This document shows positions 1-64,000 of a stretch of 64,000 nucleotides of DNA, piece by piece. Both the position numbers and the translations under genes were made by a program. Source of the stretch: an uncultured bacterium (GTDB lineage Bacteria > Bacillota > Clostridia > Oscillospirales > Ruminococcaceae). Each line of letters begins with the position of its first letter. Position 1 is the stretch's first letter. The stretch is from positions 8,182 to 72,181 of the forward strand of contig CAJMLQ010000002.1 in assembly GCA_905214265.1 (NCBI GenBank), read 5' to 3'. Below the pieces are notes generated by a model. The model did not search any database, was not told the DNA's origin, and saw nothing but the letters and a program-made list of their open reading frames with translations.

Positions 1-2
1 GG

Positions 3-602
3 AAGCTGGATGTGAAAGGATGTGTATTCATCGAATATGCTCCATTGGAAACGGCCTGGGTGCCCATTGTTGGAGATAATTATCTGTACATTTATTGTCT
101 GTGGGTCACTGGCGCTTCCAAGGGCTGCGGCTACGGCAAGGCACTGATGGAATATTGCATCGCCGATGCCCGGATGAAGGGAAAATCCGGCGTCTGTATG
201 CTGGGCGCGCAGAAACAGAAGGCGTGGCTTTCCGACCAAAGCTTTGCAAAGAGGTTTGGCTTTGAGGTTGTGGACACAACCCCCGGCGGCTATGACCTGT
301 TGGCGCTGTCCTTTAATGGAAGTAAGCCTGCCTTTGCCCCCAACGCTAAACGGGAAACCATCGAAAGCCGTGAACTGACGGTCTATTACGATTTGCAATG
401 CCCCTATATTCCACAGCGGATCGAAACCCTGCAAGCCTATTGCTCGGAAAAGAAAATTCCCGCCCGCTTTATTCAAGTGGACAGTCTGGAAAAGGCGAAA
501 GAGTTACCTTGTCCCTTCAACAACTGGGCGGTTTTCTATCAGGGAAAATTTGAGACCGTAAATCAGCTGGGTGCCCCCGATTTGGAGCGGATTTTAAAAT
601 AA
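3..602 (+). CDS. GNAT-family N-acetyltransferase with C-terminal YoaP-like domain (5' end cut by window edge)
   Basis: The frame is open from base 3, so the track's start at 12 is probably internal. Acetyl-CoA motif-A-like SKGCGYGKAL. Cys-containing C-terminal segment TVYYDLQCPYIPQR...PCPFNNWAVFYQGK. Stop at 600-602. Confidence 0.65.
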   Translation, partial: KLDVKGCVFIEYAPLETAWVPIVGDNYLYIYCLWVTGASKGCGYGKALMEYCIADARMKGKSGVCMLGAQKQKAWLSDQSFAKRFGFEVVDTTPGGYDLLALSFNGSKPAFAPNAKRETIESRELTVYYDLQCPYIPQRIETLQAYCSEKKIPARFIQVDSLEKAKELPCPFNNWAVFYQGKFETVNQLGAPDLERILK

Positions 603-775
603 AATGTTTTAGAAATTCAAAAAGGGAAAGGCCTCACTCCCTTCAGTAGCACATACGGAATATAGAATTCGAACGGCGGTTTTGAAATAACAAGCAAAGT
701 CGCCGCTTCCTTTTCAAAAAGCAAGAAAAGTCGAGAGAAAAAATGCGAAATGCGGTATAATTACTACTAAAGGGG

Positions 776-1669
776 TTGAAAGGGATGAAGGAACAAACAT
801 TAGCCGTTCAGCGAATGCAGAATTGTATCGAAGAAAATCTGAGGGAAGGGATCAGCCTGTCCGATCTTGCTAAAGTATCCCTCTTTTCTCCATGGTATTC
901 CTACCGGCTATTTCGGGAGTATCTGGACTTGACTCCCACAGAGTATATTCGTAAGCTGCGGCTATCCCATGCGGCTATTCGGTTGAGAGATGAGAACTGC
1001 CATATCATTGACGTTGCTTTTGATCTTGGCTTTGGCAGTGTAGATACATTTACGAGAGCATTTTTTCGGGAATACGGGGTAAATCCCAGCAATTATGCAA
1101 AAGCACCCATACCGCTTCCTCTTTTTGTCCCTTACGGTGCGAAATACAAAGAATTGAGAAAGGAGCAGATCAATATGACGAATACGCAAACCGTTTTTGT
1201 TCAGGTCATTCACAAGCCGGAGCGTTTGTGCATCATTAAGCGGGCTGTCTGCGCAGATGACTATTTTCCCTATTGCACAGAAGTCGGTTGTGAAGTGTGG
1301 GGAATACTTGTGAGCATGAAATCCCTCTGCGGTGAGCCGGTGTGCATGTGGCTTCCTGAAAAATACCGAAAGCCCAATACTTCCATTTATGTTCAGGGCG
1401 TGGAGGTGGAAACGGATTATCTAGGAGTTATACCGGATGGCTTTGATGTGATCAAGCTGCCGGAAGCAGATTATTTGATGTTTCAGGGGCAGCCTTTCCG
1501 GGAAGAGGATTACTGCGAAGCAATTTTTGCAGTACAACACGCGATGGATGAATATGATCCTTCTGCCATCGGCTATAAGTGGGATAACGGCAATCCTCGT
1601 ATCCAGTTGGAGCCCCGCGGAGAGCGAGGTTATATCGAGCTGCGGGCGGTAAGGAGGATTACAGAGTAA
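776..1669 (+). CDS. AraC-family transcriptional regulator with GyrI-like effector-binding domain
   Basis: N-terminal AraC double HTH (LSDLAKVSLFSPWYSYRLFRE...DVAFDLGFGSVDTFTRAFFREYGVNPSNY) plus a ~170-aa C-terminal small-molecule-binding-type domain. Start is TTG 776 or ATG 785. TATAAT at 756-761 upstream. Confidence 0.85.
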   Translation: MKGMKEQTLAVQRMQNCIEENLREGISLSDLAKVSLFSPWYSYRLFREYLDLTPTEYIRKLRLSHAAIRLRDENCHIIDVAFDLGFGSVDTFTRAFFREYGVNPSNYAKAPIPLPLFVPYGAKYKELRKEQINMTNTQTVFVQVIHKPERLCIIKRAVCADDYFPYCTEVGCEVWGILVSMKSLCGEPVCMWLPEKYRKPNTSIYVQGVEVETDYLGVIPDGFDVIKLPEADYLMFQGQPFREEDYCEAIFAVQHAMDEYDPSAIGYKWDNGNPRIQLEPRGERGYIELRAVRRITE

Positions 1670-1674
1670 GAAAC

Positions 1675-1977
1675 GTGATTAAAACAAGCCGGCTTACAAA
1701 ATCTTACAACGGCAAGATCGTTCTGAACAGTCTGGACTTATCCGTGAAAGCTGGAACAGCATTTGGCCTTTTAGGCGCCGACAAAACGGGAAAAAGCACA
1801 ACAATTGCGTGTATATTGGGAACTGGAAGATTTGAAAGCGGCGAGGTCCCCCTGTTGGAGCAGAATCCGAAAAAGCAGCATCGAAGCCTTTTTTAGAAAA
1901 TCGGCGTTCAGTTTCAGGAGGGAGATTATTATCGTTATATGCACGGGGTTGCCATTCGGTTTTTAAAATGGGAATAG
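1675..1977 (+). pseudogene. Decayed ABC-transporter ATP-binding gene (N-terminal ~100 codons only, in-frame stop)
   Basis: The ABC ATPase N-terminus (IKTSRLTKSYNGKIVLNSLDLSVKAGTAFGLLG) has a degenerate Walker A, ADKTGKST. An in-frame TAG at 1894-1896 is followed in the same frame by KIGVQFQEGDYY, the usual IGVQFQE Q-loop region. LSGGQ and Walker B are absent. Confidence 0.6.
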
Positions 1978-2334
1978 AGTGAACCATTTGAAAATAAAAA
2001 AGAAAGGTTTTGAAGAACGTCCTCGCGTATGGTTTTATGGATGACAAATCTATAGGAGAAGGCTATGAAAAGACAAAACCATGACATCTGCTTTATAGCA
2101 TTCTGCTGCATGGTTTTATTTAGGAAGCGCAGAGCAGAACATCGGATTCGGTGTTCCGGCTCTGCGTTTTTCCTACCTATAAAACTAACACATTCTCCTG
2201 CAAAATCCGCCTATCGGAAAGAAAGGATATTTTGTAGAATAATGAGAGAAAGATAAAAAGGCGTGCTTGTGTGCAGAAAGGAGCAAATGATGAAAATAGC
2301 ATATTTGGAGATTCCTAATACTAAAGAGGTTACA

Positions 2335-2847
2335 ATGAGCCGATTTTACTATTTGTTGCTGATTTTTCTGACCGGTTGCCTGATCGGCTGGATATATGAA
2401 GAGATTTTTTACTGGTTTACCGAGGGGCTTCTGCGGAATCGTGGAATCCTTTACGGACCATGGCTGCCTATCTATGGCATCGGCACTCTGGCCATTTATG
2501 CCATGAAACCGCTGAAAAAACATCCGCTGCTGTTGTTTTTACTTTGCGTAGGTGCTACTGGTATAGTGGAGTACATCATTGGTTATATCGGTATCCGCTT
2601 TTTTGGAATGCGGCTTTGGGATTACAGGGGGTTGTTTCTGAATATTGATGGGATCATCTGTTTTCGAAGCGTGATGAGCTTTGGTATCATGGGTATAGCG
2701 TTTCATTATTTGATAGAGCCTATGGCAGAGAAGCTGTATCTCAGAGTCTCAACAAAAGTCATTCGGCCCACCTGCCTTGTTCTGGCTGCGTTGTTTATCA
2801 CAGACTGTATCTTGAGTTTCCTTTTCCGGACGCCGATCACATACTGA
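2335..2847 (+). CDS. Polytopic membrane protein, putative 'ABC-transporter type IV' (CmpB-like) family
   Basis: MSRFYYLLLIFLTGCLIGWIYEEIFYW...YGPWLPIYGIG pattern with multiple TM segments. RBS AAGAGG lies before ATG 2335, so the track's longer 2263 start is less likely. Confidence 0.55.
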   Translation: MSRFYYLLLIFLTGCLIGWIYEEIFYWFTEGLLRNRGILYGPWLPIYGIGTLAIYAMKPLKKHPLLLFLLCVGATGIVEYIIGYIGIRFFGMRLWDYRGLFLNIDGIICFRSVMSFGIMGIAFHYLIEPMAEKLYLRVSTKVIRPTCLVLAALFITDCILSFLFRTPITY

Positions 2848-2867
2848 TACATAGAAGGAGCAATCGA

Positions 2868-4094
2868 ATGAACCCAAAGAAATCAAGAGCCATCCCTGTC
2901 AAAATTATTACGGCGCTGGCAATCATAGCCGCCATTCTGCTGACCATCTTCCTTATCGGCCGCTATGGCTGGAAGTTGGGTGGCTTTCGCGCTTGCCAGA
3001 GCGCAGCAATTGAAAATGTGGAAGTGACCGATAGACAGGTTACCATCACTGGATATTATCCCGGCTTTTTTTCGGAAGGTTTTCTTGGCTATCACGCGGA
3101 GGAAACCGATGGAAAGCTCTATGTTGGATTCAAGTTCAGCGCGGTATTCGGCATCTTTGAGACAGGAGATTTCGACGTCACGATCCCTGTGAAGGGTGAG
3201 ATTAATGAAGTCATTGTCAAGACCCACATGAGTGAATACCCCATTTGGAATGCGGAAGATGGCGCTGTTCTGCAGTCGGAGCGTTACGGCGTCTATGTCA
3301 AATTGGAAACGAATGATGCCTATTCGCTCTCGATGTCCTATACCGGTGAAAGCCATAACATAGTGCGTTCAGCCAACGTTGTTCTGGAAAGCGGCGTGTA
3401 CCTGTTTGTGGAAAACGACATCGCCTTTGCCTCCAAGAAGACAGGAAAACCAATTCCGTTTACGCTGGTCGTGACGAAAAACGATGGCTCTGTCTTCGCA
3501 TCCGGCACATTTGTGTATGATTACAATGAGACTGCGGAAAAAATGTATCTGACTGTCACCGCAGATGGGCAGATCTTTGACGACACTGCCGGTCGTGTCC
3601 CATCCCCTGCGGAAAAGCCGACCATGCTGGAGGCCTACGCCACCGTGATCGGCGAATACTATACGACTCTGGAAGAGGAATGGGATGCTGCAGCGGTGAT
3701 GGAGGCCGGACTGAACTACCTGGTGGCAGACAGCTTCTTTGATACCCCCTTGGAGGATATTGGCTATGCAGTTACCGACCTGGATGGGGACGGCATGGAC
3801 GAACTGGCCATCGGTCCCATGGCAGGGGACGAATTTTTTGGAAAGATGGTTTTTTCCTTATACACGCTTGCCAGCGACGGCGTACCGCAGCTTTTGTTCA
3901 ACAGTACGGAGCGCAACCGTTATTATTATGCAGGTGGATCCAATTTTGCCAATCTTGGCTCCTCCGACTGGAACGAGAGCTTTGTCACAACACGGAAGCT
4001 GGAGGACAGGAAACTGATCGATGTGACGTATACCACTGACCCTGTGGATTATGTTCAGATGGAACTAACGCCATTTTCCCAATGGGTTGAATAA
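2868..4094 (+). CDS. Hypothetical N-terminally membrane-anchored protein with C-terminal DxDGDG (FG-GAP/VCBS-like) segment
   Basis: RBS GAAGGAG before the ATG. One N-terminal TM (ITALAIIAAILLTIFLIG). DLDGDGMDELAIGP motif near the C-terminus. No family assignment is possible by eye. Confidence 0.55.
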   Translation: MNPKKSRAIPVKIITALAIIAAILLTIFLIGRYGWKLGGFRACQSAAIENVEVTDRQVTITGYYPGFFSEGFLGYHAEETDGKLYVGFKFSAVFGIFETGDFDVTIPVKGEINEVIVKTHMSEYPIWNAEDGAVLQSERYGVYVKLETNDAYSLSMSYTGESHNIVRSANVVLESGVYLFVENDIAFASKKTGKPIPFTLVVTKNDGSVFASGTFVYDYNETAEKMYLTVTADGQIFDDTAGRVPSPAEKPTMLEAYATVIGEYYTTLEEEWDAAAVMEAGLNYLVADSFFDTPLEDIGYAVTDLDGDGMDELAIGPMAGDEFFGKMVFSLYTLASDGVPQLLFNSTERNRYYYAGGSNFANLGSSDWNESFVTTRKLEDRKLIDVTYTTDPVDYVQMELTPFSQWVE

Positions 4095-4108
4095 GGAGAA
4101 CAAATCGT

Positions 4109-4318
4109 ATGAAAAAAGATATACACCGCACATCCCGGTTGTTGGCCTGTGCAGGAGCCTTGATGATCGTTTCCGGTATCCTGATGGCAGTGTGTGCAAA
4201 GCTCGCATATGGCGGGATCCTCTGGGCGGCGGCGTCCTGTATGTTCTTTGCGGCATACCATTTCAGACTGGCGGAGAACAAAAAGAAGGAATCGGACGAT
4301 GAACAGGAGACTTTATAA
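4109..4318 (+). CDS. Small two-TM membrane protein (69 aa)
   Basis: RBS AAGGAG 8 nt before the ATG. Two hydrophobic helices and an acidic tail. Confidence 0.45.
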   Translation: MKKDIHRTSRLLACAGALMIVSGILMAVCAKLAYGGILWAAASCMFFAAYHFRLAENKKKESDDEQETL

Positions 4319-4510
4319 ATCTAACGAAAATAAGAGGGCGGCGGCGTCTGCGGCGGCATCACGGAGTATTCCGTATAGATTCCCACACTGGTATAGTTGG
4401 GCTGGGTGTGTTCTGCGCCATGGGAGACAGAGAATTTATTGCATACATCGTCGCTGCTATCATTATTCCTCGCAGGCCGCCGTATGGATGTATCAAAGGA
4501 GAATAGGGTT

Positions 4511-5425
4511 ATGAATAATATAATTGAAATCGATCATCTGAGTAAACGCTTCGGCGAGGTACAGGCGGTACAGAATTTGAGTTTCCGTGTGAAAGAGGGC
4601 GAACTTTTCGCTTTTTTGGGCATCAACGGCGCAGGAAAATCCACTACAATCAACATTATGTGCGGGCAGCTTGCCAAGGATGCGGGTACTGTTCATATCG
4701 GCGGTATCGATCTGGACCAAGATGCCGACGGCATAAAGCGCAGCCTCGGCGTAGTGTTCCAGAGCTCTGTGCTGGATAAAGACCTCTCGGTACGAGACAA
4801 TCTGGAGAACCGGGCGGCGCTGTACGGTATCTACGGAAGGCCTTTCAAAGAGAGACTGGCGGAGCTGGCAGAGCTGTTGGAATTTGAGGATTTGCTGAAA
4901 CGTACTGTGGGCAAGCTTTCCGGCGGTCAGCGGCGCAGAATCGACATTGCCCGGGCGCTGCTCCATAAACCACAGGTCCTAATTTTGGATGAACCGACCA
5001 CAGGCCTGGACCCCCAAACCAGAACTACCCTCTGGAGGGTGATCGAAGATCTGCGAAGGGATGAAGGCATGACAGTGTTTCTGACTACCCACTATATGGA
5101 GGAGGCTGCCGACGCGGATTATGTGGTGATTCTGGATAGTGGCAAGATTGCCGCCGAGGGTACGCCCTTGACCCTGAAAAACGCCTATACCGGAGATTTT
5201 ATCACCTTCTACGGTGCGGAGGAAGCACAGGTTAAGCAGCTGGGTGTGCCGTATGAGCCGCTTCGGAACGCTTATCGAGTATCCGTACCCAATACCGCCG
5301 CTGCTACGGAAATGATTCTGAAATATCCTGAGATTTTCCGAGACTATGAAATTATCAAAGGAAAAATGGATGATGTGTTCCTGGCGGTGACAGGTAAAAA
5401 GCTTGTGGGAGGAACAGAAAAATGA
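4511..5425 (+). CDS. ABC transporter ATP-binding protein (ABC-2/DrrA-like exporter type)
   Basis: Walker A GINGAGKST, signature LSGGQRRR, Walker B LILDEPT. RBS AAGGAG precedes ATG 4511. The track's 4397 start adds a non-homologous extension. Confidence 0.9.
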   Translation: MNNIIEIDHLSKRFGEVQAVQNLSFRVKEGELFAFLGINGAGKSTTINIMCGQLAKDAGTVHIGGIDLDQDADGIKRSLGVVFQSSVLDKDLSVRDNLENRAALYGIYGRPFKERLAELAELLEFEDLLKRTVGKLSGGQRRRIDIARALLHKPQVLILDEPTTGLDPQTRTTLWRVIEDLRRDEGMTVFLTTHYMEEAADADYVVILDSGKIAAEGTPLTLKNAYTGDFITFYGAEEAQVKQLGVPYEPLRNAYRVSVPNTAAATEMILKYPEIFRDYEIIKGKMDDVFLAVTGKKLVGGTEK

Positions 5426-6327
5426 CAGGACTTGCTTCGCTGGTTAAACGTAATACAAAATTGTATTTTAAAGACAAGGGGATGTTTTTCACTTCGCTGA
5501 TCACACCGTTGATCCTGCTGGTTCTGTACGGCACCTTCCTGAGCAATGTTTATGACGAAACCTTCCGCAGCGCCCTAGAGGCGGCAGGCGCGACGGCTTC
5601 AGACCGGCTGATTGGCGGCTGTGTGGGCGGCGAGCTGGTTTCCTCTCTGCTGGCGGTGAGCTGCGTGACGGTGGCATTCTGCTCCAATCTCTTGATGGTA
5701 CAGGACAAGATCACCGGGGCACGGCGGGATCTGACCATCGCCCCGGTCAAATTCAGCACATTGGCACTGGGCTATTATCTGTCGACTCTGTTGTCCACCC
5801 TACTGATCTGCTTTGTGGCAACGGGGATCTGCCTTGGGTATCTGGCTTATGTGGGATGGTTCCTCACCGTCGGGGATGTGGTAAGTCTGCTTTTGGATGT
5901 GATTTTGCTGGTGCTGTTCGGCACGGCTCTGTCCTCCTGTGTCAATTTTCCATTGTCCACTCAGGGGCAGGCTTCGGCGGTAGGCACCATCGTCAGCGCG
6001 GGCTATGGCTTTGTATGCGGGGCCTACATGCCCATCTCCCAGTTTTCAGAGGGCCTGCAGAAAGTCATCTCCTTCCTGCCGGGCACTTACGGAACCAGTC
6101 TGCTGCGCAACCATGCCCTGCGGGGCGTCTTTGAGGAAATGGGCAATCAGGGCTTTCCAACCGAAGTGGTGGAGGCCATCCGCGACAGTGTGGATTGCAA
6201 TCTGTATTTCTTTGGAGGCAAGGTGGAACTGAGGCATATGTATCTCGTCCTCATTTTCTCCATTGTGATCGCGATCGCCCTGTATATCGTGATGAATGTG
6301 CTGCTGCTGGGCAGAAAACAGAAATAA
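5422..6327 (+). CDS. ABC-2 type transporter permease
   Basis: ATGA start/stop overlap with the ATPase gene. Six-TM hydrophobic profile typical of ABC-2 permeases. Confidence 0.8.
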   Translation: MTGLASLVKRNTKLYFKDKGMFFTSLITPLILLVLYGTFLSNVYDETFRSALEAAGATASDRLIGGCVGGELVSSLLAVSCVTVAFCSNLLMVQDKITGARRDLTIAPVKFSTLALGYYLSTLLSTLLICFVATGICLGYLAYVGWFLTVGDVVSLLLDVILLVLFGTALSSCVNFPLSTQGQASAVGTIVSAGYGFVCGAYMPISQFSEGLQKVISFLPGTYGTSLLRNHALRGVFEEMGNQGFPTEVVEAIRDSVDCNLYFFGGKVELRHMYLVLIFSIVIAIALYIVMNVLLLGRKQK

Positions 6328-6667
6328 AGAAGCGGAGAATCTGAAAAGTCTCTTCAAGGTGTTCTGAGTCCACTCAAAGATGGCTATGATCCGGTCCTTT
6401 GAGTGGGGAAAACTCACGGTAATTGGCTGTTGCGCGATATTATCTAGTACTCGGCGGCATCGTGATCGGCACCAACTAGGAGGCGCAGCTATCTCTAACC
6501 CTGACGGGCAGCTTGAACCGGATGATGGACGTGCTGCCTCTGCAACGATATATTTATGATCAAATGGCTGTCAGGAATGGTGTGAAGAAAGCGTTCAGGC
6601 GTACAAAACGGAAAAGCAGTATCCATTAAAGAAATTTGTTTCAGCTACCTGCCCTTTATTGCAGCTG

Positions 6668-6887
6668 TCAAATACCGTCGATTTGTCTCCTTGCATACAT
6701 ATATGAACAAGCTGACAGGCGGGGTCATTTTTCTTGTTCTTTTTCTGCTTACTACGGAGTATGCGGCTTTTTATGCCGGGTAACCTATGCGGTCGCGGCT
6801 ATTGCTGCTTTGAAGGAACTGGTGATTCCCCTTCAAAGACAAACCTATGACGCAAACACCAAATCGATCTTTCAGAAGGAGTATTGA
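6668..6887 (+). pseudogene. Possible remnant of a CDP-alcohol phosphatidyltransferase-family gene (two out-of-frame C-terminal fragments)
   Basis: Frame fragments KYRRFVSLHTYMNKLTGGVIFLVLFLL...YAG* and, shifted by one base, VTYAVAAIAALKELVIPLQ. They resemble the HTY-NK-TG C-terminal region of that family. There is no start codon, and the upstream 300 nt is full of stops. Confidence 0.25.
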
Positions 6888-6888
6888 G

Positions 6889-7812
6889 ATGAGCAAATCA
6901 CGGTTTCTGCCCATAAGACGGGCGCTTATTTTTTGGACGCTGTTTATCGGTATCGGTGCGGTGTGCGGCGCGGTGGGAATGCTGGCCGATCCCACCGGCA
7001 AGCTTTTGGGAATGGATGCCATGCTGCCGTATTTTCAAAAACTTCCTTTGGCGGATATTCTTTACCGAAACTATTTATTTCCAGGCTTTGCCCTACTCGT
7101 CGTCAACGGTCTGACCAATCTGACGGCAGCGGGCTTGCTGTTGGCGCGAAAGAGGCTCGGAGTCATTCTGGGCGGCGTATTCGGCGTTACCCTGATGCTG
7201 TGGATCTGTATCCAGTTTTACATCTTTCCGCTGAATTTTATGTCTACTATTTACTTCCTTTTCGGCCTTTTGCAGGCAATCACCGGGTATATGGCGTGGG
7301 TATTTGAAAAACAGGAGCAATTCTCCGTCTCAGAGGCGGATTATTCCGGAATCGGAACCAATCCCAAACGGTTGGTGGTGTATTTTTCCCGGATGGGCTA
7401 TACGAAAAAGTCGGCGCTTGAGGAGGCCAGCCGAACCGGAGCTTATCTGTATGAGATCAAGTCTACCGAGCGGACGGCGGGAACGCTGGGCTTCTGGTGG
7501 TGCGGTCGATACGGAATGCACCGCTGGCCGATGCCCATTGAGCAGATTGACATCGACCTGACCCGTTTTGAACATGTTACAATTTGTTCTCCCATCTGGA
7601 TATTTCACCTCGCGGCACCAGTCAGAGCCTTTTGTCGGCAGGCAAGCGGAAAAATAGGAGCGGCCGATTACATTCTGGTACATCATCAAAAGAATCCATA
7701 CTGGAATGCCGCCAAAGAAATGGATCGACTTTTGAATTTGAAAAACAGCCCGGTTGTCAGTGTTTGCTGCCGCAGCGGAAAATATCTAAGCAAAATGGAG
7801 AAAACTCGATGA
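6889..7812 (+). CDS. Membrane protein fused to a flavodoxin-like domain
   Basis: RBS AAGGAG before ATG 6889. About 150-aa polytopic N-terminus, then LVVYFSRMGYTKKSALEEA...ICSPIW flavodoxin-like fold signature. Confidence 0.65.
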   Translation: MSKSRFLPIRRALIFWTLFIGIGAVCGAVGMLADPTGKLLGMDAMLPYFQKLPLADILYRNYLFPGFALLVVNGLTNLTAAGLLLARKRLGVILGGVFGVTLMLWICIQFYIFPLNFMSTIYFLFGLLQAITGYMAWVFEKQEQFSVSEADYSGIGTNPKRLVVYFSRMGYTKKSALEEASRTGAYLYEIKSTERTAGTLGFWWCGRYGMHRWPMPIEQIDIDLTRFEHVTICSPIWIFHLAAPVRAFCRQASGKIGAADYILVHHQKNPYWNAAKEMDRLLNLKNSPVVSVCCRSGKYLSKMEKTR

Positions 7813-7874
7813 GAACGCCATATTTGAAATGGTGCAAGCGGAAAAAACGGCGGTGAAACGGAACCCTAAACAGC

Positions 7875-7919
7875 AAAAATGCCCGAATTCCTGCAGAATT
7901 ACAGGAGCCGGGCATTTTT
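7875..7919. terminator. Bidirectional intrinsic terminator between convergent genes
   Basis: AAAAATGCCCG (7875-7885) pairs with CGGGCATTTTT (7909-7919). A-run and T-run flank the hairpin. Confidence 0.6.
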
Positions 7920-8048
7920 GTTGGGAAAAAGGTAATGTGTGTTGCTACCTATAATATATCATGCGCCTTCATCCGAATTTGTCGAATTGTGTCGGATGAA
8001 AAAATCTTTTGGGCCGGTGCCTGCCTCTTGCGGGAAACTGCATACTTT

Positions 8049-10195
8049 CTATCGTTCTTTCCTCTGCTGGATCCGGTAGTCATTGGGGGTCAATCCGGTC
8101 AATTTGCGGAATGTGCGGAAAAAGGTGCTGCTGTTGGTGTAGCCCACAGCCACAGAGATGTCCTGCGCCGTCAGTTTGGACTCGGCCAGCAGCTGCTTGG
8201 CGTGTTCAATGCGGCAGATATTCAACAGATTGGAAAAACTCTGGTGTACTTCGTCGCTGAAAATATGGGAGAGGTAGTAGTAGGATACATGGAATGCGGC
8301 CGCCACGGTATTCAGCGACAGGTTTGGATCCGCATAATGCTGGTGGATGTATTGAATGATGGCGCTGATAACATGTTCGTTTTTGCTCTTTTTGGGCTGG
8401 CTGCACAGGTCCGCGACAGATTGGTAGAATTGCAGTACGAATTGGAAACAGTGTTCGTTGGAATCCGCGCAGGAAAGCACGGATTCCAGGTGCTGAAGGG
8501 GCCTCTTGTCCGGGGTGTTGAGGGTATAATACACGTGACACGCCGTGGCGGTCATGCTGTGCAGCAGGCAGAAAAGCATGGGAACGGGCAGGGAACGGTT
8601 CTCCTCGTACAGCTCTTTCAGCAGGCGCTCGCAGCCCGGATAATCGCCGTTGCAGAGGGTGTTGAGGATCTCCAGTTCCCGGTCCACCGGGTAGAAGACC
8701 GGTTGCTGGCCATTTGCTCCATCTTCCTGAGTTTGGCCGGGAAGAAGCTCTGTGGTGTAACGCAGGGCCTCCCGAAAACAATGATGCAGGCCCTGGAGGG
8801 AGTCGCAGGGGGAGCTGACATTGACCTGCATTTCCGGCACCGCCGCCTGCAGCTCCTCCAGACTATGGCAGATCCGTTCAATTGCGGGGTCCTGTGGACT
8901 GTCATTTACGATCAGCGCGCAGTAGCGAGTGATCGGAAAAGGACAAAGGGTGGAGCCGTCAAATTCTAGCTGTTCCGCCGGGCAGCCATACACGACGATC
9001 ACGTAAAAACGCGGCTGCGTGAATTCCAGGTTATATTCGTTGAGCAAAATCTGGAGCTTTTTTCGTCAAAGCCAGAAGTGGTCAGGAGCTGGATCAAAAG
9101 CTGATCGCGGAGCTTTCGGGACTGCGCCTGGATCTCATCCGCGTAAAACTGATCTTGGCGGTTCATCTCGTCGAACCGCTGAAGGATCAGATCGAAATCT
9201 TCCCGGTTGGAATCTGAATTTGGAAATACCTGGACAAACAGCTTTTGGATCGGTGCGTAACGCCGGAAGGCAATGAGAAACGCGAGAAACACGCTGCCCA
9301 GGAACACCACGGCGAAGATTAGCCAGAACGTACGCTGGAACCGCAGCAGCGCTTCAAACACGGAGGACTCCGGAACATAAAAGTTGTACTGCATCTGCGT
9401 AACACCGGGAGTTTCCGAAAACTGTAAGTACCGGACGCCGTCAATCTCGATTTTGGAGCGGCTTGTGTATTCCGTCCCCGCTGTTTCCGGGAGATTGGAA
9501 GCGATCTGCTCCTGTTCGGGTGTGCAGATGCGGTAATAACTGCCGGGCATGAGCTTTTGCTCCAGCTCGTTCTGAAGCCGGCCTACGCTGAAAAACGACA
9601 GCAGATACGAGGTGCGGTGCAGATAGGCCGATGGCAGCACCTGGGCCAGACAGAAAAACTGCTGGCCGTTAGGCGCGGTCAGCAGCCCCGAATAGGCGCG
9701 CTGCTCTACCGATTGAATCCACCGGTAAAAATCCTCTCCGGAGATTCCTTTATAGTTGAGCATGGAGCGGTAGTAGTCGGAAAAGGCGTGCGTACTACCG
9801 GATGCGGAGATGAGGGTGTCTGATTCCAGAAAATACACGCAGTAGTTGGTGCAGATATCGTTTCGGATCAGGCCGTTGAGATAGCTGGAAATTTCAGATA
9901 CGCTGTTCTGCCGTTCGTAGGCGGTAAACGCAGTGGAGACGTTGAAGAGGCGATAACTGCGCAGCCCTACCAGCTTACTGGAAATGTTGATCGGCGTTTC
10001 GATATAGGAGTCCATCTGTTCAGAGACCGCCCGAAGCATCAGTTGCTCGGTCTGCAGGTACTGCTTTTGAGCGGAGCTGTTGAAGGAAGAGCTGATGAGG
10101 ATGCTGATAATGGTCAGCGGCAGCAGAATCAGCGCCAAAAAGGAGAGAAGATACGATACAAATATTTTGCTTTTCATGATGGAAAACAATTTCAT
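8049..10195 (-). pseudogene. Membrane-anchored AraC-family sensor regulator, split by a 1-nt frameshift in a homopolymer
   Basis: ORF 8999-10195 carries the N-terminal TM, sensor and second TM. ORF 8049-9047 carries the helical region and AraC HTH (NTVAAAFHVSYYYLSHIF...VGYTNSSTFFRTFRKLTGLTPNDY). The frames join at the A6 run (T6 on + strand, 9058-9063). An intact 709-aa paralog lies at 34272-36401. Confidence 0.75.
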
Positions 10196-10374
10196 AATCG
10201 AATCTCCTTTGAATTTAGCCTATCAAAAGATAAACGGTATATTATAAATTATAGTTTACCTTTTTTGGTTCTGGTTGTCAAATAAGAGAAGAAAAAACTG
10301 CAATTTTTGAGAGGAATCACAAAAAAGAGCAGACTGTTTTCGCAAAATAGAGCACACTTCGCGAATTGTGTCAA

Positions 10375-10403
10375 TTGCGAAAACAGAGAGGCGGCGATAT
10401 AAT
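10375..10403 (+). promoter_or_regulatory. Sigma-70-type promoter of the ABC operon (TTGCGA-17-TATAAT)
   Basis: TTGCGA 10375-10380, 17-nt spacer, TATAAT 10398-10403, located 37 nt before ATG 10440. Confidence 0.5.
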
Positions 10404-10439
10404 GAAACCACGATCCAAAATCAAAGGAGGCAATTCAAA

Positions 10440-12068
10440 ATGAAAAAGACAAAAAGCTTTTTGGCTCTTTGCGCGGCCCTGACCGTTTTGCTGGCAGGCT
10501 GCGGCGGCAGCGGCACATCCAATTCGCCCGGGGCCCCCTCGTCCGGAGAATCCAGCGCGGGTTCTGTGCAGCCGTCCGGGGAGAGCTCCAGTGAGACGAT
10601 TTCGGAATATCCGGAATCTCTGCGGATTTGGACGGGCGGATTTTCAGACAAATATTCCGCAATGGGTGCAAAAGACTACAATGTCAACGCATCTTTGCAG
10701 AAAATCTGTGAAAACACTGGAACCGAACTGATTTGGGAATATGGCTCCAGCGGCAACGACTGGATGACGAATTTCAACCTGATGCTCAGTTCGGGAGATT
10801 ATCCGGATATTATCGTCTACAACTGGAAGTCAATCCCCGGAGGCGCCGCACAGTATGCAGAAGAGGGCGTCATCATTGATCTGACGGATTTATATCAAAG
10901 CAATCTTTCCAATGTGTATCATGCACTGGAGAATGTGGATTCTGTCAACAATGTGAAAGCAGCGGACGGCAGGATGTATTATGTTCCGGAAATTTTCGAC
11001 AGACCTGGCGGTGGAATCTATATGGGCTTTATCATTCGGCAGGACATGCTGGACGAAATGAATGAACCCATTCCGACGACTTTAGATGAGTACCATGCCC
11101 TGTTAAAGAAAGCAAAGGAGAAATATGGGGATGGATTTTGCCCCATGACTGGCGTCGGTTTTAATGATGCGCTGGGTATCGGTTCCCTGCTGTGGGCCTA
11201 TGGAATTACCTATGACTTCTATCTGGAAGGTGAAAAGGTCTGTTACGGACCGCTGTCCGACCGTTTCGCCGATGGCATGGAATATATTCACACCCTGTAT
11301 GCAGAGGGACTGATTGACCCGGACTACGCCACCCAGGATCGGACTGCAGAAAAGGGAAAAATCATGTCTGACCAATCCATGGTAACTTTTGAGTATCAGC
11401 CGTCTGCCATGATGCATGCAATGGCGGAACAGAATCCGGACTTTAAGCTGGTCGGGATCCCGAACTTGAAAGAAACGCCGGATGCGCCCTCCTATACCTT
11501 TAACAGCGCTTATTTGAACAACATTCAAACTGGTTGCAGTTATGCAATCTCCACCAACTGCAAAGAACCGGAGAAAGCCGCAAACTTTATCAACTACATC
11601 TTCTCCGAGGAAGGAGCCCAGATTGCGAACTGGGGCGAGGAAGGCGTGGACTTTGAATATGGTCCTGACAATAAACCGCAGTTCACGAAAGAATATCTTG
11701 CGATGGATGATTCGACAAGAGTCAGCCGTGTCTTCGGCACGGCGAGCGCTTTTGCCTCTCTCCGCATCCTGGATGCTTATCAGGCCATTTTGCCCGAGGT
11801 GTCGGTACAGGCGATTGAGACCTGGGTGGAAAAAGACGACATCTCCCGAATCCTCCCCGCTGTTTCCCTGACCGAGGACGAACAGGACAAGATTACCGAC
11901 TGGCTGGCCGACCTGAACACCTACATGGACGAACGGTATTCCGGCCTCGTCAATGGCCAGATCGCCCTTGATACCATTCCCGCCATTCAGCAGGAGCTGA
12001 AGGACAAGATGCACATCGAGGAAATCATTGAGGTGTATCAGGCAGCATACGACCGTTTTGTCGGCTGA
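10440..12068 (+). CDS. Extracellular solute-binding lipoprotein (large LplA-type, CUT1 sugar ABC system)
   Basis: RBS AGGAGG before ATG 10440. Lipoprotein signal MKKTKSFLALCAALTVLLAGCGG followed by a Ser/Gly linker. About 540 aa, a size typical of oligosaccharide SBPs. Confidence 0.9.
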   Translation: MKKTKSFLALCAALTVLLAGCGGSGTSNSPGAPSSGESSAGSVQPSGESSSETISEYPESLRIWTGGFSDKYSAMGAKDYNVNASLQKICENTGTELIWEYGSSGNDWMTNFNLMLSSGDYPDIIVYNWKSIPGGAAQYAEEGVIIDLTDLYQSNLSNVYHALENVDSVNNVKAADGRMYYVPEIFDRPGGGIYMGFIIRQDMLDEMNEPIPTTLDEYHALLKKAKEKYGDGFCPMTGVGFNDALGIGSLLWAYGITYDFYLEGEKVCYGPLSDRFADGMEYIHTLYAEGLIDPDYATQDRTAEKGKIMSDQSMVTFEYQPSAMMHAMAEQNPDFKLVGIPNLKETPDAPSYTFNSAYLNNIQTGCSYAISTNCKEPEKAANFINYIFSEEGAQIANWGEEGVDFEYGPDNKPQFTKEYLAMDDSTRVSRVFGTASAFASLRILDAYQAILPEVSVQAIETWVEKDDISRILPAVSLTEDEQDKITDWLADLNTYMDERYSGLVNGQIALDTIPAIQQELKDKMHIEEIIEVYQAAYDRFVG

Positions 12069-12084
12069 TCCGGATCAGCCGCCT

Positions 12085-12124
12085 GCTTCACGGAACAGTA
12101 TTGTCTGTTCCGTGAAGCTTTTTT
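12085..12124 (+). terminator. Strong intrinsic terminator/attenuator between SBP and permease genes
   Basis: Perfect 14-bp stem GCTTCACGGAACAG (12085-12098) / CTGTTCCGTGAAGC (12105-12118), 6-nt loop, T6 run 12119-12124. Confidence 0.7.
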
Positions 12125-12141
12125 GGAAGGGGTGCGTTTCA

Positions 12142-13092
12142 ATGGAAATTTCCGCCGTTCGTGCCGGCAGCAAGCCGCGGCTGGGACTCTGTGCCCGATT
12201 CGCGCGGGCGATCCGGCGGCATTGGGTGGTTTATCTGATGTTCCTGCCGGTGTTGCTTTATTACCTGCTGTTCAACTACGTACCAATGTTTGGTATTGTG
12301 ATCGGCTTTCAGGATTTTAAAATCACGCGGGGCTTTTTTGGCAGTGAGTGGGTCGGATTGGAAAACTTCAGGAGCTTTTTCAATTCTATGTATGCCTGGC
12401 GCTGTATCCGCAACACGCTGTCGATCAGCTTCTTGACGCTGATTTTCGGCTTTCCGGCGCCGATTATTTTGGCGTTGCTGATGAATGAGGTCAAGAACAA
12501 GTATTTTTTGAAAACGGTCCAGACGGTGACCTATATGCCTCATTTCATCTCCATGGTGGTCATGTGCTCCATCATTCTGTCATTCGTGTCTAATAATGGT
12601 ATCATCAACGAATGCCTCCGGGCGCTGGGCCTGGGGACGATGGACTTCAACAACGACCCCAACTATTTCTACCCGGTCTACATCATTTCCGGCATTTGGC
12701 AGGGCGTGGGCTGGGGATCGATCATCTATCTGGCGGCGCTGGCAGGCGTCGACCCCACCCTTTATGAAGCCGCCACCATTGACGGGGCCGGGCGCTGGCG
12801 CAAGCTGTGGCACGTCTCGATCCCCGGCATCATGCCGACGATCACCATTCTGCTGATCATGCAGGTCGGCAGCATCATGCAGGTGGGCAGCGAAAAGATC
12901 CTGCTGCTCTATAATCCTGCCACTTACGAAAAAGCGGACGTCATCTCCACGTTTATTTACCGGCGCGGTCTGACAGACGCAAAGTACGGCCTGACCACGG
13001 CGGTGGGCCTGTTTGAGTCGCTGATCAACCTGATCCTGCTGGTCACCGCGGATCGCGTGTCCAAACTGGTCGGACAGCGGGGCCTTTTCTGA
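12142..13092 (+). CDS. Sugar ABC transporter permease (LplB/MalF-like)
   Basis: Six-TM profile and an EAA-type loop region (YEAATIDGAGRWRKLWHVSIPGIMP). ATG 12142 follows the terminator. The track's 12028 start overlaps the SBP gene. Confidence 0.9.
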   Translation: MEISAVRAGSKPRLGLCARFARAIRRHWVVYLMFLPVLLYYLLFNYVPMFGIVIGFQDFKITRGFFGSEWVGLENFRSFFNSMYAWRCIRNTLSISFLTLIFGFPAPIILALLMNEVKNKYFLKTVQTVTYMPHFISMVVMCSIILSFVSNNGIINECLRALGLGTMDFNNDPNYFYPVYIISGIWQGVGWGSIIYLAALAGVDPTLYEAATIDGAGRWRKLWHVSIPGIMPTITILLIMQVGSIMQVGSEKILLLYNPATYEKADVISTFIYRRGLTDAKYGLTTAVGLFESLINLILLVTADRVSKLVGQRGLF

Positions 13093-13106
13093 CGGGAGGA
13101 ATGGAA

Positions 13107-14000
13107 ATGGTTGAAAGTAAAAAAGCTTCGGATTATGTGTTCCGCATACTGAACACGCTTTTCCTCTCGCTGCTGACACTGGCGTGCTTGTACCCTTGCC
13201 TGTACGTGCTTTTTGCCTCGTTCAGCGACCCGGTGCAGCTGTATACCGGCAGCAAGATCCTCCTCTGGCCCCGGGGATTTTCGCTCAACGCCTTTGTTCT
13301 GGTGTTTCGGAACCCGAACATCTGGCGCGCCTATCTCAATACCCTTCTCTATGTCGTTTCCGGCACCGCCATCGGGCTCCTGCTCAGTATCCTAGGAGCT
13401 TTTGTGCTGTCGCGCAAGACATTTCCGGGGCAGAAATTCTTTATGACCATGGTCATCATTACCATGTTTTTCGGAGGCGGCCTCATCGCCACCTATATTG
13501 TCATGCGTACCTACGGTCTGGTGAACACGATCTGGTCACAAATCCTTATCGGTTCCATGAGCACCTATAATATGATCATGGTGATGAGCTATTTCCGATC
13601 GATTCCGGATTCCTTGGAGGAGTCGGCCGAACTGGACGGTGCCAGCGAGTGGACAATCCTTTGGAAGATCTTTGTGCCGCTTTCGATTCCGGTTATTGCG
13701 GTGGTGGCGCTTTACTTCATCGTCGCCAAGTGGAACAACTGGATGACTTCGGCAATCTACCTCACCAACCGGCAGTACTACTCGCTGCAGCTGATCCTCA
13801 AGGAGATCCTCATCTCCGGAAACGAGGAAGCCGCCGGGATGAACACCGGCGTTTCGGGCGGCGCGGCTGACTACCAGGCCTATTCAGAGGCAGTGAAATA
13901 CGCCACCATCGTGGTGTCCACGCTGCCGGTGCTCTGCGTGTATCCGTTCCTGCAAAAATATTTCATGAAGGGTGTTATGCTGGGGGCGATCAAGGGATAG
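13107..14000 (+). CDS. Sugar ABC transporter permease (LplC/MalG-like)
   Basis: EESAELDGASEWTILWKIFVPLSIP EAA motif. GGAGG lies 6 nt before ATG 13107. ATG 13101 is an alternative start. Confidence 0.9.
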   Translation: MVESKKASDYVFRILNTLFLSLLTLACLYPCLYVLFASFSDPVQLYTGSKILLWPRGFSLNAFVLVFRNPNIWRAYLNTLLYVVSGTAIGLLLSILGAFVLSRKTFPGQKFFMTMVIITMFFGGGLIATYIVMRTYGLVNTIWSQILIGSMSTYNMIMVMSYFRSIPDSLEESAELDGASEWTILWKIFVPLSIPVIAVVALYFIVAKWNNWMTSAIYLTNRQYYSLQLILKEILISGNEEAAGMNTGVSGGAADYQAYSEAVKYATIVVSTLPVLCVYPFLQKYFMKGVMLGAIKG

Positions 14001-14041
14001 CGGACAGAAGCCCAACATTATCTGACAGCAAGGAGGATTCC

Positions 14042-15070
14042 ATGATTCCAGAATATTGGCAAACCGATTTGAGCGCCGTTTCCGCCTGGGCGGAACGCGC
14101 CCGGAAAGCTTCAGTGCGCCGCCTGACCGATTCGGCGGGAGGCCGCCCGGTGTGGCTCTTCGCTTACGGGGAAAAGGAGGAGCTGCATCCCTCCGCTAAC
14201 TACAGCTCTGCCTGCGGCGCCCACGACGTCACCTTTTACCTGGACAGGAAGCGGAAAAAGCCTGTCGTCCTGCTCGTTGGGGCGGTGCACGGACAGGAAA
14301 CCGAGGGTACCGCGGCGCTGCTGAACCTGATTTCGTTGCTGGAAACCGGCGCAGACCTGGCGGGCCGGCCAAACAGCGCCATGCTGGAGGCTGCGGCACG
14401 GGTGCGTCTGCTCATCATTCCGGTCATGAACCCAGACGGCCGCGCACGGGTGAAGCCTGCAGCAATGATCGGCTGCACCCTCGACGAACTGCGCTACTGG
14501 GGCCAGGGAACCTGGCTCGACGGTTCTCTCTGCTGCTGGCCCGACTGCAAAAAGGTGCATCCCATCCGGGAGGCAGTGGCGTTTTTGGGCGGCTACTTCA
14601 ACGACGACGGCGTAAACCTCATGCACGACCAGTTTTTCCATCCTATGGCCCGGGAAACCGCCGCGCTGCTGGAGCTGGCGGAGGAAGAATTTGTAGACTG
14701 CGCGCTGCACCTTCACGGGGGCGGCAATTCCGTCAATGATCTGCTGTCCACCAGCTATGTTCCGCTGGAGACCAGCGAGGCTATCCGGCAGCTAGCTGTC
14801 CGGTGCGACGCCGCGGCGCGGAAGGAGGGCCTGTACTTTACGATCCGGGACCTTCCGGGACGGGAGAGCGGCTCCACCCCGCCGTCCTTCAACCTGGCCA
14901 GTGCACTGCATCATGTGTGCGGCGCAGTGTCCGCGGTTTTTGAAAGCAACGAGTGCATCTGTGATGCGCCCGGCCCCAAACAGACCTATGAGGAAATCCT
15001 GCGGGGTCACATGATCTTATTCGAACAGGCGTGCCGGATGTTCTGGGAGCAGCAGGCATCCGCTAAATAA
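14042..15070 (+). CDS. M14-family zinc carboxypeptidase-like protein, no signal peptide
   Basis: HxxE zinc motif in VGAVHGQETEG, NPDGRARV, and a distal His in CALHLHGGG. RBS AAGGAGG. Last gene of the ABC operon. Confidence 0.7.
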   Translation: MIPEYWQTDLSAVSAWAERARKASVRRLTDSAGGRPVWLFAYGEKEELHPSANYSSACGAHDVTFYLDRKRKKPVVLLVGAVHGQETEGTAALLNLISLLETGADLAGRPNSAMLEAAARVRLLIIPVMNPDGRARVKPAAMIGCTLDELRYWGQGTWLDGSLCCWPDCKKVHPIREAVAFLGGYFNDDGVNLMHDQFFHPMARETAALLELAEEEFVDCALHLHGGGNSVNDLLSTSYVPLETSEAIRQLAVRCDAAARKEGLYFTIRDLPGRESGSTPPSFNLASALHHVCGAVSAVFESNECICDAPGPKQTYEEILRGHMILFEQACRMFWEQQASAK

Positions 15071-15090
15071 AGAAACAAAGGACGGGAAAA

Positions 15091-15118
15091 GGCCGGAGAA
15101 ATTTTCTCCGGCCTTTTT
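15091..15118 (+). terminator. Intrinsic terminator after the M14 gene
   Basis: GGCCGGAGA (15091-15099) pairs with TCTCCGGCC (15105-13). T5 run 15114-15118. Confidence 0.7.
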
Positions 15119-15193
15119 ATACTGAAAAAACGTTATTGTGCATAAAGAAAACGAATTTTTCTTAGGAAAAACAGAAAAAAGCATGAAAAGAAC

Positions 15194-15221
15194 TTGCAAT
15201 TTTAGAAAAATATGTTAAAGT
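15194..15221 (+). promoter_or_regulatory. Candidate promoter of the lactate cluster (TTGCAA-16-TGtTAAAGT)
   Basis: TTGCAA 15194-15199 and an extended -10 TGTTAAAGT ending at 15221. It sits in an AT-rich 160-nt intergenic region. Confidence 0.35.
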
Positions 15222-15282
15222 TAACTCGAAAATAACACATTTTATTTCCTTATAAATATAGCAGTGAAATGGAGGCACAGAA

Positions 15283-16557
15283 ATGACGGTAACCATTCCC
15301 TTTGGACGGACTGGCATGACGCTGGAGGATGATCTGCCCGGCGCGGAGATCCTGGAATCCCGGATCGGCGAACTGCGGGCCGCCGGCTCCGAGGACAGTT
15401 TGGTTCAGGAAGCCATGGCCAACCCTATCGGTTCTCCCACTTTGCGGGAACTGGCCCGGGGTAAGAAGACCTGTACGATCATTATCAGCGACCACACCCG
15501 ACCGGTCCCCAGCCGGCACATCCTGCCCTTTCTGCTTCGGGAGCTGCGGGAGGGAAGCCCGGATATCGGTGTGACCCTTTTGGTGGCTACCGGCTTTCAC
15601 CGGCCTTCCAGCGCAGAGGAACTGCGGCAGAAGCTGGGGGACGAAGTCTATGAGCGGGAAAAAATCGTCATCCACGACAGCCGGGATCCGGCCCGAAATG
15701 TGGATATCGGCGTACTGCCCTCGGGAGCCCGGTGTGTCATCGACCGCGCTGCGGCGGAGACCGACCTTCTGGTGGCGGAGGGCTTCATCGAACCCCACTT
15801 TTTTGCGGGTTTTTCCGGCGGGCGGAAAAGCGTCCTCCCCGGCGTGTGCGACCAGGTCACGGTGCTTGGGAATCACTGTGCCCGGTTCATCGCCTCTCCT
15901 CAGGCCCGGACAGGGGTTCTGGAGGGCAATCCTCTGCATAAGGATATGTTGGAAGCCTGCCGTCTGGCAAAGCTCGCTTATATTGTCAACGTCCTCATCG
16001 ACGAGGAGAAAAAGGTGGCCGCCGCCTTTGCTGGAGATCCGGTGCAGGCCCACGAGGCGGGTTGCCGCCTGCTGCTTCAATACTGCCAGGTGAAGCCGGA
16101 ACAGAAGGGAGATATCGTCGTTTCCAGCAACGGTGGTTATCCCCTGGACCAGAATATTTATCAAAGCGTCAAGGGTCTCACCGCCGCTGAAGCGGCTGCC
16201 GCGGAGGGAGCGGTGCTGCTGATGATCTCCGCCTGCGGAGACGGGGCGGGAGGGGACAGCTTTTACCGCGCTCTCCGGGACTGTACGTCTCCGGCGGCTC
16301 TCACTCAGGAAATTTTGGCCACCCCGCAGAACGAGACGAAGCCCGACCAGTGGGAGTACCAGATACTAGCCCGGATTCTCTGCAAGCACCGGGTGATTTT
16401 CATCACGGAGCCGGCCCAGCGTCAGACTATCCTAGACATGAAGATGGAATGGGCCCCGGACATCCATGAAGCCTTAGCCATGGCCAGGGCTGAAAAAGGC
16501 CCGGACGCCCACCTGGTGGTCATTCCCAATGGAATATCCGTCATGGTCCGTGAATAA
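15283..16557 (+). CDS. larA: LarA-family nickel-pincer-dependent lactate (2-hydroxyacid) racemase
   Basis: ISDHTRPVP motif, FFAGFSGGRKSVLPG (Lys that tethers the cofactor in LarA), and the GNH His region. About 424 aa. RBS GGAGG. Confidence 0.8.
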   Translation: MTVTIPFGRTGMTLEDDLPGAEILESRIGELRAAGSEDSLVQEAMANPIGSPTLRELARGKKTCTIIISDHTRPVPSRHILPFLLRELREGSPDIGVTLLVATGFHRPSSAEELRQKLGDEVYEREKIVIHDSRDPARNVDIGVLPSGARCVIDRAAAETDLLVAEGFIEPHFFAGFSGGRKSVLPGVCDQVTVLGNHCARFIASPQARTGVLEGNPLHKDMLEACRLAKLAYIVNVLIDEEKKVAAAFAGDPVQAHEAGCRLLLQYCQVKPEQKGDIVVSSNGGYPLDQNIYQSVKGLTAAEAAAAEGAVLLMISACGDGAGGDSFYRALRDCTSPAALTQEILATPQNETKPDQWEYQILARILCKHRVIFITEPAQRQTILDMKMEWAPDIHEALAMARAEKGPDAHLVVIPNGISVMVRE

Positions 16558-16597
16558 AGAGCATGCATTTTCAATATAAAAGGAGGTACGCGCAGAC

Positions 16598-18034
16598 ATG
16601 GCAAATTACAATCCAATAACCCCTGCAATTATTGACGAGCTTTCCAAAGTCGTCCCCGGTCGGGTCATCACTGGCGGCAGCGTCAACCCGGACTATGCCC
16701 GGGATGAAATGCCCATCTACGGTGTCCAGATGCCGGAAGTCGCCATCGACGTTCTCACCACCGAGGAGGTGGCGGGCATCCTTAAAATCTGTTATGAACA
16801 CAGTATCCCGGTCACCACCCGGGGAGCCGGAACCGGCCTGGTGGGTGGCTGTACGCCTATCTGCGGAGGTGTGGTCATCTGCACCGCCAAGATGAACCGG
16901 ATCCTCGCCTATGATCTGGAAAATTTCGCCGTAACCGTTCAGCCCGGCGTCCTGCTCCAGCAGCTGGCCGAAGATGCACTGGCCCATGGCTGCCTGTATC
17001 CTCCGGATCCGGGGGAAAAAATGGCGACTTTGGGCGGAAACGTGGCCACCAACGCCAGCGGAATGCGGGGGGTCAAATACGGCGCCACCCGGGATTACGT
17101 CAAGGCCATGACCGTCGTCCTCCCCAACGGAGAAGTCACCCGCTTCGGTGCCACGGTGTCCAAGACCAGTTCCGGCTACAGCCTTTTGAATCTGATGATC
17201 GGCTCGGAGGGCACCCTGGGCGTGATCACGGAACTGACCCTGAAGCTGATCCCCGCCCCCAAGGCCACGGTCAGCCTCATCGCCCCCTTTGCCAGTTTGG
17301 CGGCGTGTATCTCCACGGTTCCAAAGTTCAAAATGAACCATTTCGACCCCCAGGCCATCGAATTTTTTGAGAAAGAGATCCTGGTCTCCTCCGAGGAGTA
17401 TCTGGGCAAACAGGTCTTTCCCCGGCAGGTGGAAGGCGCTGATGTGGGCGCGTATCTGCTGATCACCTTCGACGGGGACAGCGCTGAGGGCCTGGAGCCG
17501 GTGATCACCCGGGCCGCCGAAATGCTGCTGGCGGAGGGCGCTCTGGACGTGCTGGTGGCTGATACGCCGCCCCGGCTCAAATCTGCCTGGGCTGCCCGTT
17601 CCTCCTTTCTGGAGGGCATCGAGGAGCAGACAAAGCTCCTCGATGAGTGCGACGTGGTGGTGCCGGTGCCCAAGATTCCCGACTACGTGGTTTTTGTGGA
17701 TGAGCTGGCCCGGGATTACGACTTCCGCGTCCAGTATTTCGGCCACGCCGGAGACGGCAACCTGCATATCTACGCCTGCTCCAACGATATGGAGCGGGAG
17801 GAATTTCTCCGCCAGGTGGATGGGTTCATGGGCCGGGTCTATGCCAAAGCCATGGAGCTGGGCGGCCAGATTTCCGGCGAGCACGGCGTCGGCATGGGCA
17901 AGGTCAAGTACCTGGCTGAAGCGGCCGGCCCCGCCAATATCGCCCTGATGCAGGGGATCAAGCGAGTCTTCGACCCCAAGCTGATCCTGAACCCCGGCAA
18001 AGTCTGCTTCAGCACAGAAGGAGGAGCCTTATGA
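16598..18034 (+). CDS. FAD-linked (GlcD/LctD-type) lactate dehydrogenase
   Basis: FAD PCMH-type N-terminal domain (VTTRGAGTGLVGG), C-terminal FAD-oxidase domain (GEHGVGMGK). RBS AAAGGAGG. Stop overlaps the etfB start. Confidence 0.85.
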   Translation: MANYNPITPAIIDELSKVVPGRVITGGSVNPDYARDEMPIYGVQMPEVAIDVLTTEEVAGILKICYEHSIPVTTRGAGTGLVGGCTPICGGVVICTAKMNRILAYDLENFAVTVQPGVLLQQLAEDALAHGCLYPPDPGEKMATLGGNVATNASGMRGVKYGATRDYVKAMTVVLPNGEVTRFGATVSKTSSGYSLLNLMIGSEGTLGVITELTLKLIPAPKATVSLIAPFASLAACISTVPKFKMNHFDPQAIEFFEKEILVSSEEYLGKQVFPRQVEGADVGAYLLITFDGDSAEGLEPVITRAAEMLLAEGALDVLVADTPPRLKSAWAARSSFLEGIEEQTKLLDECDVVVPVPKIPDYVVFVDELARDYDFRVQYFGHAGDGNLHIYACSNDMEREEFLRQVDGFMGRVYAKAMELGGQISGEHGVGMGKVKYLAEAAGPANIALMQGIKRVFDPKLILNPGKVCFSTEGGAL

Positions 18035-18837
18035 GAATTCTGATCTGCGTCAAACAGGTCCCGGACACCGCCGAAATCAAGATCGACCCCGTGACCAATA
18101 CCCTGATCCGCGAGGGCGTCCCCAGCGTGCTCAACCCCTATGACGGCTACGCGCTGGAGGCCGCCGCCCGCATCAAAGACCGTGTCCCCGGCGCCCATCT
18201 GACGGTGCTCACCATGGGCCCTCCCCAGGCTGAAGCTGCCTTGCGGGAGTGCCTGTCCACCGTCGCCGACAAGGCGTACCTGCTCACTGACCGGGCCTTC
18301 GGCGGCTCCGACACCTTGGCCACCAGCTACATCCTCGCTTCGGCAATCCGGCGGCTGGAGGAACTGGATGGACCCTTTGACATGATTTTCTGCGGCAAAC
18401 AGGCCATCGACGGAGACACCGCTCAGGTCGGCCCGGAAATCGCCGAACATCTGGGGCTTCCCCAAGTCACCTATGTGCTGGAGGTCCGGGAGGCCAGCGC
18501 CAGCAGTCTTCAGGTTCTCCGGGAAACTGAGGAAGGAAAGCAAGTAGTGGAAATCTGCTGCCCCTGCCTGGTCACCTTTACAAAGCCGGCCTTCGATCTG
18601 CGTTTTCCCAGCTTCCGGCGAAGGGCCGCTGCCCGCAGCGCGGAAATTCCCCATCTGGGAGCCGCGGACATTCCGGCTATCGACCTAACGCGCTCCGGGC
18701 TTAAGGGATCGCCCACGAAGGTGAAGCGAACCTTCGTGCCGCCCCGCAAGCAGTCGGGAGTCATCATTCGCGGAGAAACAGCAGAAAAGGCTGCGGAAAA
18801 ACTGGCCGAGGCGCTGAGCAGCGCCGGCGTGATATAA
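18031..18837 (+). CDS. etfB: Electron transfer flavoprotein beta subunit
   Basis: MRILICVKQVPDTAEIKIDP N-terminus and CGKQAIDGDTAQVGP motif. ATGA overlap with the dehydrogenase gene. Confidence 0.9.
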   Translation: MRILICVKQVPDTAEIKIDPVTNTLIREGVPSVLNPYDGYALEAAARIKDRVPGAHLTVLTMGPPQAEAALRECLSTVADKAYLLTDRAFGGSDTLATSYILASAIRRLEELDGPFDMIFCGKQAIDGDTAQVGPEIAEHLGLPQVTYVLEVREASASSLQVLRETEEGKQVVEICCPCLVTFTKPAFDLRFPSFRRRAAARSAEIPHLGAADIPAIDLTRSGLKGSPTKVKRTFVPPRKQSGVIIRGETAEKAAEKLAEALSSAGVI

Positions 18838-18850
18838 AGGGGGAGCCGTG

Positions 18851-19855
18851 ATGAAAGCAAAAACAAAAGATCTCTGGGTCTTTGTGGAGACCCGCGAGGA
18901 CGGCTCTGCGAAAAATGTAGGAATCGAGCTGCTCAACCCAGGCCGGGAGCTGGCCGACAAACAGGGCGGTGCTCTGGTGGCGTTGGTCGTCGGATGCGGC
19001 GTGGAGAAGGCCGCGGAAGAAGCGGCGGTCCACGGAGCAGACAGTGTTTTGGTGGTGGACAGCCCGGAATTCCGGGAGTATTCTACTGACGCTTATGCAG
19101 CTGCTCTGACGGCGCTGCTGGAGAAGTATGCACCTACCAGCATCCTCATCGGCGCTACCCCCAATGGCCGGGATTTGGGCCCCCGAGTGTCCTGCCGCCT
19201 GAATACCGGCCTCACCGCGGACTGCACCAATCTGGATGTGGATCCGGAAAGTGGTTGCGTCTGCTGGACCCGTCCCGCCTTCGGCGGAAACCTGATGGCG
19301 GTGATTCTCTGTCCCAACAATCGACCTCAGATGGGGACGGTGCGGCCCGGCGTCTTTAAAAAACCCCCCGTGACCGGCAAAAGGGCGGAGATCATCCGGG
19401 AGGACTTCCATTTTCCTGCCGGCGAGATCCGTACTCGGGTGCTGGAGACTATCCGCGAGGCGGCCGGCGAGTTGGTGAACCTGGAGGAAGCCGAAATCAT
19501 CGTCGCTGGAGGCCGCGGTGTGGGCTCCGCCGAAGGGTTTAAGGTCCTGCAGGAACTCTGTGACGCCCTGGGGGCCACACTGGCCTGTTCCCGTGCGGCC
19601 GTGGATGCAGGATGGATTAGCCATTCCCACCAAGTGGGCCAGACCGGTAAAAACGTCGGACCCAAGCTCTACATCGCCTGCGGCATCTCCGGCGCCATCC
19701 AGCACCTGGCGGGGATGAGCGCCTCCGGCTGCGTCGTGGCCATCAACAAGGACGCCGATGCGCCGATCTTCGGGGTGGCTGATTATGGCATCGTCGGCAA
19801 TCTTTTTGATGTAGTTCCCGTCCTCACTGCGGAGATCCGGAAGCTCCGAGGATGA
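18851..19855 (+). CDS. etfA: Electron transfer flavoprotein alpha subunit
   Basis: C-terminal FAD-binding [19 protein letters not shown] and [14 protein letters not shown] 18851 lies 7 nt after the G-rich RBS. No N-terminal ferredoxin domain. Confidence 0.9.
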
Positions 19856-19920
19856 GTTTTATTACAGACTGGGAATGGATCGGCTCGCTGCCAATTTTGC
19901 TCGTTTATTACAGAAAGCAG

Positions 19921-19950
19921 AAACCCGCTGGCCTAAGCCGGCGGGTTTTT
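19921..19950 (+). terminator. Intrinsic terminator after etfA
   Basis: CCCGCTGGC / GCCGGCGGG stem, CTAA loop, T5 run 19946-19950. Confidence 0.7.
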
Positions 19951-20083
19951 GCGACAATCCACAAAAATTTTTTGAAAAATAGTATACAATATTTCTCTAA
20001 AATGATTTGTCGAAAAAATCTTCCATTCCAGCAAAAAGAAAACCCCCGCCAATCAAAATCGGCAGGAGATTCCTTTGGGAAAA

Positions 20084-20118
20084 GGTTATGGTGTTGCTGA
20101 GAATAGTTTACCATAACC
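20084..20118 (-). terminator. Candidate terminator downstream of the GRE gene
   Basis: 9-bp stem GGTTATGGT / ACCATAACC, followed on the minus strand by TTTT (20080-20083). A second weaker hairpin plus T-run lies at ~20029-20066. Confidence 0.45.
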
Positions 20119-20224
20119 AGCCGGATGTTTCTGTTGAAATCTGTCGAAGGGAAACATTTTGCAGTTTTGCCAAGAAAGAATTCCCGGAATGACAGAACAT
20201 GCAAATGCGGCCTGGACAAAGAAG

Positions 20225-22369
20225 TCAAAAGCCGTTTAAAAACCGGTCTACGATCAATTGACGGAATTCTGGCGATAGCGTGGCAAAGTAGGCCGTAAAG
20301 CCGGTCACCCGGACGACTAGGTCGGGATAGAGATCGGGGTTTTTATGAGCAGCCAGCAGCTTTTCCCCATCCAGAACATTGATATTGATCAGTGTCCCGC
20401 CCAGTTCAAAGTGGGTGCGAATGAGTTCCATCACCCGCTGGACGCCGCCATCCTCTCTGGAGATCTGAGGATCAAATTCCAGTTGGAGGGGAGCCGTGTT
20501 CCCGTAGCCGGGCTGAACCCCCGCGATTCCAGTGGACATGGCCGTGACTGCGCCATCCCGGCGGAAACCGGGGTTGGGGTTTGCACCATGTGAGATGGGC
20601 GCGCCTGCCTTCCGGCCGTTGGGCGTTGCGCCGACGACGGAACCGAACTCAATGGTTTGCGACCAGGAGAACCATCCCGGGATAAGCTGGCGCTTTCCGG
20701 GCATGGGCTGAGCCTTGACCAGTTGGGTGAACACCTGGGTGATGCGCTTGGCCCAGCCGTCGGAGAGGCTTCCGCCTTGGCAGTACCGGTTAGAAGAAGA
20801 GAGCATGAGACGGATGCGTTCTCCGGCAGCACCGGCAAAATCCTGTTCCAGTGCGGCGAAAAGCTCGGACCAGGTCAAACGGCCTTCTTTTTCAATGCGC
20901 TGCTCCATGGCACCGAAGGAGTCGGCGGCTACTGCCAGCCCCGCACCGTCCACTCCGACAGTGAATAGGTCGGCGCACTGGGTGATGTCCTTCCCCTGCT
21001 CCAGTGTGTTGTGCATCATCAGGTTCATGACCAGCTCTGGCGTGACCTCCCATTGATGGTCCAAATGAAGATTGATCCCGGCGGCGGTAACCTCCACCGC
21101 TCTCTTCAGGTGAGCGGAGAACCGGCAGAACAGCTCTTCGCAAGAGGGATTCGGTGACTTTTTCATCTCCTTGAGAGCAACTTCCAGCACCTTGGCCACG
21201 TTGATTTTCACGGTGTCGTTCATGGGGCATTCCCGGCCGGGGACGCACATCCAGTGGCACCCCACCGCAATGCGGCTGCGGGCGGTAGCCTCGTCAAAGC
21301 CGTTTTTCATGTAGCCCTGGGACAGCGGCAGATCTCCGCAGAAGCGGGGCCATCCATTGCGGTCCTCAAAAAGATATTCTATCGCCTTGCGGAGAAATTC
21401 CGGATCACAGTCAGGGTGGACCCGCACCGTCAGATTGACGGCGATATTCAGGGAGTGGGCCGCTTCTAGAATGAGATAGGAAAACGGGTTGGTGATATCG
21501 CGCCCCTGTTCGTCGATGCCGGAGATCTGATAGTAATGAGGATCGATGAGCAATAGATTGGCCACCAGGAATCGGGCGGTATCCTGGTCCAGTATGCCTG
21601 CTGCTAGATCCTGTTCGTAATAGGGCAGCAAAAGCTGGTCCAGCTGAAATCCGGCCCCGTCCCGGGTGTAGATACGGGACACGCAGTTAAAATAGGCCAC
21701 CCACTGGCAGGTCTGCCAGAAGGTTTTGGGTGGATTTGAGAGGATCGCCTCATTGGCTTCCAGCATTTTTTGAAGGCTTTCCCGCAGCTCCGGACGCTCC
21801 TCAGTGGTTATAAGCCGCTGGATTTCCGCGATGTGCCGCCGGATAAAGCCCATGATTGAGAGGAGAACCCGTTCCTCCGCCTGGTAAAAGCCGTCGGGGT
21901 CGCCATTTTGGTCCCGGCAGCGCCGGACCTTTTCCAGCAGCCCGCCAAAGCCCAGCGAAAGGCCGATGCGATAATCGCAGGCCAGATGCGCGTCATTTTC
22001 AATGCCGGAGGAAATGTTGTAAAGCTCCTGCTCCGGCTTCAGACCGTCATAAGGGAAGCGCTGCTTATCCCAGCGCCGACCTCGCCGGTAGTTGGCCAGC
22101 ATATCCCGCCAGCGGCAGCAAAGCCGCTCCAAAGGGTCCACATAGACCGGGTGCTGGTCCAACAGGGCGCAGAAATTGTCCGCCATTCCCTGATACCCGT
22201 AGAATCCGCCGTCCGGGTTGTTGGGGATCGGGGTAAACGAGTAGCCCGGCGGGAAGGGAACCGTCCCGTAATCGTCGGCGTTCATATAGCCCTGCTGCTC
22301 CCGTTTGGCCAAGGTGTGGGCGATTTTCTTTTCCCGAAGGAGTCGGAGCCGATCTGTATCCGTCAACAT
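20225..22369 (-). CDS. Glycyl radical enzyme (PFL-fold), uncharacterised subtype
   Basis: C-terminal glycyl-radical motif VVRVTGFTAYF (Gly690). ATPNGRKAGAPISHG finger. Thiyl-Cys loop RIAVGCHWMCVPG (Cys371). ATG 22369 overlaps the activase stop by 7 nt. 714 aa. Confidence 0.9.
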   Translation of the reverse strand: MLTDTDRLRLLREKKIAHTLAKREQQGYMNADDYGTVPFPPGYSFTPIPNNPDGGFYGYQGMADNFCALLDQHPVYVDPLERLCCRWRDMLANYRRGRRWDKQRFPYDGLKPEQELYNISSGIENDAHLACDYRIGLSLGFGGLLEKVRRCRDQNGDPDGFYQAEERVLLSIMGFIRRHIAEIQRLITTEERPELRESLQKMLEANEAILSNPPKTFWQTCQWVAYFNCVSRIYTRDGAGFQLDQLLLPYYEQDLAAGILDQDTARFLVANLLLIDPHYYQISGIDEQGRDITNPFSYLILEAAHSLNIAVNLTVRVHPDCDPEFLRKAIEYLFEDRNGWPRFCGDLPLSQGYMKNGFDEATARSRIAVGCHWMCVPGRECPMNDTVKINVAKVLEVALKEMKKSPNPSCEELFCRFSAHLKRAVEVTAAGINLHLDHQWEVTPELVMNLMMHNTLEQGKDITQCADLFTVGVDGAGLAVAADSFGAMEQRIEKEGRLTWSELFAALEQDFAGAAGERIRLMLSSSNRYCQGGSLSDGWAKRITQVFTQLVKAQPMPGKRQLIPGWFSWSQTIEFGSVVGATPNGRKAGAPISHGANPNPGFRRDGAVTAMSTGIAGVQPGYGNTAPLQLEFDPQISREDGGVQRVMELIRTHFELGGTLININVLDGEKLLAAHKNPDLYPDLVVRVTGFTAYFATLSPEFRQLIVDRFLNGF

Positions 22370-23178
22370 GTTGTCACAACCTTTCCTGCAATGCGTACGG
22401 GAAACCCAGCGGCGCGGGCCAGCCATCCCATGGTTTCCGCGGAGGGAATTTCATACCGTGGCTCCTCTATCCCGGCGGCCGCCGCCTTTTGAAGTCCTAA
22501 GGGATGATAGGGGAGCAACTCATAGTAGCGCAGATGGGAAAGCCCCTGCGCAAAGCCTGCAATCGCCCCGATCTCTTCCGGTGTGTCGTTGACCCCGGGG
22601 ATGACGGGCGTGCGGAGAACCAGGGGAATCCCCAATTCGTCCAGCCGGCGAAGATTTTCCAGAATCAGTTGGTTGGATACGCCGGTGACCTCACGGTGTA
22701 GGTTGTCGTCCCAGACCTTCAAATCGGCCATGACCAGCCCGCACTGGCGTAGGACCGGCTCCGCCGTCTTCCAAGGCGCGAAAAGGGACGTTTCTACAGC
22801 CGTAGAGATTCCTTCGCCCCGGCAGGCCGCCAGAAGCTCCCGGGAAAAATCCGCCTGAAAGAGCGGTTCTCCGCCGGAAAGGGTCATTCCGCCGCCGTCG
22901 CCGTAGTAGGGCCGGTCCCGGCAGATCTCATCCAAAACCTCTTCCACCGTCATCTCCCGGCCGCAGACGACCTGTGCCCCGGAAAAGCAGCCGCTCTCAC
23001 ACTGGCCGCAGCCGATGCACCGTTCCGGATAGCGCAGGATCTGGGGTTTCGGGTCGATGCACTCGGGATTGTGGCACCACTGGCAGTGCAGGGGACAACC
23101 CTTGCAGAACACCGTCGTCCGCAGGCCCGGTCCGTCGTGGACGGAGGCCCGCTGGATGTCTGCGATGATCCCATTCAT
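22363..23178 (-). CDS. Glycyl-radical enzyme activating enzyme (radical SAM)
   Basis: CPLHCQWCHNPE radical-SAM cluster plus a ferredoxin-like CIGCGQCESGC insert. RBS GGAGGTGGAG before ATG 23178. The track's 23265 start is a TTG extension. Confidence 0.9.
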   Translation of the reverse strand: MNGIIADIQRASVHDGPGLRTTVFCKGCPLHCQWCHNPECIDPKPQILRYPERCIGCGQCESGCFSGAQVVCGREMTVEEVLDEICRDRPYYGDGGGMTLSGGEPLFQADFSRELLAACRGEGISTAVETSLFAPWKTAEPVLRQCGLVMADLKVWDDNLHREVTGVSNQLILENLRRLDELGIPLVLRTPVIPGVNDTPEEIGAIAGFAQGLSHLRYYELLPYHPLGLQKAAAAGIEEPRYEIPSAETMGWLARAAGFPVRIAGKVVTTC

Positions 23179-23236
23179 GACTCCACCTCCAAAAAGAACT
23201 TGAGAAAAGCCGGCGCTCGGGCGTCCCTCCGAGTCC

Positions 23237-23265
23237 AATATAACATTCCGCTCCTGTGCCTGCAA
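23237..23265 (-). promoter_or_regulatory. Candidate internal promoter for activase and GRE (TTGCAG-17-TGtTATATT)
   Basis: On the minus strand, TTGCAG (23265-23260), 17-nt spacer, extended -10 TGTTATATT (TATATT = 23242-23237). Located in the 166-nt gap after the fourth oxidoreductase gene. Confidence 0.4.
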
Positions 23266-23344
23266 TGGGCGGAATAGAATCGGACTGTGCCGGAAGGAAT
23301 CTTTGTGCCGCCGGTGCGGTTTTTCCCATGATGCGCGGATTTCC

Positions 23345-24457
23345 TTATGGCAATACGCTCTCCACCGGTTCCTCCCGGCCGCTGCGGGCGGAGGCCATGG
23401 CCGCGTCCAGCAGGGCCAGCACCTGGACGTTTTGCTCCAGCGTGACGGTGGGATGGAAAGGCGTGCCCTCCATCCGGTGGGCCGCGTAGTGCCAAGCCAT
23501 GTTGCGGAATCGGTCCGGCAGCTCCAGGACCGGGATCTCCAGGGGATTCCCCAGCCGATCCACCGCTCGGAGCCGGAGTCCGCCGTTTTCCCGGACGTAA
23601 AAGATCACCCCGTCCCGGCAGAAGACGGTGGGTCCTCCAGGGATCGCCGCCTGCGGGACGGTCCAGGTCCCTTCCGCCGTGGTCATGGCGTGAGGATAGC
23701 GGATCAGAAGGGCCACATTGTCGGGACAATCGGCCTCCGGCGTGCCCAAGTTCATGGCCAGAGCCCGGACGCCGCAGGCTGGTTCCGGCTGGAACCAGCG
23801 GCTGTACATGCAGCCGTAGCAGCCGATATCCAGAAACGCGCCGCCGCCGTACCGGGCGTTGTACCACCAGGTGTGGGCCCGCTGCTCCGGCGTCATCTCC
23901 TCCGCGGCGGCGGAGACGCCCCGATGCCGGGCACCGGTCCCCAGGGGACCGGTGTGGCCGTTTAAGTAGGAGAGCTTCAGAAGCGGCCCGGCGGTTTCCA
24001 GCTCCAGGGCCTGCTTCAGCTGATGCCCCGTGGGCCGCCAGGTGGTAGGCCAGTTGACCACCGCCTCGATGCCGGTCTCCTGGACGATTTTCCGGATGCG
24101 GAGGGCTTCGGAGAGGGAAGCGGCCATGGGCTTCTCGATGCAGACATCGACTCCCCGGCAGGCGCATTGCTCTACGGCCGCCGGTTTTCCGGCGTTGTCG
24201 GTGAGGATGTAGGCAATGTCCGGCTTCACGGTGTCCAGCAGCTCCTCCACTGTGGCAAAATAGGGAACCTGATAGGTCTCGCAGACATTTCTCCGGTTCC
24301 AGGCTCGGGTGTAGCGGCCCTGAGTCTGCTCCTCCAGCTCCAGAGGAATATCGGTGCAGCCGGCAAGCTCGGTGTCCGGCTGCTCGGAGAGATAAAGAGC
24401 GATTTCATTGACATGCATGTGGGCGAACCCGATAATGACAGCTTTAATGGGCTTCAT
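23345..24457 (-). CDS. Gfo/Idh/MocA-family oxidoreductase (paralog 4, degenerate dinucleotide loop)
   Basis: N-terminus KAVIIGFAHMHVN in place of GxGxxG/A. IEKP motif. Overlaps the upstream gene by 14 nt. Confidence 0.8.
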   Translation of the reverse strand: MKPIKAVIIGFAHMHVNEIALYLSEQPDTELAGCTDIPLELEEQTQGRYTRAWNRRNVCETYQVPYFATVEELLDTVKPDIAYILTDNAGKPAAVEQCACRGVDVCIEKPMAASLSEALRIRKIVQETGIEAVVNWPTTWRPTGHQLKQALELETAGPLLKLSYLNGHTGPLGTGARHRGVSAAAEEMTPEQRAHTWWYNARYGGGAFLDIGCYGCMYSRWFQPEPACGVRALAMNLGTPEADCPDNVALLIRYPHAMTTAEGTWTVPQAAIPGGPTVFCRDGVIFYVRENGGLRLRAVDRLGNPLEIPVLELPDRFRNMAWHYAAHRMEGTPFHPTVTLEQNVQVLALLDAAMASARSGREEPVESVLP

Positions 24458-25577
24458 AGTGCTTCAACTCCTCCGCGCGGACCTCCCGGCCTTCTTCTGC
24501 CGAGCGGTAGTAGCATTCGATGGCCTTGCTGACCTCCAGGTTTTGCTCCGGCGTGATAAGGTACTCCGCCTTCCCGGCCAGAACGTCCAGAATGTGCTCA
24601 TACATGTACCAGTGCTGTTCAAAGGGCGTACCCTTGTACGCGCCGTTGTCGAACCATTTCATGGCGGTTTCGGACTGGAATTTCCCCACGTTGCGGTAAA
24701 GAGTCTCCCCATTGACGGACAAGCCGCCCCGGTCGCCGCAGATAACCATATTCAAGTTGGTGGTGGGGAGGTTGACGGCCCACGAAAACTTGAAATTGAC
24801 GGTGAAGCCCCCTTCCAGCCGGAGAAAACCGGTGGAAAACTCCTCCACGGAAAACTCTGCCGGATCATAGGGCCGGGGGGTGAAGGTGCCGCTGTAAGCA
24901 CCGCTTTCCGCGATGCTGATAAGGACCTCATCTCCGCGGTTGGCGATCTTCCGGTAAGCCGCACCGCTGACTGCCTGGACCTTGGGGCTTCCCACGATCC
25001 ACAGCAGGGAGTCGATGAGATGGACGCCCAGATCGCAGAAGGGCCCGCCGAAATTGTGCTCCTTCATGTGGAACATCCCCCAGGTGGGAATGCCACAGCG
25101 GCGGATGAAGGAGATGTCGGAGAAATAGGGTGTTCCCAGTTCCCCGCTGTCCACCAGGTATTTGGACTGCTGCATGTAGTTGCGCCAGCGCATGCACTGG
25201 CAGGGGAAGAGCCGCTTTCCGCAGGCGGCGGCCACGGCGAACATTTCCTCCGCGTCAGCCAGAGAAACGGCCATTGGCTTTTCGCAGGCCACGTCCGCCC
25301 CGGCACGGAGGGCAGCTAGGGTCCACTGCTTGTGGTAAACGTTTGGTGTGCAGACCGAAACAAAGTCCGGCTTCAGTTCGTCGAGCATTTTTTGAGGATC
25401 GGTGTACCATTTGGGAATATCATGGCGCTTGGCGGTTTCTTCCGCCGCCTCCGGCCGGATATCCGCGATGCCGATGACTTCTGCCAGTCCCTTTTTGCGG
25501 AGGTTGCCGATGGCGGGGAGATGGGCGGCGTTGGCGATCATCCCCGCGCCGATGAGTGCGATCCGGAGCTTTTTCAT
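24444..25577 (-). CDS. Gfo/Idh/MocA-family oxidoreductase (paralog 3, canonical)
   Basis: RIALIGAGMIANAAHLP Rossmann start and CEKP motif. ATGA overlap with the upstream gene. Confidence 0.85.
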   Translation of the reverse strand: MKKLRIALIGAGMIANAAHLPAIGNLRKKGLAEVIGIADIRPEAAEETAKRHDIPKWYTDPQKMLDELKPDFVSVCTPNVYHKQWTLAALRAGADVACEKPMAVSLADAEEMFAVAAACGKRLFPCQCMRWRNYMQQSKYLVDSGELGTPYFSDISFIRRCGIPTWGMFHMKEHNFGGPFCDLGVHLIDSLLWIVGSPKVQAVSGAAYRKIANRGDEVLISIAESGAYSGTFTPRPYDPAEFSVEEFSTGFLRLEGGFTVNFKFSWAVNLPTTNLNMVICGDRGGLSVNGETLYRNVGKFQSETAMKWFDNGAYKGTPFEQHWYMYEHILDVLAGKAEYLITPEQNLEVSKAIECYYRSAEEGREVRAEELKHYEAH

Positions 25578-26647
25578 GCAGGTTCCTCCTCAAATGGATT
25601 TCGGACAGCCTCCGTCCGGCCGCTTTCGCAGGAGCGGATGCCGGCGTCCAGGGCGGCCTGGACCTTCAGATTGAAGGCGGGTTCCACCAGTTCGAAAAGG
25701 GGCGTTCCTTTTCCCAGGTGGTCTAAAAAATTGCGTCCGATGTTGTCTCCCGATACCGTGTCGTATTCCTCATCTGGTTGGGTGAAGCCGTGGGAGGCCC
25801 CGCGGTAGACCCGGACGGTGCTGGAATGGCGGTCGGCGACGATGGTTCCCTCCGTTCCGTAGATCACCGGGCCGGAAGGGATTTCCCCGCTGTTGAAGGT
25901 GGACCAGGAACCCTCAAGGAATCCCACGGAATCGCCAAAGTCTAGCAAGAAAGCAGAGTAGTCTTCCACATCGCTGAAGGGGACGAGAAAATTCTTGCGC
26001 ATACCGCTGACTCGCTTCGCCATCCCCCCCAGAAACCAGGTGGTGAGTAGGCAACCGTACCCGGCGTAATCCATAATGGAGCCACCGCCCCGGCTGTGCT
26101 GGTACCACCAGTGCTGGGAGAGCTCCTCCTGCTGGCCGTAGGAGAAGGGCCCGGTGGTGGCGGGGCTGCGGTAGTGGCAGCGCAGAGGACGGCCGATCTT
26201 TCCGGCGGCGACCAGCTCTCGGGCTTTTCGGAAGGAGCCGAACCAGGCCACCGGCCAATTGACGGCCAGCGCCGCGCCGGAGGCCCTGGCCGCCCGGCAC
26301 ATGGCAAGCCCGTCCTCCAGGGAGAAGGCCATGGGTTTCTCCACAACAACGTGGATACCACGGGAGAGAAGCTCACAGACTACCTCTCCGTGGCTCCGGA
26401 CATCGCTGCACACAAGGGCGATGTCCGGCCCTTGCGCCAGCAGATCCCGGTAATCGGCATAAAGCCTTGGGGGATCCGGGACGTTCATGCTCAGAGCCAT
26501 TCGTTTCTCCGGCCCCTCCGGGTGGAAAGGCGGCATGTCGGCGCAGCCCAACCACTCCACCTCGTCCAGATACCGGTTAAAGTCGTGGTACAGGATCTGC
26601 GCATGGACATGGGCCAGGCCAATGACGGCAATTTTCCATTTTTTCAT
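25574..26647 (-). CDS. Gfo/Idh/MocA-family oxidoreductase (paralog 2, degenerate dinucleotide loop)
   Basis: KIAVIGLAHVHAQ N-terminus and VEKP motif. RBS AGGAGGAAC. Confidence 0.8.
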   Translation of the reverse strand: MKKWKIAVIGLAHVHAQILYHDFNRYLDEVEWLGCADMPPFHPEGPEKRMALSMNVPDPPRLYADYRDLLAQGPDIALVCSDVRSHGEVVCELLSRGIHVVVEKPMAFSLEDGLAMCRAARASGAALAVNWPVAWFGSFRKARELVAAGKIGRPLRCHYRSPATTGPFSYGQQEELSQHWWYQHSRGGGSIMDYAGYGCLLTTWFLGGMAKRVSGMRKNFLVPFSDVEDYSAFLLDFGDSVGFLEGSWSTFNSGEIPSGPVIYGTEGTIVADRHSSTVRVYRGASHGFTQPDEEYDTVSGDNIGRNFLDHLGKGTPLFELVEPAFNLKVQAALDAGIRSCESGRTEAVRNPFEEEPA

Positions 26648-26659
26648 AGCAGTTCCTCC

Positions 26660-27757
26660 TTAAAAAAATGTTTTGAGGGAAACCAGTCCGCCGGTCTGAA
26701 TGGCCTCGGGAATGGCGCACATGATCTCGATGACGTGGCGGGCCTGCTCCGGGGAGAGAAGGGGGTCTGTGTCCGTTTCGATGGCCCGGATGATGTCCGC
26801 CAGACAACAGCACTGAGTAAAATGAGCCGGACGGGTGCTTTTCACCCAGGTCTGTGGCTCCATCCATCCGCGGAGGCCCAGCTGGGGAGAGTCGATGTAG
26901 ACTTTGGGATTGGGCCAGACGCCGTTGTGGGGTTCAAAGGAGATGGTGCCCCGATCGCCGTAGATCTCCATGGGGACGCAGCGGGTGGCGCGCTGGGTGA
27001 AGCCGGTGTCCACGAAGCCGATGCGGTCGCCGCCGAAATCCAGGGTGATGTAGTAGGTGTCTGGCATCTGGTCAGTGCGGATCACCTGGCCGTCCAGAGC
27101 CCCGGAACGGATGGTGCGGGTCTTGAGGGCGTTGGCGGCCATGCAGCCCACCCGCTTGGCTGGACCCATGACGCCGGTGACCTTGTGAAGGGCGTGGACC
27201 CCCATGTCGTAAAGGGCGCCGGCCCCGGGCTGGTAAAACCAGGAGGGATCGGAATCTCGGTACTGGAAGTACTCCGGCCCACCATGGGTGGATACGCATT
27301 TGACCGAGAGTACATCGCCGATGGCCCCGTCGGCGATCATCTGTTTGGCCATGAGCATGTCAGGGGTCATCATGTGGATGGGGACGCAGCAGAATTTCAC
27401 CCCGGCTTTTTTCGCGGCCTCCATCTGCTGGGTCATCTGCTCGACCGTGGGAGCGGCGGGTTTCTGGGAAATCAGGTGCTTTCCAGCCTGCAGCACCGCC
27501 ATATTGATCTCATGGTGGGCTGGGATCGAGGCTGCGTCGATGGCAATGTCGAATTCACCCCAGTCAAGAAGCTCCTCCACACTGGAAAACCACCGGGGAA
27601 TACCGTACTTCTCCGCCGCGTCCCGGGCCCGTTCCGGGATGATGTCACAGGCGGCGGCGCACTCCGCGTTGGCCGTCTGGGCGATGTGGGGAAAATACTG
27701 CCAGTTTGCGAAAGAGCCGCTGCCGATGACTGCGACCCGCCATTTGCGCTGTTCCAT
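26660..27757 (-). CDS. Gfo/Idh/MocA-family oxidoreductase (paralog 1, canonical)
   Basis: RVAVIGSGSFANW Rossmann start and SQKP motif. RBS GAAGGAGGAAAAA. First gene of the leftward unit. Confidence 0.85.
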   Translation of the reverse strand: MEQRKWRVAVIGSGSFANWQYFPHIAQTANAECAAACDIIPERARDAAEKYGIPRWFSSVEELLDWGEFDIAIDAASIPAHHEINMAVLQAGKHLISQKPAAPTVEQMTQQMEAAKKAGVKFCCVPIHMMTPDMLMAKQMIADGAIGDVLSVKCVSTHGGPEYFQYRDSDPSWFYQPGAGALYDMGVHALHKVTGVMGPAKRVGCMAANALKTRTIRSGALDGQVIRTDQMPDTYYITLDFGGDRIGFVDTGFTQRATRCVPMEIYGDRGTISFEPHNGVWPNPKVYIDSPQLGLRGWMEPQTWVKSTRPAHFTQCCCLADIIRAIETDTDPLLSPEQARHVIEIMCAIPEAIQTGGLVSLKTFF

Positions 27758-27786
27758 AATTTTTCCTCCTTCAGACGCTTTTTCTG

Positions 27787-27815
27787 TTTACAATCATAGC
27801 GCAGAGGATTATAAT
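27787..27815 (+). promoter_or_regulatory. Candidate promoter of the AraC regulator (TTTACA-17-TATAAT)
   Basis: TTTACA 27787-27792, 17-nt spacer, TATAAT 27810-27815. The -10 sits in the palindrome ATTATAAT, which also reads TATAAT on the minus strand. Confidence 0.45.
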
Positions 27816-27871
27816 TGAAAATAAACAAAGCAGCCGGATCGATGCACAATCTGAACATAGGGGGGACTGCG

Positions 27872-28819
27872 ATGCTTTTTCGCCTCAGTCTGGAGCGCCC
27901 GCTTCTTGTCCGGGACTTCTACAAGATTCGCCGCAACACCGTCTGGAGCCAGGCGGACCAAAATCACATTCTGGTGGCGGTCACAGAGGGGGAATGTATC
28001 TTCACCATCGAAGGGGAGGACTATCCGGTGGGTCGGGGAGGTCTTTTCTTTATCCCTGCCAACCAGCTTTACCGGCGCAGGCCCAAGGACGGCGCGGTCT
28101 GCGAGTTTTTTTACGTCCATTTTTCAGCGGAGGCTCCGGTGGAGGCCGTGGGGGAAGAGGTCCCTCTGGAACAGGCAAGGCGGCTCCGATCGGAGATTTT
28201 TGCTGACCTGACCCGCAGCGACTACCGGACGTCGGTCCTCTCCACCGATGCATTTTTGGCATATTCCAATTATGCCGGGGAGTACACGGACGACGTCCTG
28301 AACCAGCTGGAGGCGGCGCTGGCGGAGGTACTCCGGGGGGACGTGGAGAGCTCTATGCTGATTTCCCTGCGGGTCTCCCTGGTCCTGGCCCTGTTGACCC
28401 GGTGCTGTTTCAACAGCCTGCTCTCCGGGGAAAGCACCGCTGTGGACGGCCGGTACCCCGCCCGTATCAAAAAAGCGCTGTTGTATATCCGTCAAAATTA
28501 CACCCGGAAGATCACCCTGGAGGAGCTGAGCCGGTACTGCAGCGTCACGCCTCAGCATTTGGCACGCCTTTTCCGTGAGGAGCTTCAGATTTCACCCATC
28601 CAGTACATCAACCGGCTGAAAATCTCCTATTCCAAGGAGCTACTGCGCACCACCAGCCTCTCAGTTAAGGAGGTGGCTGATCATCTGGGGTTCGAGAACG
28701 CCTCCTATTTCAGCCGGTTGTTTCATAAGCTGGAGGGTATTTATCCCACGGATTTTCGCCTGCGGCTGGCTGTTTATCAGGATACCGACCGGCTTCTCCG
28801 CCGGAAGGATGAGGACTGA
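27872..28819 (+). CDS. AraC-family transcriptional regulator with N-terminal cupin sensor domain
   Basis: Cupin segment ILVAVTEGECIFTIEGEDYPVGRGGLFFIPANQLY. C-terminal HTH LEELSRYCSVTPQHLARLFRE...VADHLGFENASYFSRLFHKLEGIYPTDF. ATG 27872 follows a G-rich RBS. 27815 and 27842 are alternative starts. Confidence 0.85.
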   Translation: MLFRLSLERPLLVRDFYKIRRNTVWSQADQNHILVAVTEGECIFTIEGEDYPVGRGGLFFIPANQLYRRRPKDGAVCEFFYVHFSAEAPVEAVGEEVPLEQARRLRSEIFADLTRSDYRTSVLSTDAFLAYSNYAGEYTDDVLNQLEAALAEVLRGDVESSMLISLRVSLVLALLTRCCFNSLLSGESTAVDGRYPARIKKALLYIRQNYTRKITLEELSRYCSVTPQHLARLFREELQISPIQYINRLKISYSKELLRTTSLSVKEVADHLGFENASYFSRLFHKLEGIYPTDFRLRLAVYQDTDRLLRRKDED

Positions 28820-28930
28820 ATGTTTCAATTGTGTATTTTTGCGCAAAAATCGCACATTGCAAAGATGGACTTGGTTCAGTATAATTAGGGCAGACTGCCG
28901 GATAGAATGTCCGGCTATGGAGGTGCTGAA

Positions 28931-30172
28931 ATGGAATACATAACCGAAACCCGGCAGGTGCCGGTGCAGCCTTTCCACGACGTGATCGTGGTGGGAGGCG
29001 GCGTGGCAGGCGCAGCGGCGGCAGTAGCTGCTGCGCGGCAGGGAAGCAGGGTTCTGCTCATCGAAAAAAGCGCCATACTGGGCGGCCTGGCCACCTTGGG
29101 ACTCATCGCCTGGTACGAGCCTCTCTGTGACGGGGAGGGCCACCAGATGATCGGAGGCATTGCGGAGGAGCTTCTGCGGTTGGCTATCCGTTACGGCTAC
29201 GACAGCCTCCCCGGGGAATGGCGGGAAGGCTCGCCGGAACCCGGTCCCGGCGCCCCGCGCTACGCCACCCACTTTTCCCCCAACCTCTTTGCTCTGGCGC
29301 TGGACCGCTGGCTCACCGAGGCCGGAGTCGAGCTGCGCTTTGATATGGCCGGCTCCTACCCAGTCATGGAGGGCGGGCTTTGCAAGGGCGTCATCACCGA
29401 GAGCAAAAGCGGACGGGAGTTTTTTCCCGCCGCCGTGGTAGTCGACGCCACCGGTGACGCGGATATCCTTTCGCGGGCTGGGGTCCCCTGTGTGCTGCAC
29501 GGGAACAATTTCCTTTCCGTGGTCACGATGCGTGCGTCCCTGGATACCTGCCGAAAGGCGGCGGAGAGCGGCAACATTCTGCAGATGCGGACCTGGTTCG
29601 GCGGCGGCTCCGATCTCTTCGGAAACGGCCAGCCGGAAGGGGTGCCGCCCTTCAGCGGCGTGACCAATGAAGAGGTGACGGCTTTCCTTCTGGCCGGGCG
29701 TAAGCTGATCTTCGACAAGGTGAAGAACGAGGACCGTAAATCCCGGGACATCATCACACTGCCCGGCATGGCCCAGTTCCGCAAGACCCGGCGCATCCAG
29801 GGCGACTGGACTCTTCAGGAGTCCGACGTCTACCAGCATTTTGAGGATTCTATCGGCGCAGCGGGAGACTTCACCAAGAGGGGACAACGGTTTGAAATTC
29901 CCTACCGCTGCCTTCGGAAGACCGGATTCCCCAATCTCCTGGCAGCTGGACGGATCGTCAGCGCGGATGGCCGCGGCTGGGAGGTGATCCGGGTCATTCC
30001 AGTCGCCGCTATGACCGGACAGGCTGCAGGCACTGCCGCCGCTCTGGCGGCGCGGACCCGGACCGCCGTAGATAAAATGGAGATATCGCTCCTTCAGCAG
30101 ACGCTGGCTGCAAATCAGGTTCAGATTCATATTCCCATAGGCCTGGATAAACCAACCGTTCCGGCGGTTTAG
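28931..30172 (+). CDS. FAD-dependent oxidoreductase (PF12831-like)
   Basis: HDVIVVGGGVAGAAAAVAAARQGSRVLLIEK dinucleotide-binding start. RBS GGAGGTG before ATG 28931. Confidence 0.8.
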   Translation: MEYITETRQVPVQPFHDVIVVGGGVAGAAAAVAAARQGSRVLLIEKSAILGGLATLGLIAWYEPLCDGEGHQMIGGIAEELLRLAIRYGYDSLPGEWREGSPEPGPGAPRYATHFSPNLFALALDRWLTEAGVELRFDMAGSYPVMEGGLCKGVITESKSGREFFPAAVVVDATGDADILSRAGVPCVLHGNNFLSVVTMRASLDTCRKAAESGNILQMRTWFGGGSDLFGNGQPEGVPPFSGVTNEEVTAFLLAGRKLIFDKVKNEDRKSRDIITLPGMAQFRKTRRIQGDWTLQESDVYQHFEDSIGAAGDFTKRGQRFEIPYRCLRKTGFPNLLAAGRIVSADGRGWEVIRVIPVAAMTGQAAGTAAALAARTRTAVDKMEISLLQQTLAANQVQIHIPIGLDKPTVPAV

Positions 30173-30337
30173 ATGTTTTCCTGCCTGCATCCGCTTCCCC
30201 TCTGCTCCGCTTGTCCGAAGCAGGGGGGATTTTATGTAGCAGGATATTCCTGTTTTATAAGCGAAGCCATTTTTGCCGAAAATCCAGCAGGAAAGGGCTT
30301 TGAGGGGAATACCGTTCTTTTGCACGAATTTCGGTTA

Positions 30338-30366
30338 TTGTAATTTTCGCGGAGGATTGCTATACT
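30338..30366 (+). promoter_or_regulatory. Candidate promoter of the second ABC uptake operon (TTGTAA-17-TATACT)
   Basis: TTGTAA 30338-30343, 17-nt spacer, TATACT 30361-30366. About 115-nt leader before ATG 30483. Confidence 0.45.
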
Positions 30367-30482
30367 TGTGCCATCGTCAGGACCGTGTTCGGCTGTAGGA
30401 GCAGGCAGCGGAGATTTCCGTTTCCTCTGGACGGTCTGAGGCCTTCACGCTGGCGGAAACGGAAGCATACAGGAGTGATAAC

Positions 30483-31439
30483 ATGGACAAATCGATTACA
30501 AATCCCAGTGCCGCCAGCATCCGGGCGAAAAGGCGTTCCCCCACTCTGTGGAAAAACCTGAAACGGAGCTGGCAGCTTTACCTGCTGATCCTCCCCGCAG
30601 TCGCCGCAGTTTTTATTTTTAATTACATCCCTATGTACGGCGTGCAGATCGCATTTAAGGAATTTCGGAGCAGTCTTGGCATCTGGGGCAGCGAGTGGGT
30701 GGGACTCAAGCATTTTGTCCGCTTTCTGACCTTTCCGGATTTCTGGAATATCCTAAAAAATACGATCTCGATCAGCCTGTATTCTCTGGCGACCTTTCCC
30801 TGCGCGGTGATTCTGGCTCTGCTTATCAACGAGATCGGCAACGTCGCTTTTAAAAAGACTGTCCAGATGATCACATATGCGCCGCATTTTATTTCTACAG
30901 TGGTCGTCTGTTCGATGATCATTTTGTTCACCAACCGGAGTAACGGCCTGTTTAACAACATCCGTGCCGCCCTGGGGGCTGAGCGAGTGGATTTTATGAC
31001 GATCCCCAGTCTCTTTTCCAGCATTTACGTCTGGTCAGGCGTCTGGCAGGGGGTCGGCTGGGGAACCATTATCTACCTCGCCGCCCTGGCGGGCATCTCG
31101 CCAGAACTCCATGAGGCAGCCCGCATCGACGGCGCCAGCCGGTTCCAGATCATCTGGCACATCAATATTCCCGGCATCCTGCCGACCGTGATCACCATGT
31201 TGATTCTCAACACCGGGAACCTTCTGTCCGTGGGGTTTGAAAAGATCTTCCTTCTGCAGAACTCCTTGAACCTCAGCGCTTCCCGGGTCATTTCCACCTA
31301 CGTTTATGAAATCGGCATTCAGGGCGGACAGTTCAGCTATTCTGCCGCCATCGGTCTGTTCAACAACGTCGTAAACATCCTTTTCATCGCGATCGTCAAC
31401 CAAATTTCGAAAAAAGTTACCCGGATTAGCCTGTGGTAA
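30483..31439 (+). CDS. Sugar ABC transporter permease (LplB/MalF-like)
   Basis: Paralog of 12142-13092. HEAARIDGASRFQIIWHINIPGILP EAA loop. Confidence 0.9.
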   Translation: MDKSITNPSAASIRAKRRSPTLWKNLKRSWQLYLLILPAVAAVFIFNYIPMYGVQIAFKEFRSSLGIWGSEWVGLKHFVRFLTFPDFWNILKNTISISLYSLATFPCAVILALLINEIGNVAFKKTVQMITYAPHFISTVVVCSMIILFTNRSNGLFNNIRAALGAERVDFMTIPSLFSSIYVWSGVWQGVGWGTIIYLAALAGISPELHEAARIDGASRFQIIWHINIPGILPTVITMLILNTGNLLSVGFEKIFLLQNSLNLSASRVISTYVYEIGIQGGQFSYSAAIGLFNNVVNILFIAIVNQISKKVTRISLW

Positions 31440-31458
31440 ATCGGAAAGGGGCAGAATT

Positions 31459-32355
31459 ATGCGGCAAAGCCGTTCGGACCGGGTGTTTGAATGGGTCAAC
31501 ACCCTTATCATGATCGCAATCGTCCTCATCATGCTGTATCCACTCTATTTTATCGTCATCGCGTCGTTTTCAGAGCCCTATGACGTAGCAAAAGGAAACG
31601 TGGTCCTCCTGCCCAAGGGATTTACCCTGGAGGCGTACCAAAGTGTTTTTCGGGAAAAACTGATCTGGACCGGGTACCGGAATACGCTTTTTTATACCTT
31701 TTTTGGAACGCTCTACAACCTGGCGACTCTGATACCGGCCGCCTATGTCCTCAGCAAAAAAAAACTGCCGGGCCGTACGATTCTCTCTTGGTTCTTCTTC
31801 ATCACCATGTATTTCGGAGGCGGCATGATCCCGACCTACCTGCTGATGAAGGATCTCCGCCTCCTCAACACACCCTGGGTGCTGATCCTGGGCGGGGTCA
31901 GCTGCTATAACCTCATCGTCACCCGCCAGTTCTTCAGCTCCTCAATCCCAGAAAGCCTCTATGAGGCAGCTTATATTGACGGAGCTTCCGAGTTCAAGTC
32001 CTTTCTCCGCATAGCGCTTCCCCTGGCGGCGCCTATTATTGCGGTTATGACACTGTTTCACGCTGTGGGCCACTGGAACAGTTATTATAACGCCTTGCTT
32101 TACATCCGGGACCGGGAGCTTTACCCGCTGCAGCTGGTCCTTCGGGATATCCTCATCACCCAGAAGACCATGCTGGCCAACATCGATCCGTCTCAGGGCG
32201 CCGACGTGGTGGAATGGGCCGCCCGCCGTGCCTACCTGGCGGAGGCGATGAAATATTCTGTGATCTTCATCGCCAGTGCTCCGCTGCTGATCGCCTATCC
32301 CTTTGTTCAGAAGTTTTTTGTCAAGGGTGTGATGATCGGTTCGGTAAAGGAATGA
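31459..32355 (+). CDS. Sugar ABC transporter permease (LplC/MalG-like)
   Basis: Paralog of 13107-14000. YEAAYIDGASEFKSFLRIALPLAAP EAA loop. Confidence 0.9.
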   Translation: MRQSRSDRVFEWVNTLIMIAIVLIMLYPLYFIVIASFSEPYDVAKGNVVLLPKGFTLEAYQSVFREKLIWTGYRNTLFYTFFGTLYNLATLIPAAYVLSKKKLPGRTILSWFFFITMYFGGGMIPTYLLMKDLRLLNTPWVLILGGVSCYNLIVTRQFFSSSIPESLYEAAYIDGASEFKSFLRIALPLAAPIIAVMTLFHAVGHWNSYYNALLYIRDRELYPLQLVLRDILITQKTMLANIDPSQGADVVEWAARRAYLAEAMKYSVIFIASAPLLIAYPFVQKFFVKGVMIGSVKE

Positions 32356-32434
32356 TCTGCGTATCCGTATTTGCGCCGCTGCCAGCCAGCGGGCAATGAC
32401 GATAAAAACCAGAAAGAAAAGGGGAGTTCTATTT

Positions 32435-34180
32435 ATGAAATCGGTGAAATCAGTTGCCAGTATCCTTTTTGCACTGATCCTCGCCGCCTCCGCAGCGGGG
32501 TGCGGAGGCAGTCCCGTGGAATCGGTGCCAGAAGGTCCTTCCAGCCAGCCTTCGGAAAGCTTATCGGTATCCAATGAACCGGAAGTCCCGTCTTACCTGA
32601 ATCTCGACAGCGACTTGCCCGTTGTAAAAGAGGGCGAAACCGTTTCTATGACCATGGCGGTAGCCCAGTCTTCTGACTATGGCGACTGGAAGGGCTCCCA
32701 TTTTTGGAATTTTGTCCAGCAGAAGATGAACATCGACGTGGAAGTGGAGCAGATCTTCAACCGGGATGAGTACGTTCAGCTCCAGTTTGCGGCGGATGCT
32801 CTGCCAGACGTAATGATCGGCATGAACCTGACCACCGCAGACCAGATCCGCTACGGCATGATGGAAAAGCAGCTGATCCCGCTTACGGAATACGTCAACG
32901 ACACCTATATGCCGAATCTAACCAAAATCTATGCGGAAAACCCCTCCTGGGAGAGCATGATCAAGGCTCCGGACGGCAATATTTATTCCTTCGGCTATAT
33001 GTGGGCTATTACCAATGCTTCACAGTATCCCAAGCGCCAGATCAACACCAAATGGCTGGAAGGGCTGAACCTGGAAATGCCCACTACCCTGGATAGGCTC
33101 ATTGAAGCCCTGAGGGCGTTTAAGACGATGGGCGATGATATCGTCCCCATGGGCGGTTCCTACACCACCTATAATCCTTGCTATATCCTGCTCAATGCCC
33201 TGGGATATGTGACCAACGATTCCAAGGGGATCACGCCGGCTCTGCGAGACGGAGAGGCAGTCATCCCCGCCGGGGACCGGGAGCGGTACGGGGAATTCCT
33301 CAAGCTGATGAACCAGTTCTACAACGAGGGCCTGGTCTCCAGCGAATTCTACACCCTGGATGAAATCGGGACCCGCGCGATCATCGCTGAGAATAAGGCG
33401 GGGCTGATCAATACCGATGCCTTTATCGACCTTCCGGCTGTGGAAAGCTTCCAGCAGTACATCACCATGCCTCCGCTGACCAGCCAGTACTGCGAAGAAC
33501 CCTTTGTTATGATCAATAGCCCCATCACCACCGGCGGTTTTGTCATTACCAAAGAATGTGAATATCCTGAGGCAGCCATCCGCTTCGCCAATTATATTTA
33601 TTCCGACGAAGGGAACAATATGGCCTGGGTCGGCGCGGTGCGTGGCAGCGAAAACCTGCTGGAGGGCTGGGGCGGCTGGTACCTGGATGAAAACTACAAC
33701 CGATTGGATGTGGACCGGGTCGAGAATCCGGATTTGTACCCCAACGCCGTGGAATACCTCCGGAAACGGGTCGCAGGCTTCAATATGGGGGCAATCGGCC
33801 AGAATCTCAACGAGTTCAACTGGCGGCCCGAGGCCAACGGACTTCCGCCCCGCGATATGAAGGAAGTGTACCTGGCCAATCCCACCAACGGCGACTTCTG
33901 GTTCCGAGCCAGCGTCATCGACAATCTGATGCCTTACCGGACAGACGAGGTGTATCCCTACCTGACCTTCTTCTCCGAGGAAGAAAACAACCGGATCACC
34001 GAGCTGTCCACCGTTATCAACGCCCATATCCAAGAGGCATCCGCCAAGTTTGTGACAGGCGCGCGGCCCTTCAGCGAGCTGGATGCGTACTTTGACGAGC
34101 TGGACGCCCTGGGCTTTCAGGAATATCTGGGCTACTACAAAACCGCTTATGAAACCTATCTGAAGAACATGAATTCATAA
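32435..34180 (+). CDS. Extracellular solute-binding lipoprotein (large LplA-type)
   Basis: MKSVKSVASILFALILAASAAGCGG lipobox. RBS AAAGGGGAG before ATG 32435. About 580 aa. Confidence 0.9.
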   Translation: MKSVKSVASILFALILAASAAGCGGSPVESVPEGPSSQPSESLSVSNEPEVPSYLNLDSDLPVVKEGETVSMTMAVAQSSDYGDWKGSHFWNFVQQKMNIDVEVEQIFNRDEYVQLQFAADALPDVMIGMNLTTADQIRYGMMEKQLIPLTEYVNDTYMPNLTKIYAENPSWESMIKAPDGNIYSFGYMWAITNASQYPKRQINTKWLEGLNLEMPTTLDRLIEALRAFKTMGDDIVPMGGSYTTYNPCYILLNALGYVTNDSKGITPALRDGEAVIPAGDRERYGEFLKLMNQFYNEGLVSSEFYTLDEIGTRAIIAENKAGLINTDAFIDLPAVESFQQYITMPPLTSQYCEEPFVMINSPITTGGFVITKECEYPEAAIRFANYIYSDEGNNMAWVGAVRGSENLLEGWGGWYLDENYNRLDVDRVENPDLYPNAVEYLRKRVAGFNMGAIGQNLNEFNWRPEANGLPPRDMKEVYLANPTNGDFWFRASVIDNLMPYRTDEVYPYLTFFSEEENNRITELSTVINAHIQEASAKFVTGARPFSELDAYFDELDALGFQEYLGYYKTAYETYLKNMNS

Positions 34181-34271
34181 AAAACATCGGAATCAGAAGC
34201 ACCCAAGGGCGGAATTCCATCCGCCCTTAGGTGCTGTCCGGTTTTTTCAATAAAGCACAGGAGGACCTCCC

Positions 34272-36401
34272 ATGGCTGACATCAAGCGGAAAAGGCCCCG
34301 CCTTCTTTTTCAATATCTGTTTTCCTATCTATGTATTACCCTTCTCTCCTGTTCGCTGATCGGGCTTTCGCTGTTCAGCGTTTTCCTCCACGACCTGGAA
34401 CAGGAGGACCGCCGGTCCAATCTCCACAAGCTGGCCCTTGCCGCTGCGGATATGGAAAACCAGCTGGACATTCTGGAGGAGGTTTCCTACAAGCTGGCCT
34501 CTCAGGTTGTCTACCTGCCGACCTATTTGGAACAGAATCCTTATTATGAGATGGAGATGCTGGAGGATTTCAAGACCTATCAAAACATGTCTCCCCTGAC
34601 GCAGGAGTATTTCCTCCTGTATCACAGGAACGGCGGGCACCTCTACCGTTCCACCGGAACCACGGTTCCAACGGAGCTTTACATCCGCCGGGTGCTGGGA
34701 ATTTCCGGAGCGGCGGAGCTGGCCGAATCGCTGGTTAGCTTGGAACAGTTCTCTGTTTTTGACCCAGAGGAGGGCCCAGTGGTGCTGTTTGCCTTTCCGG
34801 TCCGGATGGGAGGCACCTCTGGCAACGCGACCCTGTGTTTTGCCGTGGAGCGGCGTGAACTCCTTCAGCGGATCACGGACGCCACCGGCGGGTTTGACGG
34901 GGCGGTGGAGCTCTTTCTGGAGGACCGGTCTCTTGCGGCCGATCCGCTTTCGCCAGAGGAAAAGCTGGTGGAACTGGCGTCTGAGGACGCGCCGGGTTCC
35001 CGGTTCCGGCTCGTTCTTCATTATCCGCGGATGCGGATCTTCCATCACTTTTCCGGATTCCGAAGCTTGAGCCTGGGCATTATCGGCGTCACCATCGCCC
35101 TTTTGACCGGAGTAGCTGTCTTCACCGCGTATCGGAATGTAAAGCCTATCCGTCGCATCAAGGCCGGATTGGCAGCCAAGGGCTTCCCAGGAGAGCCGGG
35201 CCGCAACGAGCTGGATGATATCGAAGACGCCGTATTCCAGGCCCTGGAAAACAATGCCCACGCCAACGAACAGCTGACGCAGCAGATGCGGGAGCTCCGC
35301 AGCCAGGCCCTTCGGCTCCTCCTAAACGGCGACAGCTCGGAGGATGTGGTACAGCGCCTGCGACTGCTGGGGATTTCCTTGGCTAATGATTTTTACGCGG
35401 TCCTGCTGATTCGCTTCCAGGACCGTGAGATCCTTGCGAATGATCCGGTCCTCGACTGGCTGGCGGATCTTTCCGATGGCAGCATCCGGTTTTATCCGGT
35501 ATGCGACCGGCAGAAAGGAGGTTCCATCGCCATTGTTCTGGAGCTGACCGGCGTCGCAGAGGCCCAAGAGGCACTGGAACTGACAGAGGCTCTGCTGGAA
35601 ACCAAGGGCCTTCCGGCAGAGCTGGGCCTTGGCGGAGCCTACGAGGCGCTGGGCCGTCTTCCGGCCTCCTATCTAGAGGCGACAGCAGACTGCAGGCGCC
35701 GTGCCAGGGAGGACAGTGTTTCGGAGGAGGAGCTTCTCACCTACGACAATCGGTATGTCCTTTGGATGCTCCGGGCCGTTCGCGCTGGGGACCTTGAAGA
35801 GGCACAGCAGCGGCTGGACGATTTTGTTGCGGAGTTGGAATGTACCGCACCGTCGTTTTTGCTGCAGAGGTATATCTTTTCCGATGTGATGGTGATGCTG
35901 ATCACGGCGGGCCGGGAACTGAACGTCCCCATCGGAAAGCAGCAGGCCGGGAAGATCCTCGGGGCCCAAGACCTCCCGGCCTTTCAGGAAAGCGTTCTCG
36001 CCATTGTGGAGGAGCTTTGCCGTGGAGAACAGCGCGGCCTGGAAAACGAGGAGCAGGAGTTTTCCCGCCGCATTCTGGCCTATATCGCAGAGCACTGCCT
36101 GGAATATGATCTGAGCCTGGAACGTCTTTCTCAGGAATTCGGTCGGTCGGTCAGCGTCCTGAGCCGCCTGATCAAGCAAGCCGCCGGAGAAAACTATAAG
36201 GACTATGTGATCCTATTGAAGATCGAACATGCCAAACACCTGCTGAAAGAGGGCTGTTCTGTCACCGAAACCTGCGAGCGGGTAGGATACTCCAACCTCT
36301 CCCATTTCATCCGGACCTTTAAGCAGGTCGCTGGATCCACGCCTTCCGCCTATAAAAAGCAGGCCGGCTCCGGGATGCCTGGGAGTATGGAGGGTACATA
36401 A
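34272..36401 (+). CDS. Membrane-anchored AraC-family sensor regulator (intact)
   Basis: Two TM segments flank a ~230-aa extracytoplasmic domain, followed by a long helical region and a C-terminal AraC HTH (LERLSQEFGRSVSVLSRLIK...VGYSNLSHFIRTFKQVAGSTPSAY). Confidence 0.85.
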   Translation: MADIKRKRPRLLFQYLFSYLCITLLSCSLIGLSLFSVFLHDLEQEDRRSNLHKLALAAADMENQLDILEEVSYKLASQVVYLPTYLEQNPYYEMEMLEDFKTYQNMSPLTQEYFLLYHRNGGHLYRSTGTTVPTELYIRRVLGISGAAELAESLVSLEQFSVFDPEEGPVVLFAFPVRMGGTSGNATLCFAVERRELLQRITDATGGFDGAVELFLEDRSLAADPLSPEEKLVELASEDAPGSRFRLVLHYPRMRIFHHFSGFRSLSLGIIGVTIALLTGVAVFTAYRNVKPIRRIKAGLAAKGFPGEPGRNELDDIEDAVFQALENNAHANEQLTQQMRELRSQALRLLLNGDSSEDVVQRLRLLGISLANDFYAVLLIRFQDREILANDPVLDWLADLSDGSIRFYPVCDRQKGGSIAIVLELTGVAEAQEALELTEALLETKGLPAELGLGGAYEALGRLPASYLEATADCRRRAREDSVSEEELLTYDNRYVLWMLRAVRAGDLEEAQQRLDDFVAELECTAPSFLLQRYIFSDVMVMLITAGRELNVPIGKQQAGKILGAQDLPAFQESVLAIVEELCRGEQRGLENEEQEFSRRILAYIAEHCLEYDLSLERLSQEFGRSVSVLSRLIKQAAGENYKDYVILLKIEHAKHLLKEGCSVTETCERVGYSNLSHFIRTFKQVAGSTPSAYKKQAGSGMPGSMEGT

Positions 36402-36404
36402 CAA

Positions 36405-36448
36405 AAACCAGGCGGCTCGGACGAATACTGTCCAGAACCGCCTGGTTT
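36405..36448. terminator. Bidirectional terminator between convergent genes
   Basis: AAACCAGGCGG (36405-36415) pairs with CCGCCTGGTTT (36438-36448). An inner GGAC/GTCC pairing extends the structure. Confidence 0.6.
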
Positions 36449-36472
36449 CAGGATGAGCCAGTTTGGGACACT

Positions 36473-37303
36473 TCAGCACCCCTTCAAAAAATGCAGCAGA
36501 TTTCCGGAAAAAATGGCCTCCTGCTCCTCTCCCGTAAGGCCAAGCTTTTGATATACAGCCTGATCCCCCTGGATCTGCCGGGCAACACGGGCGTCGTCGT
36601 AGCAACTGCTGGCATCCGTTCCGAACAAAAGATGGCTGGGGAAGGAGGAATATCCCACCGTCAGCACCTTCGTCAGTGCCTCTTCCCGGTAGATGGGAGG
36701 CGTTCCGGGTGTTACGTCCACGAACAATTCCGCTGTGATCCGGGTAGAGGACGCTTCCAGCTTCCAGTAGTTCCATTTTCCATACACCGCGATGAGCTCG
36801 TCCACCCACGGCCAGGAGATATGGGCCATAGCAAACCGCAGGCCGTCGATGTAGAAAAGATGCTCAAAATTCCCAGGCCGGTTGAAGTCTGCAGAGGGAC
36901 CGTCGTTATAGAGAATGCCCGAATGGAGCAGCAGCGGCTTGCCCTTTTGCGCAATGCGCTCCCAGACTTTCATAGCTCGGTCATCCTGAGGATAGTGGTG
37001 GCAGCAAATCGCCTTAAACCCCGCGATCCCGGCCTCTGCCGCCATATCGACCTGTTCCATCGCGTCTTCTTCCATCGGATCGATGAAGAAGAAGGGGAAA
37101 AGGTTCAGTTGTCCGTCCGTATACTGAAGGATGTCCTTTAGTCGCTTTTCCGCATCGCCGGGCCTAGCCTTATGGTTGCAAAAAGAAGCCGGTTCCCGGG
37201 AAAAGAGGATCCCGCCGTCGACCCCTGCCTGGCGGCGTTTCTGCGCGAAAAGCTCCGGAGCATCGCAGTTTTCGTTGTGGTGAATGTGGCAGTCTAAAAT
37301 CAT
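36473..37303 (-). CDS. Amidohydrolase-superfamily metal-dependent hydrolase (TIM barrel)
   Basis: MILDCHIHH N-terminal His pair. RBS GGAAGGAG before ATG 37303. Candidate promoter TTGCGG-17-TATTCT on the minus strand at 37360-37332. Confidence 0.7.
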   Translation of the reverse strand: MILDCHIHHNENCDAPELFAQKRRQAGVDGGILFSREPASFCNHKARPGDAEKRLKDILQYTDGQLNLFPFFFIDPMEEDAMEQVDMAAEAGIAGFKAICCHHYPQDDRAMKVWERIAQKGKPLLLHSGILYNDGPSADFNRPGNFEHLFYIDGLRFAMAHISWPWVDELIAVYGKWNYWKLEASSTRITAELFVDVTPGTPPIYREEALTKVLTVGYSSFPSHLLFGTDASSCYDDARVARQIQGDQAVYQKLGLTGEEQEAIFSGNLLHFLKGC

Positions 37304-37399
37304 AAGAATGACTCCTTCCGTTCTTTTCTTCAGAATAGCAGAAAAAATCGAAAACCGCAAGGCCCGGAACTTGACATTTTGGCAGCAAAATTAATAAAA

Positions 37400-37424
37400 A
37401 CAGGCCCACATGGTGCAGGCCTGT
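37400..37424 (-). terminator. Intrinsic terminator after the GH38 gene
   Basis: On the minus strand, ACAGGCC...GGCCTGT stem followed by TTTTT (the + strand A-run 37396-37400). Confidence 0.6.
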
Positions 37425-37435
37425 TCTGGGAATGG

Positions 37436-40400
37436 TTATTCTGCGAAGCACAGCTCGTAGGTCTTGATCTCGAAGGGCTTTACGAAATCCGTGAAAGAGG
37501 TCCCGTCCAGGGGAATTTCCCGGAGCCGCCGTTCCATCAGATCGCATTCGTAGACCGCCTTCAGCGGGCGGCCTGCCGTAACGGTGTTGCGGACGGCCAT
37601 ATTGCGGTTTTCGTAGAGCCGAAGGATGGCGGAATCCCGTTCCTCCGCTTGTTTGGCCATCTCGAGAAAGCAGTTTTCCCGGCTGCAGCGGAACATGGAG
37701 AAGCTTTCCGGCAGGCTGCCGTCTCCGGCTGCCGGGACGCCGTACAGCGGAATGTTGAGCTGATAGGCCTGTTCGACGGTGCCGCTTTCCTGCCAGCGCC
37801 CCCGGTGGGGGTAAATCGAGTAAGTGAACCGGTGTGCTCCCCGGTCAGCGTCGGAATTGGGATAGCATCCGGCCTTGATGAGGCTCAGCTCCAGCCGTCC
37901 GTTTTTCGCGCAGTAGCCGTACTTGCAGTCGTTTAACAGGCTCAGGCCCGCTCCGTTGTCCGAGAGGTCGGCCCACTTGTGTCCGCAGGTCTCGAATTTG
38001 GCGGAATCCCAGCTGTGGTTGCAGGTTGTCTCCCGCTCCACGTTGCCGAACTGGATCTCAAAGGAGGCCTTGGTGGCGTTGACCGCCACAGGGAATTCCG
38101 CCTTCAGCAGAAGATTGTTGTCCTGCCAGTCCGCTTCGGTGTCGAAGTCGATGCGGGGCAGGTTCGGGTAAAGCCGGATGTTCTGGGTGACGATGGAGTT
38201 GGAAAACCGTAAGGTCCTGCGAAGGGTGCAGCGGACCGGGCCCCATTCCGAGATGGAGATCCCACTGTTTGCATCGGCGGGGTAGGGCTTGCGGCGGTAG
38301 TAGTCGTCCAGATCCCAGTTGTCCCAGTTGCCCGGCCGGTCCTCGTAGGTTATCAGCAGGTTTCCGGCGTCTCCGGCGGGAATCAGGTCCAGGCCACTTT
38401 CCTTTTCGATCAGCGAGGCCAGGGCACCGTCCTCCCGGAATTCTGCCCGGTAGAACTCGTTTTCGAAGGTCCTGCCGCAGTCAGCCAGCGTGGGAGCGGT
38501 CTCGCCCTTTTCCAGCCGGAAGACCCGGTATCCCGCCGCCGGAACGTCCTGGGCATAAAAGAGCAGGGTACCGGCTTCGGTGTATTGAACCGGGACCCGC
38601 CCGGCCTCCGAAACCGCCCAGGCGAAGGGACCACCCTCCGGCGCAGGAATTTCCGCCACATCATTGCGATCAAAGCCCAGGGGATTGTAGAGAAGCACCG
38701 CGATCCCTTCCGCCTCCGCCCGGGACGCAAGGAACTCCAGCCGCTCGTTTAGCAGCACCCGGCCTTTTTCAAGAATTTCCGCGTATTCTTGGTCCGTGGT
38801 TCGGTAGACCTCACTGATGCTGCTCCCCGGGATGATGTCGTGGAACTGGTTGAGGAGAATAACGTCCCAGCCCTTCTGGATCTCCTCCGACGGATAGGAA
38901 AGTCCCAGCTCTGCCGCTGTGACGGAAAGAGTTTCCAAAGTCTCATAAAGCAGTTCGGACTTCCGGTTATTCCGTTTGTTTTTGGCAGCGGAGGTGTAGG
39001 TACCGCGGTGCCGTTCAAAGTAAAGTTCCCCATCCCAGGTGGGCATCTCCGGCAGACCCGAAATTTTCTCCCGGACTCCGGCAAGAAAGTCGATCTCCGG
39101 CCGCTGGACCACCCGGGGGATACCAGGCAGGCCGTACTGCAGCCGCTTGGCGCTTTCCAGCATCTCCTTGGTAGGGCCGCCGCCGCCATCGCCGTAGCCG
39201 AAAAGCAGGAGAGTCTCTTCGGTCAGATCCTTGTTCTGGAACCGTCCGAAGGTGCCCAGGGCCATATTGGGAGTGATGTCGCCAGTGTAGGTGGTAGTGT
39301 TGCGGGATTCGCTGAAGGTGACGGCCCCGGTATCGGCCTGGGCGTTGCAGGTGGTGGGCATGTAGACGAAAATCTCGGTCCCGTCCAGCCCGCGCCAGAG
39401 GAAGGTGTCGTTGGGCAGCTGGTTTTGCTGGTTCCAGGAGATTTTCGTGGTCATGAAGGTCTCAATGCCGGATTTTTTGAGAATCTGGGGCAGGGCAGCA
39501 CTATAGCCGAAGACGTCGGGAAGCCAGAGACTGCGGCTTTCCTTGCCGAATTCGTTCAGGAAAAAGCGGCGGCCCTTGAGGATCTGCCGTACCAGGGATT
39601 CCCCGGCTGGGAGGTTGCAGTCAGCCTCCAGCCACATAGCGCCATCCACCTCCCAGCGGCCCTCGGCAACCCGGCGCTTGATCTCCTCGTAAAGCTCCGG
39701 CTGCTGTTCCTTGACAAACTGGTAGAGGATGGGCTGGCTGGACATGAACCGATAGTCCGGGTACTGCTCCATCAGCCGCAGGACGGTGGAGAAGCTCCGG
39801 ACTGCCTTCTCCCGGGTCTGCTCCACGGTCCAGAGCCAGGCGATGTCGATGTGGGTGTGCCCGATGGCGCTGACCGTGGGGACCCCAGGGTTCGGCGCGG
39901 TGTAAAAGGCATCCCGCAGGACTGTGCCGGCCTCGTCCAGAGAGCGGTAGAATGCTTCACTTCCCGGATTCCGGAGATCCACCCGGTCCAGGGAACGCTC
40001 CACCACCTCCAAAATGCGGCGGCAGTTGTCCGGATCCCGCCCGGCCAGCAACGCCGCGGCGTCCACCGGCAGCTTCAGGTCGTACCAGTAGGCTTCTGTC
40101 CGACGATCCAGTACTGCTAACTCTGTTCGCAGCAGCAGATCTCCCGGCACCGAACCGCTGAAGGCGAGAAAAGCGATCTCATACCGCTGCCCCGCCTCCG
40201 CACAGCTGCTGAGTAGGACCCGGGTGTGATTGACGTCCACGCCTTGGACCGGCTTTCCGTCCAGGTAAAAAAGCATCTGAGGGTTGGTGGCGTCCCATTG
40301 CCCCTCCCGGCCGGTGATGAGGACAAATTCCACCGCACATCCGGCAAATTCCGCCGGGATTTTTACTGTCGTCCGGAACCAGCGATGCCGTTCCAACCCG

Positions 40401-40576
40401 CTCCAGGGCGTTCCGGCTTCCCAGTCCGTCCAATCGTCGGTGGAGCAGACGGCGCCGTCTTCCCGCCTTCCGTCCCAAATCCGGTAACGGGTCACCGGAA
40501 CCCGCGCGGGGACCAGCATTTCTTGTAAATCCTTGAGGATTCGCTGCGCCCGTTCCAGGGAAAATTGTGTATTCAT
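37436..40576 (-). CDS. GH38-family alpha-mannosidase
   Basis: 1046 aa. The N-terminal catalytic-domain motif IGHTHIDIAWLWT and the overall length fit cytoplasmic bacterial GH38. No signal peptide. Confidence 0.85.
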   Translation of the reverse strand: MNTQFSLERAQRILKDLQEMLVPARVPVTRYRIWDGRREDGAVCSTDDWTDWEAGTPWSGLERHRWFRTTVKIPAEFAGCAVEFVLITGREGQWDATNPQMLFYLDGKPVQGVDVNHTRVLLSSCAEAGQRYEIAFLAFSGSVPGDLLLRTELAVLDRRTEAYWYDLKLPVDAAALLAGRDPDNCRRILEVVERSLDRVDLRNPGSEAFYRSLDEAGTVLRDAFYTAPNPGVPTVSAIGHTHIDIAWLWTVEQTREKAVRSFSTVLRLMEQYPDYRFMSSQPILYQFVKEQQPELYEEIKRRVAEGRWEVDGAMWLEADCNLPAGESLVRQILKGRRFFLNEFGKESRSLWLPDVFGYSAALPQILKKSGIETFMTTKISWNQQNQLPNDTFLWRGLDGTEIFVYMPTTCNAQADTGAVTFSESRNTTTYTGDITPNMALGTFGRFQNKDLTEETLLLFGYGDGGGGPTKEMLESAKRLQYGLPGIPRVVQRPEIDFLAGVREKISGLPEMPTWDGELYFERHRGTYTSAAKNKRNNRKSELLYETLETLSVTAAELGLSYPSEEIQKGWDVILLNQFHDIIPGSSISEVYRTTDQEYAEILEKGRVLLNERLEFLASRAEAEGIAVLLYNPLGFDRNDVAEIPAPEGGPFAWAVSEAGRVPVQYTEAGTLLFYAQDVPAAGYRVFRLEKGETAPTLADCGRTFENEFYRAEFREDGALASLIEKESGLDLIPAGDAGNLLITYEDRPGNWDNWDLDDYYRRKPYPADANSGISISEWGPVRCTLRRTLRFSNSIVTQNIRLYPNLPRIDFDTEADWQDNNLLLKAEFPVAVNATKASFEIQFGNVERETTCNHSWDSAKFETCGHKWADLSDNGAGLSLLNDCKYGYCAKNGRLELSLIKAGCYPNSDADRGAHRFTYSIYPHRGRWQESGTVEQAYQLNIPLYGVPAAGDGSLPESFSMFRCSRENCFLEMAKQAEERDSAILRLYENRNMAVRNTVTAGRPLKAVYECDLMERRLREIPLDGTSFTDFVKPFEIKTYELCFAE

Positions 40577-40689
40577 TGGCGAACCTTCTTTCCAAAAAAG
40601 GAGTTATTATCAGAATATCGGAAAGAAATGGTTTCGTCTATACACCGGCACTTGAAAATCTCCGCATTTTTCACGAAAATTGCAAAAAA

Positions 40690-40705
40690 GGGTCCTGCAG
40701 GACCC
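40690..40705. terminator. Bidirectional terminator (perfect palindrome GGGTCCTGCAGGACCC)
   Basis: Flanked by A6 upstream and T5 downstream. It closes the SDR operon and separates it from the GH38 gene. Confidence 0.7.
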
Positions 40706-40717
40706 TTTTTGAAAAAT

Positions 40718-41461
40718 TTACAGGCTCTTCCCACCGTCCACATAAATGCTCTGTCCGGTGATGTACCGTCCTTCTTTGGAGCAGAGCAGCCGGACGATCC
40801 CCGCGCAGTCCTCCTTCTCCCCGTAAAAGCCCATGGGAATCAGGCTGGACACTACCCGGGCATATGCTTCGTCGCTGAGGGCCTCCCGATTGCGGTCGGT
40901 ATTGATAACGCCGGGGGCTACATTGTTGACGGTGATACCGTCAGGAGCCAGCTGCCCAGCCAGTGAGCGGACAAAAGCAGTCTGCCCCGCCTTTGACGCT
41001 GCATAGACCAGCATTTCCGGGTGGGGCTTTGCTTCCTGGACGCTGCCGATGGTGACGATGCGGCCCCATCCCTTTTTCCGCATGGCGGGGACCGCCCCCT
41101 GAATGAGCAGCAGGGAAGCCAGCATGTTGCAGTCCACCTGTTGACGGAAATCTGAAACCGTCAGGCTTTCCCAGTCCTTTTTTATCTGGACAGATGCGTT
41201 GAGAACCAGAATGTCCACCTCTCCCACCTGGGCCATCAGCCCGGCCGCTTCTTCCAGATTGGTCAGATCTGTCTGGAAGACTTCGGCGCGGCGGCCCATG
41301 GCGGCAATCTCATCGGCAGTTTCCCGGGCGCGGGCAATGTTCCCGGCACAGTGGACAGCGATATCCGCACCGCCCCGGGCCAGCTCCAGGGCAATGGCGC
41401 TGCCGATCCCCCGGCTGGAGCCGGTGACCAGCGCGCGTTTCCCTGTCAGGTCAAATTCCAT
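40718..41461 (-). CDS. SDR-family oxidoreductase
   Basis: TGSSRGIG cofactor motif and YAASKAG catalytic YxxxK. ATG 41461 has better RBS spacing (AGAGGAG) than 41470. Confidence 0.85.
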   Translation of the reverse strand: MEFDLTGKRALVTGSSRGIGSAIALELARGGADIAVHCAGNIARARETADEIAAMGRRAEVFQTDLTNLEEAAGLMAQVGEVDILVLNASVQIKKDWESLTVSDFRQQVDCNMLASLLLIQGAVPAMRKKGWGRIVTIGSVQEAKPHPEMLVYAASKAGQTAFVRSLAGQLAPDGITVNNVAPGVINTDRNREALSDEAYARVVSSLIPMGFYGEKEDCAGIVRLLCSKEGRYITGQSIYVDGGKSL

Positions 41462-41485
41462 AAAAGGCATCTCCTCTTTCCAGTG

Positions 41486-42178
41486 TCAGTGGACAGCAGC
41501 CAGAATTTCCTCCGGCGTAACCGGCCGCCCCAGCTCCATGATGTATCCGTGCCGCCCCCGGGAGGTGTATACCTCCGGGTCCTCCGTGTTGCTGGCGAAC
41601 ATTCCGTAATGGGTGGGGATCGCCGCTTGGGGGCGCAGTACCTCTGTCAGACGGGTGGCCTCCTCCGCATTCATGTTTCCCAGCTTGCCGTTGATGCAGA
41701 CGAAAAGGAATTCCGGCTTTTCCGCGGCCATCTCCTCCAGCCGGGGATTCCACAGAGTATCCCCGGTGAAGTAAAAGCTCTGGCCACCCCACTTTGCCAG
41801 TACGCCAATGGCATCGATGGAGTGGTTCGCAAAGACCGCCGTGAAGGCGAACGGTCCTACTGTTATTGTATCACCCAGGTCAAGGGAGTGGATGCGGACG
41901 CAGCCCAGCTCCTCCAAATGCTTCCGGCAGGAAGACGGCGCATAGAAATCGATGTGCTCCCTGTCCATCCGGCGGATAGCGTCGGGATCCAGATGATCTA
42001 GATGGTCGTGGGTGCAGATCACCGCTCCGGAAACCTCCTTCGGCAGAATGGGCGGTTCCACCATCCGGGGCCGCCCCGCCGCATGGTTCACAGCGTCGGA
42101 AAGATAGGGATCCAGAAATATCTGGGTGCCGCTGTCCTCCAGCAGGTATCCGCTCTGGCCAAGCCAGGTAATGGTCAT
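41486..42178 (-). CDS. MBL-fold metallo-hydrolase (UlaG/lactonase-like)
   Basis: VICTHDHLDHLD (HxHxDH) metal motif. About 230 aa. Confidence 0.8.
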   Translation of the reverse strand: MTITWLGQSGYLLEDSGTQIFLDPYLSDAVNHAAGRPRMVEPPILPKEVSGAVICTHDHLDHLDPDAIRRMDREHIDFYAPSSCRKHLEELGCVRIHSLDLGDTITVGPFAFTAVFANHSIDAIGVLAKWGGQSFYFTGDTLWNPRLEEMAAEKPEFLFVCINGKLGNMNAEEATRLTEVLRPQAAIPTHYGMFASNTEDPEVYTSRGRHGYIMELGRPVTPEEILAAVH

Positions 42179-42189
42179 AAAAAACCTCC

Positions 42190-43104
42190 TTACAGCGCAG
42201 TCTGGGTGTCATTGGGGTCACCATTGCGAGCCAGCTCGTATTCCCTGGACCAGTCCAGATCTCGGTATTCCTCGCCCCGGGGATCCGTCCGGATCCATTC
42301 CAGCAGCAGGTCCAGCATCTCCTCCGTCCAGGTATTGCGGTCGATTTGGGCGGTGGTGAAGCGGTTCTGGGCGATCATTTCAAAGCCGAAATCATCCTTG
42401 ACGTGAGTTTTCGCCGCGCCCTCCACCACGTCGGCCACCAGATGGCTGGGGATAAACAGCACGCCGCCGCCGGCTCCGAAAACCACGTCCCCGGGCAGGC
42501 AGACCGCCCCGCCGAAGTTGGTAATGGTGTTGAATCCGGTCATGACGAATTCCCGGATGGGAGTGGGGTCGATGCCCCGATAGTACACCTGGACGCCCTC
42601 CACTTTTTTCATCTGCTCCACATCCCGGACGCCGCCCCAGATCACCGCTCCGCCGCTTTTGGTGCGGGTTTTGATAGCGGTAGTCAGGTTCCCGCCCACA
42701 AAGGTGCCTTTGTAGATCTTGTCGTACATATCGGCCACCACCACGTCGCGTTCCATCAGAGAGTCGATAACCCACTGGTTATAATTTCCACGGCGGCACT
42801 CCTCCGAACCTTTCTGGAACATCCGCTCGTGGAGGTCAGGGCGTGTGGGGCAGAAATTGCAGGTCACTGCCCGGCCCACCAGCTTCCGGCCATCGTCGTG
42901 GAGAGCCTGGAGGGGAGCCCGCCCTCCTCCCACAAACTGATTTTCGTATCCCAGCACGAAGATGGGCTTCCACACCTCCTCCAGGGTCATGCCGTAGAGG
43001 GCGTCCAGGTATTTATCCGCCACTCTTGGCCGCCCGTCGGGCAGCCGTTCGCCCTCCCATTGAGGCGTCAGAGCAATGATCTCTTCCCGGTCGTTGAAAT
43101 TCAC
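42190..43104 (-). CDS. RraA-family protein (class II aldolase/decarboxylase-like), extended form
   Basis: GGAVIWGGVRDVEQM and CLPGDVVFGAGGGVLFIP motifs of the RraA / 4-hydroxy-2-oxoglutarate-aldolase-type fold. At 304 aa it is longer than typical RraA. Confidence 0.7.
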   Translation of the reverse strand: MNFNDREEIIALTPQWEGERLPDGRPRVADKYLDALYGMTLEEVWKPIFVLGYENQFVGGGRAPLQALHDDGRKLVGRAVTCNFCPTRPDLHERMFQKGSEECRRGNYNQWVIDSLMERDVVVADMYDKIYKGTFVGGNLTTAIKTRTKSGGAVIWGGVRDVEQMKKVEGVQVYYRGIDPTPIREFVMTGFNTITNFGGAVCLPGDVVFGAGGGVLFIPSHLVADVVEGAAKTHVKDDFGFEMIAQNRFTTAQIDRNTWTEEMLDLLLEWIRTDPRGEEYRDLDWSREYELARNGDPNDTQTAL

Positions 43105-43119
43105 AGAAACTACCTCCTT

Positions 43120-44466
43120 TTAACTCCAGATGCGGTCGTTTGAGAATTCCCTGTCCCATTGGAAGGTCGATTCCCACATGCCGGGAATGTCCGGGTTAAT
43201 GTGCTGGGCGATGAGTTCCTCGTTGAGGCCGTCGAAGCCCAGCCCCGGCTTTTCCGGAACCGTGATGAAACCGTCCCGGATCAGGGGGTCGGGCAGCCCG
43301 GTGACGAGATCTTTCCACCAGGGCACGTCCACCGAGTGGAATTCCAGGGCCAGGACGTTGTGCATGGCTGCCGCCGCGTGGACCGCCGCCATGCAGGCCA
43401 CTGGGCTCTCCGCCATGTGAACCGCCACCGCTACCCCGTTCTCGTCGGCGATGTCGGCGATCTTTTTCAGCTCCAACGCCCCGCCGCAGGTGAGCACATC
43501 CGGATGGATCACCGAAACGCCGCCGGCTTTGATGAGAGCTTCGAAACCCTCCTTCAGGTAGATGTCCTCGCCGGTGCAGATGGGGACGGTGGTGGAATTG
43601 CGCATCCGGACATACTGATCGGTGTACATCCAGGGGACCATATCCTCTGCCCAAGCCAGGTTGTAGGGTTCCATCCGCCGCAGGAAGCGGATGCAGTCCT
43701 CCACGCAGACATGGCCGAAGTGGTCGATGGCCAGAGGGACCTCATACCCGATGACCGACCGCACATCTTTGACGTACTGCTCCAAAATGTCCAGTCCCTT
43801 TTCCGTCAGGTGGATGCCGGTGAAGGGGTGGGCCGTGGTGACGATCTGGTAGCTTTTCTGCTGCTTGACCATATCCGCTGTGACGGAGCCTCCCTGCACA
43901 TTTAAAATATGGGGCGCGTAGGCTTTCATCTCTTCCAGATACCCCAATGGGGCGTTGAGCGCGCCAGGCTCGTCCAGGAGCAGGCCGATGCCCAGATCCA
44001 TTTTCAGGAAGGTGAAACCCATCTCCAGCCGCTTTTTCAGGGCGCGCCCCATGTCCAGACCGGTGTGCTTGCCGTCTACGTCGGTGTCGCAGTAGACCCG
44101 CACCCGATCCCGGAACCGCCCGCCCAGCAGCTGATAGAGGGGCACGCTATAGGCCTTGCCCGCCAGATCCCACAGGGCGATCTCCACACCGGAGACGCCG
44201 CCCCCCTGGCGGGAGTGACCACCAAACTGCTTGATTTTTCGGAAGAGCCGGTCCACATCGCAGGGGTTTTCTCCCAGCAGCCGGCTTTTGAGCATCAGCG
44301 CATAGGTTTTGCTGGAAGCGTCCCGGATCTCGCCGTAGCCGGTAAGCCCCTGATTGGTTTCCATTTTCAGGAGCGTGCAGCGCTTGGGCGCTCCATCGAT
44401 GTCCACGAAGCGCATATCGGTGATTTTCAGCTCCGATGGGCTGGAACAGCGGTTAAAATCTGCCAT
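43120..44466 (-). CDS. Enolase-superfamily (mandelate racemase/muconate lactonizing) sugar-acid dehydratase-like enzyme
   Basis: Metal-ligand contexts LAIDHFG, LAWAEDM, CTGEDIY. N-terminal capping-domain pattern LTGYGE...GVEIALWDLAGK. Confidence 0.8.
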   Translation of the reverse strand: MADFNRCSSPSELKITDMRFVDIDGAPKRCTLLKMETNQGLTGYGEIRDASSKTYALMLKSRLLGENPCDVDRLFRKIKQFGGHSRQGGGVSGVEIALWDLAGKAYSVPLYQLLGGRFRDRVRVYCDTDVDGKHTGLDMGRALKKRLEMGFTFLKMDLGIGLLLDEPGALNAPLGYLEEMKAYAPHILNVQGGSVTADMVKQQKSYQIVTTAHPFTGIHLTEKGLDILEQYVKDVRSVIGYEVPLAIDHFGHVCVEDCIRFLRRMEPYNLAWAEDMVPWMYTDQYVRMRNSTTVPICTGEDIYLKEGFEALIKAGGVSVIHPDVLTCGGALELKKIADIADENGVAVAVHMAESPVACMAAVHAAAAMHNVLALEFHSVDVPWWKDLVTGLPDPLIRDGFITVPEKPGLGFDGLNEELIAQHINPDIPGMWESTFQWDREFSNDRIWS

Positions 44467-44491
44467 AAATGATCCCCTTTTTCAAAATGGA

Positions 44492-44519
44492 TTGACTTTG
44501 CCGGCCGGCGTGTTATACT
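44492..44519 (+). promoter_or_regulatory. Candidate promoter of the AraC gene (TTGACT-16-TGtTATACT)
   Basis: TTGACT 44492-44497 and extended -10 with TATACT 44514-44519. Confidence 0.45.
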
Positions 44520-44567
44520 GTATTTATCATACTGGAAGCGGCGGGGAAAGTCATCACGAATCTTACC

Positions 44568-45488
44568 GTGCTTCCAAACTATTTTCCGATTGGAGGGATC
44601 GGCTTGACAGAGGTCTATCTTCCCGAGGCAGCCCGGGACAGCTATCTGCTGCATCTTTTTGAGGTGGAGCCGGCTCCCGGCCCCCGCGCCTTCCGGGAGC
44701 ACCGGCACAGCTGGTTTGAGATCGTCCTGTTCAAACAGGGCTATGGAACCTACCAGACCTCCCGGACGTCCTACGATATCCTGGAAGGAGACGTCTTCGT
44801 CTTTTCCAGCAACGAGATTCACTCCATCACCGAGATCAGCGCCAGCCCCCGGATGCGGCTGATGAACCTGCACTTTGATCCCCGTTATTATCTGGACGCC
44901 CCCTACGACGGCCTGTCCCAGATGAATTTTTCCTTTTTCAGCGGCCACGGAGAGGAATTTGAAAACCGTCTTCCCCGGGAGCACCCGGCCACCATTCAGA
45001 TCCGCGAACTGCTCCGGTCTATCGAGAGAGAATTTCTGAAAAAAGGTCCAGAATATGCTTGGGCGGTTCGGGCAGACCTCTCCCGTATCCTTCTTCTTCT
45101 GATCCGACAGCTTCAGTACGGTGCCCCGCGTTTTCCGGACGGAAGCACTCAGCGCCTGGAGGCGGTCCGTGATGCGGTGGATTACATCCGCAGCCACCTG
45201 ACCGAGGAACTGACCCTGGAAGATATTGCCCGGGCGGCGCGGCTGAGTCCCAATTACTTTTCCACCCTCTTTCGCCAGGTCAGCGGCCAGGCCCTCTGGG
45301 ACTATGTTACAGCGCGCCGGATCGAACGGGCCATGCGGCTCCTGGAACTGGACAGCGGTCAGACCGTGCTGGATATCGCCACCCAGTGCGGTTTCAACAA
45401 CACGGCGAATTTTAACAAAATGTTCAAAAAGCACACCGGCCGTACCCCCAGCGAGTACCGAAAGCATGGTGTTAGCGCGCTGTATTAA
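44568..45488 (+). CDS. AraC-family transcriptional regulator with cupin domain
   Basis: Cupin HRHSWFEIVLFKQGYGTY...GDVFVFSSNEIH. C-terminal HTH LEDIARAARLSPNYFSTLFRQ...IATQCGFNNTANFNKMFKKHTGRTPSEY. GTG 44568 has a weak RBS. TTG 44604 lies 6 nt after GGAGGG and is a likely alternative start. Confidence 0.8.
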   Translation: MLPNYFPIGGIGLTEVYLPEAARDSYLLHLFEVEPAPGPRAFREHRHSWFEIVLFKQGYGTYQTSRTSYDILEGDVFVFSSNEIHSITEISASPRMRLMNLHFDPRYYLDAPYDGLSQMNFSFFSGHGEEFENRLPREHPATIQIRELLRSIEREFLKKGPEYAWAVRADLSRILLLLIRQLQYGAPRFPDGSTQRLEAVRDAVDYIRSHLTEELTLEDIARAARLSPNYFSTLFRQVSGQALWDYVTARRIERAMRLLELDSGQTVLDIATQCGFNNTANFNKMFKKHTGRTPSEYRKHGVSALY

Positions 45489-45665
45489 GAAATTCATCAG
45501 TACAGGGATTTCCATGATAACAGTACAGGTGACCTTATTCTGCTTCGGGATGCGGAAGCATTTCCAACTTTCTGCTTCGTTTAGAAAGAATTTTACGAAT
45601 TTTGTCAAGCAAAAACGCCTTTCACTGGCGGGAACGCCGGAAGAGGCAGAAGGGGAGTTTCCAGT

Positions 45666-46808
45666 ATGCGGGATTATTTTCATCTGGCGTCTCTTGCTCG
45701 CTTTCTCTTTCCGGTAGACGGCGACTGCCTAAACAGCCGGGACGGGACCCTGCAGGAGGGCCGTCTTTGGATCGAGGCACAGGTTGCGGCGCCGATGGGG
45801 GCGAACATAGCCGTTAACGGCACGGCGGCACAGGAAACTTCGCCCGGGGTTTGGAGCATCCGCCTTCCTCTGGAGGAGGGGAGAACAGAGCTTGCCGCTG
45901 TGGATCGTGCTCACCCTGGGACAGGCGATCGGATCTCAGTTTTCCGCCTGAAGGGCGGAGAGAGGGGTTTCCGCCTGTCAGTCGATGACAACATCCTCTT
46001 TCTGGCAGACCTCACGGAGAACCAGTACCGGTATCATTCGATTTTCGAAAACCCTTATTTGGCCGTGTACCGGTCCGCCCACGAGAAAACCGGGGCCTGC
46101 GTCCATTTGAATCTTTTTTACGAAACCGGGGACCTTTCCCTCTTTTCCAATGAACGGCCATATTTTAACCTTTCCATGATGACCAGCCGATTCCGGGAGG
46201 AGTGGAGGGCCAATGCGCACTGGCTGCGGCTGTCCTTCCACGCCCGTTCTGAATTCCCAAATCGCCCTTATTCGACGCCCGAGGCGGAGAAGATCACCGA
46301 AGATTGCTGCTTGGTTCAGCAGGAAATCCGCCGCTTTGCAGGCGACGAAACGCTGTCGGAGGTAACGACTGTCCACTTTTGTGCCTGTCCGCTGGAAAAT
46401 ATTCGTGCGTTGCGGAAGCTGGGTGTCCGGGGACTGGTCGGGTTTACCGGCGACGGCGGCCAGGTTCGTTCGGGCTACCATGGCTACCATTATCCGCTTG
46501 AGGTGGTACAGCGGGTGGCGAAGCGGCACTTTTGGGTGGATACGGAGGAAAGGATTAGCTGTGCGCGAATCGATTCCATTCTGAATACCATTTCGCCGGA
46601 GGACTTGTCCGGCCAGTTGGAAAAGGCCGGAAAGGATGGGGAACAAAACGGGTTCCTGGAGTTCATGATTCATGAGCAGTATTTCTACTCCGATTATAGC
46701 CGTTATATCCCGGAATTTGGAGACATGGTTCTCACGGCCTGTCAGTTTGCCCGAGACCGGGGTTATACGGGCCGGAGCCTCAGCACCCTGTTTGAGGGAC
46801 TTTTCTGA
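45666..46808 (+). CDS. Hypothetical protein (380 aa), function unknown
   Basis: RBS AAGGGGAG. Coding-like composition. No motif I can assign with confidence. No signal peptide or TM. Confidence 0.55.
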   Translation: MRDYFHLASLARFLFPVDGDCLNSRDGTLQEGRLWIEAQVAAPMGANIAVNGTAAQETSPGVWSIRLPLEEGRTELAAVDRAHPGTGDRISVFRLKGGERGFRLSVDDNILFLADLTENQYRYHSIFENPYLAVYRSAHEKTGACVHLNLFYETGDLSLFSNERPYFNLSMMTSRFREEWRANAHWLRLSFHARSEFPNRPYSTPEAEKITEDCCLVQQEIRRFAGDETLSEVTTVHFCACPLENIRALRKLGVRGLVGFTGDGGQVRSGYHGYHYPLEVVQRVAKRHFWVDTEERISCARIDSILNTISPEDLSGQLEKAGKDGEQNGFLEFMIHEQYFYSDYSRYIPEFGDMVLTACQFARDRGYTGRSLSTLFEGLF

Positions 46809-46829
46809 CTATGAAATAATCGATAAAAA

Positions 46830-46871
46830 GCGGTGCGCTGGAGTAAAAAATGCTCCGGCACACCGCTTTTT
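46830..46871 (+). terminator. Intrinsic terminator
   Basis: 14-bp stem GCGGTGCGCTGGAG / CTCCGGCACACCGC (one mismatch, one G-U) followed by T5. Confidence 0.6.
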
Positions 46872-46892
46872 CGAAAAAGGGCTTGACAAGAC

Positions 46893-46936
46893 TGTCTAAT
46901 CGTGTTAGTCTAATAGTAGACTAATAACATTAGACA
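46893..46936. promoter_or_regulatory. 44-bp imperfect palindrome, candidate BlaI-type operator overlapping the promoter
   Basis: TGTCTAAT-N4-TTAGTCTA | ATAG | TAGACTAA-N4-ATTAGACA. TTGACA (-35) at 46883-46888, with TAGTCT 17 nt downstream. It ends 15 nt before ATG 46951. Confidence 0.55.
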
Positions 46937-46950
46937 ATGGAGGGATTCAG

Positions 46951-47325
46951 ATGGAACCATACAAACTAGGTGAAATGGAAGGAAGGCTGGCGGAGCTGAT
47001 CTGGGCCCATGCGCCGGTCAGCACCCGGAATTTGATCGGACTGTGCGCGGAGGCCTTCGGATGGAAACGGACAACAACCTACACTATGCTCAAGCGGCTG
47101 TGCGAACGGGGTATTTTTGCCAGTCAGGACGGGATGGTGACGGCGTTGCTGGCCCGGGAGGATTTTCAGGCCGCGCAGGGGGAACAGTTTCTCAATGAGA
47201 CCTTCGGCGGTTCGCTGCCGCGGTTTTTGGCGGCGTTTACCCGGCGCAGATCTTTAAGCGGGCAGGAAATCCAGGAGATCCAGAAGCTGATCGAGGACTA
47301 TGACAGTGGGGAAGGGGAGAAATAA
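46951..47325 (+). CDS. BlaI/MecI/CopY-family transcriptional repressor
   Basis: 124-aa winged-helix pattern GEMEGRLAELIW...STRNLI...WKRTTTYTMLKRLCERG. Followed 5 nt later by an M56 sensor gene. Confidence 0.85.
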   Translation: MEPYKLGEMEGRLAELIWAHAPVSTRNLIGLCAEAFGWKRTTTYTMLKRLCERGIFASQDGMVTALLAREDFQAAQGEQFLNETFGGSLPRFLAAFTRRRSLSGQEIQEIQKLIEDYDSGEGEK

Positions 47326-47330
47326 ACGGA

Positions 47331-48848
47331 ATGGAACAGGCGTTTTTGCAGGTGCTGAACATGAGCTTTACCAGTGGGGTGGTCATCCTGTTGATTTTGG
47401 CGGCGCGGCTGCTGCTCCGGCCTACTCCCCGGATTTTTTCTTACGCACTGTGGAGTGCGGCACTGTTCCGGCTACTCTGCCCGGTATCGCTGTCCAGTGC
47501 GCTCAGCCTTTTGCCGGTGAATCCACAGCCGGTGTCCCAGGAGCTTCTGCTCAGTCCGTCCCCGTCGGTCCATACCGGGTTGCCTCTTTTGGACCGGCCG
47601 GTCAACGCCGCATTGCCGGTCCCGGCACTGGGAGACAGCGCGAACCCCTTGCAGATCTGGGCCTTTGCCGGGAGCTGGATCTGGGTAGGCGGCGGCGTGC
47701 TCCTGCTGGTCTATAGCCTGCTTTCCCTGTTCCGGCTCCGCCTGAGCCTGCGGGGGGCCTGCCCAGAGGGAGAAGGCGTCTGGCTCTCGGAGAAGGCGGA
47801 TACGCCCTTTGTCATCGGGGTGTTCCGACCTCGCATTTACCTTCCGGCGTCCCTGTCCGATGCAGAGCGGGAATACATCCTGCTTCATGAGCGGACTCAT
47901 ATCCGGCGGCTGGATCATATTTGGCGGCTGGCGGCATTTTTGGCTCTGTGTGTCCACTGGTTCAATCCGTTGGTCTGGATCGCCTTTTTCCTTTCCGGAC
48001 GGGACATGGAAATGTCCTGCGATGAAGCGGTGGTCAAAACGTTGGGGGACGGAGTCAAGAAGCCCTATTCCGCCTCGCTGCTGGCGCTGTCCTGCGGCCG
48101 CCGGGTGCCGGGCGGGACGCCCTTGGCCTTTGGGGAGGGCGAGGTGAAGGGGCGGGTGAAAAACGTGCTCCGCTACCGGAAGCCCGCCTTCTGGGTAACG
48201 CTTCTGGCAGCCCTTGCGGTGACCGCGCTGTGCATCGGACTGATACTCAACGGGAACCGGACAGGCGCCGCCTCCATCACCTTCCCGGCCTACCAGGGCG
48301 GGAAGGATCAGTACAACAGCGCCATTTATGAAATAGAGCCCTTTACCATTTCCATGGAACTTCCGGTGGGATGGTCCATTTCCCTTCCCGCTGAGAGTGA
48401 CCAAATCGCTACCACGCCGTGGACCCCGGTGATCATTTGCGCCGCGGACGGCAGTCCGGTGGGGTCCGCCGGCTTCGGGATTTTTGAGGATGTGCCGGAC
48501 GTACCCCAGGAGGATTATTATAAGGTCGCATACAGTGAAATCCGGCTGGGGAGTCTGGTCAGTTGGTGCAACGATTATACACCGGTACGGGCTACTGAAA
48601 CGATGGAAGCGGCGACCTGCCTGCTTTATGTGAGCAATGTATTCACGGGGAACAGAGAATATACGATACCTCCGAGAGTGGCTGTGACCGGCTATGATGG
48701 GGCTGAGGCAGAATATGTGGAATATCCGGCGGTGGTTGCCTACGACAGGGAGATGGGCGTGTACGTCGCCATGAACTTCCAGCTGGACAGTGTAACAGAG
48801 GAAGAGCTTGCCACTATTGCGGAAAGCATCCGGCTCACCCGAAAATAG
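47331..48848 (+). CDS. BlaR1/MecR1-like M56 peptidase sensor with a non-PBP extracellular domain
   Basis: Four N-terminal TM segments. HExxH in ILLHERTHIRRLDH. A further TM, then a ~190-aa C-terminal domain with no SxxK. Confidence 0.8.
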   Translation: MEQAFLQVLNMSFTSGVVILLILAARLLLRPTPRIFSYALWSAALFRLLCPVSLSSALSLLPVNPQPVSQELLLSPSPSVHTGLPLLDRPVNAALPVPALGDSANPLQIWAFAGSWIWVGGGVLLLVYSLLSLFRLRLSLRGACPEGEGVWLSEKADTPFVIGVFRPRIYLPASLSDAEREYILLHERTHIRRLDHIWRLAAFLALCVHWFNPLVWIAFFLSGRDMEMSCDEAVVKTLGDGVKKPYSASLLALSCGRRVPGGTPLAFGEGEVKGRVKNVLRYRKPAFWVTLLAALAVTALCIGLILNGNRTGAASITFPAYQGGKDQYNSAIYEIEPFTISMELPVGWSISLPAESDQIATTPWTPVIICAADGSPVGSAGFGIFEDVPDVPQEDYYKVAYSEIRLGSLVSWCNDYTPVRATETMEAATCLLYVSNVFTGNREYTIPPRVAVTGYDGAEAEYVEYPAVVAYDREMGVYVAMNFQLDSVTEEELATIAESIRLTRK

Positions 48849-48879
48849 TAATTCCGGGGAGATGGAAAGGAGATTGTCG

Positions 48880-49095
48880 ATGAAAAAAATTAGTCGATGG
48901 TTTGCCTCCGCCGCGATCCTTTTGTCCCACGCGATGTGCGTTGTGGTTGCGTACAATTATGGGAAGTTGGTGCAGGGGATGGAAACGGGGTTCAGCGTGC
49001 CGCCCAGCGTTTCGCTGTTGCTGGGGATACCTTTTCTGATCGGGGTAATCCTCTGTGCGGCGCTGGCGCTGGTCTTTTGGGAAAAAGGCCGGTAA
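48880..49095 (+). CDS. Small two-TM membrane protein (71 aa)
   Basis: RBS GGAAAGGAG before ATG 48880. Hydrophobic helices. Confidence 0.45.
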   Translation: MKKISRWFASAAILLSHAMCVVVAYNYGKLVQGMETGFSVPPSVSLLLGIPFLIGVILCAALALVFWEKGR

Positions 49096-49117
49096 CAGCG
49101 GATTTTTACAGAAAAAA

Positions 49118-49153
49118 CCGGAGGGCAGGAGCAAGTTCGCTCCCGTCCTCCGG
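49118..49153. terminator. Bidirectional intrinsic terminator
   Basis: 15-bp stem CCGGAGGGCAGGAGC / GCTCCCGTCCTCCGG, A6 upstream and T4 downstream. It lies between convergent genes. Confidence 0.65.
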
Positions 49154-49174
49154 CTTTTGCGGTCCGGAGAGTTG

Positions 49175-50212
49175 TCAGCATTTTCCTGCGGAAATGTGGA
49201 TATCCCGGAAAATCTCCCCGCAGAGGGGGGCTCCCTGCTGCAAAAGGGCGAGGAGTTTTCCGGGGAGCAGGAGATCTTGCTTGGGGAGCCAGTTCCAGTT
49301 AAAAAGCGGGATCAACTCCCGTGGTCGGGCCGGTTCCGGCCGGTCCAGCAGCCCCGCCAACCATCCCAGCAGGCCGATGATGGGTTCCGGGCCGGAGTAC
49401 CGCTGCCGCAGAGCTCCCAGGTCCAGGTCGCCGTCCCGTTTGGAGAGGCGGCGGCCGTCTTCGGCGGCGAGAAGGGGAATGTGGCCGTAGCGCGGAGGGG
49501 GAAACCCCCACAGCGACTGGAGCCAGATCTGCCGTGGGGTGGAGGAGAGCAGGTCGCTGCCCCGGACCACCTCAGTGACGCCCATCAGGGCGTCATCTAG
49601 GGCGGCAGCCAGCTGGTAGGCGAAGACTCCATCCGCCCGCCGGACGATGAAGTCGCCGCAGTCCCGGCTGAGCAGCTCCCTTTGGGGACCGTAATGAAGG
49701 TCGTCGAAGGCGATCCACTTTTCGGGGACGCGGATGCGGGCGGCGGGCCTGCGGGTTTTGGTCCGGACAGCAGCTTCTTCCGGGGTCAGGTTTCGGCAGC
49801 GTCCGGTGTAGAGAAAGCGGCCGTCGGAACGGTGAGGCGCTTCCGCGGAGTGCAGTTCCGTCCGGCTGCAGAAGCAGGGGTACAGGAGCCTCTTTTCCTG
49901 AAGCTCCTCAAAATAGTGGAGATAGATGGCGGTGCGCTCGCTCTGGAAGTAGGGACCGCTGGGGCCGCCCAGAGAGCCGCCTTCATCCCAGTCGAGACCC
50001 AGCCAACGCAGGTCGTCTTCCAGCAGTTCCGCATAGGAGCGTGGGCTGCGCTCCGGATCTAGGTCCTCGATCCGGAGGAGGACTCGGCCATTTTGGGAAC
50101 GGGCGGAGAGCCAGCTGAGCAGGGTGCAGAAGGCGTTTCCAAGGTGCATCCGGCCGCTGGGGGTCGGCGCAAACCGGCCGGTGACCGGCGGAGGCATGGT
50201 CATGGGCGTCAT
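49175..50212 (-). CDS. gluQ: tRNA glutamyl-Q(34) synthetase (GluQRS, truncated GluRS paralog)
   Basis: GRFAPTPSGRMHLGN (HIGH-type), RIEDLD, YPCFCSR, YTGRCR, VVRGSDLLSSTPRQI, RLSKRD (KMSKS-like). No anticodon-binding domain. The start is ambiguous (50221, 50212 or 50203). Confidence 0.8.
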   Translation of the reverse strand: MTPMTMPPPVTGRFAPTPSGRMHLGNAFCTLLSWLSARSQNGRVLLRIEDLDPERSPRSYAELLEDDLRWLGLDWDEGGSLGGPSGPYFQSERTAIYLHYFEELQEKRLLYPCFCSRTELHSAEAPHRSDGRFLYTGRCRNLTPEEAAVRTKTRRPAARIRVPEKWIAFDDLHYGPQRELLSRDCGDFIVRRADGVFAYQLAAALDDALMGVTEVVRGSDLLSSTPRQIWLQSLWGFPPPRYGHIPLLAAEDGRRLSKRDGDLDLGALRQRYSGPEPIIGLLGWLAGLLDRPEPARPRELIPLFNWNWLPKQDLLLPGKLLALLQQGAPLCGEIFRDIHISAGKC

Positions 50213-50236
50213 CCTTTCCAAAAGGGGAAAATAGTC

Positions 50237-50266
50237 GATCGCGCCGGGGAAGATACCGGCGCGATC
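50237..50266 (-). terminator. Hairpin terminator closing the Tad-linked array
   Basis: Perfect 11-bp stem GATCGCGCCGG / CCGGCGCGATC with an 8-nt loop. A T-rich tract (GACTATTTTCCCCTTTT) follows on the minus strand. Confidence 0.55.
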
Positions 50267-50287
50267 AGGAGAGTAGAACTCTTTTGT

Positions 50288-50785
50288 TTACAGCCGCTGG
50301 CCGCATTCTGTACAGAATGCGCTTCCTGGAGGATTCACAGTGCCGCAGGCAGGACAGGCCCCACCGCTGTCGCCGGTCTCCACGGCTGGGGGCGGCGCTG
50401 GTGCGGGAGAGGCTTGCGGGACAGTAGACTCCACGGGGGATGAAGAAGACTTTTCCGGCTGAGCAGCGGATGGAGAAACGGGCTCCAAACAGGCCTGTTT
50501 TGCCGCTTCGGCTTTGGCGGCCTTTGCTTCAGCGCGTTCCGCCTTCCGGCGGAGCCGTTTGGCGCTGGGAACGTAGCAGATCCACGCCATGAGAATTCCC
50601 GTCAGCAAAAGGACTGCCGCCGCGATCAGGCCGATGGGAGCGTAACGAGCCAGGTGTCCCCAAAAGGTGCTGCTGGTGAGGAGCCGCGTTCCGCTGCCCA
50701 GATACGCGCCATACAGAGAGGGGAGAAGCACTGCGAGCCCAACGGCGCCGAGCACAGTCCCCAGGACAAACAATTTCTTTTTCAT
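50288..50785 (-). CDS. Two-TM membrane protein with cytoplasmic C-terminal zinc ribbon
   Basis: Two TM helices, a basic/Ala-rich helix (RRKAERAEAKAAKAEAAK), a Pro/Ser linker, and CPACGTVNPPGSAFCTECG. Confidence 0.7.
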   Translation of the reverse strand: MKKKLFVLGTVLGAVGLAVLLPSLYGAYLGSGTRLLTSSTFWGHLARYAPIGLIAAAVLLLTGILMAWICYVPSAKRLRRKAERAEAKAAKAEAAKQACLEPVSPSAAQPEKSSSSPVESTVPQASPAPAPPPAVETGDSGGACPACGTVNPPGSAFCTECGQRL

Positions 50786-50809
50786 ACCGGCATCCTGCCT
50801 TTCCGTAGT

Positions 50810-53041
50810 TTATTCCGTTCCGCCTCCAGCGTCCGGGCGGTAAGATCCGCCAATCTGCCGATAAAAATCGGACAGCGGCGTGAGCTGGTCCTCGGCCAGG
50901 ATCTGCTCCTCCGGGACGCCGACGATGTAATCCTTCTCATCGTATACGCCGTCCTGCATCCGGATACGCAGGCGGCGGCGGTATTCGTCCGGCTGCTCGG
51001 TGACAGTGAAGCGGATGATGTAATTGTTTACAAGGAACTGGCTGACTTGTTGGTAGATGCTGTCCAGCTTTCCGGCCTCTGATGCGCGGAGGAATTTTCC
51101 GCCGGTCCGTTGGGAGATACTGCTCATGTAGGAGGATTCCGCGGCTGCGAAGCCAACGCTGTAGACGGCGATGCCCTGGCTTTCCAGTGAGGAAACAACT
51201 TCCTCCATATAAGCGGGGTCGGAACCGTCTGCGCCGTCGGAGAGCAGGACGATGACCTTGGAGCCGTTCCGGGTGCGCAGGGCGTCCGCCGCTGCGGCAA
51301 GTCCGGAGGCAATATTGGTTCCGCCGCCGGCCTGGAGGGAGTTAATGGCCCGGCTGACAGCGGAAGCGGACTCCGTGACCGGGCAGCGCAGGTCGGCTCC
51401 GTTGGAAAAGCTCACCAAGCCGACGCCCACGCCGGCAGGGACGCTGCGGACAAAATTTGTGACCGCCTGCTGGGCGCTACGAAGGTTTTCCCCTTCCATA
51501 CTGCCGCTTTCGTCCACGACCAGGCAGACAGAAAGGGGTTCATCCGGCGTTCCGGCGCTGTCCGGCGGGATGATGGTGAAATCGGATACCCCGGCGTTCA
51601 GATCGGTCACGGTGAAATCCGAGGCCGTGTACAGGCTGCCGTCCTCCCGGTCCCTGGAGAGACTGACGTAAACGTCGACCTGAGGATAGGAGTCGGTATT
51701 GACCCGGCTGATGAGCAGGCCGGAGCGGAGGCGGTCGATGGAATCCCGCAGGTAATCCGCGAAGCTTTGCCGGCCGGTCCAGGCAGTATAGAAGGCGTTG
51801 CTGCTGGAAAGTCCCTGGGTGAGAGAAGCAAAAATTTCATCGGTGACGCTGGACACCGCTTCATCGTCCGCTGTTCCGGCTTGGTTGTAGGCGGAGATCA
51901 ACGCGGCGCGTTCCGAGGAGAGGGAGCCAAAGCCGGAATCGCTGGTGAGGAACTCGCTGAGGAGGCTGCTGGACTTATCCTCTTCCCCGACCTGGTGGTA
52001 GAGCTTGGCCAGAGCCAGAAGGGTAGCCGGTTCCTTCTTCCGGAACAGGCCGGAAGCGTTTTCCAGGTAATTGATGGCGCGGCGGGCGGGCAGCTGGTCG
52101 AGCTGATCCTGGATCGCGTCGATGCGCTGCTGCTGTTCCGCCAGCTGAGCCTCGATCTTCAGTTGCTTCTTGGTGCTGAGATCACCGGTGAGGCCGGATT
52201 GGATCTCGTCGTACCGGATGTAGGCGTCGGAGAGCTTTTCCTGCAGCTTCTGCGCCTCCCGGTCGTTTTCACCGGTATTCCAGGACTCAGACGCCGCCAG
52301 GGCTAGGGCAGAGGCGTTTGCAGCGGACGGATCAGACCTTACGGCTTCTTCTGCCAGCTCCACGGCCTCCGCCGTGTTCCCCTGGCAGAGGGCGGCCTGG
52401 GCTTGGGCCTTCAGGGACAAAACGTCGTTTTTCGTGGAAAGGGTGAGCAGGTCCGTTTTCACGGAAGCAATGGAAAAGTCCAGGGAGATCGCCCGCTGGA
52501 CGTTGACCAGGCTGGCGGCATGCTCCTTGTCCTTTTGGGAGAGTCCTAGGGAATCCCGCACCTGGCTTAAGAAGAGGAGAAGCTGGCTCTCCTTGATCTC
52601 GGAGCCGTCCCGCGCTTCGGTACAGAGGTCATAAATCTGGGAGGCCATGTCGTTTTTGTGATTTTTCAGGTAGCTCCGCGCTTCGTCAGCGCAAATTTCA
52701 TACCGCCCCTGCCAGCAGAGGGAAAGCAGGATCAGATCGGCGGACTGGGGATTTTCGTTGCGGCTGTAAGCCTGTTCCGCCAGGCTCCGGGCCTGGGAGT
52801 AGTCCTGCATGTCTATGAGCAGGCAGGCCATGTAGTTTTGTTTGGCGCTGGTTTTCTGAGCCTGGAACAGCCGGAACCCGGTCACGCCGGAAAAGGCTAA
52901 CGCCCCAATAGCAACGGCGATGCACAGCGCTTTCGTGATGGAAAAGCCCTTCTTTTTCCGGAGGTCCAGCAGGAAGAAGACCACCGCGGCGATGAGCGCG
53001 GCGCCGGCCACGCTGAATTTTACAATTGTCAGGATATTCAT
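50810..53041 (-). CDS. Membrane-anchored TPR and von Willebrand factor A (vWA) domain protein
   Basis: Two N-terminal TM segments, TPR-like helical repeats, MIDAS motif VCLVVDESGSM with downstream LLSDGADG. RBS GGAGG. Confidence 0.8.
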   Translation of the reverse strand: MNILTIVKFSVAGAALIAAVVFFLLDLRKKKGFSITKALCIAVAIGALAFSGVTGFRLFQAQKTSAKQNYMACLLIDMQDYSQARSLAEQAYSRNENPQSADLILLSLCWQGRYEICADEARSYLKNHKNDMASQIYDLCTEARDGSEIKESQLLLFLSQVRDSLGLSQKDKEHAASLVNVQRAISLDFSIASVKTDLLTLSTKNDVLSLKAQAQAALCQGNTAEAVELAEEAVRSDPSAANASALALAASESWNTGENDREAQKLQEKLSDAYIRYDEIQSGLTGDLSTKKQLKIEAQLAEQQQRIDAIQDQLDQLPARRAINYLENASGLFRKKEPATLLALAKLYHQVGEEDKSSSLLSEFLTSDSGFGSLSSERAALISAYNQAGTADDEAVSSVTDEIFASLTQGLSSSNAFYTAWTGRQSFADYLRDSIDRLRSGLLISRVNTDSYPQVDVYVSLSRDREDGSLYTASDFTVTDLNAGVSDFTIIPPDSAGTPDEPLSVCLVVDESGSMEGENLRSAQQAVTNFVRSVPAGVGVGLVSFSNGADLRCPVTESASAVSRAINSLQAGGGTNIASGLAAAADALRTRNGSKVIVLLSDGADGSDPAYMEEVVSSLESQGIAVYSVGFAAAESSYMSSISQRTGGKFLRASEAGKLDSIYQQVSQFLVNNYIIRFTVTEQPDEYRRRLRIRMQDGVYDEKDYIVGVPEEQILAEDQLTPLSDFYRQIGGSYRPDAGGGTE

Positions 53042-53056
53042 GCCACGCAGGCCTCC

Positions 53057-54493
53057 TTATTCCATATTCCGCACGTTTACGTCAAGCCGGGTCAGGCGGG
53101 GGAAAATCTGCCGGACCGGCGCGTAATCCGCAGTGGGATTGTCCCGGAGCATCAGCACCCGGATGGACGGGAGCTGGGTCACGGCGGACAGGTCAGAGAC
53201 TCGGTTGCCGTACATCCACAGCTCCTCCAGAACAGGCAGTCCGGCGACCGGAGAGAGGTCGGTCACGGTGTTGTCTGAAAAATCCAGATAAGTGAGATTC
53301 TGCAGGGCGGAGATTGGGGCAAGACTGGAGATACGGTTGCCCCAGATACCCAGGGAGGTCAGCCCGGTGAAAGCGGAGAGACCGGAGATATCGGAGATGT
53401 TGTTCCAGCCCAGGCAGAGCTCCGTCAGCGCTGAGAGATCCCGCAGAGCACTGATGGAGGTGATGCCATCATGGATCAGCGAAACAGAGGAAAGCCGTGG
53501 GTGTCCGCTGATTCCGGTGAGGCTCAGGTCCTCCTGAAAGGCAATGGCTACTTCTTCAAGGAAGGGCATGTATTGCAGATCGCTGAGAGTCCCCAGGGTC
53601 CCTTCATTGGTATAGAAGGAGCCGGAGTTGATCTGATATTCCCGTTCGGTGAAATGGACGCTGGCGGCGTCGAGATAGTTGCTGCCGGCAATGGCGATAC
53701 GGCGGATTTGGGCCGCATCCTCATCATAGATGGGGGAGCTGTAGGAAAGGCCCAGCTGGCTCCGGACATAGCGCTCCATCTCCGGGTCTGCGAAGGTCAG
53801 CTCTTTGGGAGTGGCAGTAATCGTGTATTCCGCTGCCGCAGCGGCGCTTTGATAGCCCAGGCTGTTCACTGCGGCGGCTCGAATCTCTGTTTTACCGCTG
53901 GGGAGTACCAGAGGCTCTGTGTACAGAATAGATTCCGGAGTGGGGTCCGTGCCGTCCAGAGTGTAATAGATGCTGTCCCCTTCGCGGGAGGGGCGGATTT
54001 CCACCAGCTGGTAGGTGGGGTAGCTGCCGGACTCCAGGGAGAAGGTGGGCGGCTGGGGCTTGGTCTGGCTGTTCAACTCCTGGATTTCCGTGCTGTCCGT
54101 TTGATGGACGGCCTTATCCAGCAGCTCGGCAGCCTCTTCCAACCGGTCGCTTTGCAGGTAGAGGTCAGCCAGGGAGAGGTAGGTGTCAGCGCCGGAGGGG
54201 TCCAGGTTCAGGGACTGCAGAAATGCGGCTTCCGCATTTTCTGGGCTATCCGCGCCCAGGTTGGCAGCGCCCAACCCATAATACGCCCGGGCGTTTTTGG
54301 GGTCCGCTTGGATTGCACGGGTGTAGGCCAGAATGGCGTTTTCATAATCCATTTCTTCCAAGTAGCGGTCGCCCAGGGCCAGCTGCTCCCGGGCAGTTCT
54401 ACTTCCGGCGGTCAGAGCTGTGACGGTGACCGCCGCAACGGCGATCACCGCGATGGCAATCAGCGCCGAAATCACAAATACCTTTTTCTTCAA
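53057..54493 (-). CDS. Membrane-anchored TPR / Fn3-associated (CHB_HEX_C-like) / leucine-rich-repeat protein
   Basis: N-terminal TM, TPR block, YYTLDGTDPT segment, then ~22-aa internalin-type LRRs (LTELCLGWNNISDISGLSAFTGLTSLGIWGNRISSLAPIS...). TTG start with RBS AGGAGGA. Confidence 0.8.
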   Translation of the reverse strand: MKKKVFVISALIAIAVIAVAAVTVTALTAGSRTAREQLALGDRYLEEMDYENAILAYTRAIQADPKNARAYYGLGAANLGADSPENAEAAFLQSLNLDPSGADTYLSLADLYLQSDRLEEAAELLDKAVHQTDSTEIQELNSQTKPQPPTFSLESGSYPTYQLVEIRPSREGDSIYYTLDGTDPTPESILYTEPLVLPSGKTEIRAAAVNSLGYQSAAAAAEYTITATPKELTFADPEMERYVRSQLGLSYSSPIYDEDAAQIRRIAIAGSNYLDAASVHFTEREYQINSGSFYTNEGTLGTLSDLQYMPFLEEVAIAFQEDLSLTGISGHPRLSSVSLIHDGITSISALRDLSALTELCLGWNNISDISGLSAFTGLTSLGIWGNRISSLAPISALQNLTYLDFSDNTVTDLSPVAGLPVLEELWMYGNRVSDLSAVTQLPSIRVLMLRDNPTADYAPVRQIFPRLTRLDVNVRNME

Positions 54494-54510
54494 CTCGATT
54501 CCTCCTGCTG

Positions 54511-54672
54511 TCAGCGTCCGCCGCTGTTATCCCGGTAAAAAGCTTCCAAACGGCCTTTGATCTTCTTCCCCGAATGCCGCAGGCAGAGGGAGACGATGAC
54601 TGCGGTCACCAGGACGATGGCCATTCCAGCGATTCCGCCGTAAAAAAGAAGGGTTCCGGTAGTCCATTCCAT
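54511..54672 (-). CDS. Unlisted 53-aa single-TM micro-protein
   Basis: Not in the ORF track because it is under 60 aa. AGGAGG lies 7 nt before ATG 54672. MEWTTGTLLFYGGIAGMAIVLVTAVIVSLCLRHSGKKIKGRLEAFYRDNSGGR*. It fits exactly between the kinase and LRR genes. Confidence 0.55.
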   Translation of the reverse strand: MEWTTGTLLFYGGIAGMAIVLVTAVIVSLCLRHSGKKIKGRLEAFYRDNSGGR

Positions 54673-54684
54673 TCTGCGTCCTCC

Positions 54685-56976
54685 TTATTCCGTCCAGCCG
54701 CCTGCCCGGAGTTCGCTGTCCAGTTCCTTTAGCATTTCCATCTGAAGGTCCTGCTCTTTGGAACTGTCGTATTTTTCGAAGGCGAGGCTGCTGTTTTCAA
54801 AGAATTTCCGGTAATTCCGCTCCGCGTTGGCCTTCTGCGCCTCTATATCAGCGTAGAGAAAGGCAAGTTGCATGTAGACCCGGTAATCATCGGGGTATTT
54901 TTTCTGCATTCCGGCCAGGGTCTCCTCACATTCGGCGTAGCGGCCCAGATTGTGGTAGAGAATGGCAATATTGTTCATGAGATAGAAGCGGGTGTATCCC
55001 TTTTGCAGCAGGCTCTGGAAGCAGGAGAGAGCCTTGTCTCCGTAGGCGGCGGCCTCTTCGCCGGTTGACGCGGCGGAAAGGGCGGCATAGACTCCGCCCA
55101 GCGCCTCGGTGACGGCCAGGTTCTTTTCTAGGGGCAGCCGTTCCAGGGCCTTTTCCAGAATGGAAACTTGGGAGACAGAGTCTCCGGCGGAAGCATAGAT
55201 GCTGTTGAGGGAAAGGGCGGTGCGCTCGATAAGGGTGGAACTGTCAGTCTGTTCAAAAACGGAGAGGAAATCCGCACGGGCGGTGTCCGTGTCGCCGGAG
55301 GCCAGCGCGATCTCGCCTTCCGCCAGCTGGATGCTCAGGGAATCCACCTCGCGCTCCCGGGCGGCGTCCACCACCTGCTGCGCCCGGTCGAGATTTCCGA
55401 TTTTTGCCAGAGAAATGGCAAAATCCCGGTAATAATCCGGGTTGGCATCGTTGCGCTGCACCGCCTTCTGGTAGCTGGTGGCGGCTTCTTCATAATTTTC
55501 CAGGTCAAAAAAGGCGTTGCCGCAGATGAAGTCCAGATTGGCGCGGCGGATATTGTCCGACTCGGTTTCTAACTCAAAGGGCAGGTAACGGACCGAATCG
55601 ATATAGGCGATACAGGTTTTTGGGTCCCCCTGCTGGTAGAGGGCCAGCGCCTTAAGGTAGTAGGCGTCGATCCGGGAGTTGAAAAGGGTGGCCGCCTGGT
55701 CGGCGCAGAGGACGGCGCTGTCGTAATTCCCTTCCGCTACATCGGAGAGCCCAGCGTCTACTGTGGAGAAATACCGATCCAGCTTTTCAGTTCCCATCCG
55801 GTTCCAGCCGTCGATAGTGCAGAGGGCGCAGGCCGCGAAAGCGGCGGTGAGCAGGATCGTCGCCGCAGTCCCTTTGGCCTGGTGGGCCCGGTAGGTACGG
55901 TCGAATTTATGGATGTTCTGGAAGGCCCGGAGCATTTCCTCGGCTGATTGGAAGCGCTTTTTGGGGTCCGGCTCCATGGCTTTGTTGATGATATAGCAGA
56001 GGCCTTCCCCCAGGCCGCTTTTCTGCGGATCCAGCGGGGCCGCGCCGTAGAGGGCGGAGTTGGGCTTCGTCCCGGAAGCGAGGTGATACAGGGTCGCGCC
56101 CAGGCTGTAGATGTCCGATTGCGCAGTTAGCGTTGCGGCCGAGGCTGGAGCGGAGGAAGGTTCGGGCATCGGCATTGCAGAAGGCCCGCCATACTGGGTA
56201 GCGCCGGGATCATCCGGGCTGATCTGCGTCGCGCCAGGATCGGGGCCGGTTGGAACAGTGAATACAGTTGCGCCGGGGTCTGGCGGGGAAATCTGCGTTG
56301 CGCCGGGGTCCGAGGGCGGAGATGAAGGAGGTGCAGCAGGGCTGCCGTACTGAGTTGCGGGATCTGGAGAAGCGGAGAGCGGTGTGGCCGCAACTCCGCT
56401 GGTTCCGGTGCGGTGCCGGTACTGTTCCGGAGGGGAGTAGCCCTCGCTGGTCCCCAGGGCAGTGTTCTCACCGGGACGCAGGGCGCGGGAAATGTTGAAA
56501 TCAATGAGGCAGATGTCCCCGTCCGGGGTCAGCATCACGTTGGCCGGTTTGATATCGCAGTGGAGGATGGGCGGCTTCTGTTTATGAAGGTACTGGAGCG
56601 CCTCGCAGAGCTGGGTACCCCACTTGACGACCTCCTTCCGGGAAAAGCGGCGGCCGCTGTTTAGAAGCTGGGCAAAGTTTTCCCCGGGGATGAAGTCCAT
56701 GACTGTATAGACCTCCCCGCCGATCTCGAGGAAGTTGTAGAGGATGGGGAGATAGGTGTGCTTGAGATTTTTGAGGATATCGGCTTCAGCGCTGTCCTGG
56801 ATCTTTCCGCGCACAGCGGATTTCATCTGCTTAACGACCACCTGGTTATGGAGCTTCAGGTGCTCAGCGCGGTAGATGATCCCGCCGCCGCCGCTGCCGA
56901 TTTCACATTCGATCCGGTAAGTGCCGTCCAGCACCTCTCCGGGCCGGATACGGCTGGTTTCCGGTGTGTTGTTCAC
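54685..56976 (-). CDS. Hanks-type Ser/Thr protein kinase with TM segment and extracytoplasmic TPR domain
   Basis: Gly loop IGSGGGGIIY, VVVKQM Lys, catalytic loop HCDIKPANVML, DFN, SPPE, SDIYSLG. TM AATILLTAAFAACALCTI, then TPR repeats. GTG start after AGGAGG. Confidence 0.9.
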   Translation of the reverse strand: MNNTPETSRIRPGEVLDGTYRIECEIGSGGGGIIYRAEHLKLHNQVVVKQMKSAVRGKIQDSAEADILKNLKHTYLPILYNFLEIGGEVYTVMDFIPGENFAQLLNSGRRFSRKEVVKWGTQLCEALQYLHKQKPPILHCDIKPANVMLTPDGDICLIDFNISRALRPGENTALGTSEGYSPPEQYRHRTGTSGVAATPLSASPDPATQYGSPAAPPSSPPSDPGATQISPPDPGATVFTVPTGPDPGATQISPDDPGATQYGGPSAMPMPEPSSAPASAATLTAQSDIYSLGATLYHLASGTKPNSALYGAAPLDPQKSGLGEGLCYIINKAMEPDPKKRFQSAEEMLRAFQNIHKFDRTYRAHQAKGTAATILLTAAFAACALCTIDGWNRMGTEKLDRYFSTVDAGLSDVAEGNYDSAVLCADQAATLFNSRIDAYYLKALALYQQGDPKTCIAYIDSVRYLPFELETESDNIRRANLDFICGNAFFDLENYEEAATSYQKAVQRNDANPDYYRDFAISLAKIGNLDRAQQVVDAAREREVDSLSIQLAEGEIALASGDTDTARADFLSVFEQTDSSTLIERTALSLNSIYASAGDSVSQVSILEKALERLPLEKNLAVTEALGGVYAALSAASTGEEAAAYGDKALSCFQSLLQKGYTRFYLMNNIAILYHNLGRYAECEETLAGMQKKYPDDYRVYMQLAFLYADIEAQKANAERNYRKFFENSSLAFEKYDSSKEQDLQMEMLKELDSELRAGGWTE
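56194..56367 (-). repeat. Intragenic degenerate tandem repeat encoding DPGATQ-type units
   Basis: DPATQY / DPGATQIS / DPGATVFT / DPGATQIS / DPGATQYG within the kinase gene. The DNA shows recurring GCGCC(A/G)GG(A/G)TC units. Confidence 0.7.
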
Positions 56977-56992
56977 GGAGCTGCCTCCTGTC

Positions 56993-58462
56993 TTATTGTG
57001 CAGTGAAAAGATAATCGACGCCTTTGGCGGAAAAGCTCACCCGGTCGCCGTTTTTCAGCGGCACGGGGACGTTGGCGGCCAGGGGCTGGCCGTTGATATA
57101 GGTCCCGGCAGGGGAGCCCAGATGGATCAGCACGTAAGCGCCGTTCCGTTCCTCGATCCGGGCGTGAAAACGGCTGACTGCGTTGATGTCTGCGGCAAAT
57201 TCGAAGTCCGATTGCTGGTAGCCCTTGGTCACGTCGAAACGGCCGATGCTGAAGGCTCCGTCGTGGATGCGGATGTCGATCAAGGAAGGAGGGCAGCTGC
57301 CGGTCTGAGGGTTGCAAAAATTTCCCACATAGCGGAGATACGCGCCGGATTCCACCATGTTGTCATCGCCAATGATGGTGTTTCCATCGTCCGCCGGAGA
57401 CATGGGAGCCGGCGCGGGGCTCGGAGATGAGGACGGCATTCCTGCGCCGGCGGCTGCGCCGCCGAGGAACTCTCGGCGTTCCGGTGCGGGAGCAGGCTGC
57501 TTTGGCTTGTTGCCGAAGAGCTTTCCGAAAAGAGGCGCTTTCTCCTCTTTTTTCTTGGGGGAGTCTTTGGCGGGCTTGCCGCCGGAGAGGATAGCTTCCA
57601 AATCGTCATCGCTGTCAGAGGAAAGGCCCAGGTCCAGGGATTCGCTCTTTTTCTTGCTTTTATCAGGCTTTTCCGTCTTTTTCAGGGAAGCCGCCGGAGC
57701 GGAATTCCAGCCTCCCGGAGCTGCACCGCCGGAGTTCCAGCCACCGGAGGCCGGCTGCTTTGCGGGGGGATTGGGCTGCTGGACCGGAGTCTGCACAGAC
57801 GGTTGCTGGACCGGCTTTTTCTGGATAGGCGGCGGATTCTGCGGGGGCTGTTGAGATTGCTGGGGCTGCTGAGGCGGAACCGGGTTCGGATTTTGGACCG
57901 GTGCGCCGCCTTGTTCCAGAGCGAGACGGAATTCGTACAGGGAGAAATCCCGGCGCATCAGGCATTTGTAAAGGGCCGCGGTCAGCTGGCCGCCGTCCGG
58001 GACTTGGCAGCGCTCCAAAAGTCCGGCGAACAGCTCTTTGATGTCCTCGTCAGCCGCGCAGGGGCCCTGCACCGGGAAATACAGGTAGCCGATATCCATG
58101 GCGGAGCGGTCCAGATAGATATACTGGGGATCGAAGCAGAAATAGCGGTAGTCCAGGAACCAGTCTTCCCCATCCAGAAGGGGGTCCACCAGCTTGTGAA
58201 GCAGCCGGGTAAACTCGCTCAGCGTAAAGGTTCCGCTCAGATAGGCGAGGCTCACGCGATTGCCGAAATCGTACTTCAGGACGGTTTCGCCGTTGAGGCC
58301 GCTGACCGAAAAGGGGCAGAGAAAGGGCGGCCGGTCGCCCCGGATGGTCTCAAAGGCGGCCGTATCCAGCGGCAGCCCCGCGGGGAAGGTGCATTCTACA
58401 TAGCCGCGGCCGAGGTAGCTGCCCAGCTCCAGCCGGATTCCATTTGACAGTGTCATGTCCAT
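56993..58462 (-). CDS. FHA-domain protein (unknown N-terminal domain, P/Q/K-rich linker, C-terminal FHA)
   Basis: C-terminal FHA signature IGRFDVTKGY...VSRFHARIEERNGAYVLIHLGSPAGTYINGQPL. No TM. Start ambiguous (58474, 58462 or 58456). Confidence 0.85.
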   Translation of the reverse strand: MDMTLSNGIRLELGSYLGRGYVECTFPAGLPLDTAAFETIRGDRPPFLCPFSVSGLNGETVLKYDFGNRVSLAYLSGTFTLSEFTRLLHKLVDPLLDGEDWFLDYRYFCFDPQYIYLDRSAMDIGYLYFPVQGPCAADEDIKELFAGLLERCQVPDGGQLTAALYKCLMRRDFSLYEFRLALEQGGAPVQNPNPVPPQQPQQSQQPPQNPPPIQKKPVQQPSVQTPVQQPNPPAKQPASGGWNSGGAAPGGWNSAPAASLKKTEKPDKSKKKSESLDLGLSSDSDDDLEAILSGGKPAKDSPKKKEEKAPLFGKLFGNKPKQPAPAPERREFLGGAAAGAGMPSSSPSPAPAPMSPADDGNTIIGDDNMVESGAYLRYVGNFCNPQTGSCPPSLIDIRIHDGAFSIGRFDVTKGYQQSDFEFAADINAVSRFHARIEERNGAYVLIHLGSPAGTYINGQPLAANVPVPLKNGDRVSFSAKGVDYLFTAQ

Positions 58463-58473
58463 CGTTCCTTTCA

Positions 58474-59787
58474 TCAGGGATTTGCCTGAAAGCGGATCAA
58501 GCTCCAGCCGCTTTCCGTTTGTACGGCGGCCGCTCTTTCGGAGAAGGGCTTGGCGCCGATATATTGCAGGGGTACGGCGATCTCGCCGCGAAGGCTGATG
58601 TAGCCCCAAAGGCCGTCTTTTTCTACTGCGGCGACTCCTTCAGAGAAGGAACAGGCGCTGTCCCACTCAAAGGGCAGGACCTCCTGGCCGTTTTTGTCGA
58701 GAAAGCCCCATTTTCCGTCCTTGCAGACTGCGGCCAGGCCGTCGCTTTCTAAAAAGGGGTAAGCGTCGGTATAGCCGGTCTCGGAGATCCTGGTTCCTGT
58801 GGCGTCGACGAGATAGGTAAGCTCGCCGGATTTGGCGAAGGCTCTGCCGTTTCGATAGGCACAGCCCTTTTCGTCCAGGGAAAAGCCGTCGAATTCGTCG
58901 GTTTGGTCCTCGCTGGAGGAATTCTGAAGGACCCATTTCCCGTTCCGGCAAACCGCGCGTCCACCGTCGGAAAGGGTTCCAATGAAGTCGTATTCAGTGG
59001 CGCCGATCCGCATTTCTGCGTTGGCCAGCCGCCATTTTCCATTGATGCGCAGGGAGGTCACGCCTTGGCCGAAGGGGGCGATGCTGTCGGCAGCCTCTTT
59101 GCAGAGGGCTGTGCGGAAACCGTCGGTGTCGATGACGATGACTTGTCCGTTTTCGATAACAGCGGCGCTGCCGTTTTCAAAGTCCATGGCCTGATCAAAA
59201 ACGCAGGGAATCGTCAGATCGCCGTCAGCGTCCAGATAGCCCCACTTTCCCTCCAGACAGACCGCTGCAAATCCGTCGGACATGGAGCGGATATCCTCGT
59301 ATTTAGCATAGCTTTTGGTGAAAGCATAGCGGACCGACTCATAGTAGTCCGTCAGTTCCTCGCTGTCCAGCCGGGCGATGCCCTCTTTGAGGGTATCCAG
59401 GCCGCTTTGGTATTTGTGGTTGAGAAAGTAATGATCCGCGGTTTCCCGATAAAGGTCCGCATCGGCGGTATCCGCGTTCAGCATGGTCAGAAGGGTGGCC
59501 AGGTAGGGTTTTTCCTCGCCCAGCGCCCGATAGCAGTCCGCCAGCGCCCGCTGCACTTCACCGGTACGCCCGGTCTGAATTTCCGCGGCCTCCTCCAGCA
59601 GGGGAACGGCCCGGACGTAGATCTGGTCGTCGATGTAGGTTTGGGCCTCCTGGAACAGTTCGTCCTGCCGGGCGCTGTTCCGGGAACCGGCGGTGACAGC
59701 GGCCAGCCAGACAATGGCGGCGGCCGCCGCGAGGAGGATGGCTAGTAAGATCTTCTTGCTTTGATACAAACAAATCCCGCCTTTCAC
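58474..59787 (-). CDS. Membrane-anchored TPR-like and WG (KWG) repeat protein
   Basis: N-terminal TM. Repeated GKWGYLDADGD / DGKWGFLDKNGQEVLPFEWD / DGLWGYISLRGEIAVP units. GTG start. Confidence 0.75.
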   Translation of the reverse strand: MKGGICLYQSKKILLAILLAAAAAIVWLAAVTAGSRNSARQDELFQEAQTYIDDQIYVRAVPLLEEAAEIQTGRTGEVQRALADCYRALGEEKPYLATLLTMLNADTADADLYRETADHYFLNHKYQSGLDTLKEGIARLDSEELTDYYESVRYAFTKSYAKYEDIRSMSDGFAAVCLEGKWGYLDADGDLTIPCVFDQAMDFENGSAAVIENGQVIVIDTDGFRTALCKEAADSIAPFGQGVTSLRINGKWRLANAEMRIGATEYDFIGTLSDGGRAVCRNGKWVLQNSSSEDQTDEFDGFSLDEKGCAYRNGRAFAKSGELTYLVDATGTRISETGYTDAYPFLESDGLAAVCKDGKWGFLDKNGQEVLPFEWDSACSFSEGVAAVEKDGLWGYISLRGEIAVPLQYIGAKPFSERAAAVQTESGWSLIRFQANP

Positions 59788-59802
59788 AATCCGGTCCGCA
59801 CG

Positions 59803-60441
59803 TCACAGGCGGAACAGGTAGCAGAGAAACGTTCCGATGAATAAAAAGGGAACCAGGGGCACCCCGTCCTTCCGGCCCAGCTTTTTCCGAACCATCTGGA
59901 CGATGGAAAAAATGGCGCAGAGGAGTAGCCCGTAAAATACCGCCCCGACGATCCGCGTCGCAGTCAGATAAAGGCCCATCAGCGCCACCAGCTTGACATC
60001 GCCGCCGCCCAGCTGCCTCCGGCTGAGAAAATAAGCGATGAGAAATACCAGGCCCATCAGCACGGAGCCGATCCCCGCCAGAATCAAGCGTTCCAGCCCC
60101 GCCTCTGCGCCTCCTAGAAAGGAGAGCCCAGTCAGGCCCAGAAAAATGCCGCCCATCCAGAGCAGCAAGCGGTTGGGAACGATCTTACGCCGCAGGTCGG
60201 TTACAGACAGTACGTAAAGAAACCAAAGGGCGGTTCCGGCAAAAGCCATTTCCACCCAGTCCATGTGGTCACGCTGCCAGAAGCCGAGAACCCCATAGGG
60301 GATCGGCAGCAGAAAGGCGGCTCGGACCAAAACGTCCGGCTTCTGCCCCTCGGCAGAAGGCTCCAGAAAACGCGGAAGCACCCATATCGCCAGCACCGCG
60401 GCGATTAGACCCGCACAGACTGCAATTGCCGTCGTTGCCAA
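59803..60441 (-). CDS. A24-family prepilin (Flp-type/TadV-like) leader peptidase
   Basis: Polytopic membrane protein with the two Asp contexts SVTDLRRKIVPN and GGGDVKL. TTG start. Confidence 0.8.
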   Translation of the reverse strand: MATTAIAVCAGLIAAVLAIWVLPRFLEPSAEGQKPDVLVRAAFLLPIPYGVLGFWQRDHMDWVEMAFAGTALWFLYVLSVTDLRRKIVPNRLLLWMGGIFLGLTGLSFLGGAEAGLERLILAGIGSVLMGLVFLIAYFLSRRQLGGGDVKLVALMGLYLTATRIVGAVFYGLLLCAIFSIVQMVRKKLGRKDGVPLVPFLFIGTFLCYLFRL

Positions 60442-60465
60442 TTTGCTTCACTCACTTTCCTTGAC

Positions 60466-61290
60466 TTAGGGAGAGGATTTCTGAGCGCTGCCGTCTCCGT
60501 CCAGCCAGGCGCTGGCCGCGGCCCGCTGCACAATGTGAAAACTGTCACTGGGGAGTGGAAGCAGCGGAAACCGAACGGAAATGTCGTATTCCACGATCAG
60601 GTCGATGGTCTTGCCATCGTAAAAAAGCCGGGATTCGCCGAAATCCAGACCGTCCCAACCGCCTTTGACTCCATAGGCGGTGAGAAAACCGTCTGCATCT
60701 TGACCGCCGGCGTCCGTCAGGTACTTGGGGACTAGGGCTGAGGCCAGCGGCACCAAGACCAGCCGACTTTTGCCGTATTCTAAGGCCCCTTGAGCGCCCA
60801 GGTAGAGAAAAGCGATGGCCGTCTGCTTGGGGTTTTTGGCTAGGGAGATCAGGGAACTACCGGTCTGAATGGCATCGTCCACGGCGGCGTCTCCGGCGGT
60901 AATCAGGCTGTCCAGGTCCTTTTGCAGTTCGTCAAAGTCCAGCTCCCCGCCGGTCAGATCGCTTTGGGTCTTGCCGAAGGCGCTGGTCAGGGTATTGACG
61001 GAATCCCACAGGGTGTTAAGGTTTTTTGCGGATTCATTGACGCTCTGGGCCTCCGTGCCGGCTTTTTTGATGAAGCTGTCGTGTTTTTCCTGAAGGCCGG
61101 AGGCGCTGTACAGGTAGCTGTAGGAGGAAAGCTCTCGGACTGTTTGGGTCAGGGCATACTGGATCCGGTCGTGGACGATGTAGACGTTGGTCAGGTTGAT
61201 CATGAAAGCCATGATGCCGATGAAGATAACCAGGGCAATGGAGGCTTCCACCACGATGGAGCCTCGCTGGGAGTTTTTCAGTTCCCGCAT
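60466..61290 (-). CDS. TadE-like pseudopilin-type protein
   Basis: N-terminus MRELKNSQRG|SIVVEASIALVIFIGIMAF matches the TadE/TadF class (G, then x4 E, then a hydrophobic helix). The ATG overlaps the TadG-like stop region. Confidence 0.7.
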   Translation of the reverse strand: MRELKNSQRGSIVVEASIALVIFIGIMAFMINLTNVYIVHDRIQYALTQTVRELSSYSYLYSASGLQEKHDSFIKKAGTEAQSVNESAKNLNTLWDSVNTLTSAFGKTQSDLTGGELDFDELQKDLDSLITAGDAAVDDAIQTGSSLISLAKNPKQTAIAFLYLGAQGALEYGKSRLVLVPLASALVPKYLTDAGGQDADGFLTAYGVKGGWDGLDFGESRLFYDGKTIDLIVEYDISVRFPLLPLPSDSFHIVQRAAASAWLDGDGSAQKSSP

Positions 61291-61291
61291 C

Positions 61292-63700
61292 TCAGTACCC
61301 CCTTGTCTGCGAATAGGAGAAGCTGCCGGAAAAGGGGTCGCTCTGCTGGCCAAAGACGTTCTGGACGTAGGGCATGAACAGCATGGGGAGGGTGGTGTCC
61401 ACTGTCGTCTGGATGGCGGTGTAGGAATCTGCCAGACGATAGTCCAGGGAGGTCAAAGGGTTTTGCCGGTAGTGGTTGACGTTCATTTCGATAAGGTTTC
61501 CCGTCCGGGCGGTAAGAGTCTCGCCGTCCCGGAAGATCAGGAGCAGAAGGGTGATGTAGCCTTCATAGGAGAGACCGAAGTTCTTGGTTTTGCCAGCTTC
61601 TCCGCCGCCCTCGCCGCCGGAGCTTCCGGAGACCAGGGAGCCGAAAAACTGGCTGGGCTTCAGAACCCAGTCGGTTTTTCGCTTATAAAGGGCCACTGAC
61701 TCTCCGTTCAGGAGTTTGTTCAGATCATTGGCGGTTTCAGCTGCTGTCAGGGCGGCGCGGAGGGCCTCCCGGACAGCCAGATGGATCAGAGGGTTGCCGG
61801 CGGACAGGATTGAGGCCACAGTATTGAGGGCGCTGCTGATCTCACTGTCTGTGTAGGTGTAGATGAAGTTCAGGACATAGCGGATGCCGAAAATCGTGGA
61901 GCGGACGGTGGAAACGTTATCCGTAGCGCTCTGCTTTCCGGAATAGACGTACTCCAGCTCGCTGCGGTAAAGGTAGTTCGCAGCAGGAGATTTTTCGATG
62001 CCGGTCAGGGAAACGTCGAGTTTGTTGTTGTCCGGATCCTTCTCATGCTGGACGTTGGTGGAGTAGCAGGAAAACATGCCGGTATCGTATTCCACCATCA
62101 GGAGCTTGTGGAGAAGGTCGGTGCCGTTGCCGGCGGCTGCGCCGTTGAACTGATCGGCAACATCGCCCGTCATTTTCGAAGCAAGCTCATCCTCCTTGCC
62201 GTTGGTGACGGAGGGAGTGCTGCCGGAGCCGCCGGAGCCCGATCCGCCGTAAGTGCGGGCGTTCCAGATTGCATCAGGAATTTCGCCCACCACCAGATCA
62301 GGGGTGGCAAAGACGTTTTTCAGGATGCTTTTCGTCCGTTCGTTCAGGTCGGAGCGGTTGCTTTCGGCAGTGGATTTTTTACTGGAATCCCCACCGGAAA
62401 AGTAGGACTTCAGGGTGTTATAAAGATCGGGATTTACATTTCGGGCATATTTCCAGTTCAGAGAGGGGACTGGAACGTGGTTGAGGCGGTCGGGTTTGGC
62501 GTCCTTGGGTGCCCATTTATAATCGGAGAAAGTTTTGCCGTTGTTGAAGGCAATGTCATCAATATTTTCCTTCATATCGTCGATCTTGTCCTGGTTCTCC
62601 GCCAGGGTGTCGGCGAATTCGGTGAAATCGTAATCGAACAGGGCTTCGTATTCCCTGATCTGCTCTTCCATGGCGGACTGGACTTCGGAGGAGCAGCTGG
62701 AAAGCTGGCCGCGCATGGAACTGATCTTATCCTGGATATCGCCGATCTTTTTATCGATCTTTTTGCAGGTCGACTGGATCTTTTTGAGATTTTTCTCATA
62801 AGGGTCGTCGTACATCTTCTTCATGGTGGAGATGTCGCCGTCCGCGGCTTTGGCGTCGGCCTTGATCTTGTCGTAAAAATCATCGATTTCTTTTTCGTAG
62901 GCCTTGACCTTGTCCTTGTCGGCCTTGTTTTTAGAGTCCTTCAGGGCGTCAATCTTGCTCTGACGGTCCTCAATCTGTTCGTAGTACCAAATGATGTTGT
63001 CCGCGTAGATGGACATATTGGAGTTGAAGATATTCAGCTGGCTCTCATTAAACCCGTCGTTGATGTTGAGCTGGTCATAGAGATCCTTGTAAAGGCCGTT
63101 GAGGTCCTCCAGCATGTCGTCGATCTCGGTTTTTTTCTTGAGAATTTTGCTGTCGCTCCCCAGGTTTTCCAGGGCTTCCACTGCGCTGAAAATATCCAGC
63201 TCCAGGAGCTGGGCCGCTACACGGTACTTCATATAGTCGCCCACCTGGTTTTGGAGGACGGCGGAGGTCCCCAGGCTGGAATTCGAAAGGGTCTGGACGG
63301 AGGCGGAGGCCTTCATATTGCGGTAAGGGTTTAAGAGATTGCCTCCGCTGCTCTGGAAAAGCTGCTGCACGCGATCCACGAGGTTGTGGACATCCTGGTT
63401 TGCGACACCGGTGTAGATGGATTTGGCGGGGTCGAAAACGGCTAGGGCGTAGTTTTCATAACCGTTGGTGGCACTTTCGTCCTGGCTCAGGGCGAAAAGG
63501 CCGTACATTTCCTTGAGCACGCTGTCGTACTGGCTGAGAACAGAGGACGCATACAGCTGATTGGCGTCGCTGGCTGTCTGTTGGGCGGTTTTGAAGCGGG
63601 CAAGATCGCTCATGATGCCGGTGAACGCCACGGTGGGCAGGAGAATAAGCGTGACAAACACCGTGACGACGCCACGGTGATCCTTTTTCAGCCGGAACAT
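61292..63700 (-). CDS. Giant TadG-like protein (N-terminal Tad pseudopilin-type anchor plus ~750-aa helical/coiled-coil body)
   Basis: MFRLKKDHRGVVTVFVTLILLPTVAFTGIMSDLARF N-terminus (TadE/G-like). Long K/D/E-rich coiled-coil stretch and Gly/Ser linkers. RBS AAAGGAGGAG before ATG 63700. Confidence 0.7.
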   Translation of the reverse strand: MFRLKKDHRGVVTVFVTLILLPTVAFTGIMSDLARFKTAQQTASDANQLYASSVLSQYDSVLKEMYGLFALSQDESATNGYENYALAVFDPAKSIYTGVANQDVHNLVDRVQQLFQSSGGNLLNPYRNMKASASVQTLSNSSLGTSAVLQNQVGDYMKYRVAAQLLELDIFSAVEALENLGSDSKILKKKTEIDDMLEDLNGLYKDLYDQLNINDGFNESQLNIFNSNMSIYADNIIWYYEQIEDRQSKIDALKDSKNKADKDKVKAYEKEIDDFYDKIKADAKAADGDISTMKKMYDDPYEKNLKKIQSTCKKIDKKIGDIQDKISSMRGQLSSCSSEVQSAMEEQIREYEALFDYDFTEFADTLAENQDKIDDMKENIDDIAFNNGKTFSDYKWAPKDAKPDRLNHVPVPSLNWKYARNVNPDLYNTLKSYFSGGDSSKKSTAESNRSDLNERTKSILKNVFATPDLVVGEIPDAIWNARTYGGSGSGGSGSTPSVTNGKEDELASKMTGDVADQFNGAAAGNGTDLLHKLLMVEYDTGMFSCYSTNVQHEKDPDNNKLDVSLTGIEKSPAANYLYRSELEYVYSGKQSATDNVSTVRSTIFGIRYVLNFIYTYTDSEISSALNTVASILSAGNPLIHLAVREALRAALTAAETANDLNKLLNGESVALYKRKTDWVLKPSQFFGSLVSGSSGGEGGGEAGKTKNFGLSYEGYITLLLLIFRDGETLTARTGNLIEMNVNHYRQNPLTSLDYRLADSYTAIQTTVDTTLPMLFMPYVQNVFGQQSDPFSGSFSYSQTRGY

Positions 63701-63753
63701 TCCGCTCCTCCTTTCAGATGCTATCAAAAGCCGCGCCTGCGGCGGAATTTTCG

Positions 63754-64000
63754 TCAGAAGAACCGCCCGATGACCTCGGCGGCTTTGGAGAACACTTTTC
63801 CGATGGCTTCGGAAATGCCGAATTTCTGGTCCACCGCGTAGGCAATGTCAAAGGCGATGTCGCTGGTGCGGATGAACTCGTCCGGGTCGTTGACCACACA
63901 GGCTGCCCGGGCCTTCAGGGTCCACTGAGCGGGGAGGCCCAGAAAAGCCGGATTGATGATGGGCTTGATGGACTGTGAGGCAACGGCCTGCAGTTCCCGG
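63754..64000 (-). CDS. 3' end of an upstream gene running off the window (81 codons plus stop)
   Basis: Open minus-strand frame from the window edge to TGA at 63754-63756: ...AFLGLPAQWTLKARAACVVNDPDEFIRTSDIAFDIAYAVDQKFGISEAIGKVFSKAAEVIGRFF*. It is absent from the track because no start lies in the window. Confidence 0.5.
   Translation of the reverse strand, partial: RELQAVASQSIKPIINPAFLGLPAQWTLKARAACVVNDPDEFIRTSDIAFDIAYAVDQKFGISEAIGKVFSKAAEVIGRFF

Follow-up and report, generated by a model that had tools for sequence, protein, structure and literature searches.

To our knowledge, PflD and YbiW are the only known glycyl radical enzymes (GREs) that act on sugars. CutC and IslA lose activity when the Glu residue of their CXE motif is mutated. 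This motif, a Glu two residues past the catalytic Cys that is hydrogen-bonded to a substrate hydroxyl, defines the GRE 1,2-eliminases and isomerases, and all characterised enzymes of both kinds depend on its Glu as their base (PMC13450708). In PflD and YbiW it deprotonates the C2-OH, and in glycerol dehydratase His164 is the proton donor to the leaving group (PMC13450708). The GRE considered here is encoded in a 64,000-nucleotide stretch of DNA, the whole of which is referred to below as the window, and has a C-x-W loop at the place of this motif.

The radical apparatus and the Cys loop

The gene at positions 20225..22369 of the minus strand encodes a 714-aa GRE of the C-x-W clade; its open reading frame, translation and all coordinates, as given in an earlier sequence-only reading of this DNA, were verified on the window sequence. 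The ATG at 22369 is favoured over an upstream ATG at 22426, which would yield 733 aa, because the relatives start with MLT. That reading also identified the protein as a GRE, which is borne out by its Pfam domains (PFL-like, 8.7e-79, and Gly_radical, 6.8e-15), by the motifs VVRVTGFTAYF and GATPNGRKAG, by alignments, and by the fold. In particular, the AlphaFold2 model (pLDDT 89.4, pTM 0.90) has the ten-stranded beta/alpha barrel of the GRE superfamily (IPR004184), and Foldseek matches it with probability 1.00 and TM of about 0.80-0.83 to many GRE structures, eliminases and isomerases included. The radical site Gly690 (codon 20300..20302, minus strand) lies within RVTGFTAYF, 319 residues past the catalytic Cys371 (codon 21257-21259, minus strand), which is invariant in the family and aligns to the catalytic Cys of PflD, glycerol dehydratase, PFL2, HypD, and YbiW, the residue that GREs carry on a finger loop located between their half-barrels. 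The glycyl radical domain has the fingerprint RVxG[FWY]x6-8[FL]x4Qx2[IV]x2R (PMC13450708); the corresponding segment, RVTGF-TAYFAT-L-SPEF-R-QL-I-VD-R, has a sole mismatch, Arg703 for Gln, with Gln704 next to it.

The start of the GRE gene is overlapped by the stop of the gene for a GRE-activating radical-SAM enzyme (22363..23178, minus strand; the frame is open to 23265, with Met30 at 23178 as the probable start). This protein scores 283.5 bits with TIGR02494 (cut-off 174) and contains the motifs CPLHCQWC (CX3CX2C) and CIGCGQCESGC, so that the dedicated radical-SAM activase of the GRE superfamily is found in the adjacent gene. With Gly690, Cys371, the barrel fold, and the adjoining, overlapping activase gene all in place, the radical apparatus can be regarded, at the level of sequence and model, as demonstrably intact.

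The Cys loop VGCHWMCVPG (V369-G378; 21236..21265, minus strand) includes Trp373 (21251-21253) and Cys375 (21245-21247). When the protein is aligned by phmmer with PflD and glycerol dehydratase, or by its family profile with PflD, glycerol dehydratase, A. fulgidus PFL2, HypD, and YbiW, Trp373 always falls on the CXE Glu. No alignment puts a Glu or a Cys-Cys pair at the canonical position, in agreement with the initial description of a thiyl loop having neither the second Cys of PFL nor the Glu of the eliminases; as aligned, the replacement of Glu by Trp is real and not an alignment artefact. Three features of the loop had been regarded as diagnostic, and only one of them, Trp(+2), proved to be invariant (in all 120 close homologues, all 25 clade representatives, and all 86 loci). 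Most of the close homologues have Asn at +1 and a minority His, and Cys(+4) alternates with Ala; because of this variation His(+1) and Cys(+4) were both rejected as catalytic residues. Since all characterised eliminases and isomerases rely on the CXE Glu as an essential base (PMC13450708), a chemistry different from that of the known GREs is plausible. The same chemistry may instead be carried out by relocated residues, the clade-specific invariant Glu445 and Asp385.

The sequence-only reading also stressed a short N-terminus. The region preceding the Cys is indeed 48, 62, and 118 residues below that of PFL, glycerol dehydratase, and CutC, respectively, but it is not distinctive, because many C-x-E GREs are equally short (700-740 aa) and most family members, 738 aa in length, carry an insertion of ~24 aa. 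On these lengths, it was rejected as a meaningful feature.

Extent and invariant residues of the C-x-W clade

The protein was initially taken for an orphan, which is not the case. Its relatives in gut and rumen Clostridia fall into over 120 clusters, with identities of 62-93%, and this large conserved family lies inside a larger C-x-W superclade. The C-x-W loop delimits a clade of its own that extends to about 28% identity, and 25 representatives of this clade are monophyletic in a neighbor-joining tree. The motif RVTGF is present in 120/120 homologues and the longer RVTGFTAYF in 119/120; hundreds of sequences share the Gly motif, the Cys, and the finger loops without variation, and this conservation crosses phyla. 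By these alignments and the tree, C-x-W is a large and monophyletic branch within the PFL-like GREs, one that is as yet uncharacterised. Curated families, solved structures, and the literature searched, including a June 2026 review, assign no function to it.

Residues were compared between 25 C-x-W and 48 C-x-E representatives, and between 86 C-x-W loci and 31 other loci. The clade-specific Glu445 (codon 21035..21037, minus strand) is a candidate relocated acid/base by sequence, since Glu fills this position in 25/25 C-x-W versus 0/48 C-x-E representatives and in 86/86 C-x-W loci versus 0/31 others. In the AlphaFold2 model it belongs to a helical stretch located between barrel strands 6 and 7, and it may be structural and not catalytic. 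Asp385 (21215..21217, minus strand), which aligns with Asp447 of glycerol dehydratase, is found in 25/25 C-x-W representatives and 85/86 C-x-W loci, compared with 13/48 C-x-E representatives. His128 (21986..21988, minus strand) aligns with His164 of the same enzyme and is kept in both clades. Trp569 is present in 18 of the 25 C-x-W representatives. Arg236 and Asp237 are family-specific residues.

Gene neighbourhood of the C-x-W loci

The GRE gene is the last one of a minus-strand operon with four Gfo/Idh/MocA sugar dehydrogenases. The operon starts with Gfo1 (26660..27757), which is preceded by the ribosome-binding site GGAGG and resembles DgpA1 (9m3d, 1.6e-24). It is followed by Gfo2 (25574..26647), weakly similar to scyllo-inositol dehydrogenase and 1,5-anhydrofructose reductase and found in a subset of loci, and by Gfo3 (24444..25577), a homologue of the sugar 3-oxidoreductase DgpA (7xr9, E=2e-51, 33% identity over 348 aligned positions, full length), which keeps the EKP and GGPxxDxGxH motifs and is 72-77% identical across loci, above the identity of the GRE itself. 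Finally, the divergent Gfo4 (23345..24457), with an atypical N-terminal IIGFAHMH, is located directly upstream of the activase here and in most loci, where it is conserved at 44-55% identity. The operon is closed by an intrinsic terminator (20043..20068, minus strand) with an 11-bp stem followed by a T-run. A downstream 106-aa ORF (19908-20228) was rejected as a small subunit because it is AT-rich, lacks any Pfam hit, and extends over the terminator region. A search of the operon against the E. coli genome gave no match.

On the plus strand, the operon is flanked by a divergently transcribed AraC-family regulator (27815..28819), a type of regulator that relatives also repeatedly have upstream of the module, and by an FAD-dependent oxidoreductase (PF12831; 28907..30172), a recurrent but not universal neighbour. 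Loci L010, L011, L017, and L033 have homologues of the latter with 47-50% identity, and the near-identical L007 has one with 96%; in L011 the gene is inserted between the activase and the GRE.

The neighbourhoods of the relatives were surveyed by combining Pfam-annotated gene calls with HMM searches of six-frame segments. The relatives' DNA, with ~60% GC, carries long antisense ORFs that mislead greedy ORF calling. The activase adjoins the GRE in 29/31 subfamily loci and in 38/40 loci of the distant C-x-W set. Gfo/Idh/MocA genes are found within 5 kb in 23/31 subfamily loci, including a Rhodothermales locus (L027) whose GRE is at 45% identity, versus 3/40 distant C-x-W loci (p=6e-9) and 2/20 other GRE loci (p=8e-6). 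About one quarter of the subfamily loci are without Gfo genes and have heterogeneous neighbours, among which a NanA-like DHDPS (L003, L036) is the only recurrent partner; FAA-hydrolase, GlcNAc-2-epimerase, and DUF386 are not shared by these loci. The genes seen near the GREs include GH78, GH2, GH38, a heparinase-like protein, lacto-N-biose phosphorylase, aldolases, and sugar ABC transporters, and the window locus itself is embedded in glycan-utilisation genes. Some loci carry an AP_endonuc_2 TIM-barrel alongside the GRE, nearest to hydroxypyruvate and 2-oxo-tetronate isomerases and not to DgpC. A distant C-x-W subclade, whose loop reads GCQWYC (for example in L064 and L071), adjoins the transporter FucP (397.8 bits, cut-off 280.4) and a GH29 fucosidase (3e-91), with no aldolase or kinase intervening between uptake and the GRE.

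Proposed chemistry, its alternatives, and known systems

Our preferred, tentative reading is that this GRE is a sugar-acting radical enzyme that cleaves a C-O bond by means of a rebuilt acid/base set; as part of it, the gene product is predicted, with similar caution, to be a functional, activase-dependent GRE. The substrate would be a neutral sugar or keto-sugar (a pyranose, anhydro-sugar, or cyclitol) freed from glycans, with the DgpA-like dehydrogenases setting the oxidation state of the substrate or of the product at a ring carbon. The thiyl radical of Cys371 would take a carbinol hydrogen, while Trp373 would stack on the sugar ring in the stead of Glu, probably together with Trp569 and Phe567 of the neighbouring strand, and the His128/Asp385/Glu445 set would handle the proton transfers. 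Cleavage of the C-O bond, by dehydration or ring opening, would then collapse the radical to a deoxy-keto product for ordinary enzymes to process. The gene-neighbourhood argument fits dehydration, ring opening, and C-C cleavage alike and cannot separate them. A more far-reaching version, which we regard as rather doubtful, makes the whole C-x-W superclade a new mechanistic class of GREs acting on unphosphorylated sugars, with a Trp platform and the relocated Glu445/Asp385 pair; the candidate substrates could then be, for example, L-fucose where the subclade is linked to FucP/GH29 and, in the Gfo-linked subfamily, a keto- or anhydro-sugar processed together with DgpA-like dehydrogenases.

A different account of the missing Glu, in which 3-oxidation by a DgpA-type enzyme makes it dispensable by rendering the hydroxyl of the radical acidic, was rejected for the clade as a whole and is possible in the subfamily only. 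It fails clade-wide because Trp, Asp385, and Glu445 are universal and the Gfo linkage is limited to one subfamily, which therefore provides no explanation for a loss of Glu throughout the clade.

The chemistry could also be conventional, only the residue positions having moved: a small-molecule diol or amino-alcohol eliminase would act on a small polyol or aldehyde fragment downstream of sugar cleavage instead of a sugar ring, by ketyl-radical elimination with Glu445 or Asp385 in place of the CXE Glu. The equivalence of His128 and Asp385 to glycerol dehydratase residues, the presence of glycerol and propanediol dehydratases among the best sequence and fold matches, the availability of an invariant clade-specific Glu, and the aldolases of some loci are all consistent with this. 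We nevertheless consider it improbable in view of the close and often overlapping arrangement with sugar-ring dehydrogenases, the DgpA homologue among them, the direct adjacency of FucP and fucosidase in the distant subclade, and the lack of microcompartment and aldehyde dehydrogenase genes in the neighbourhoods surveyed. Even less probable is a PFL-like C-C lyase of a keto-sugar, for which a Gfo enzyme would make a ketone, the thiyl radical would add to its carbonyl and the C-C bond next to it would be cleaved, and Cys375 would serve as the second thiol. Such an addition, as in PFL, needs no base (PMC13450708), and Cys(+4) marks the Gfo-linked subgroup (18/19 Gfo-linked loci versus 4/10, p=0.003) and is also found in the GCQWYC subclade; however, it is Ala or Ser in many clade members, the Gfo-linked L016, L027, and L037 among them, the operon has no CoA- or phosphate-acyl-transfer partner, and PFL itself is very distant.

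The similarity of Gfo3 and Gfo1 to DgpA and DgpA1, together with the absence of a DgpB/C-type AP_endonuc_2 gene from the window operon, could indicate a radical deglycosylase that replaces a DgpB/C-type lyase and cuts the C- or O-glycosidic aglycone bond of a 3-keto-glycoside made by Gfo3, in line with the known chemistry of DgpA. This seems about as improbable as the C-C lyase, since some loci have both the GRE and the AP_endonuc_2 protein, which resembles small keto-acid isomerases, and since the high conservation of Gfo3 and GRE across differing glycan contexts suggests one small common substrate. The loss of the canonical Glu would fit a catalytically dead or purely structural homologue as well, an explanation to which we give hardly any credence given the invariance of the radical motifs over hundreds of sequences, the dedicated activase next door in nearly all loci, and the purifying conservation across phyla.

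A large cross-phylum clade with a fixed Trp, intact radical machinery, and its own activase is a natural experiment on radical control in GREs: with Trp fixed at the site of an essential Glu and the machinery kept, the clade must reach its chemistry another way. The genomic wiring points to carbohydrate substrates, by DgpA-like dehydrogenases here and by FucP and fucosidase in the sister subclade. The family is common both in sediments and among the gut Clostridia of humans, rodents, and ruminants; thus the reaction could be a quantitatively relevant, unrecognised step in the anaerobic degradation of glycans or plant glycosides. If true, the new-class reading would mean that a radical route for breaking down sugars is widespread among the anaerobes of gut and sediment. 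Handles for testing are a clonable operon, defined residues as targets for mutation, and a carrier in culture, 'Bacterium 0.1xD8-71' (L028).

As proposed in the sequence-only reading, no characterised GRE matches the protein: none is more than 50% identical, and in structure alignments the nearest relatives with a solved structure have 18-22% identity. It scores 274 bits against the TIGR01774 subfamily model (cut-off 678) and misses all NCBIfam equivalogs (at most 219 bits, compared with cut-offs of about 1000), and the same holds for 10 clade representatives. The CXE motif of the 1,2-eliminases and isomerases is replaced by Trp373 in all alignments and across the whole clade. The decarboxylases HPAD, IAD, and PAD are distant as well (89-110 bits versus 1100-1150), with no Glu at +2 here and no HPAD-type small-subunit gene in the operon. 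Among the X-succinate synthases, MasD is matched at 5e-23 and BSS (4pkc) at 3e-10 in the C-terminal part only; small-subunit ORFs of this group are not present at the locus, the downstream 106-aa ORF lying in terminator sequence. Finally, the radical residue is Gly690 and not the Ala, Ser, or Thr storage residue of the aminoacyl radical enzymes.

With PFL and TdcE the protein shares the Pfam PFL-like and Gly radical domains, but the loop is G-C-H-W with no Cys-Cys pair, the TIGR01255 score is 59 bits (cut-off 994), and the alignment covers only the C-terminal ~160 residues (1e-18). B12-independent glycerol/1,2-propanediol dehydratase is much closer (1r8w, 7e-49; 9rco and 5i2g, TM 0.82-0.83): its His164 and Asp447 are kept as His128 and Asp385, and the ATPxGR finger is present, whereas Glu435 has changed to Trp373 and the N-G-H-S strand (His281/Ser282) to a family-invariant T-R-D-G-A-G. 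The operon resembles the C-glycoside system DgpA/DgpBC in its full-length DgpA homologue Gfo3 and the DgpA1-like Gfo1, and several relatives add an AP_endonuc_2 TIM-barrel. However, the operon has no DgpB/C pair, and the DgpA/DgpBC, levoglucosan Lgd, and BT2156-2160 pathways are purely heterolytic and operate without a radical enzyme. The best solved-structure matches are PflD and YbiW (8yjo, 4e-57 by phmmer and 2.4e-71 by profile), the E. coli and Streptococcus PflD and E. coli YbiW being isomerases of 1,5-anhydromannitol-6-P and 1,5-anhydroglucitol-6-P. They have the same fold (TM about 0.80-0.83), and the locus is likewise carbohydrate-linked, but the identity is ~22% and C-x-E is kept in these enzymes where the present protein has Trp. 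In place of PTS, kinase, or aldolase partners the operon contains Gfo/Idh/MocA dehydrogenases, and the substrate is therefore probably unphosphorylated.

Tryptophan in the catalytic loop of a glycyl radical enzyme

The 714-codon ORF at 20225-22369 (-) encodes a glycyl radical enzyme (GRE) with Pfam matches to PFL-like (8.7e-79) and Gly_radical (6.8e-15). A longer version starting at 22426 is possible, and the start at 22369 is favoured because relatives begin MLT... The coordinates assigned in the sequence-only reading are all arithmetically correct (Cys371, 21257-21259; Gly690, 20300-20302; loop VGCHWMCVPG, 21236-21265), and its two GRE motifs, VVRVTGFTAYF and GATPNGRKAG, were both found. In the subfamily of this enzyme the Gln of the GRD fingerprint is changed to Arg703 (codon 20261-20263 (-)), which Gln704 adjoins (F-R-Q-L). 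A confident AlphaFold2 model built with 59 family sequences as input (pLDDT 89.4, pTM 0.90) aligns with structures of GRE eliminases and isomerases at a TM of ~0.80-0.83 and an identity of only 18-22%.

The loop had been described as atypical and the enzyme as unlike characterised GREs, and both descriptions hold. Trp373 falls exactly on the Glu of the usual C-x-E loop when the enzyme is aligned by phmmer with PflD and with glycerol dehydratase (GD), and on the same Glu in family-profile alignments with PflD, GD, A. fulgidus PFL2, HypD, and YbiW. According to a review published in June 2026 by the Drennan, Andorfer and Backman groups, this CXE motif is kept in all characterised 1,2-eliminases and isomerases, the Glu hydrogen-bonds the substrate hydroxyl and is essential in CutC and IslA by mutagenesis, a two-Cys loop occurs in PFL and TdcE only, and whole GRE clades are still unannotated (PMC13450708). 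Every curated NCBIfam cut-off is missed widely by our enzyme (274 vs 678 for TIGR01774; at most 219 vs ~1000 for the equivalogs). Thus, neither a Glu nor a second catalytic Cys was found at the canonical position, and no characterised GRE is more than 50% identical.

The enzyme is not the orphan it had been taken for, since a search of 5.8 billion proteins returned more than 120 clusters, 714-741 aa long and 62-93% identical to it, that come from Clostridia, Oscillospiraceae, Monoglobaceae, and related MAGs. A genome scan detected relatives in gut and rumen MAGs, in the cultured mouse-gut isolate Bacterium 0.1xD8-71 and, at 45% identity, in a Rhodothermales MAG. The loop consensus among the homologues is G-C-N-W-M-(C/A)-V-P-G, with an invariant Trp at position +2 from Cys371. 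Three other features once singled out are incidental: His(+1) is a minority state relative to Asn, Ala alternates with the extra Cys(+4), and the short N-terminal half is uninformative because many C-x-E GREs are equally short. Most family members carry a ~24-residue insertion that is missing here. No published description of the clade with Trp at Cys+2 (C-x-W) was found in the literature, and the protein is very likely a functional GRE from an uncharacterised clade.

The C-x-W superclade and residues that change with the loop

A representative library at 50% identity contained 4421 GRE representatives, of which 671 had E<=1e-30; from the best 150, the 82 that were full-length were aligned. 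The C-x-W loop is retained down to ~28-33% identity (as GCHWW, GCQWM, GCFWY, GCQWY, GCGWY, or GCYWY), and it is only beyond this range that C-x-E is seen. In a neighbour-joining distance tree of representatives, the 25 with C-x-W group together to the exclusion of all others; placement relative to characterised enzymes was by PDB and NCBIfam scores, and none of ten clade representatives reached a curated family cut-off. The canonical fingerprint Gln is kept in the distant C-x-W subclade.

Comparison of these 25 sequences with 48 C-x-E representatives revealed further positions that change in step with the Glu-to-Trp substitution. Position 445 is Glu in 25/25 C-x-W and 0/48 C-x-E sequences (Thr, Ser or Asp in the latter), and position 385, aligned with GD Asp447, is Asp in 25/25 and 13/48, respectively. 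Two residues after the site aligned with GD Tyr640, position 569 is Trp in 18 of the 25, whereas C-x-E sequences mostly have Val, Phe or Met; similarly, Asn-597 (20/25) corresponds mostly to Ser, and an acidic residue or His at position 631 mostly to Lys or Arg. Both groups retain His128, which corresponds to GD His164. Among 117 fetched loci, Glu445 occurs in 86/86 C-x-W genes and 0/31 others, and Asp385 in 85 of the same 86. Since the secondary structure of the model places Glu445 in a helical segment that separates strands 6 and 7, its role could be structural.

Two further forms were observed in this survey. A library protein of 1052 aa (P0128) joins an activating enzyme (residues ~1-295; TIGR02494, 305.7 bits) and a C-x-W GRE with a GCNWF loop in one natural fusion, and environmental GREs ~30% identical to the sequence P0153 have the two-cysteine loop Y-G-C-C-N-P-H-L-P-G (loci L098, L104, L106, L112-L114, and L116), a Cys-Cys arrangement that the 2026 review knows from PFL and TdcE alone.

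Operon structure and genomic neighbourhoods

The GRE is tightly coupled in an operon to sugar-ring dehydrogenases, in the order Gfo1, Gfo2, Gfo3, Gfo4 (all Gfo/Idh/MocA genes), activase, GRE, terminator. Gfo1 (26660-27757 (-); GGAGG RBS) resembles DgpA1; Gfo2 (25574-26647 (-)) is weakly like scyllo-inositol dehydrogenase and 1,5-anhydrofructose reductase; and Gfo3 (24444-25577 (-)) is a full-length homologue of DgpA (7xr9; 2e-51, 33% identity over 348 aligned positions; EKP and GGPxxDxGxH motifs kept), a gut-bacterial C-glycoside 3''-oxidoreductase that oxidises the sugar C3-OH with tightly bound NAD(H) (10.1101/816074; PMC9939296). Across loci, Gfo3 is more conserved than the GRE (72-77% vs 61-64% identity). 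Gfo4 (23345-24457 (-)), which is coupled most tightly to the activase, is very divergent (best PDB match just 4e-07), and IIGFAHMH replaces the usual GxGxxG-type dinucleotide-binding motif at its N-terminus; judging by its sequence, a non-canonical or non-redox role as a partner is possible.

The activase gene directly upstream of the GRE (listed as 22363-23265 (-)) scores 283.5 bits on TIGR02494 (cut-off 174), contains the motifs CPLHCQWC and one CIGCGQCESGC, and ends in a stop codon that overlaps the start of the GRE. The listed ORF has a TTG start and 300 aa; because relatives have 254-284 aa, translation probably starts at Met30 (23178). Two ferredoxin-type motifs are common in activases of GRE eliminases; the present one has a single CX2CX2CX3C motif. 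The radical apparatus is intact, with a cognate activase. An intrinsic terminator (20068-20043 (-)) ends the operon after the GRE. A 106-aa ORF (19908-20228 (-)) overlapping the GRE stop by four bases (20225-20228) was rejected as a gene, having a TTG start, no family match, AT-rich composition and the operon terminator within it, and is almost certainly spurious.

On the other side of the operon lie a divergent AraC regulator, a PF12831 FAD oxidoreductase, a sugar ABC transporter, and a GH38 alpha-mannosidase. Convergent with it is a lactate-utilisation cluster (15283-19855 (+)) encoding the lactate racemase LarA (590 bits, above cut-off), a GlcD-like FAD oxidase, and EtfB/EtfA. A separate operon (40718-44466 (-)) resembles a non-phosphorylative sugar-acid pathway, with an SDR (L-rhamnose or glucose 1-dehydrogenase-like), an MBL-fold protein (possible lactonase), an RraA/HMG-aldolase-like protein, and an enolase-superfamily sugar-acid dehydratase (galactonate dehydratase-like, 191 bits). 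The fetched locus L007 (CAKXAF010000031.1, 13.8 kb) has a GRE 92% identical to that of the window, and 11/11 matched genes are 83-97% identical in the same order (running from the FAD oxidoreductase, past the GRE, as far as Etf and GlcD-like), the GlcD-like and Etf genes standing at the same position. It was deposited as an 'uncultured thaumarchaeote' MAG and is probably a mis-binned bacterial contig, since the other relatives are Clostridia.

Using an HMM for the Gfo/Idh/MocA family, we found a gene within 5 kb of the GRE in 23/31 subfamily loci, compared with 3/40 distant C-x-W loci (Fisher p=6e-9) and 2/20 loci of other GREs (p=8e-6). The module is also present in the Rhodothermales locus. 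Linkage was observed for 18/19 loci with Cys(+4) and 4/10 with Ala(+4) (p=0.003). The neighbours in the subfamily are glycan-related throughout (GH78, GH2, a heparinase-II/III-like protein, a pectate-lyase fold, lacto-N-biose phosphorylase, and NanA-like and HpcH aldolases), and four loci have in addition an AP_endonuc_2 TIM-barrel whose closest relatives are hydroxypyruvate and 2-oxo-tetronate isomerases. Two loci, both with Ala(+4) and without Gfo, share a NanA-like DHDPS-family aldolase (L003:338-1234 and L036:8067-8963, 76% identity) that scores 225 bits against the N-acetylneuraminate lyase cut-off of 281; L003 also encodes a doubled FAA-hydrolase, a GlcNAc-2-epimerase-family protein, and DUF386. 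These observations hint that the Ala(+4) subgroup has a different substrate, possibly sialic-acid-like or a keto-deoxy-acid.

A distant SGCQWYC subclade (~30% identity to the window enzyme; loci L038-L086, L094, and L100, e.g. L064:8001-12282 and L083:1776-7170) occurs abundantly in metagenomes from sediment, wetland, and peat. Its conserved neighbours are the activase (46/51 loci), an AraC regulator (18), the L-fucose:H+ symporter FucP (16; equivalog TIGR00885, 397.8 bits vs cut-off 280.4), and a GH29 alpha-L-fucosidase (15; 3e-91), and a URO-D-like protein sometimes flanks the GRE. This context suggests that the SGCQWYC enzyme acts on L-fucose itself. Given FucP and GH29, the whole superclade is therefore sugar-linked, and Gfo coupling is not the cause of the Glu loss; accordingly, a 3-keto group making the base dispensable was rejected as a clade-wide explanation. 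The superclade combines a rebuilt catalytic loop with carbohydrate wiring.

Possible reaction and its alternatives

In the C-x-W enzymes Trp replaces the base, Asp385 and Glu445 are invariant and clade-specific, and the His that in GD donates a proton to the leaving group is kept. The substrate of the window enzyme is probably a carbohydrate; that the reaction is specifically C-O cleavage is a more tentative proposal. The enzyme would abstract a hydrogen atom at a carbinol carbon, its substrate being a neutral sugar or a keto-sugar on which Trp373 might stack together with Trp569 and Phe567 in the aromatic style typical of carbohydrate sites. His128, Asp385, and Glu445 are candidates for proton transfer, the radical would end in dehydration or ring opening, as it does with PflD and YbiW, and the Gfo enzymes could fix the redox state before or after the radical step.

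A small-diol eliminase of the conventional kind, with its base moved elsewhere, would share the retained GD His with this proposal; the operon pairs the GRE with sugar-ring dehydrogenases, and we regard such an enzyme as unlikely. Less likely still is a PFL-like C-C lyase that works by thiyl addition to a keto-sugar and makes use of Cys375, a residue that accompanies Gfo linkage and alternates with Ala in the family. A radical deglycosylase acting in place of DgpB/C, next to a DgpA homologue, seems equally improbable. With the radical machinery complete, a dead enzyme is hardly credible.

Follow-up and report, generated by a model that had tools for sequence, protein, structure and literature searches.

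A locus of an uncultured Ruminococcaceae bacterium links a widespread glycyl radical enzyme clade with a DgpA-like sugar dehydrogenase

Gene content and organization of the locus

The locus under study occupies positions 20225–36401 of a 64,000-nucleotide stretch of DNA from an uncultured member of the Ruminococcaceae (contig CAJMLQ010000002.1, assembly GCA_905214265.1), referred to in the following as the window. Profile searches with Pfam and NCBIfam confirmed all twelve genes and bore out every gene call and domain assignment made for this region in an initial annotation. Six genes lie on the minus strand in the order gfo4–gfo3–gfo2–gfo1–activase–GRE and encode four proteins of the Gfo/Idh/MocA family, an activating enzyme and a glycyl radical enzyme (GRE). 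Gfo4 (26660–27757) has a canonical GSGSFA loop and a QKP motif, and its best match in the PDB is DgpA1 (9m3d, E = 1.6e-24). Gfo3 (25574–26647) carries the N-terminal motif IGLAHVH, and in the divergent Gfo1 (23345–24457) IGFAHMH replaces GxGxxG with the EKP motif retained, so that two of the four paralogues have a non-canonical nucleotide loop. Gfo2 (24444–25577) is a candidate NAD-dependent pyranose/glycoside 3-dehydrogenase with DgpA (7xr9) as its best PDB hit. The GRE-activating radical SAM enzyme (22363–23265) scores 283.5 bits with TIGR02494 (cut-off 174) and contains the motif CPLHCQWC. The open reading frame for the GRE spans 20225–22426; the protein likely starts at M20 (22369) and would then comprise 714 amino acids (20225–22369), with matches above the curated cut-offs to the Pfam families PFL-like (266 bits) and Gly_radical (56 bits). 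A terminator-like hairpin on the minus strand (20043–20068; 11-bp stem with six GC pairs, T tail) closes the operon.

The leftward operon is separated from the plus-strand genes by a control region of 114 bp (27758–27871), in which two overlapping promoter-like sites stand face to face, one on the plus strand (27787–27815, TTTACA-17-TATAAT, 11/12) and one on the minus strand (27821–27793, 9/12). The region yielded no matches to Rfam families. To the right follow the cupin-AraC regulator AraC1 (27872, or 27842, to 28819; AraC_binding and HTH_18), an FAD-dependent oxidoreductase of family PF12831 (28907–30172, 213 bits), two CUT1-type ABC permeases (30483–31439 and 31459–32355; BPD_transp_1 in each), a large lipoprotein solute-binding protein of the oligosaccharide type (32396–34180, 594 amino acids; SBP_bac_1, lipobox AAGC) and AraC2, a membrane-anchored AraC-type sensor/regulator with two hydrophobic segments (34272–36401; GGDEF_2 and HTH_18). 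An ABC ATPase gene is absent from the locus. Since further promoter-like sites precede the FAD enzyme gene and the first permease gene, the rightward genes may be transcribed as several units. AraC1 is likely the local regulator of the Gfo–GRE operon, and a divergently oriented homologue is located upstream of gfo4 in eight related loci.

The initial annotation had listed glycoside hydrolases, kinases, isomerases, aldolases and xylose-isomerase-like lyases as absent. This is correct inside the two divergent units, but the wider island does contain a GH38 alpha-mannosidase and an RraA-like aldolase, which are encoded in a convergent operon immediately downstream (36473–45683, minus strand) together with an Amidohydro_2 protein, an SDR, an MBL-fold protein and an enolase-superfamily dehydratase. 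A lactate-utilisation operon also adjoins the locus.

The glycyl radical enzyme belongs to a distinct, widespread clade

Both the GRE and its activase are intact. They fall into a coherent and so far uncharacterised clade, for which clustering at 90% identity gives at least 2,766 clusters. Within the gut it is found in Clostridia such as [Clostridium] leptum, and further members come from Bacteroidota, Spirochaetes and sediment bacteria. Many of the loci stem from herbivore and human guts, and the clade is also well represented in sediments, both freshwater and saline, and in PUL-like loci of Bacteroidota. The activase gene adjoins the GRE gene in all related loci. In the source databases, the clade proteins carry the label 'formate acetyltransferase'.

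The AF2 model of the window GRE is confident and GRE-like (pLDDT 90), and the cysteine and glycine loops read VGC(371)HW(373)MC and VVRVTG(690)FTAYF. Every characterised GRE eliminase and isomerase contains the glutamate of a C-x-E motif. When the cysteine loop is aligned to PflD and glycerol dehydratase (GDH), the position of this glutamate is taken by a tryptophan that proved invariant in 120 and then in 102 clade members; G-C-(N/H/S/G)-W was found in 102 of 102 members examined, and the window GRE falls into the 'GC(N/H)W' clade. An invariant glutamate, E380, is present nine residues past the cysteine. Among solved structures, PflD is both the top sequence match (197 bits) and the one with the highest TM-score (0.85), and the match to YbiW is no better than that to glycerol dehydratase or CutC.

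YbiW and PflD are sugar-ring-opening GREs, namely the 1,5-anhydroglucitol-6-phosphate and 1,5-anhydromannitol-6-phosphate C–O lyases of 'anhydroglycolysis' (Ma et al. 2024, cited after PMC13450708). The window enzyme resembles them in being a PFL-like GRE of similar length with a dedicated activase in a context of sugar catabolism, and it keeps equivalents of GDH His164 and Asp447. It differs in the invariant tryptophan, in an identity of 26–27% to either protein, and in its surroundings: the clade loci lack PTS, F6P aldolase and GldA genes nearby, and the GRE is instead accompanied by Gfo/Idh/MocA dehydrogenases and by transporters of the ABC, MFS or RhaT kinds, implying that the substrate is unphosphorylated. 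With the GRE 1,2-eliminases (B12-independent glycerol and propanediol dehydratases, HypD, CutC) the enzyme shares the fold (TM-scores 0.80–0.83) and the glycine and cysteine loops, and a common radical C–O cleavage chemistry is plausible. The clade differs from them in lacking C-x-E, in staying below the subfamily cut-off of TIGR01774 (274 versus 678 bits) and in its sugar context.

It is very improbable that the GRE functions as a fermentative formate-lyase or small-diol dehydratase and lies beside unrelated sugar dehydrogenase genes by coincidence. The database label and the neighbouring lactate-utilisation genes would fit such a role, but the window GRE has no Cys-Cys pair and no C-x-E motif, it reaches 59 bits with TIGR01255 against a cut-off of 994, and the remaining equivalogs are likewise far below their cut-offs. 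Furthermore, none of the 25 Pfam families that occur most often in same-strand GRE neighbours is a microcompartment, CoA-handling or aldehyde-dehydrogenase family, and the synteny described below is conserved in both directions.

Genetic coupling with Gfo/Idh/MocA dehydrogenases

The initial annotation had called for an analysis of neighbourhood conservation, and the outcome is positive. Genes for Gfo/Idh/MocA proteins are about 20-fold enriched within 5 kb of clade GREs, their density per 10 kb being 1.64 at 0–2.5 kb, 1.05 at 2.5–5 kb and 0.06 at 5–10 kb. Such a gene is present near the GRE in 18 of 28 well-flanked non-redundant loci, far above chance, and the link is seen in sub-clades 1, 2, 3, 6, 9 and 10 and in several phyla. 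Conversely, all four sampled homologues of Gfo2 (60–68% identity) share one operon with a clade GRE. Gfo2 is the best-conserved partner, with 73–77% identity across loci in which the GRE shows 61–64%, and in most loci of sub-clade 9 the gfo1 gene immediately precedes the activase gene. The pairing is not constant: about one third of the loci contain GRE and activase genes without a Gfo gene and with a transporter only, among them Hydrogenispora ethanolica (monosaccharide ABC transporter only), locus L113 and Bacteroidota sub-clade 4. The tryptophan at Cys+2 is invariant in these loci, too.

The match between Gfo2 and DgpA is full-length (E = 2e-51, 178 bits), and six of the seven mapped glucose-pocket residues are retained (K100, R159, W166, D182, H186 and F223), the seventh, E264, being replaced by Asn. 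The clade is genetically coupled to a DgpA-like dehydrogenase in which the glucose-binding and catalytic residues of DgpA are kept. DgpA is the C-glycoside 3-oxidoreductase of the DgpA–DgpB/C deglycosylation system of gut strain PUE (PMC9939296, PMC8563793), and the activation of a sugar through C-3 oxidation would be a common logic. Unlike that system, the window has no homologues of DgpB/C, the Mn-dependent TIM-barrel lyase, and instead a GRE with its activase, and it encodes four Gfo paralogues. One might consider that the GRE replaces the DgpB/C C–C lyase in the deglycosylation of polyphenol C-glycosides or other hydrolysis-resistant glycosides. DgpA does not recognise the C-1 substituent, DgpA and DgpA1 are the best solved relatives of Gfo2 and Gfo4, and many loci originate from herbivore and human guts. 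We nevertheless consider this improbable, as the solute-binding protein of the window resembles oligosaccharide binders (nearest solved relatives FusA, 5g5y, and AlgQ1/2), other loci encode monosaccharide-type transporters (CUT2, MFS Sugar_tr, RhaT), no flavonoid-handling genes were seen nearby, and the clade is frequent in sediments and PUL-like loci.

Several Gfo/Idh/MocA dehydrogenases in one operon with a sugar transporter are also typical of oxidise–eliminate–hydrate–reduce routes for glycosides and anhydro-sugars, such as levoglucosan degradation by LgdA/B/C and the 3-keto-glycoside route of Bacteroides BT2157–2160. The window lacks the TIM-barrel lyase and hydratase that define these routes, and no more than about 10% of related loci have them. 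The operon has a GRE in addition, and NCBIfam matches of the locus proteins to levoglucosan dehydrogenase and BT_2158/2159 fall far below the equivalog cut-offs (84 versus 650 and similar). The scheme of oxidation followed by elimination proposed in the initial annotation was partly supported. Its oxidising half is represented by the DgpA-like Gfo2, and the GRE may take the proposed C–O or C–C cleavage role. This enzyme is not simply a substitute for a barrel lyase, since xylose-isomerase-like TIM barrels are encoded in the same operon as the GRE in eight cases, including [Clostridium] leptum; nor, given the loci without Gfo genes, is it strictly dependent on Gfo partners.

A possible route of sugar breakdown

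Our best guess is a radical C–O cleavage of a neutral pyranose-type sugar that is coupled to redox chemistry at C-3, and we tentatively favour the view that the leftward operon is a conserved catabolic module in which C-3 oxidation of such a sugar or derivative precedes cleavage by the GRE. With divergent promoters under the control of AraC1, the rightward ABC system would deliver an oligosaccharide or glycoside precursor, and the imported sugar would be oxidised at C-3 by Gfo2 and its non-canonical partner Gfo1. The thiyl radical of the GRE would then take the weakened hydrogen adjoining the keto group, and the resulting keto-stabilised (semidione-like) radical would lose an adjacent C–O substituent, which could be the oxygen of a ring ether (that of 1,5-anhydro-sugars, for example) or an alpha-carbonyl substituent beyond the reach of acid–base enzymes. 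As the hydroxyl of such a radical would be acidic, the usual glutamate base could be dispensable, and this would explain the change to tryptophan. The remaining Gfo enzymes, joined in some loci by the PF12831 flavoprotein, would finally turn the product by reduction into an ordinary hexose or a deoxy-ketose. E380 might however be a relocated base, which counts against this proposal. Since the loci without Gfo genes keep the tryptophan, a 3-keto substrate can be obligatory only if the compound is a keto-sugar from the outset or if the dehydrogenase gene lies at another site. Nor does the proposal account for the use of a radical enzyme with every candidate substrate, because ordinary acid–base lyases can remove groups beta to a 3-keto function.

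It is also quite conceivable, though not what we favour, that the GRE works on its own, as a radical isomerase or dehydratase whose direct substrate is an imported sugar analogue in non-oxidised form. Unphosphorylated 1,5-anhydroglucitol, 1,5-anhydromannitol and 1,5-anhydrofructose would be prime substrates in a PTS-independent variant of anhydroglycolysis, with cyclitols and O-methyl sugars as further candidates. The Gfo enzymes would then act after the GRE in reducing or epimerising the keto product, or before it in funnelling stereoisomers into its substrate. Minimal loci with nothing more than transporter, activase and GRE fit this, as does the top rank of PflD in sequence and structure. 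Anhydrofructose reductases are Gfo-family enzymes (PMC12441222), and AFR (2glx) and human DHDH (2o48) are among the structure matches. In type-B loci, the GRE is encoded beside a hexokinase, a cupin PGI, a ManA-like isomerase and a D-allulose-6-phosphate 3-epimerase that passes its equivalog cut-off, resembling a funnel for a hexose-like product. On the other hand, the window GRE lacks the C-x-E glutamate that deprotonates the C2 hydroxyl in YbiW and PflD, the identity to both is low, F6P-aldolase, GldA and PTS homologues are absent from the window and from all 113 loci, and Gfo2 is far nearer to the C-3 enzyme DgpA than to AFR (59 bits). The glycoside hydrolase contexts (GH38, GH92, GH10, GH2 and GH78-like) would also be left unexplained.

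The initial annotation knew of no characterised pathway with the composition of this locus. No paper pairing a GRE with Gfo-type sugar dehydrogenases was found in the literature searched, and a GRE review of June 2026 lists none. Within this scope the combination has not been described before, and the locus points to an undescribed anaerobic sugar breakdown by an unstudied, widespread and oxygen-sensitive branch of radical enzymes. The type of transporter and the FAD enzyme prove to be variable accessories across loci. Sugar transporters of four kinds and many glycoside hydrolase genes flank the GRE module, and the gene for the PF12831 flavoprotein, a recurrent but variable accessory, adjoins the GRE in nine loci in varying arrangements.

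Organization of the locus and the adjoining operons

The region 20225-36401 had been described in the initial annotation as a catabolic island of two divergent units, and every element claimed for it was found again when an ORF listing was combined with Pfam and NCBIfam scans. The leftward operon on the minus strand starts with four genes for Gfo/Idh/MocA family proteins identified by Pfam, namely Gfo4 (26660-27757), Gfo3 (25574-26647), Gfo2 (24444-25577) and Gfo1 (23345-24457), and continues with the genes for an activase (22363-23265; TIGR02494, 283.5 bits vs a cut-off of 174) and a glycyl radical enzyme (GRE). The GRE ORF spans positions 20225-22426; M20 at 22369 is the most plausible start and yields a protein of 714 aa. 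A terminator-like hairpin (20068-20043, minus strand) is located at the 3' end of the operon. The ORF at 19908-20228 (minus strand, 106 aa) is probably not a gene, as it overlaps the GRE stop codon, lacks a Pfam match and contains this hairpin. On the plus strand, the genes for a cupin-AraC regulator (AraC1, 27872-28819), an FAD oxidoreductase (PF12831), two BPD_transp_1 permeases, a 594-aa SBP_bac_1 lipoprotein (32396-34180) and a membrane AraC protein with a GGDEF_2-like domain follow one another. The spacer between the two units indeed comprises 114 bp (27758-27871) and contains overlapping, divergent promoter-like sites. A search for operator repeats in this spacer retrieved a single weak 11-nt direct repeat, and the spacer of the closely related locus L001 is too similar to be informative. 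No element was matched in an Rfam scan, and riboswitch control of the locus was therefore rejected. An 811-aa ORF elsewhere in the window (61292-63727) was initially taken for a possible second GRE but encodes a DUF5702 protein.

The two permeases and the lipoprotein are putative parts of a CUT1 sugar ABC importer, for which the locus contains no ATPase gene. In Firmicutes, the ATPase of CUT1 importers is usually shared and encoded elsewhere. The binding protein resembles binders of oligosaccharides, such as FusA and AlgQ. A distant relative of 566 aa is encoded in a separate uptake operon upstream (10368-15070, plus strand), together with two permeases and an M14 carboxypeptidase.

Glycoside hydrolases, kinases, isomerases, aldolases and xylose-isomerase-like lyases had been listed as absent. 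This holds inside both units, but not for the wider surroundings, where a convergent operon directly downstream (36473-45683, minus strand) encodes an Amidohydro_2 protein, a GH38 alpha-mannosidase, an SDR protein, an MBL-fold protein, an RraA-like aldolase, a ManD-like dehydratase of the enolase superfamily and a 418-aa protein without a Pfam match. The Amidohydro_2 protein is possibly a sugar lactonase, and the operon resembles a non-phosphorylative route via sugar acids that would process the sugar freed by GH38. Genes for GH38 also flank the GRE gene in the related loci L011, L087 and L100. On the other side, genes for the lactate racemase LarA, an FAD-linked oxidase and EtfB/EtfA (15283-19855, plus strand), a set of the electron-bifurcating lactate dehydrogenase type, terminate at a distance of 370 bp from the stop codon of the GRE. 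The Etf/oxidase set adjoins the GRE cluster in L001 as well and is co-directional in L049, where it follows the PF12831 gene; this proximity may be synteny kept by descent or may point to a connection with a C3 product.

An intact glycyl radical enzyme with an atypical Cys loop

The GRE combines a PFL-like barrel (PF02901, 266 bits) with a C-terminal glycyl radical domain (PF01228, 56 bits). Its AF2 model, calculated with 59 homologues, is confident (pLDDT 90, pTM 0.90) and was matched by Foldseek almost equally well to all PFL2-type eliminases and isomerases with TM scores of 0.80-0.85 at about 20% identity, PflD being the top hit. The glycyl motif RVTGFTAYFATLSPEFRQLIVDR agrees with the RVxG[FWY] fingerprint, the sole deviation being an R at the Q position, and C371 at the tip of the Cys loop aligns with the PflD cysteine and with Cys433 of glycerol dehydratase (GDH). 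A dedicated radical SAM activase adjoins the GRE in nearly all loci. The GRE-activase pair is intact, and the active-site loop is atypical.

The closest solved relatives are Escherichia coli PflD (197 bits, 26% identity), GDH and YbiW (27% identity). Despite passing the Pfam GRE domains, the protein remains below the cut-off for every NCBIfam subfamily or equivalog. It reaches 274 bits vs a cut-off of 678 for the PFL2/glycerol dehydratase subfamily TIGR01774 and 219 vs 1109 bits for the PflD model NF007437, and it is not orthologous to the YbiW/PflD enzymes of anhydroglycolysis. Assignment as a formate lyase of the PFL or TdcE type was rejected, given that a single Cys instead of a Cys-Cys pair is present at the loop tip and that TIGR01255 yields 59 bits vs a cut-off of 994. 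The same lack of a Cys-Cys pair, along with the absence of CoA-handling neighbours, led us to discard PFL-like C-C cleavage via an acyl-enzyme intermediate.

In HMMER alignments, the loop VGCHWMCVPG of the GRE pairs with VGCVELSIPG in PflD and with IGCVEPQKPG in GDH, so that the Glu of the C-x-E motif corresponds to a Trp. The C-x-E motif of GRE 1,2-eliminases and isomerases is therefore replaced by C-H-W in the window GRE. According to a June 2026 review of GREs, C-x-E is kept in all six C-O eliminases, in the C-N and C-S eliminases and in the three isomerases, and its Glu binds, hydrogen-bonds to and deprotonates a hydroxyl group of the substrate. The Trp-containing loop G-C-(N/H/S/G)-W occurs in all 120 homologues from a first search and in 102 of 102 full-length clade members (46-93% identity) drawn from genomes and metagenomes. 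Equivalents of GDH His164 (DAH) and Asp447 (ND) are retained. A Glu nine residues past the Cys, E380 (about 21230-21232, minus strand), is invariant in the same 102 clade members, whereas PflD and GDH have a Thr in this position; judged from these alignments, E380 could be a relocated general base.

Conserved coupling to a DgpA-like dehydrogenase and sugar uptake

The comparison of gene neighbourhoods that had been proposed with the initial annotation covered 27 loci from genomes, 80 from metagenomes and a number of additional contigs, with the window proteins as a reference. Gfo genes proved to be enriched beside the GRE: for the 79 GREs left after redundancy was collapsed, their density per 10 kb amounts to 1.64 within 0-2.5 kb of the GRE-activase core, 1.05 at 2.5-5 kb and 0.06 at 5-10 kb. 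A Gfo gene is found at a distance of up to 5 kb in 18 of the 28 loci whose flanks measure 5 kb or more to either side, 15 of these 18 containing the Gfo2 type. Among contiguous partners on the same strand, Gfo genes are far in front (59 genes in 25 loci), followed by xylose-isomerase-like TIM barrels (8) and then by transporters. The link between GRE and Gfo was seen in six out of ten sub-clades, and across the same loci Gfo2 exhibits 73-77% identity vs 61-64% for the GRE. Conversely, all four sampled Gfo2 homologues (60-68% identity) share an operon with a gene recognized as PFL-like, which in one case (L118) lacks a Gly_radical domain; the latter GRE (L118, 12269-14338) was called with 689 aa and may be affected by truncation or an assembly error. 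The arrangement of four Gfo genes with a divergent AraC1 gene recurs in L001, L004, L011, L017, L020, L024, L029, L033 and L119, and nine or more loci have a PF12831 flavoprotein beside the GRE, with the gene order varying (directly upstream of it in L005). Genetic coupling of the GRE both to sugar uptake and to a dehydrogenase resembling DgpA is thus conserved, and it is very improbable that GRE and Gfo genes meet by mere coincidence.

The best solved relative of Gfo2 is DgpA (7xr9; E 2e-51, residues 1-361), a Gfo/Idh/MocA enzyme of gut strain PUE that oxidizes C-3 of the glucosyl residue in puerarin and in other C- and O-glycosides (PMC9939296, PMC8563793). In DgpA, the C-1 hydroxyl alone is not recognized and the C-1 substituent is therefore free. 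Gfo2 contains all three Pfam Gfo domains, the GxGxxA loop (IGAGMIA) and the lysine of the EKP motif (CEKP). Six of seven mapped residues of the DgpA glucose pocket are kept (K100, R159, W166, D182, H186 and F223), while E264 is replaced by Asn; DgpA F189 is unmappable onto the Gfo2 alignment and stands outside this count. Gfo2 is thus a candidate glycoside/pyranose 3-dehydrogenase of the DgpA type. In strain PUE, the gene for DgpA is adjoined by those for DgpB/C, an Mn-dependent TIM-barrel C-C lyase. By contrast, no such lyase is present in the window locus and Pfam detected no AP_endonuc_2 gene in 20225-36401. Cleavage of C-glycosides by the GRE system appears unlikely to us.

Gfo4 likewise has its best match in DgpA1. 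Gfo1 and Gfo3 are highly divergent; the GxGxxG dinucleotide loop is replaced by a conserved IGF(A/S/G)HMH motif while EKP is retained, and their families comprise about 35 and 21 homologous ORFs, respectively, in the redundant set of fetched loci. Each time, the non-canonical gene follows a canonical partner (Gfo4-Gfo3 and Gfo2-Gfo1). The altered loop and the pairing suggest two-protein modules or a change in cofactor binding.

Locus variants, possible reactions and reach of the clade

About one third of the loci lack Gfo genes. Cultured Hydrogenispora ethanolica possesses a ROK regulator, a CUT2 monosaccharide ABC system with a ribose-binding-protein-like component, activase and GRE, and nothing more, and L113 contains genes for a regulator, a CUT1 system, activase, GRE and a GNAT protein. 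Bacteroidota-type loci combine activase and GRE with a small cupin, RhaT and SusC, others with an MFS Sugar_tr transporter and GH38 or GH92. Type B loci (L018, L039, L040 and L041; about 4000-14500 in each) also lack Gfo genes and encode, ahead of the GRE, DeoR, an isomerase similar to ManA, a kinase of the hexokinase family, a cupin-type PGI and an epimerase; an ABC importer comes after the GRE. The epimerase is a D-allulose-6-phosphate 3-epimerase (350 vs an equivalog cut-off of 271), and the gene set looks like a funnel into fructose-6-phosphate. The operon of [Clostridium] leptum consists of genes for RR-AraC, SBP, two permeases, Gfo4, Gfo3, a TIM barrel, Gfo2, activase and GRE. TIM barrels of other loci are hydroxypyruvate-isomerase-like or epimerase-like, and the flanking glycoside hydrolases vary between GH38, GH92, GH130-like, GH2, GH10, GH36-like, rhamnosidase-like and heparinase-like enzymes. 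This variation in partners, transporters and glycoside hydrolases indicates that a small, neutral molecule resembling a sugar serves as substrate and is reachable from several glycans, that the GRE is able to work without a linked Gfo protein and that TIM barrels accompany the GRE and do not replace it. The earlier idea that the GRE fills the role of a lyase was therefore overstated. Synteny supports a functional GRE-Gfo module akin to oxidise-then-cleave pathways, but an obligate dependence on Gfo proteins went too far: GRE-activase pairs without Gfo genes, akin to the contrary evidence named in the initial annotation, occur in about a third of the loci.

In the reaction sequence that we tentatively favour and regard as quite possible, if short of probable, Gfo2 would oxidize the sugar at C-3, the thiyl radical of the GRE would abstract the weakened hydrogen beside the keto group, and the resulting keto-conjugated radical with its acidic hydroxyl would expel the neighbouring C-O substituent without need for a C-x-E base, after which the other Gfo enzymes and the flavoprotein would reduce the product. 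The main alternative, to us only slightly less probable, is that the GRE acts first on a non-oxidized substrate, with unphosphorylated 1,5-anhydro-sugars as the most attractive candidates. Kinship of the GRE with PflD, the existence of anhydrofructose reductases in the Gfo family and the minimal loci all argue for this order of events. However, phmmer queries with E. coli FsaA, FsaB, GldA and FrwC gave no match in the window itself or across 113 loci; as the PTS, FsaA/B, GldA and C-x-E are all missing, membership in E. coli-type anhydroglycolysis was rejected. A minor variant of GRE-first action, the ring-opening of a cyclitol to a hexose, would account for the loci with kinase, isomerase and AlsE but requires an unprecedented C-C beta-scission. 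Speculatively, 1,5-anhydrofructose might reconcile initial oxidation by Gfo2 with initial action of the GRE because it is a keto-sugar with the ring oxygen alpha to the carbonyl.

Three loci that are unrelated to one another (L087, 397-1422; L113, 16499-17470; L021, c74) carry URO-D genes close to the GRE. The URO-D family has the fold of corrinoid methyltransferases, and its recurrence may be a sign that the substrates are O-methylated sugars. A radical demethylation of such sugars was considered and set aside, as no direct evidence was found.

As had been supposed, no characterized GRE or pathway of such composition was found in the June 2026 review or in wider literature searches. Likewise, the clade is described neither in the glycyl radical papers published since 2024 nor in literature searched for links of GREs to Gfo/MocA proteins, to inositol or anhydroglucitol, to DgpA, to mannosidases or to Clostridium leptum; a paper on GH130 merely cites a GRE network study. 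The functional clade and its set of partners are new, the superfamily itself being known. GREs perform gut chemistry beyond other anaerobic enzymes, and every further clade with an assigned function has uncovered a nutrient niche (choline, hydroxyproline, isethionate, anhydroglucitol). The motif rule by which every GRE that cleaves C-O, C-N or C-S bonds is currently defined does not hold for the present clade, and a sugar-oxidizing partner gene recurs across its sub-clades. We consider it possible, though far from assured, that the clade represents a new functional class catalyzing radical bond cleavage on sugars without a C-x-E base, probably on a keto-sugar provided by a DgpA-like 3-dehydrogenase, and that the two enzymes constitute a widespread anaerobic route not known before. 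If so, sugars closed to hydrolases and acid-base lyases, for instance anhydro-sugars, sugars joined by ether or C-linkages and those with substituents alpha to a carbonyl, would become accessible, also in [C.] leptum, which is prevalent in the human gut. Functional assignment would add a carbohydrate pathway to those known from anaerobes of guts and sediments, test whether the C-x-E base is essential and improve the annotation of thousands of genes mislabelled 'formate acetyltransferase'. With [C.] leptum DSM 753 and H. ethanolica as cultured hosts, the question is directly tractable.

With clustering at 90% identity, the clade amounts to no fewer than 2,766 clusters (E <= 1e-100); it is found in guts and sediments and ranges from Clostridia, Christensenellales and Spirochaetes to Hydrogenispora, Paenibacillaceae, Rhodothermales and Bacteroidota-like PUL contexts. 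A single 90%-identity cluster of the [C.] leptum GRE variant (L082/L112, P0121) holds 3,435 metagenomic sequences; this version of the operon is very prevalent in human gut data, and the type strain DSM 753 carries the genes flanking it. L001 (CAKXAF010000031.1), filed as an 'uncultured thaumarchaeote' MAG, encodes proteins that are 92-97% identical to those of the window locus, gene for gene, and is almost certainly a mis-binned bacterial contig. In L030, a second, distant GRE (5629-7788; about 26% identity, nearer to YbiW) is encoded 3.6 kb from the clade GRE.

Follow-up and report, generated by a model that had tools for sequence, protein, structure and literature searches.

Tad/Flp loci of monoderm bacteria, for example tad2003 of Bifidobacterium breve and the locus of Eubacterium rectale, for which a TadZ structure has been solved, encode a TadZ-like ParA/MinD ATPase, a single TadA/CpaF ATPase, two T2SSF platform proteins, a short Flp-type pilin of about 44 residues in its mature form, TadE-type minor pilins with a G/xxxxE site, a protein resembling TadG and a short A24 prepilin peptidase that lacks a methyltransferase domain, and they contain no secretin. 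The locus described here has all these traits in common with them. FHA proteins have been linked to Tad machines in several bacteria. In Myxococcus the Tad-like Kil system includes multiple FHA proteins as well as an ATPase fused to FHA (PMC8460266), class III CpaF begins with an FHA domain at its N-terminus (PMC12019362), and in Bdellovibrio FHA/TPR genes adjoin tad genes (bioRxiv 10.64898/2026.07.08.737194). Similar proteins are components of T7SSe: TseJ (DUF6382 with FHA), the kinase TseD, the PPM phosphatase TseF and the single-TM peptides TseK and TseH (PMC11217815). TsfJ of T7SSf also combines DUF6382 with FHA, and TseI is a large Ig-like surface protein (Garrett et al. 2024, PMC11217815). 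The initial annotation of the DNA studied here regarded the coupling of Tad and signalling genes as undescribed. This is too broad for the FHA-Tad links, which are published, but no description of a Hanks kinase, a PP2C phosphatase and an FHA protein together inside a monoderm Tad operon was found in the searchable literature.

Gene content and Tad proteins of the operon

The window, the 64,000-nucleotide stretch of DNA that was analysed, comes from an uncultured gut Clostridia bacterium whose closest relatives in the scan are Oscillospiraceae. Eleven genes on the minus strand occupy positions 50288 to 64000 with gaps of at most 53 nt (Table 1). Their positions agree with the initial annotation, and domain matches and packing bear out its view that Tad pseudopilin and prepilin peptidase genes are joined with an FHA/Hanks-kinase core in one operon-like array. 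From the zinc-ribbon gene to the TadE gene at the window edge, the intergenic spacings are 24, 15, 17, 12, 16, -1, 15, 24, 1 and 53 nt, with the stop codon of the WG gene and the start codon of the FHA gene overlapping in TGATG. The hairpin noticed earlier behind the last gene is real and strong. It has 9 G-C pairs in its stem and an 8-nt loop, is followed by ACTATTTTCC and is the top terminator-like site of a 15-kb scan.

Table 1. Features of the array in transcription order (window coordinates)
Feature	Position	Strand	Evidence or remark
TadE-like minor pilin, 3' end	63754 to beyond 64000	-	runs off the window; 206 aa in full
TadG-like giant pseudopilin, DUF5702, 802 aa	61292-63700	-	PF18960 E=2.3e-33
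Second TadE-like minor pilin, 274 aa	60466-61290	-	TadE Pfam 16.9 bits, below cut-off
TadV/CpaA-type prepilin peptidase (Peptidase_A24), 212 aa	59803-60441	-	PF01478 E=2.5e-13
WG-repeat protein (WG_beta_rep), membrane-anchored, 437 aa	58474-59787	-	PF14903 E=6e-47, 5 repeats
DUF6382+FHA adaptor, cytoplasmic, 493 aa	56993-58474	-	FHA E=3.4e-13; DUF6382 E=6.4e-12
Hanks-type Ser/Thr kinase+TPR, 763 aa	54685-56976	-	Pkinase E=1.7e-33 and TPR families
Single-TM peptide, 53 aa	54511-54672	-	TM prediction and family motif
TPR + CHB_HEX_C/Fn3_assoc + LRR protein, 478 aa	53057-54493	-	LRR_4 E=2.3e-24
TPR + VWA protein, 743 aa	50810-53041	-	VWA E=6.5e-23
Two-TM + zinc ribbon protein, 165 aa, last operon gene	50288-50785	-	PF13240 26 bits, cut-off 25
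Terminator-like hairpin, closes operon	50236-50267	-	12-bp stem

This region is the distal 13.7 kb, the 3' two-thirds, of an approximately 19-kb operon of 17 genes. The 5' part off the window is covered by a contig (L090) that is 99.69% identical to the window over 13,535 nt and contains, directly before the array, six genes in the order PP2C, TadZ-like, TadA, TadB, TadC and Flp-like pilin. The flp, tadZ, tadA and tadB/C genes, suggested earlier as targets of a rightward search, are all found there, the first two as Flp-like and TadZ-like genes. The operon opens with the gene of a 238-aa PP2C phosphatase (L090:1473-2189), about 5.2 kb past position 64000 and seen also in the relative L086, so that its reported lack came about only because the window ends before this gene. 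A promoter-like site lies about 45 nt ahead of the PP2C start codon of L090 and is preceded by a 273-nt gap. The same layout occurs in an 89% relative (L086) and in 72% relatives (L003/L007). We consider it probable that the genes together specify an entire Tad/Flp (type IVc) pilus machine of the monoderm kind, which belongs to a subtype specific to Clostridia and has a phospho-switch built in. The subtype is marked by the DUF5702 TadG-like giant pseudopilin and the WG-repeat membrane protein.

The TadE protein at the window edge, whose gene is complete in L001 and L090, has the N-terminus ESG/MVVVE, and its full-length copy in L086 matches PF07811 (TadE) with 23.8 bits at a cut-off of 22.9. 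The TadG-like protein starts with a prepilin-like TM segment (HRG/VVTVF), continues with a coiled-coil rich in K, D and E, and ends with DUF5702; PF13400 (Tad) was found in its homologues P0028, P0044 and P0053. Every Tad-type locus examined has a DUF5702 TadG-like gene, and the proteins are very large (800-1400 aa) and variable. In the 274-aa TadE-like protein the N-terminus is prepilin-like (QRG/SIVVE), and both its position and the N-terminal motif are kept in all loci. The peptidase has no methyltransferase domain and contains, as read from the translation, both catalytic Asp motifs (SVTDLRR and GGGDVKL). The WG protein, 431 aa long according to other gene callers, combines a TPR-like part with the WG repeats. 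TadA belongs to the minimal class I and lacks both a disordered region and an FHA domain, and no phospho-acceptor was identified on the Tad core proteins. Because the pilin is without the canonical Flp motif G/XXXXEY, the fibre itself is atypical; prepilin cleavage is assigned to G/VSPLV or G/LSGVV, and Glu5-Tyr6 are absent.

Signalling proteins and the putative switch

The adaptor consists of DUF6382 (residues 1-190), a P/Q/K-rich disordered linker of about 185 residues and the FHA domain (residues ~395-493). In the structure model DUF6382 takes on a pseudokinase fold like that of EssB, YukC and TraF (pLDDT 88, pTM 0.83): all Foldseek matches listed are protein kinases, kinase-like enzymes or pseudokinases (TraF-NTD, YukC, EssB), with modest figures (E 3e-4 to 4e-3, TM 0.4-0.6, 10-17% identity). 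For the pseudokinases TraF, YukC and EssB, a role as interaction hubs in the T4SS and T7SS of Gram-positive bacteria has been described (PMC13037476). DUF6382 proteins of Bacillaceae are only about 20% identical to that of the adaptor. Within the FHA signature GR...SR.H...N, which binds phosphothreonine, residues G411, R412, S434, R435 and H437 are present in 36/36 homologues and N468 in 34 of them. Thr366, part of a TQ motif, is kept in 35/36 homologues in a linker that is otherwise unalignable. Its codon is at ~57377-57379, and the residue precedes the FHA core by some 45 residues. The FHA model has its best structural match in Foldseek to GarA/OdhI, in which an upstream phospho-acceptor Thr causes intramolecular pThr-FHA autoinhibition. 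The adaptor and GarA/OdhI have in common that a conserved Thr is placed in a flexible segment ~30-45 residues ahead of this core.

The kinase domain (20-330) contains the motifs GSGGGG, HCDIKPAN, IDFN and SPPE, and the G-loop, the catalytic HxDIKPxN and DFN are conserved among the 35 kinase homologues compared. A Thr/Pro-rich insert of about 100 residues with DPGATQ repeats (~56107-56409) has its counterpart in an S/T-rich insert in every homologue whose flanking motifs could be located, most of them with ETQ[LV] or GATQ. A TM helix (370-388) is predicted to be followed by an extracytoplasmic TPR domain. The 53-aa peptide, predicted to have its N-terminus outside and its basic C-terminus inside, belongs to a family with the motif LLFYGGIA-TM-[ST]G[RK][RK]L..RLEEEYG; distant relatives have a small TM peptide between the FHA and kinase genes.

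The remaining genes form a tail that is specific to the lineage. The LRR protein is anchored N-terminally and internalin-like (InlA-like LRR E=1.2e-24, under the family cut-off). The VWA protein has a two-TM anchor, TPR/coiled-coil and, read from the translation, an intact MIDAS (DESGS...T...D), and the positive-inside rule predicts that it faces outward. For the zinc-ribbon protein, topology prediction gives a cytoplasmic disordered tail with the zinc ribbon at the C-terminus. All three genes are confined to close relatives (72-100% identity), although LRR proteins are also encoded in L041, L087 and L088; distant species carry instead a β-propeller kinase ectodomain and an approximately 1300-aa SLH/Ig-like surface protein. 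Of the FHA/kinase/vWA signalling core proposed initially, kinase and FHA protein are retained and the vWA protein is not. According to the sequences compared, the conserved core comprises the WG protein, the DUF6382/FHA adaptor, the small TM peptide and the kinase. The term adhesin-type for the repeat proteins was an assumption; the membrane-anchored, TPR-headed WG, LRR and vWA proteins could equally be sensors.

The reading that we favour, with reasonable though not strong confidence, is that a threonine-phosphorylation switch made up of PP2C, kinase and FHA protein gates the Tad pilus of a monoderm cell. The analysis establishes which genes are present, how they are arranged and conserved, that their motifs are intact and which fold is predicted; from this we infer all phosphorylation and binding steps. 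The membrane kinase would sense an envelope or surface cue by its TPR ectodomain, probably together with the WG, LRR and vWA surface proteins, which are TPR-headed too and encoded in the same operon. The kinase would then phosphorylate TQ-type threonines in its own Thr-rich insert, at Thr366 of the adaptor and/or in the small TM peptide. The resulting phosphothreonines would be read by the FHA domain of the adaptor, and DUF6382, as an EssB/YukC/TraF-like hub, would dock on the TadZ/TadA/TadBC platform and thereby license pilus assembly or retraction. PP2C would reset the switch. The conserved layout suggests that these commensals turn pilus assembly on and off via threonine phosphorylation.

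Conservation of the locus and alternative readings

Since the FHA protein served as the anchor of the genome scan, the counts (24 species-representative loci with enough flank, 33 loci for the neighbours of the FHA gene) describe FHA-bearing loci and not a share of all such Tad loci. The order TadA-TadB-TadC-Flp-TadE-DUF5702-TadE-A24-WG-[DUF6382+FHA] is kept, with all nine Tad-side genes in place, in 23 of the 24 species-level loci. The WG gene directly precedes the FHA gene in all 33 loci; a Hanks kinase gene is directly downstream in 24, and no kinase follows in 9. The conservation in relatives on which the initial annotation had staked its reading thus extends to about 23 species, and the layout recurs in dozens of Oscillospiraceae species. 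Since the same order is found so widely, the arrangement is not due to chance. The FHA proteins are only ~26-33% identical in most species of the scan, because of which the Tad-FHA synteny is attributed to selection and not to recent common descent.

It is unlikely, but deserves the most attention among the alternatives, that WG, FHA, kinase and PP2C together with the LRR, vWA and zinc-ribbon proteins form a self-contained envelope-signalling or cell-surface module that is co-transcribed with the pilus genes, or merely adjacent to them, and does not regulate the pilus. Its targets might be large SLH/Ig/LRR surface proteins or cell-wall processes. In one organism (L004/L005) the order WG-FHA-peptide-kinase is followed by a 1198-aa He_PIG/SLH surface protein with no Tad genes nearby, so that the module may function alone; however, a 53-aa remnant of the prepilin peptidase there suggests secondary loss. 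The ~1300-aa surface protein, which always comes after the kinase in distant relatives, could be the real client, and the occurrence of DUF6382-FHA with T7SS indicates that the module is portable. A DUF5702-type Tad locus with WG and without FHA or kinase (L089), along with the nine loci in which no kinase follows, implies that this type of pilus can do without the switch. Against a module independent of the pilus stand the synteny in 23/24 species despite the low FHA identity, the overlapping WG and FHA codons, and the position of WG directly after the peptidase gene. In this lineage, moreover, one promoter-to-terminator unit holds the Tad genes between the PP2C gene at its 5' end and the kinase gene close to its 3' end. 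Rearranged loci also keep the Tad association: in L088 LRR, kinase and peptide have moved upstream of tadZ and are still attached to the Tad cluster, and in L087 (Lachnospiraceae) PP2C follows the FHA gene.

Less probable still is a Tad-derived device for contact-dependent killing or effector delivery of the Kil type, or for DNA uptake, in place of an adhesive pilus. FHA and kinase would trigger firing on contact, and LRR, vWA and WG would recognise the target. FHA enrichment is a hallmark of Myxococcus Kil, for which contact-triggered phospho-signalling has been proposed (PMC8460266); the atypical pilin, the size and variability of the TadG-like protein and the differences in ligand-binding surface proteins between lineages would also fit. 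Yet no gene for a toxin, an immunity protein, a nuclease or a competence protein (ComEA/EC-like) was seen in the operon or directly beside it, and each gene from tadZ to the peptidase has a standard Tad counterpart. The evidence does not discriminate adhesion from other outputs. That the signalling genes are an anti-phage or conflict system (kinase-based or vWA ternary) inserted in the pilus operon is very improbable: sets that combine vWA with kinase, phosphatase and FHA have been discussed for such systems (PMC7159879) and the kinase domain matches the PADLOC models mad6, PD-T4-6 and PglW, but these are generic kinase-domain matches, 0/6 other tested proteins matched, the MoxR AAA+ or VMAP partner that defines published ternary systems (PMC7159879) and any effector domain are missing, the vWA domain is predicted to be extracytoplasmic, and the chromosomal position is stable across species, unlike that of a variable defence island.

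Comparison with known systems

The pilus with its putative switch differs from other monoderm Tad loci in the prepilin cleavage site without Glu5-Tyr6, in the DUF5702 giant TadG-like protein and the WG-repeat membrane protein of its core, and in having PP2C, Hanks kinase, DUF6382-FHA adaptor and small TM peptide within the operon. With GarA/OdhI of Actinobacteria the adaptor shares the FHA fold and the conserved upstream Thr; intramolecular binding would apply here only by analogy, the N-terminus is a pseudokinase-like domain with a long linker, and no metabolic enzyme targets are implied. As in Myxococcus xanthus Kil and class III CpaF, there is a genetic link between phospho-signalling through FHA and a Tad machine. 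There, in diderm bacteria, FHA is fused to the ATPase or located on other proteins, and no Hanks kinase/PP2C pair has been described inside the operons, whereas here a minimal class I TadA is accompanied by an FHA domain on a separate pseudokinase-like adaptor.

The locus resembles T7SSe in its DUF6382-linker-FHA protein, the membrane kinase with a helical ectodomain, the PPM phosphatase, the small single-TM peptides and, in distant relatives, the large Ig/SLH surface protein. It differs in that the operon contains no EssC/FtsK-type ATPase, WXG100 or YukD-like gene and the partner machine is Tad. With the T6SS pathway PpkA-PppA-Fha1 (with TagQRST in Pseudomonas aeruginosa; PpkA-TssL-Fha in Agrobacterium) it shares a sensor-headed membrane Hanks kinase, a PP2C and an FHA adaptor that share an operon with an envelope nanomachine, as well as accessory envelope proteins. 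The periplasmic part of PpkA contains a vWA domain, which here is on a separate membrane protein. In addition, the machine is Tad and belongs to a monoderm cell, the adaptor contains an additional domain that is pseudokinase-like, and apart from the domains in common the sequences show no orthology (TagH/VI_FHA E=4e-7, far below cut-off). The switch would therefore be analogous to the PpkA-PppA-Fha1 pathway of T6SS and to the kinase/phosphatase/TseJ set of T7SSe.

Gene array and its continuation beyond the window

The minus strand carries a run of eleven consecutive genes between 50288 and 64000, as revealed by ORF listing and translation (see the table). Intergenic distances within the array range from -1 to 53 nt, and the stop codon of the gene encoding the WG-repeat membrane protein (WG) overlaps the start codon of the FHA gene in the sequence TGATG. 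The array is closed by a hairpin at 50267-50236, whose 12-bp stem contains nine G-C pairs and which was the top terminator-like site of the scan; the downstream neighbour is the GluQRS gene. Both the eleven closely spaced same-strand genes and the closing hairpin had been recognized in the initial annotation of the sequence, and ORF, translation and Pfam data agree with it in this respect.

The remainder of the window is ordinary chromosomal context, comprising genes for ABC transporters, sugar-acid catabolism, a GH38-like protein, a BlaI/BlaR1-like pair and GluQRS, without a link to the operon. The BlaI/CopY-like repressor (124 aa) and the BlaR1-like sensor-peptidase (505 aa) are encoded on the opposite (plus) strand at 46951-48848, about 1.4 kb from the operon end. 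The G+C content of positions 1-13000 is 0.47-0.54, lower than the 0.56-0.63 found elsewhere in the window, and the genes in this stretch are likewise ordinary (an AraC-type regulator, an ABC-2 transporter, a solute-binding protein). Several ORFs without a Pfam match are located at 2868-4094 and 6847-10195.

Genes outside the window were reached by an exact-protein look-up of contigs carrying the same genes. The contig L001 matches the window region without a difference (100% identity); the contig L090 shares 99.69% identity with the window over 13,535 nt. L001 and a further contig, L002, end within the pilin gene; L090 runs on upstream, where a Zip transporter gene is followed, after a gap of 273 nt, by the genes for PP2C, a TadZ-like protein, TadA, TadB, TadC and a Flp1_like prepilin and, after a second gap of 232 nt, by tadE. 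The initial annotation had suggested extending the contig in search of Tad ATPase and platform genes, and it is here that they lie. A promoter-like sequence, TTTACA-17-(TG)TATTTT, is found about 45 nt before the PP2C start codon of L090. The flp-tadE gap contains a 13-bp hairpin (L090:6759-6791), a possible attenuator that may keep the pilin transcript in excess over those of the downstream genes. An Rfam scan of the window and L090 revealed no RNA or riboswitch (e.g. for c-di-GMP) at gathering score either upstream of the operon or after flp. The identical layout occurs in L086, an 89% relative, and in L003 and L007, both 72% relatives; therefore, the window covers the distal part, 13.7 kb in length, of a unit of about 19 kb and 17 genes. 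The earlier statement that a PP2C is absent is correct for the window alone, where neither phmmer with a PstP catalytic domain nor a motif regex found one, but it does not apply to the operon, of which PP2C is the first gene in L090 and L086.

Genes of the operon, in transcription order
Product	Length (aa)	Location	Strand	Pfam match
PP2C, first operon gene	238	L090, L086; off-window		PP2C_2, E=9.4e-15
TadZ-like ParA-type protein	345	L090, off-window		
TadA	431	L090 and L086, directly upstream of window region		T2SSE PF00437, E=1.9e-58
TadB	257	L090, off-window		
TadC	354	L090, off-window		T2SSF
Flp1_like prepilin	74	L090:6460-6684, off-window		
TadE-like (TadE1)	206 in full, cut by window edge	63754 to beyond 64000	-	
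DUF5702 protein	802	61292-63700	-	E=2.3e-33
TadE-like, weak (TadE2)	274	60466-61290	-	Pfam
Peptidase_A24	212	59803-60441	-	PF01478, E=2.5e-13
WG_beta_rep protein	437	58474-59787	-	E=6e-47
DUF6382 + FHA adaptor	493	56993-58474	-	E=6.4e-12 and 3.4e-13
Pkinase + TPR	763	54685-56976	-	E=1.7e-33
Single-TM peptide	53	54511-54672	-	
TPR + CHB_HEX_C/Fn3_assoc + LRR protein	478	53057-54493	-	E=2.3e-24
TPR + VWA protein	743	50810-53041	-	E=6.5e-23
Two TM helices + zinc ribbon	165	50288-50785	-	Pfam

Two independent assemblies break at the same point of flp (L001:1-174 and L002:1-176), and in another contig tadB is divided into ORFs of 199 aa and 56 aa (L091:4575-5348). These breaks may be due to differences between strains or to problems of assembly, or the population may contain phase-variable or pseudogenised copies.

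Most features of a Tad system are present: the ATPase, platform proteins, the peptidase, and minor and giant pseudopilins. The TadA/CpaF-family ATPase belongs to the locus, though it is encoded outside the window proper, and was identified by its T2SSE match in L086 and L090. Of the two platform proteins, that of 354 aa matches PF00482 (E=1.5e-12), and that of 257 aa has a weak, sub-threshold match (E=3e-4) together with four predicted TM helices. The TadZ-like protein matches AAA_31 (E=6e-7, 30 bits; cut-off 27); its TadZ-like_ARD receiver domain is sub-threshold at 20.4 bits (cut-off 27.4), and its positional counterpart in L087, a Lachnospiraceae locus, has a recorded match to PF21194. The A24 peptidase is of the TadV/CpaA type, lacks a methyltransferase domain and contains both Asp motifs. 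Among the minor pilins, TadE1 reaches 23.8 bits (cut-off 22.9), and TadE2 combines a sub-threshold TadE match with the prepilin-like sequence G/SIVVE. The N-terminus of the DUF5702 protein resembles that of a prepilin, and PF13400 is found in homologues of the protein. It is close to certain that the locus is a Tad operon and that a set of PP2C, kinase and FHA genes is embedded in it.

The 74-aa prepilin matches Flp1_like PF16982 with 33.6 bits (cut-off 33.5). Its mature form comprises about 44 aa, and a long leader of roughly 30-40 residues is found in the Flp1_like prepilins of this Tad subtype. The processing motif reads ERG/VSPLV in the L090 pilin and G/LSGVV in those of relatives; Glu5 and Tyr6 are both absent. 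Across the alignments (L003-L045) the site is conserved as DERG/[LV]S[GP] followed by hydrophobic residues ('DERG/[LV]S[GP]VVV'), which resembles archaeal class III signal peptides ('RG/VSP') more than the bacterial Flp site G/XXXXEY. The TadG-like DUF5702 proteins (that of the window and homologues P0025-P0052) are between about 800 and about 1400 aa long. The prepilin segment at the N-terminus and the DUF5702 domain at the C-terminus are conserved; the highly charged, coiled-coil-like region between them varies in length and might form a length-variable tip or stalk element.

Conservation of the gene order

An alignment of 14 DUF6382-FHA proteins was used to scan one genome per GTDB species, and the operon proteins were mapped by phmmer. 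The full DUF6382+FHA protein is encoded at 35 loci from Oscillospiraceae and other Clostridia, among them Flintibacter faecis BX5 (locus L011), Anaeromassilibacillus senegalensis mt9 (locus L019), Oscillibacter and many MAGs from termite, rabbit and human gut; in most of these species the FHA protein shares about 26-33% identity with the query. Upstream sequence of 9.4 kb or more is available for 24 loci, and 23 of these keep the order TadA-TadB-TadC-Flp-TadE-DUF5702-TadE-A24-WG on the same strand; conservation of the order in relatives had been named as a check in the initial annotation. WG adjoins the FHA gene in 33 of 33 loci, and a Hanks kinase directly follows the FHA gene in 24 of the 33. 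Genes for the vWA, LRR and zinc-ribbon proteins occur in close relatives only. In distant relatives the ectodomain of the kinase is a PQQ-like beta-propeller in place of TPR, and the gene after the kinase encodes an SLH/He_PIG/InlB-B-repeat surface protein of about 1300 aa.

DUF5702 homologues served as a second anchor and yielded three further loci. L087 shows the same order, with PP2C located after the FHA gene. In L088, which is rearranged, the genes of an LRR protein, the kinase and the small peptide lie upstream of tadZ, and WG and FHA are still found downstream. L089 contains Tad genes and WG without FHA or kinase. In one Oscillospiraceae MAG (L009:8221-9925), WG and FHA are separated by an insertion that consists of PP2C and a second gene for a TadZ-like ATPase; therefore, the position of the phosphatase in the operon is fluid. 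Another locus, L006 (CAKXAF010000051.1), encodes the same kinase-peptide-LRR-vWA-ZnR genes and an FHA protein whose C-terminal part is 91% identical to that of the window; its kinase gene appears as two ORFs, and it is filed under a MAG named 'uncultured thaumarchaeote', almost certainly a binning error.

The signalling genes could also constitute an independent surface-signalling module that merely lies beside the Tad genes. This is what L089 would suggest, as would L004 and L005, two loci of one organism in which WG, FHA, peptide, kinase and surface protein genes are found beside unrelated genes and a 53-aa remnant of a prepilin peptidase, and Tad genes are absent from the 5 kb upstream (to the contig end) and the 3 kb downstream. 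In these orphan modules (L004:4959-14606 and L005) the peptide has 52 aa, the beta-propeller kinase 975 aa and the He_PIG/SLH protein 1198 aa; they reflect either secondary loss or an independent function. The portability of the module to T7SS fits an independent module as well. However, the deep synteny with the Tad genes, the overlap of genes, the bracketing of the Tad genes by signalling genes and the persistence of the kinase in the cluster of the rearranged locus make independence unlikely.

Kinase, adaptor and surface proteins

The kinase possesses a GSGGGG G-loop, K49, HCDIKPAN, IDFN and SPPE, all conserved across homologues; it is of the non-RD type and probably active. A TM helix (370-388) is predicted to place the TPR region outside the cell. 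Every homologue with locatable flanking motifs contains a variable S/T-rich insert between SPE and helix alpha-F. In the window kinase this insert follows SPPE, the equivalent of the APE motif, and comprises about 100 Pro/Thr-rich residues (about 190-290; about 56107-56409) with four to five 'DPGAT(Q)' repeats, and in most relatives it contains 'ETQ[LV]' repeats. The repeats are candidate sites of autophosphorylation or FHA docking.

In the AlphaFold model of the full-length adaptor (overall pLDDT 64), an N-terminal domain predicted with confidence is connected to the FHA domain through about 185 residues of disordered linker. The FHA domain has its best Foldseek matches in GarA, OdhI and FhaA. 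Of the phosphothreonine-binding residues, G411, R412, S434, R435 and H437 are present in 36/36 homologues and N468 in 34/36. In the otherwise unalignable disordered linker, Thr366 (codon 57377-57379), located about 45 residues N-terminal to the GR dipeptide of the FHA domain, lies in an x-T-[QE]-x motif that is conserved in 35/36 homologues. An attractive sub-model, drawn by analogy, is an intramolecular switch like that of GarA and OdhI, in which phosphorylated Thr366 would be bound by the FHA domain. Two more short conserved motifs, 'DD[DI]x[IA]xLSGG' and 'GLFG..KK', are found in the linker (about 57300-57900) and may be short linear docking motifs.

Because the linker dominated the full-length model and its Foldseek list was swamped by FHA matches, the DUF6382 domain was modelled alone (pLDDT 88, pTM 0.83). 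All listed PDB matches are protein kinases, kinase-like enzymes or pseudokinases (E 3e-4 to 4e-3, TM 0.4-0.6), the pseudokinases being TraF-NTD (8cba, TMq 0.48), YukC (6z0f, 0.55) and EssB (4ann, 0.40). None of the catalytic motifs (G-loop, catalytic Lys, HRD, DFG) is conserved in the aligned homologues, and at the sequence level DUF6382 showed no match to an EssB/YukC/TraF-type domain. From the matches of the modelled fold and the lack of a conserved catalytic motif, DUF6382 is therefore read, with moderate confidence, as a pseudokinase-like domain. TraF and YukC/EssB have been described as interaction hubs in the T4SS and T7SS of Gram-positive bacteria (PMC13037476).

The 53-aa peptide belongs to a family with the motif LLFYGGIA-TM-[ST]G[RK][RK]L..RLEEEYG and is predicted to have its N-terminus outside and its C-terminus inside the cell. 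The WG and LRR proteins each have one N-terminal anchor, and in the vWA protein two TM helices flank a basic loop; all three proteins are predicted to be mostly extracellular. The MIDAS of the vWA domain (DESGS...T...D) is intact, and the tail of the zinc-ribbon protein is predicted to be cytoplasmic. The WG, LRR, vWA and kinase proteins were also compared for paralogy of their TPR heads; the pairwise similarity is weak (best E=6e-5, WG versus LRR) and does not suffice to propose that the heads have a common origin.

Proposed control of the pilus and comparison with known systems

A complete monoderm Tad set lies in one promoter-to-terminator unit, bracketed by PP2C at its 5' end and by the genes for kinase, adaptor and peptide nearer its 3' end. 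This arrangement persists across large evolutionary distances, and the catalytic and phosphothreonine-binding residues are intact. We favour a model, which we regard as reasonably probable, in which the Tad pilus is controlled by a PP2C/kinase/FHA phosphothreonine switch. The kinase ectodomain would sense a cue at the envelope or surface, probably together with the TPR-headed WG, LRR and vWA proteins. The kinase would then phosphorylate threonines of the TQ type in its own insert, at Thr366 of the adaptor and perhaps at the [ST]GRR site of the peptide, and the FHA domain would read the phosphorylated sites. The pseudokinase-like domain might dock on the Tad platform and gate assembly or retraction, and PP2C would reset the system.

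Instead of an adhesive pilus, the machine might be a contact-dependent device resembling Kil. The enrichment in FHA domains and the variable surface receptors would suit such a device, but no effector or immunity genes were seen, and we give this alternative little credence. An anti-phage or ternary conflict system is highly improbable and was rejected, because the PADLOC models gave only generic kinase-domain matches, and neither a MoxR AAA+ nor a VMAP gene is present, as would be expected of the vWA-MoxR ternary system (Kaur et al. 2020).

Beyond the phosphothreonine switch itself, we tentatively propose, as a conjecture that may well prove wrong, that DUF6382-linker-FHA protein, Hanks kinase, PP2C, single-TM peptide and variable surface proteins form a portable and hitherto unrecognised cassette that would serve Gram-positive bacteria as an assembly checkpoint. 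Machines that span the envelope but are unrelated to each other would make use of it, namely Tad pili in Oscillospiraceae and Lachnospiraceae and T7SSe/f in other Bacillota, with the pseudokinase in the hub role played by EssB/YukC in T7SSb and by TraF in the pIP501 T4SS. Pilus deployment in abundant gut commensals would then depend on contact or ligand through swappable ectodomains (TPR, beta-propeller, LRR, vWA, SLH/Ig).

Tad pili are major colonisation factors, for which Bifidobacterium provides the best-studied example in the gut. To our knowledge, almost nothing is known about attachment or the control of surface organelles in Oscillospiraceae and Lachnospiraceae, hard-to-culture core members of the human gut community. 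The conserved linkage, within one operon, of a pilus machine to a kinase, a phosphatase and a reader of phosphothreonine offers a concrete, testable regulatory model, and cultured carriers are available in Flintibacter faecis, Anaeromassilibacillus senegalensis and Flavonifractor/Oscillibacter species. DUF6382 and DUF5702, both of unknown function, gain a plausible role and fold, and the WG repeat gains a genomic context. Three fields are thereby joined: the threonine-phosphorylation pathway of T6SS, the newly described accessory proteins of T7SSc-f, and the EssB/YukC/TraF pseudokinase hubs.

The initial annotation was largely right in its overall reading; besides the absence of PP2C, its claim of novelty requires correction. 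Links between FHA proteins and Tad systems have been published for the Myxococcus Kil system (PMC8460266), for class III CpaF (PMC12019362) and for Bdellovibrio, but the literature searched yielded no account of a clostridial Tad operon that includes a Hanks kinase, a PP2C and an FHA protein, and no paper that treats DUF5702, Flp1_like or WG repeats in such a context. Phosphothreonine control of an envelope machine is an established principle. As a regulatory design the locus would work similarly to the PpkA/PppA/Fha1 pathway of T6SS, and the operon encodes parts known from a switch of this type: a membrane Hanks kinase, a PP2C and an FHA domain with the canonical phosphothreonine-binding residues. 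At the level of parts it matches the T7SSe accessory set, which consists of the TseD kinase, the TseF PPM phosphatase, the DUF6382-FHA protein TseJ and the TseK/H peptides (PMC11217815). The locus is not itself a T7SS, because no gene for an EssC/EccC FtsK-type ATPase or WXG100 protein occurs among the called genes of L090, L086 and L003 or the window ORFs examined; only the accessory set is common to both. The finding is a Tad pilus with a probable built-in threonine-phosphorylation switch, an arrangement that is conserved and, within the literature searched, unreported, and that shares a portable module with T7SSe.
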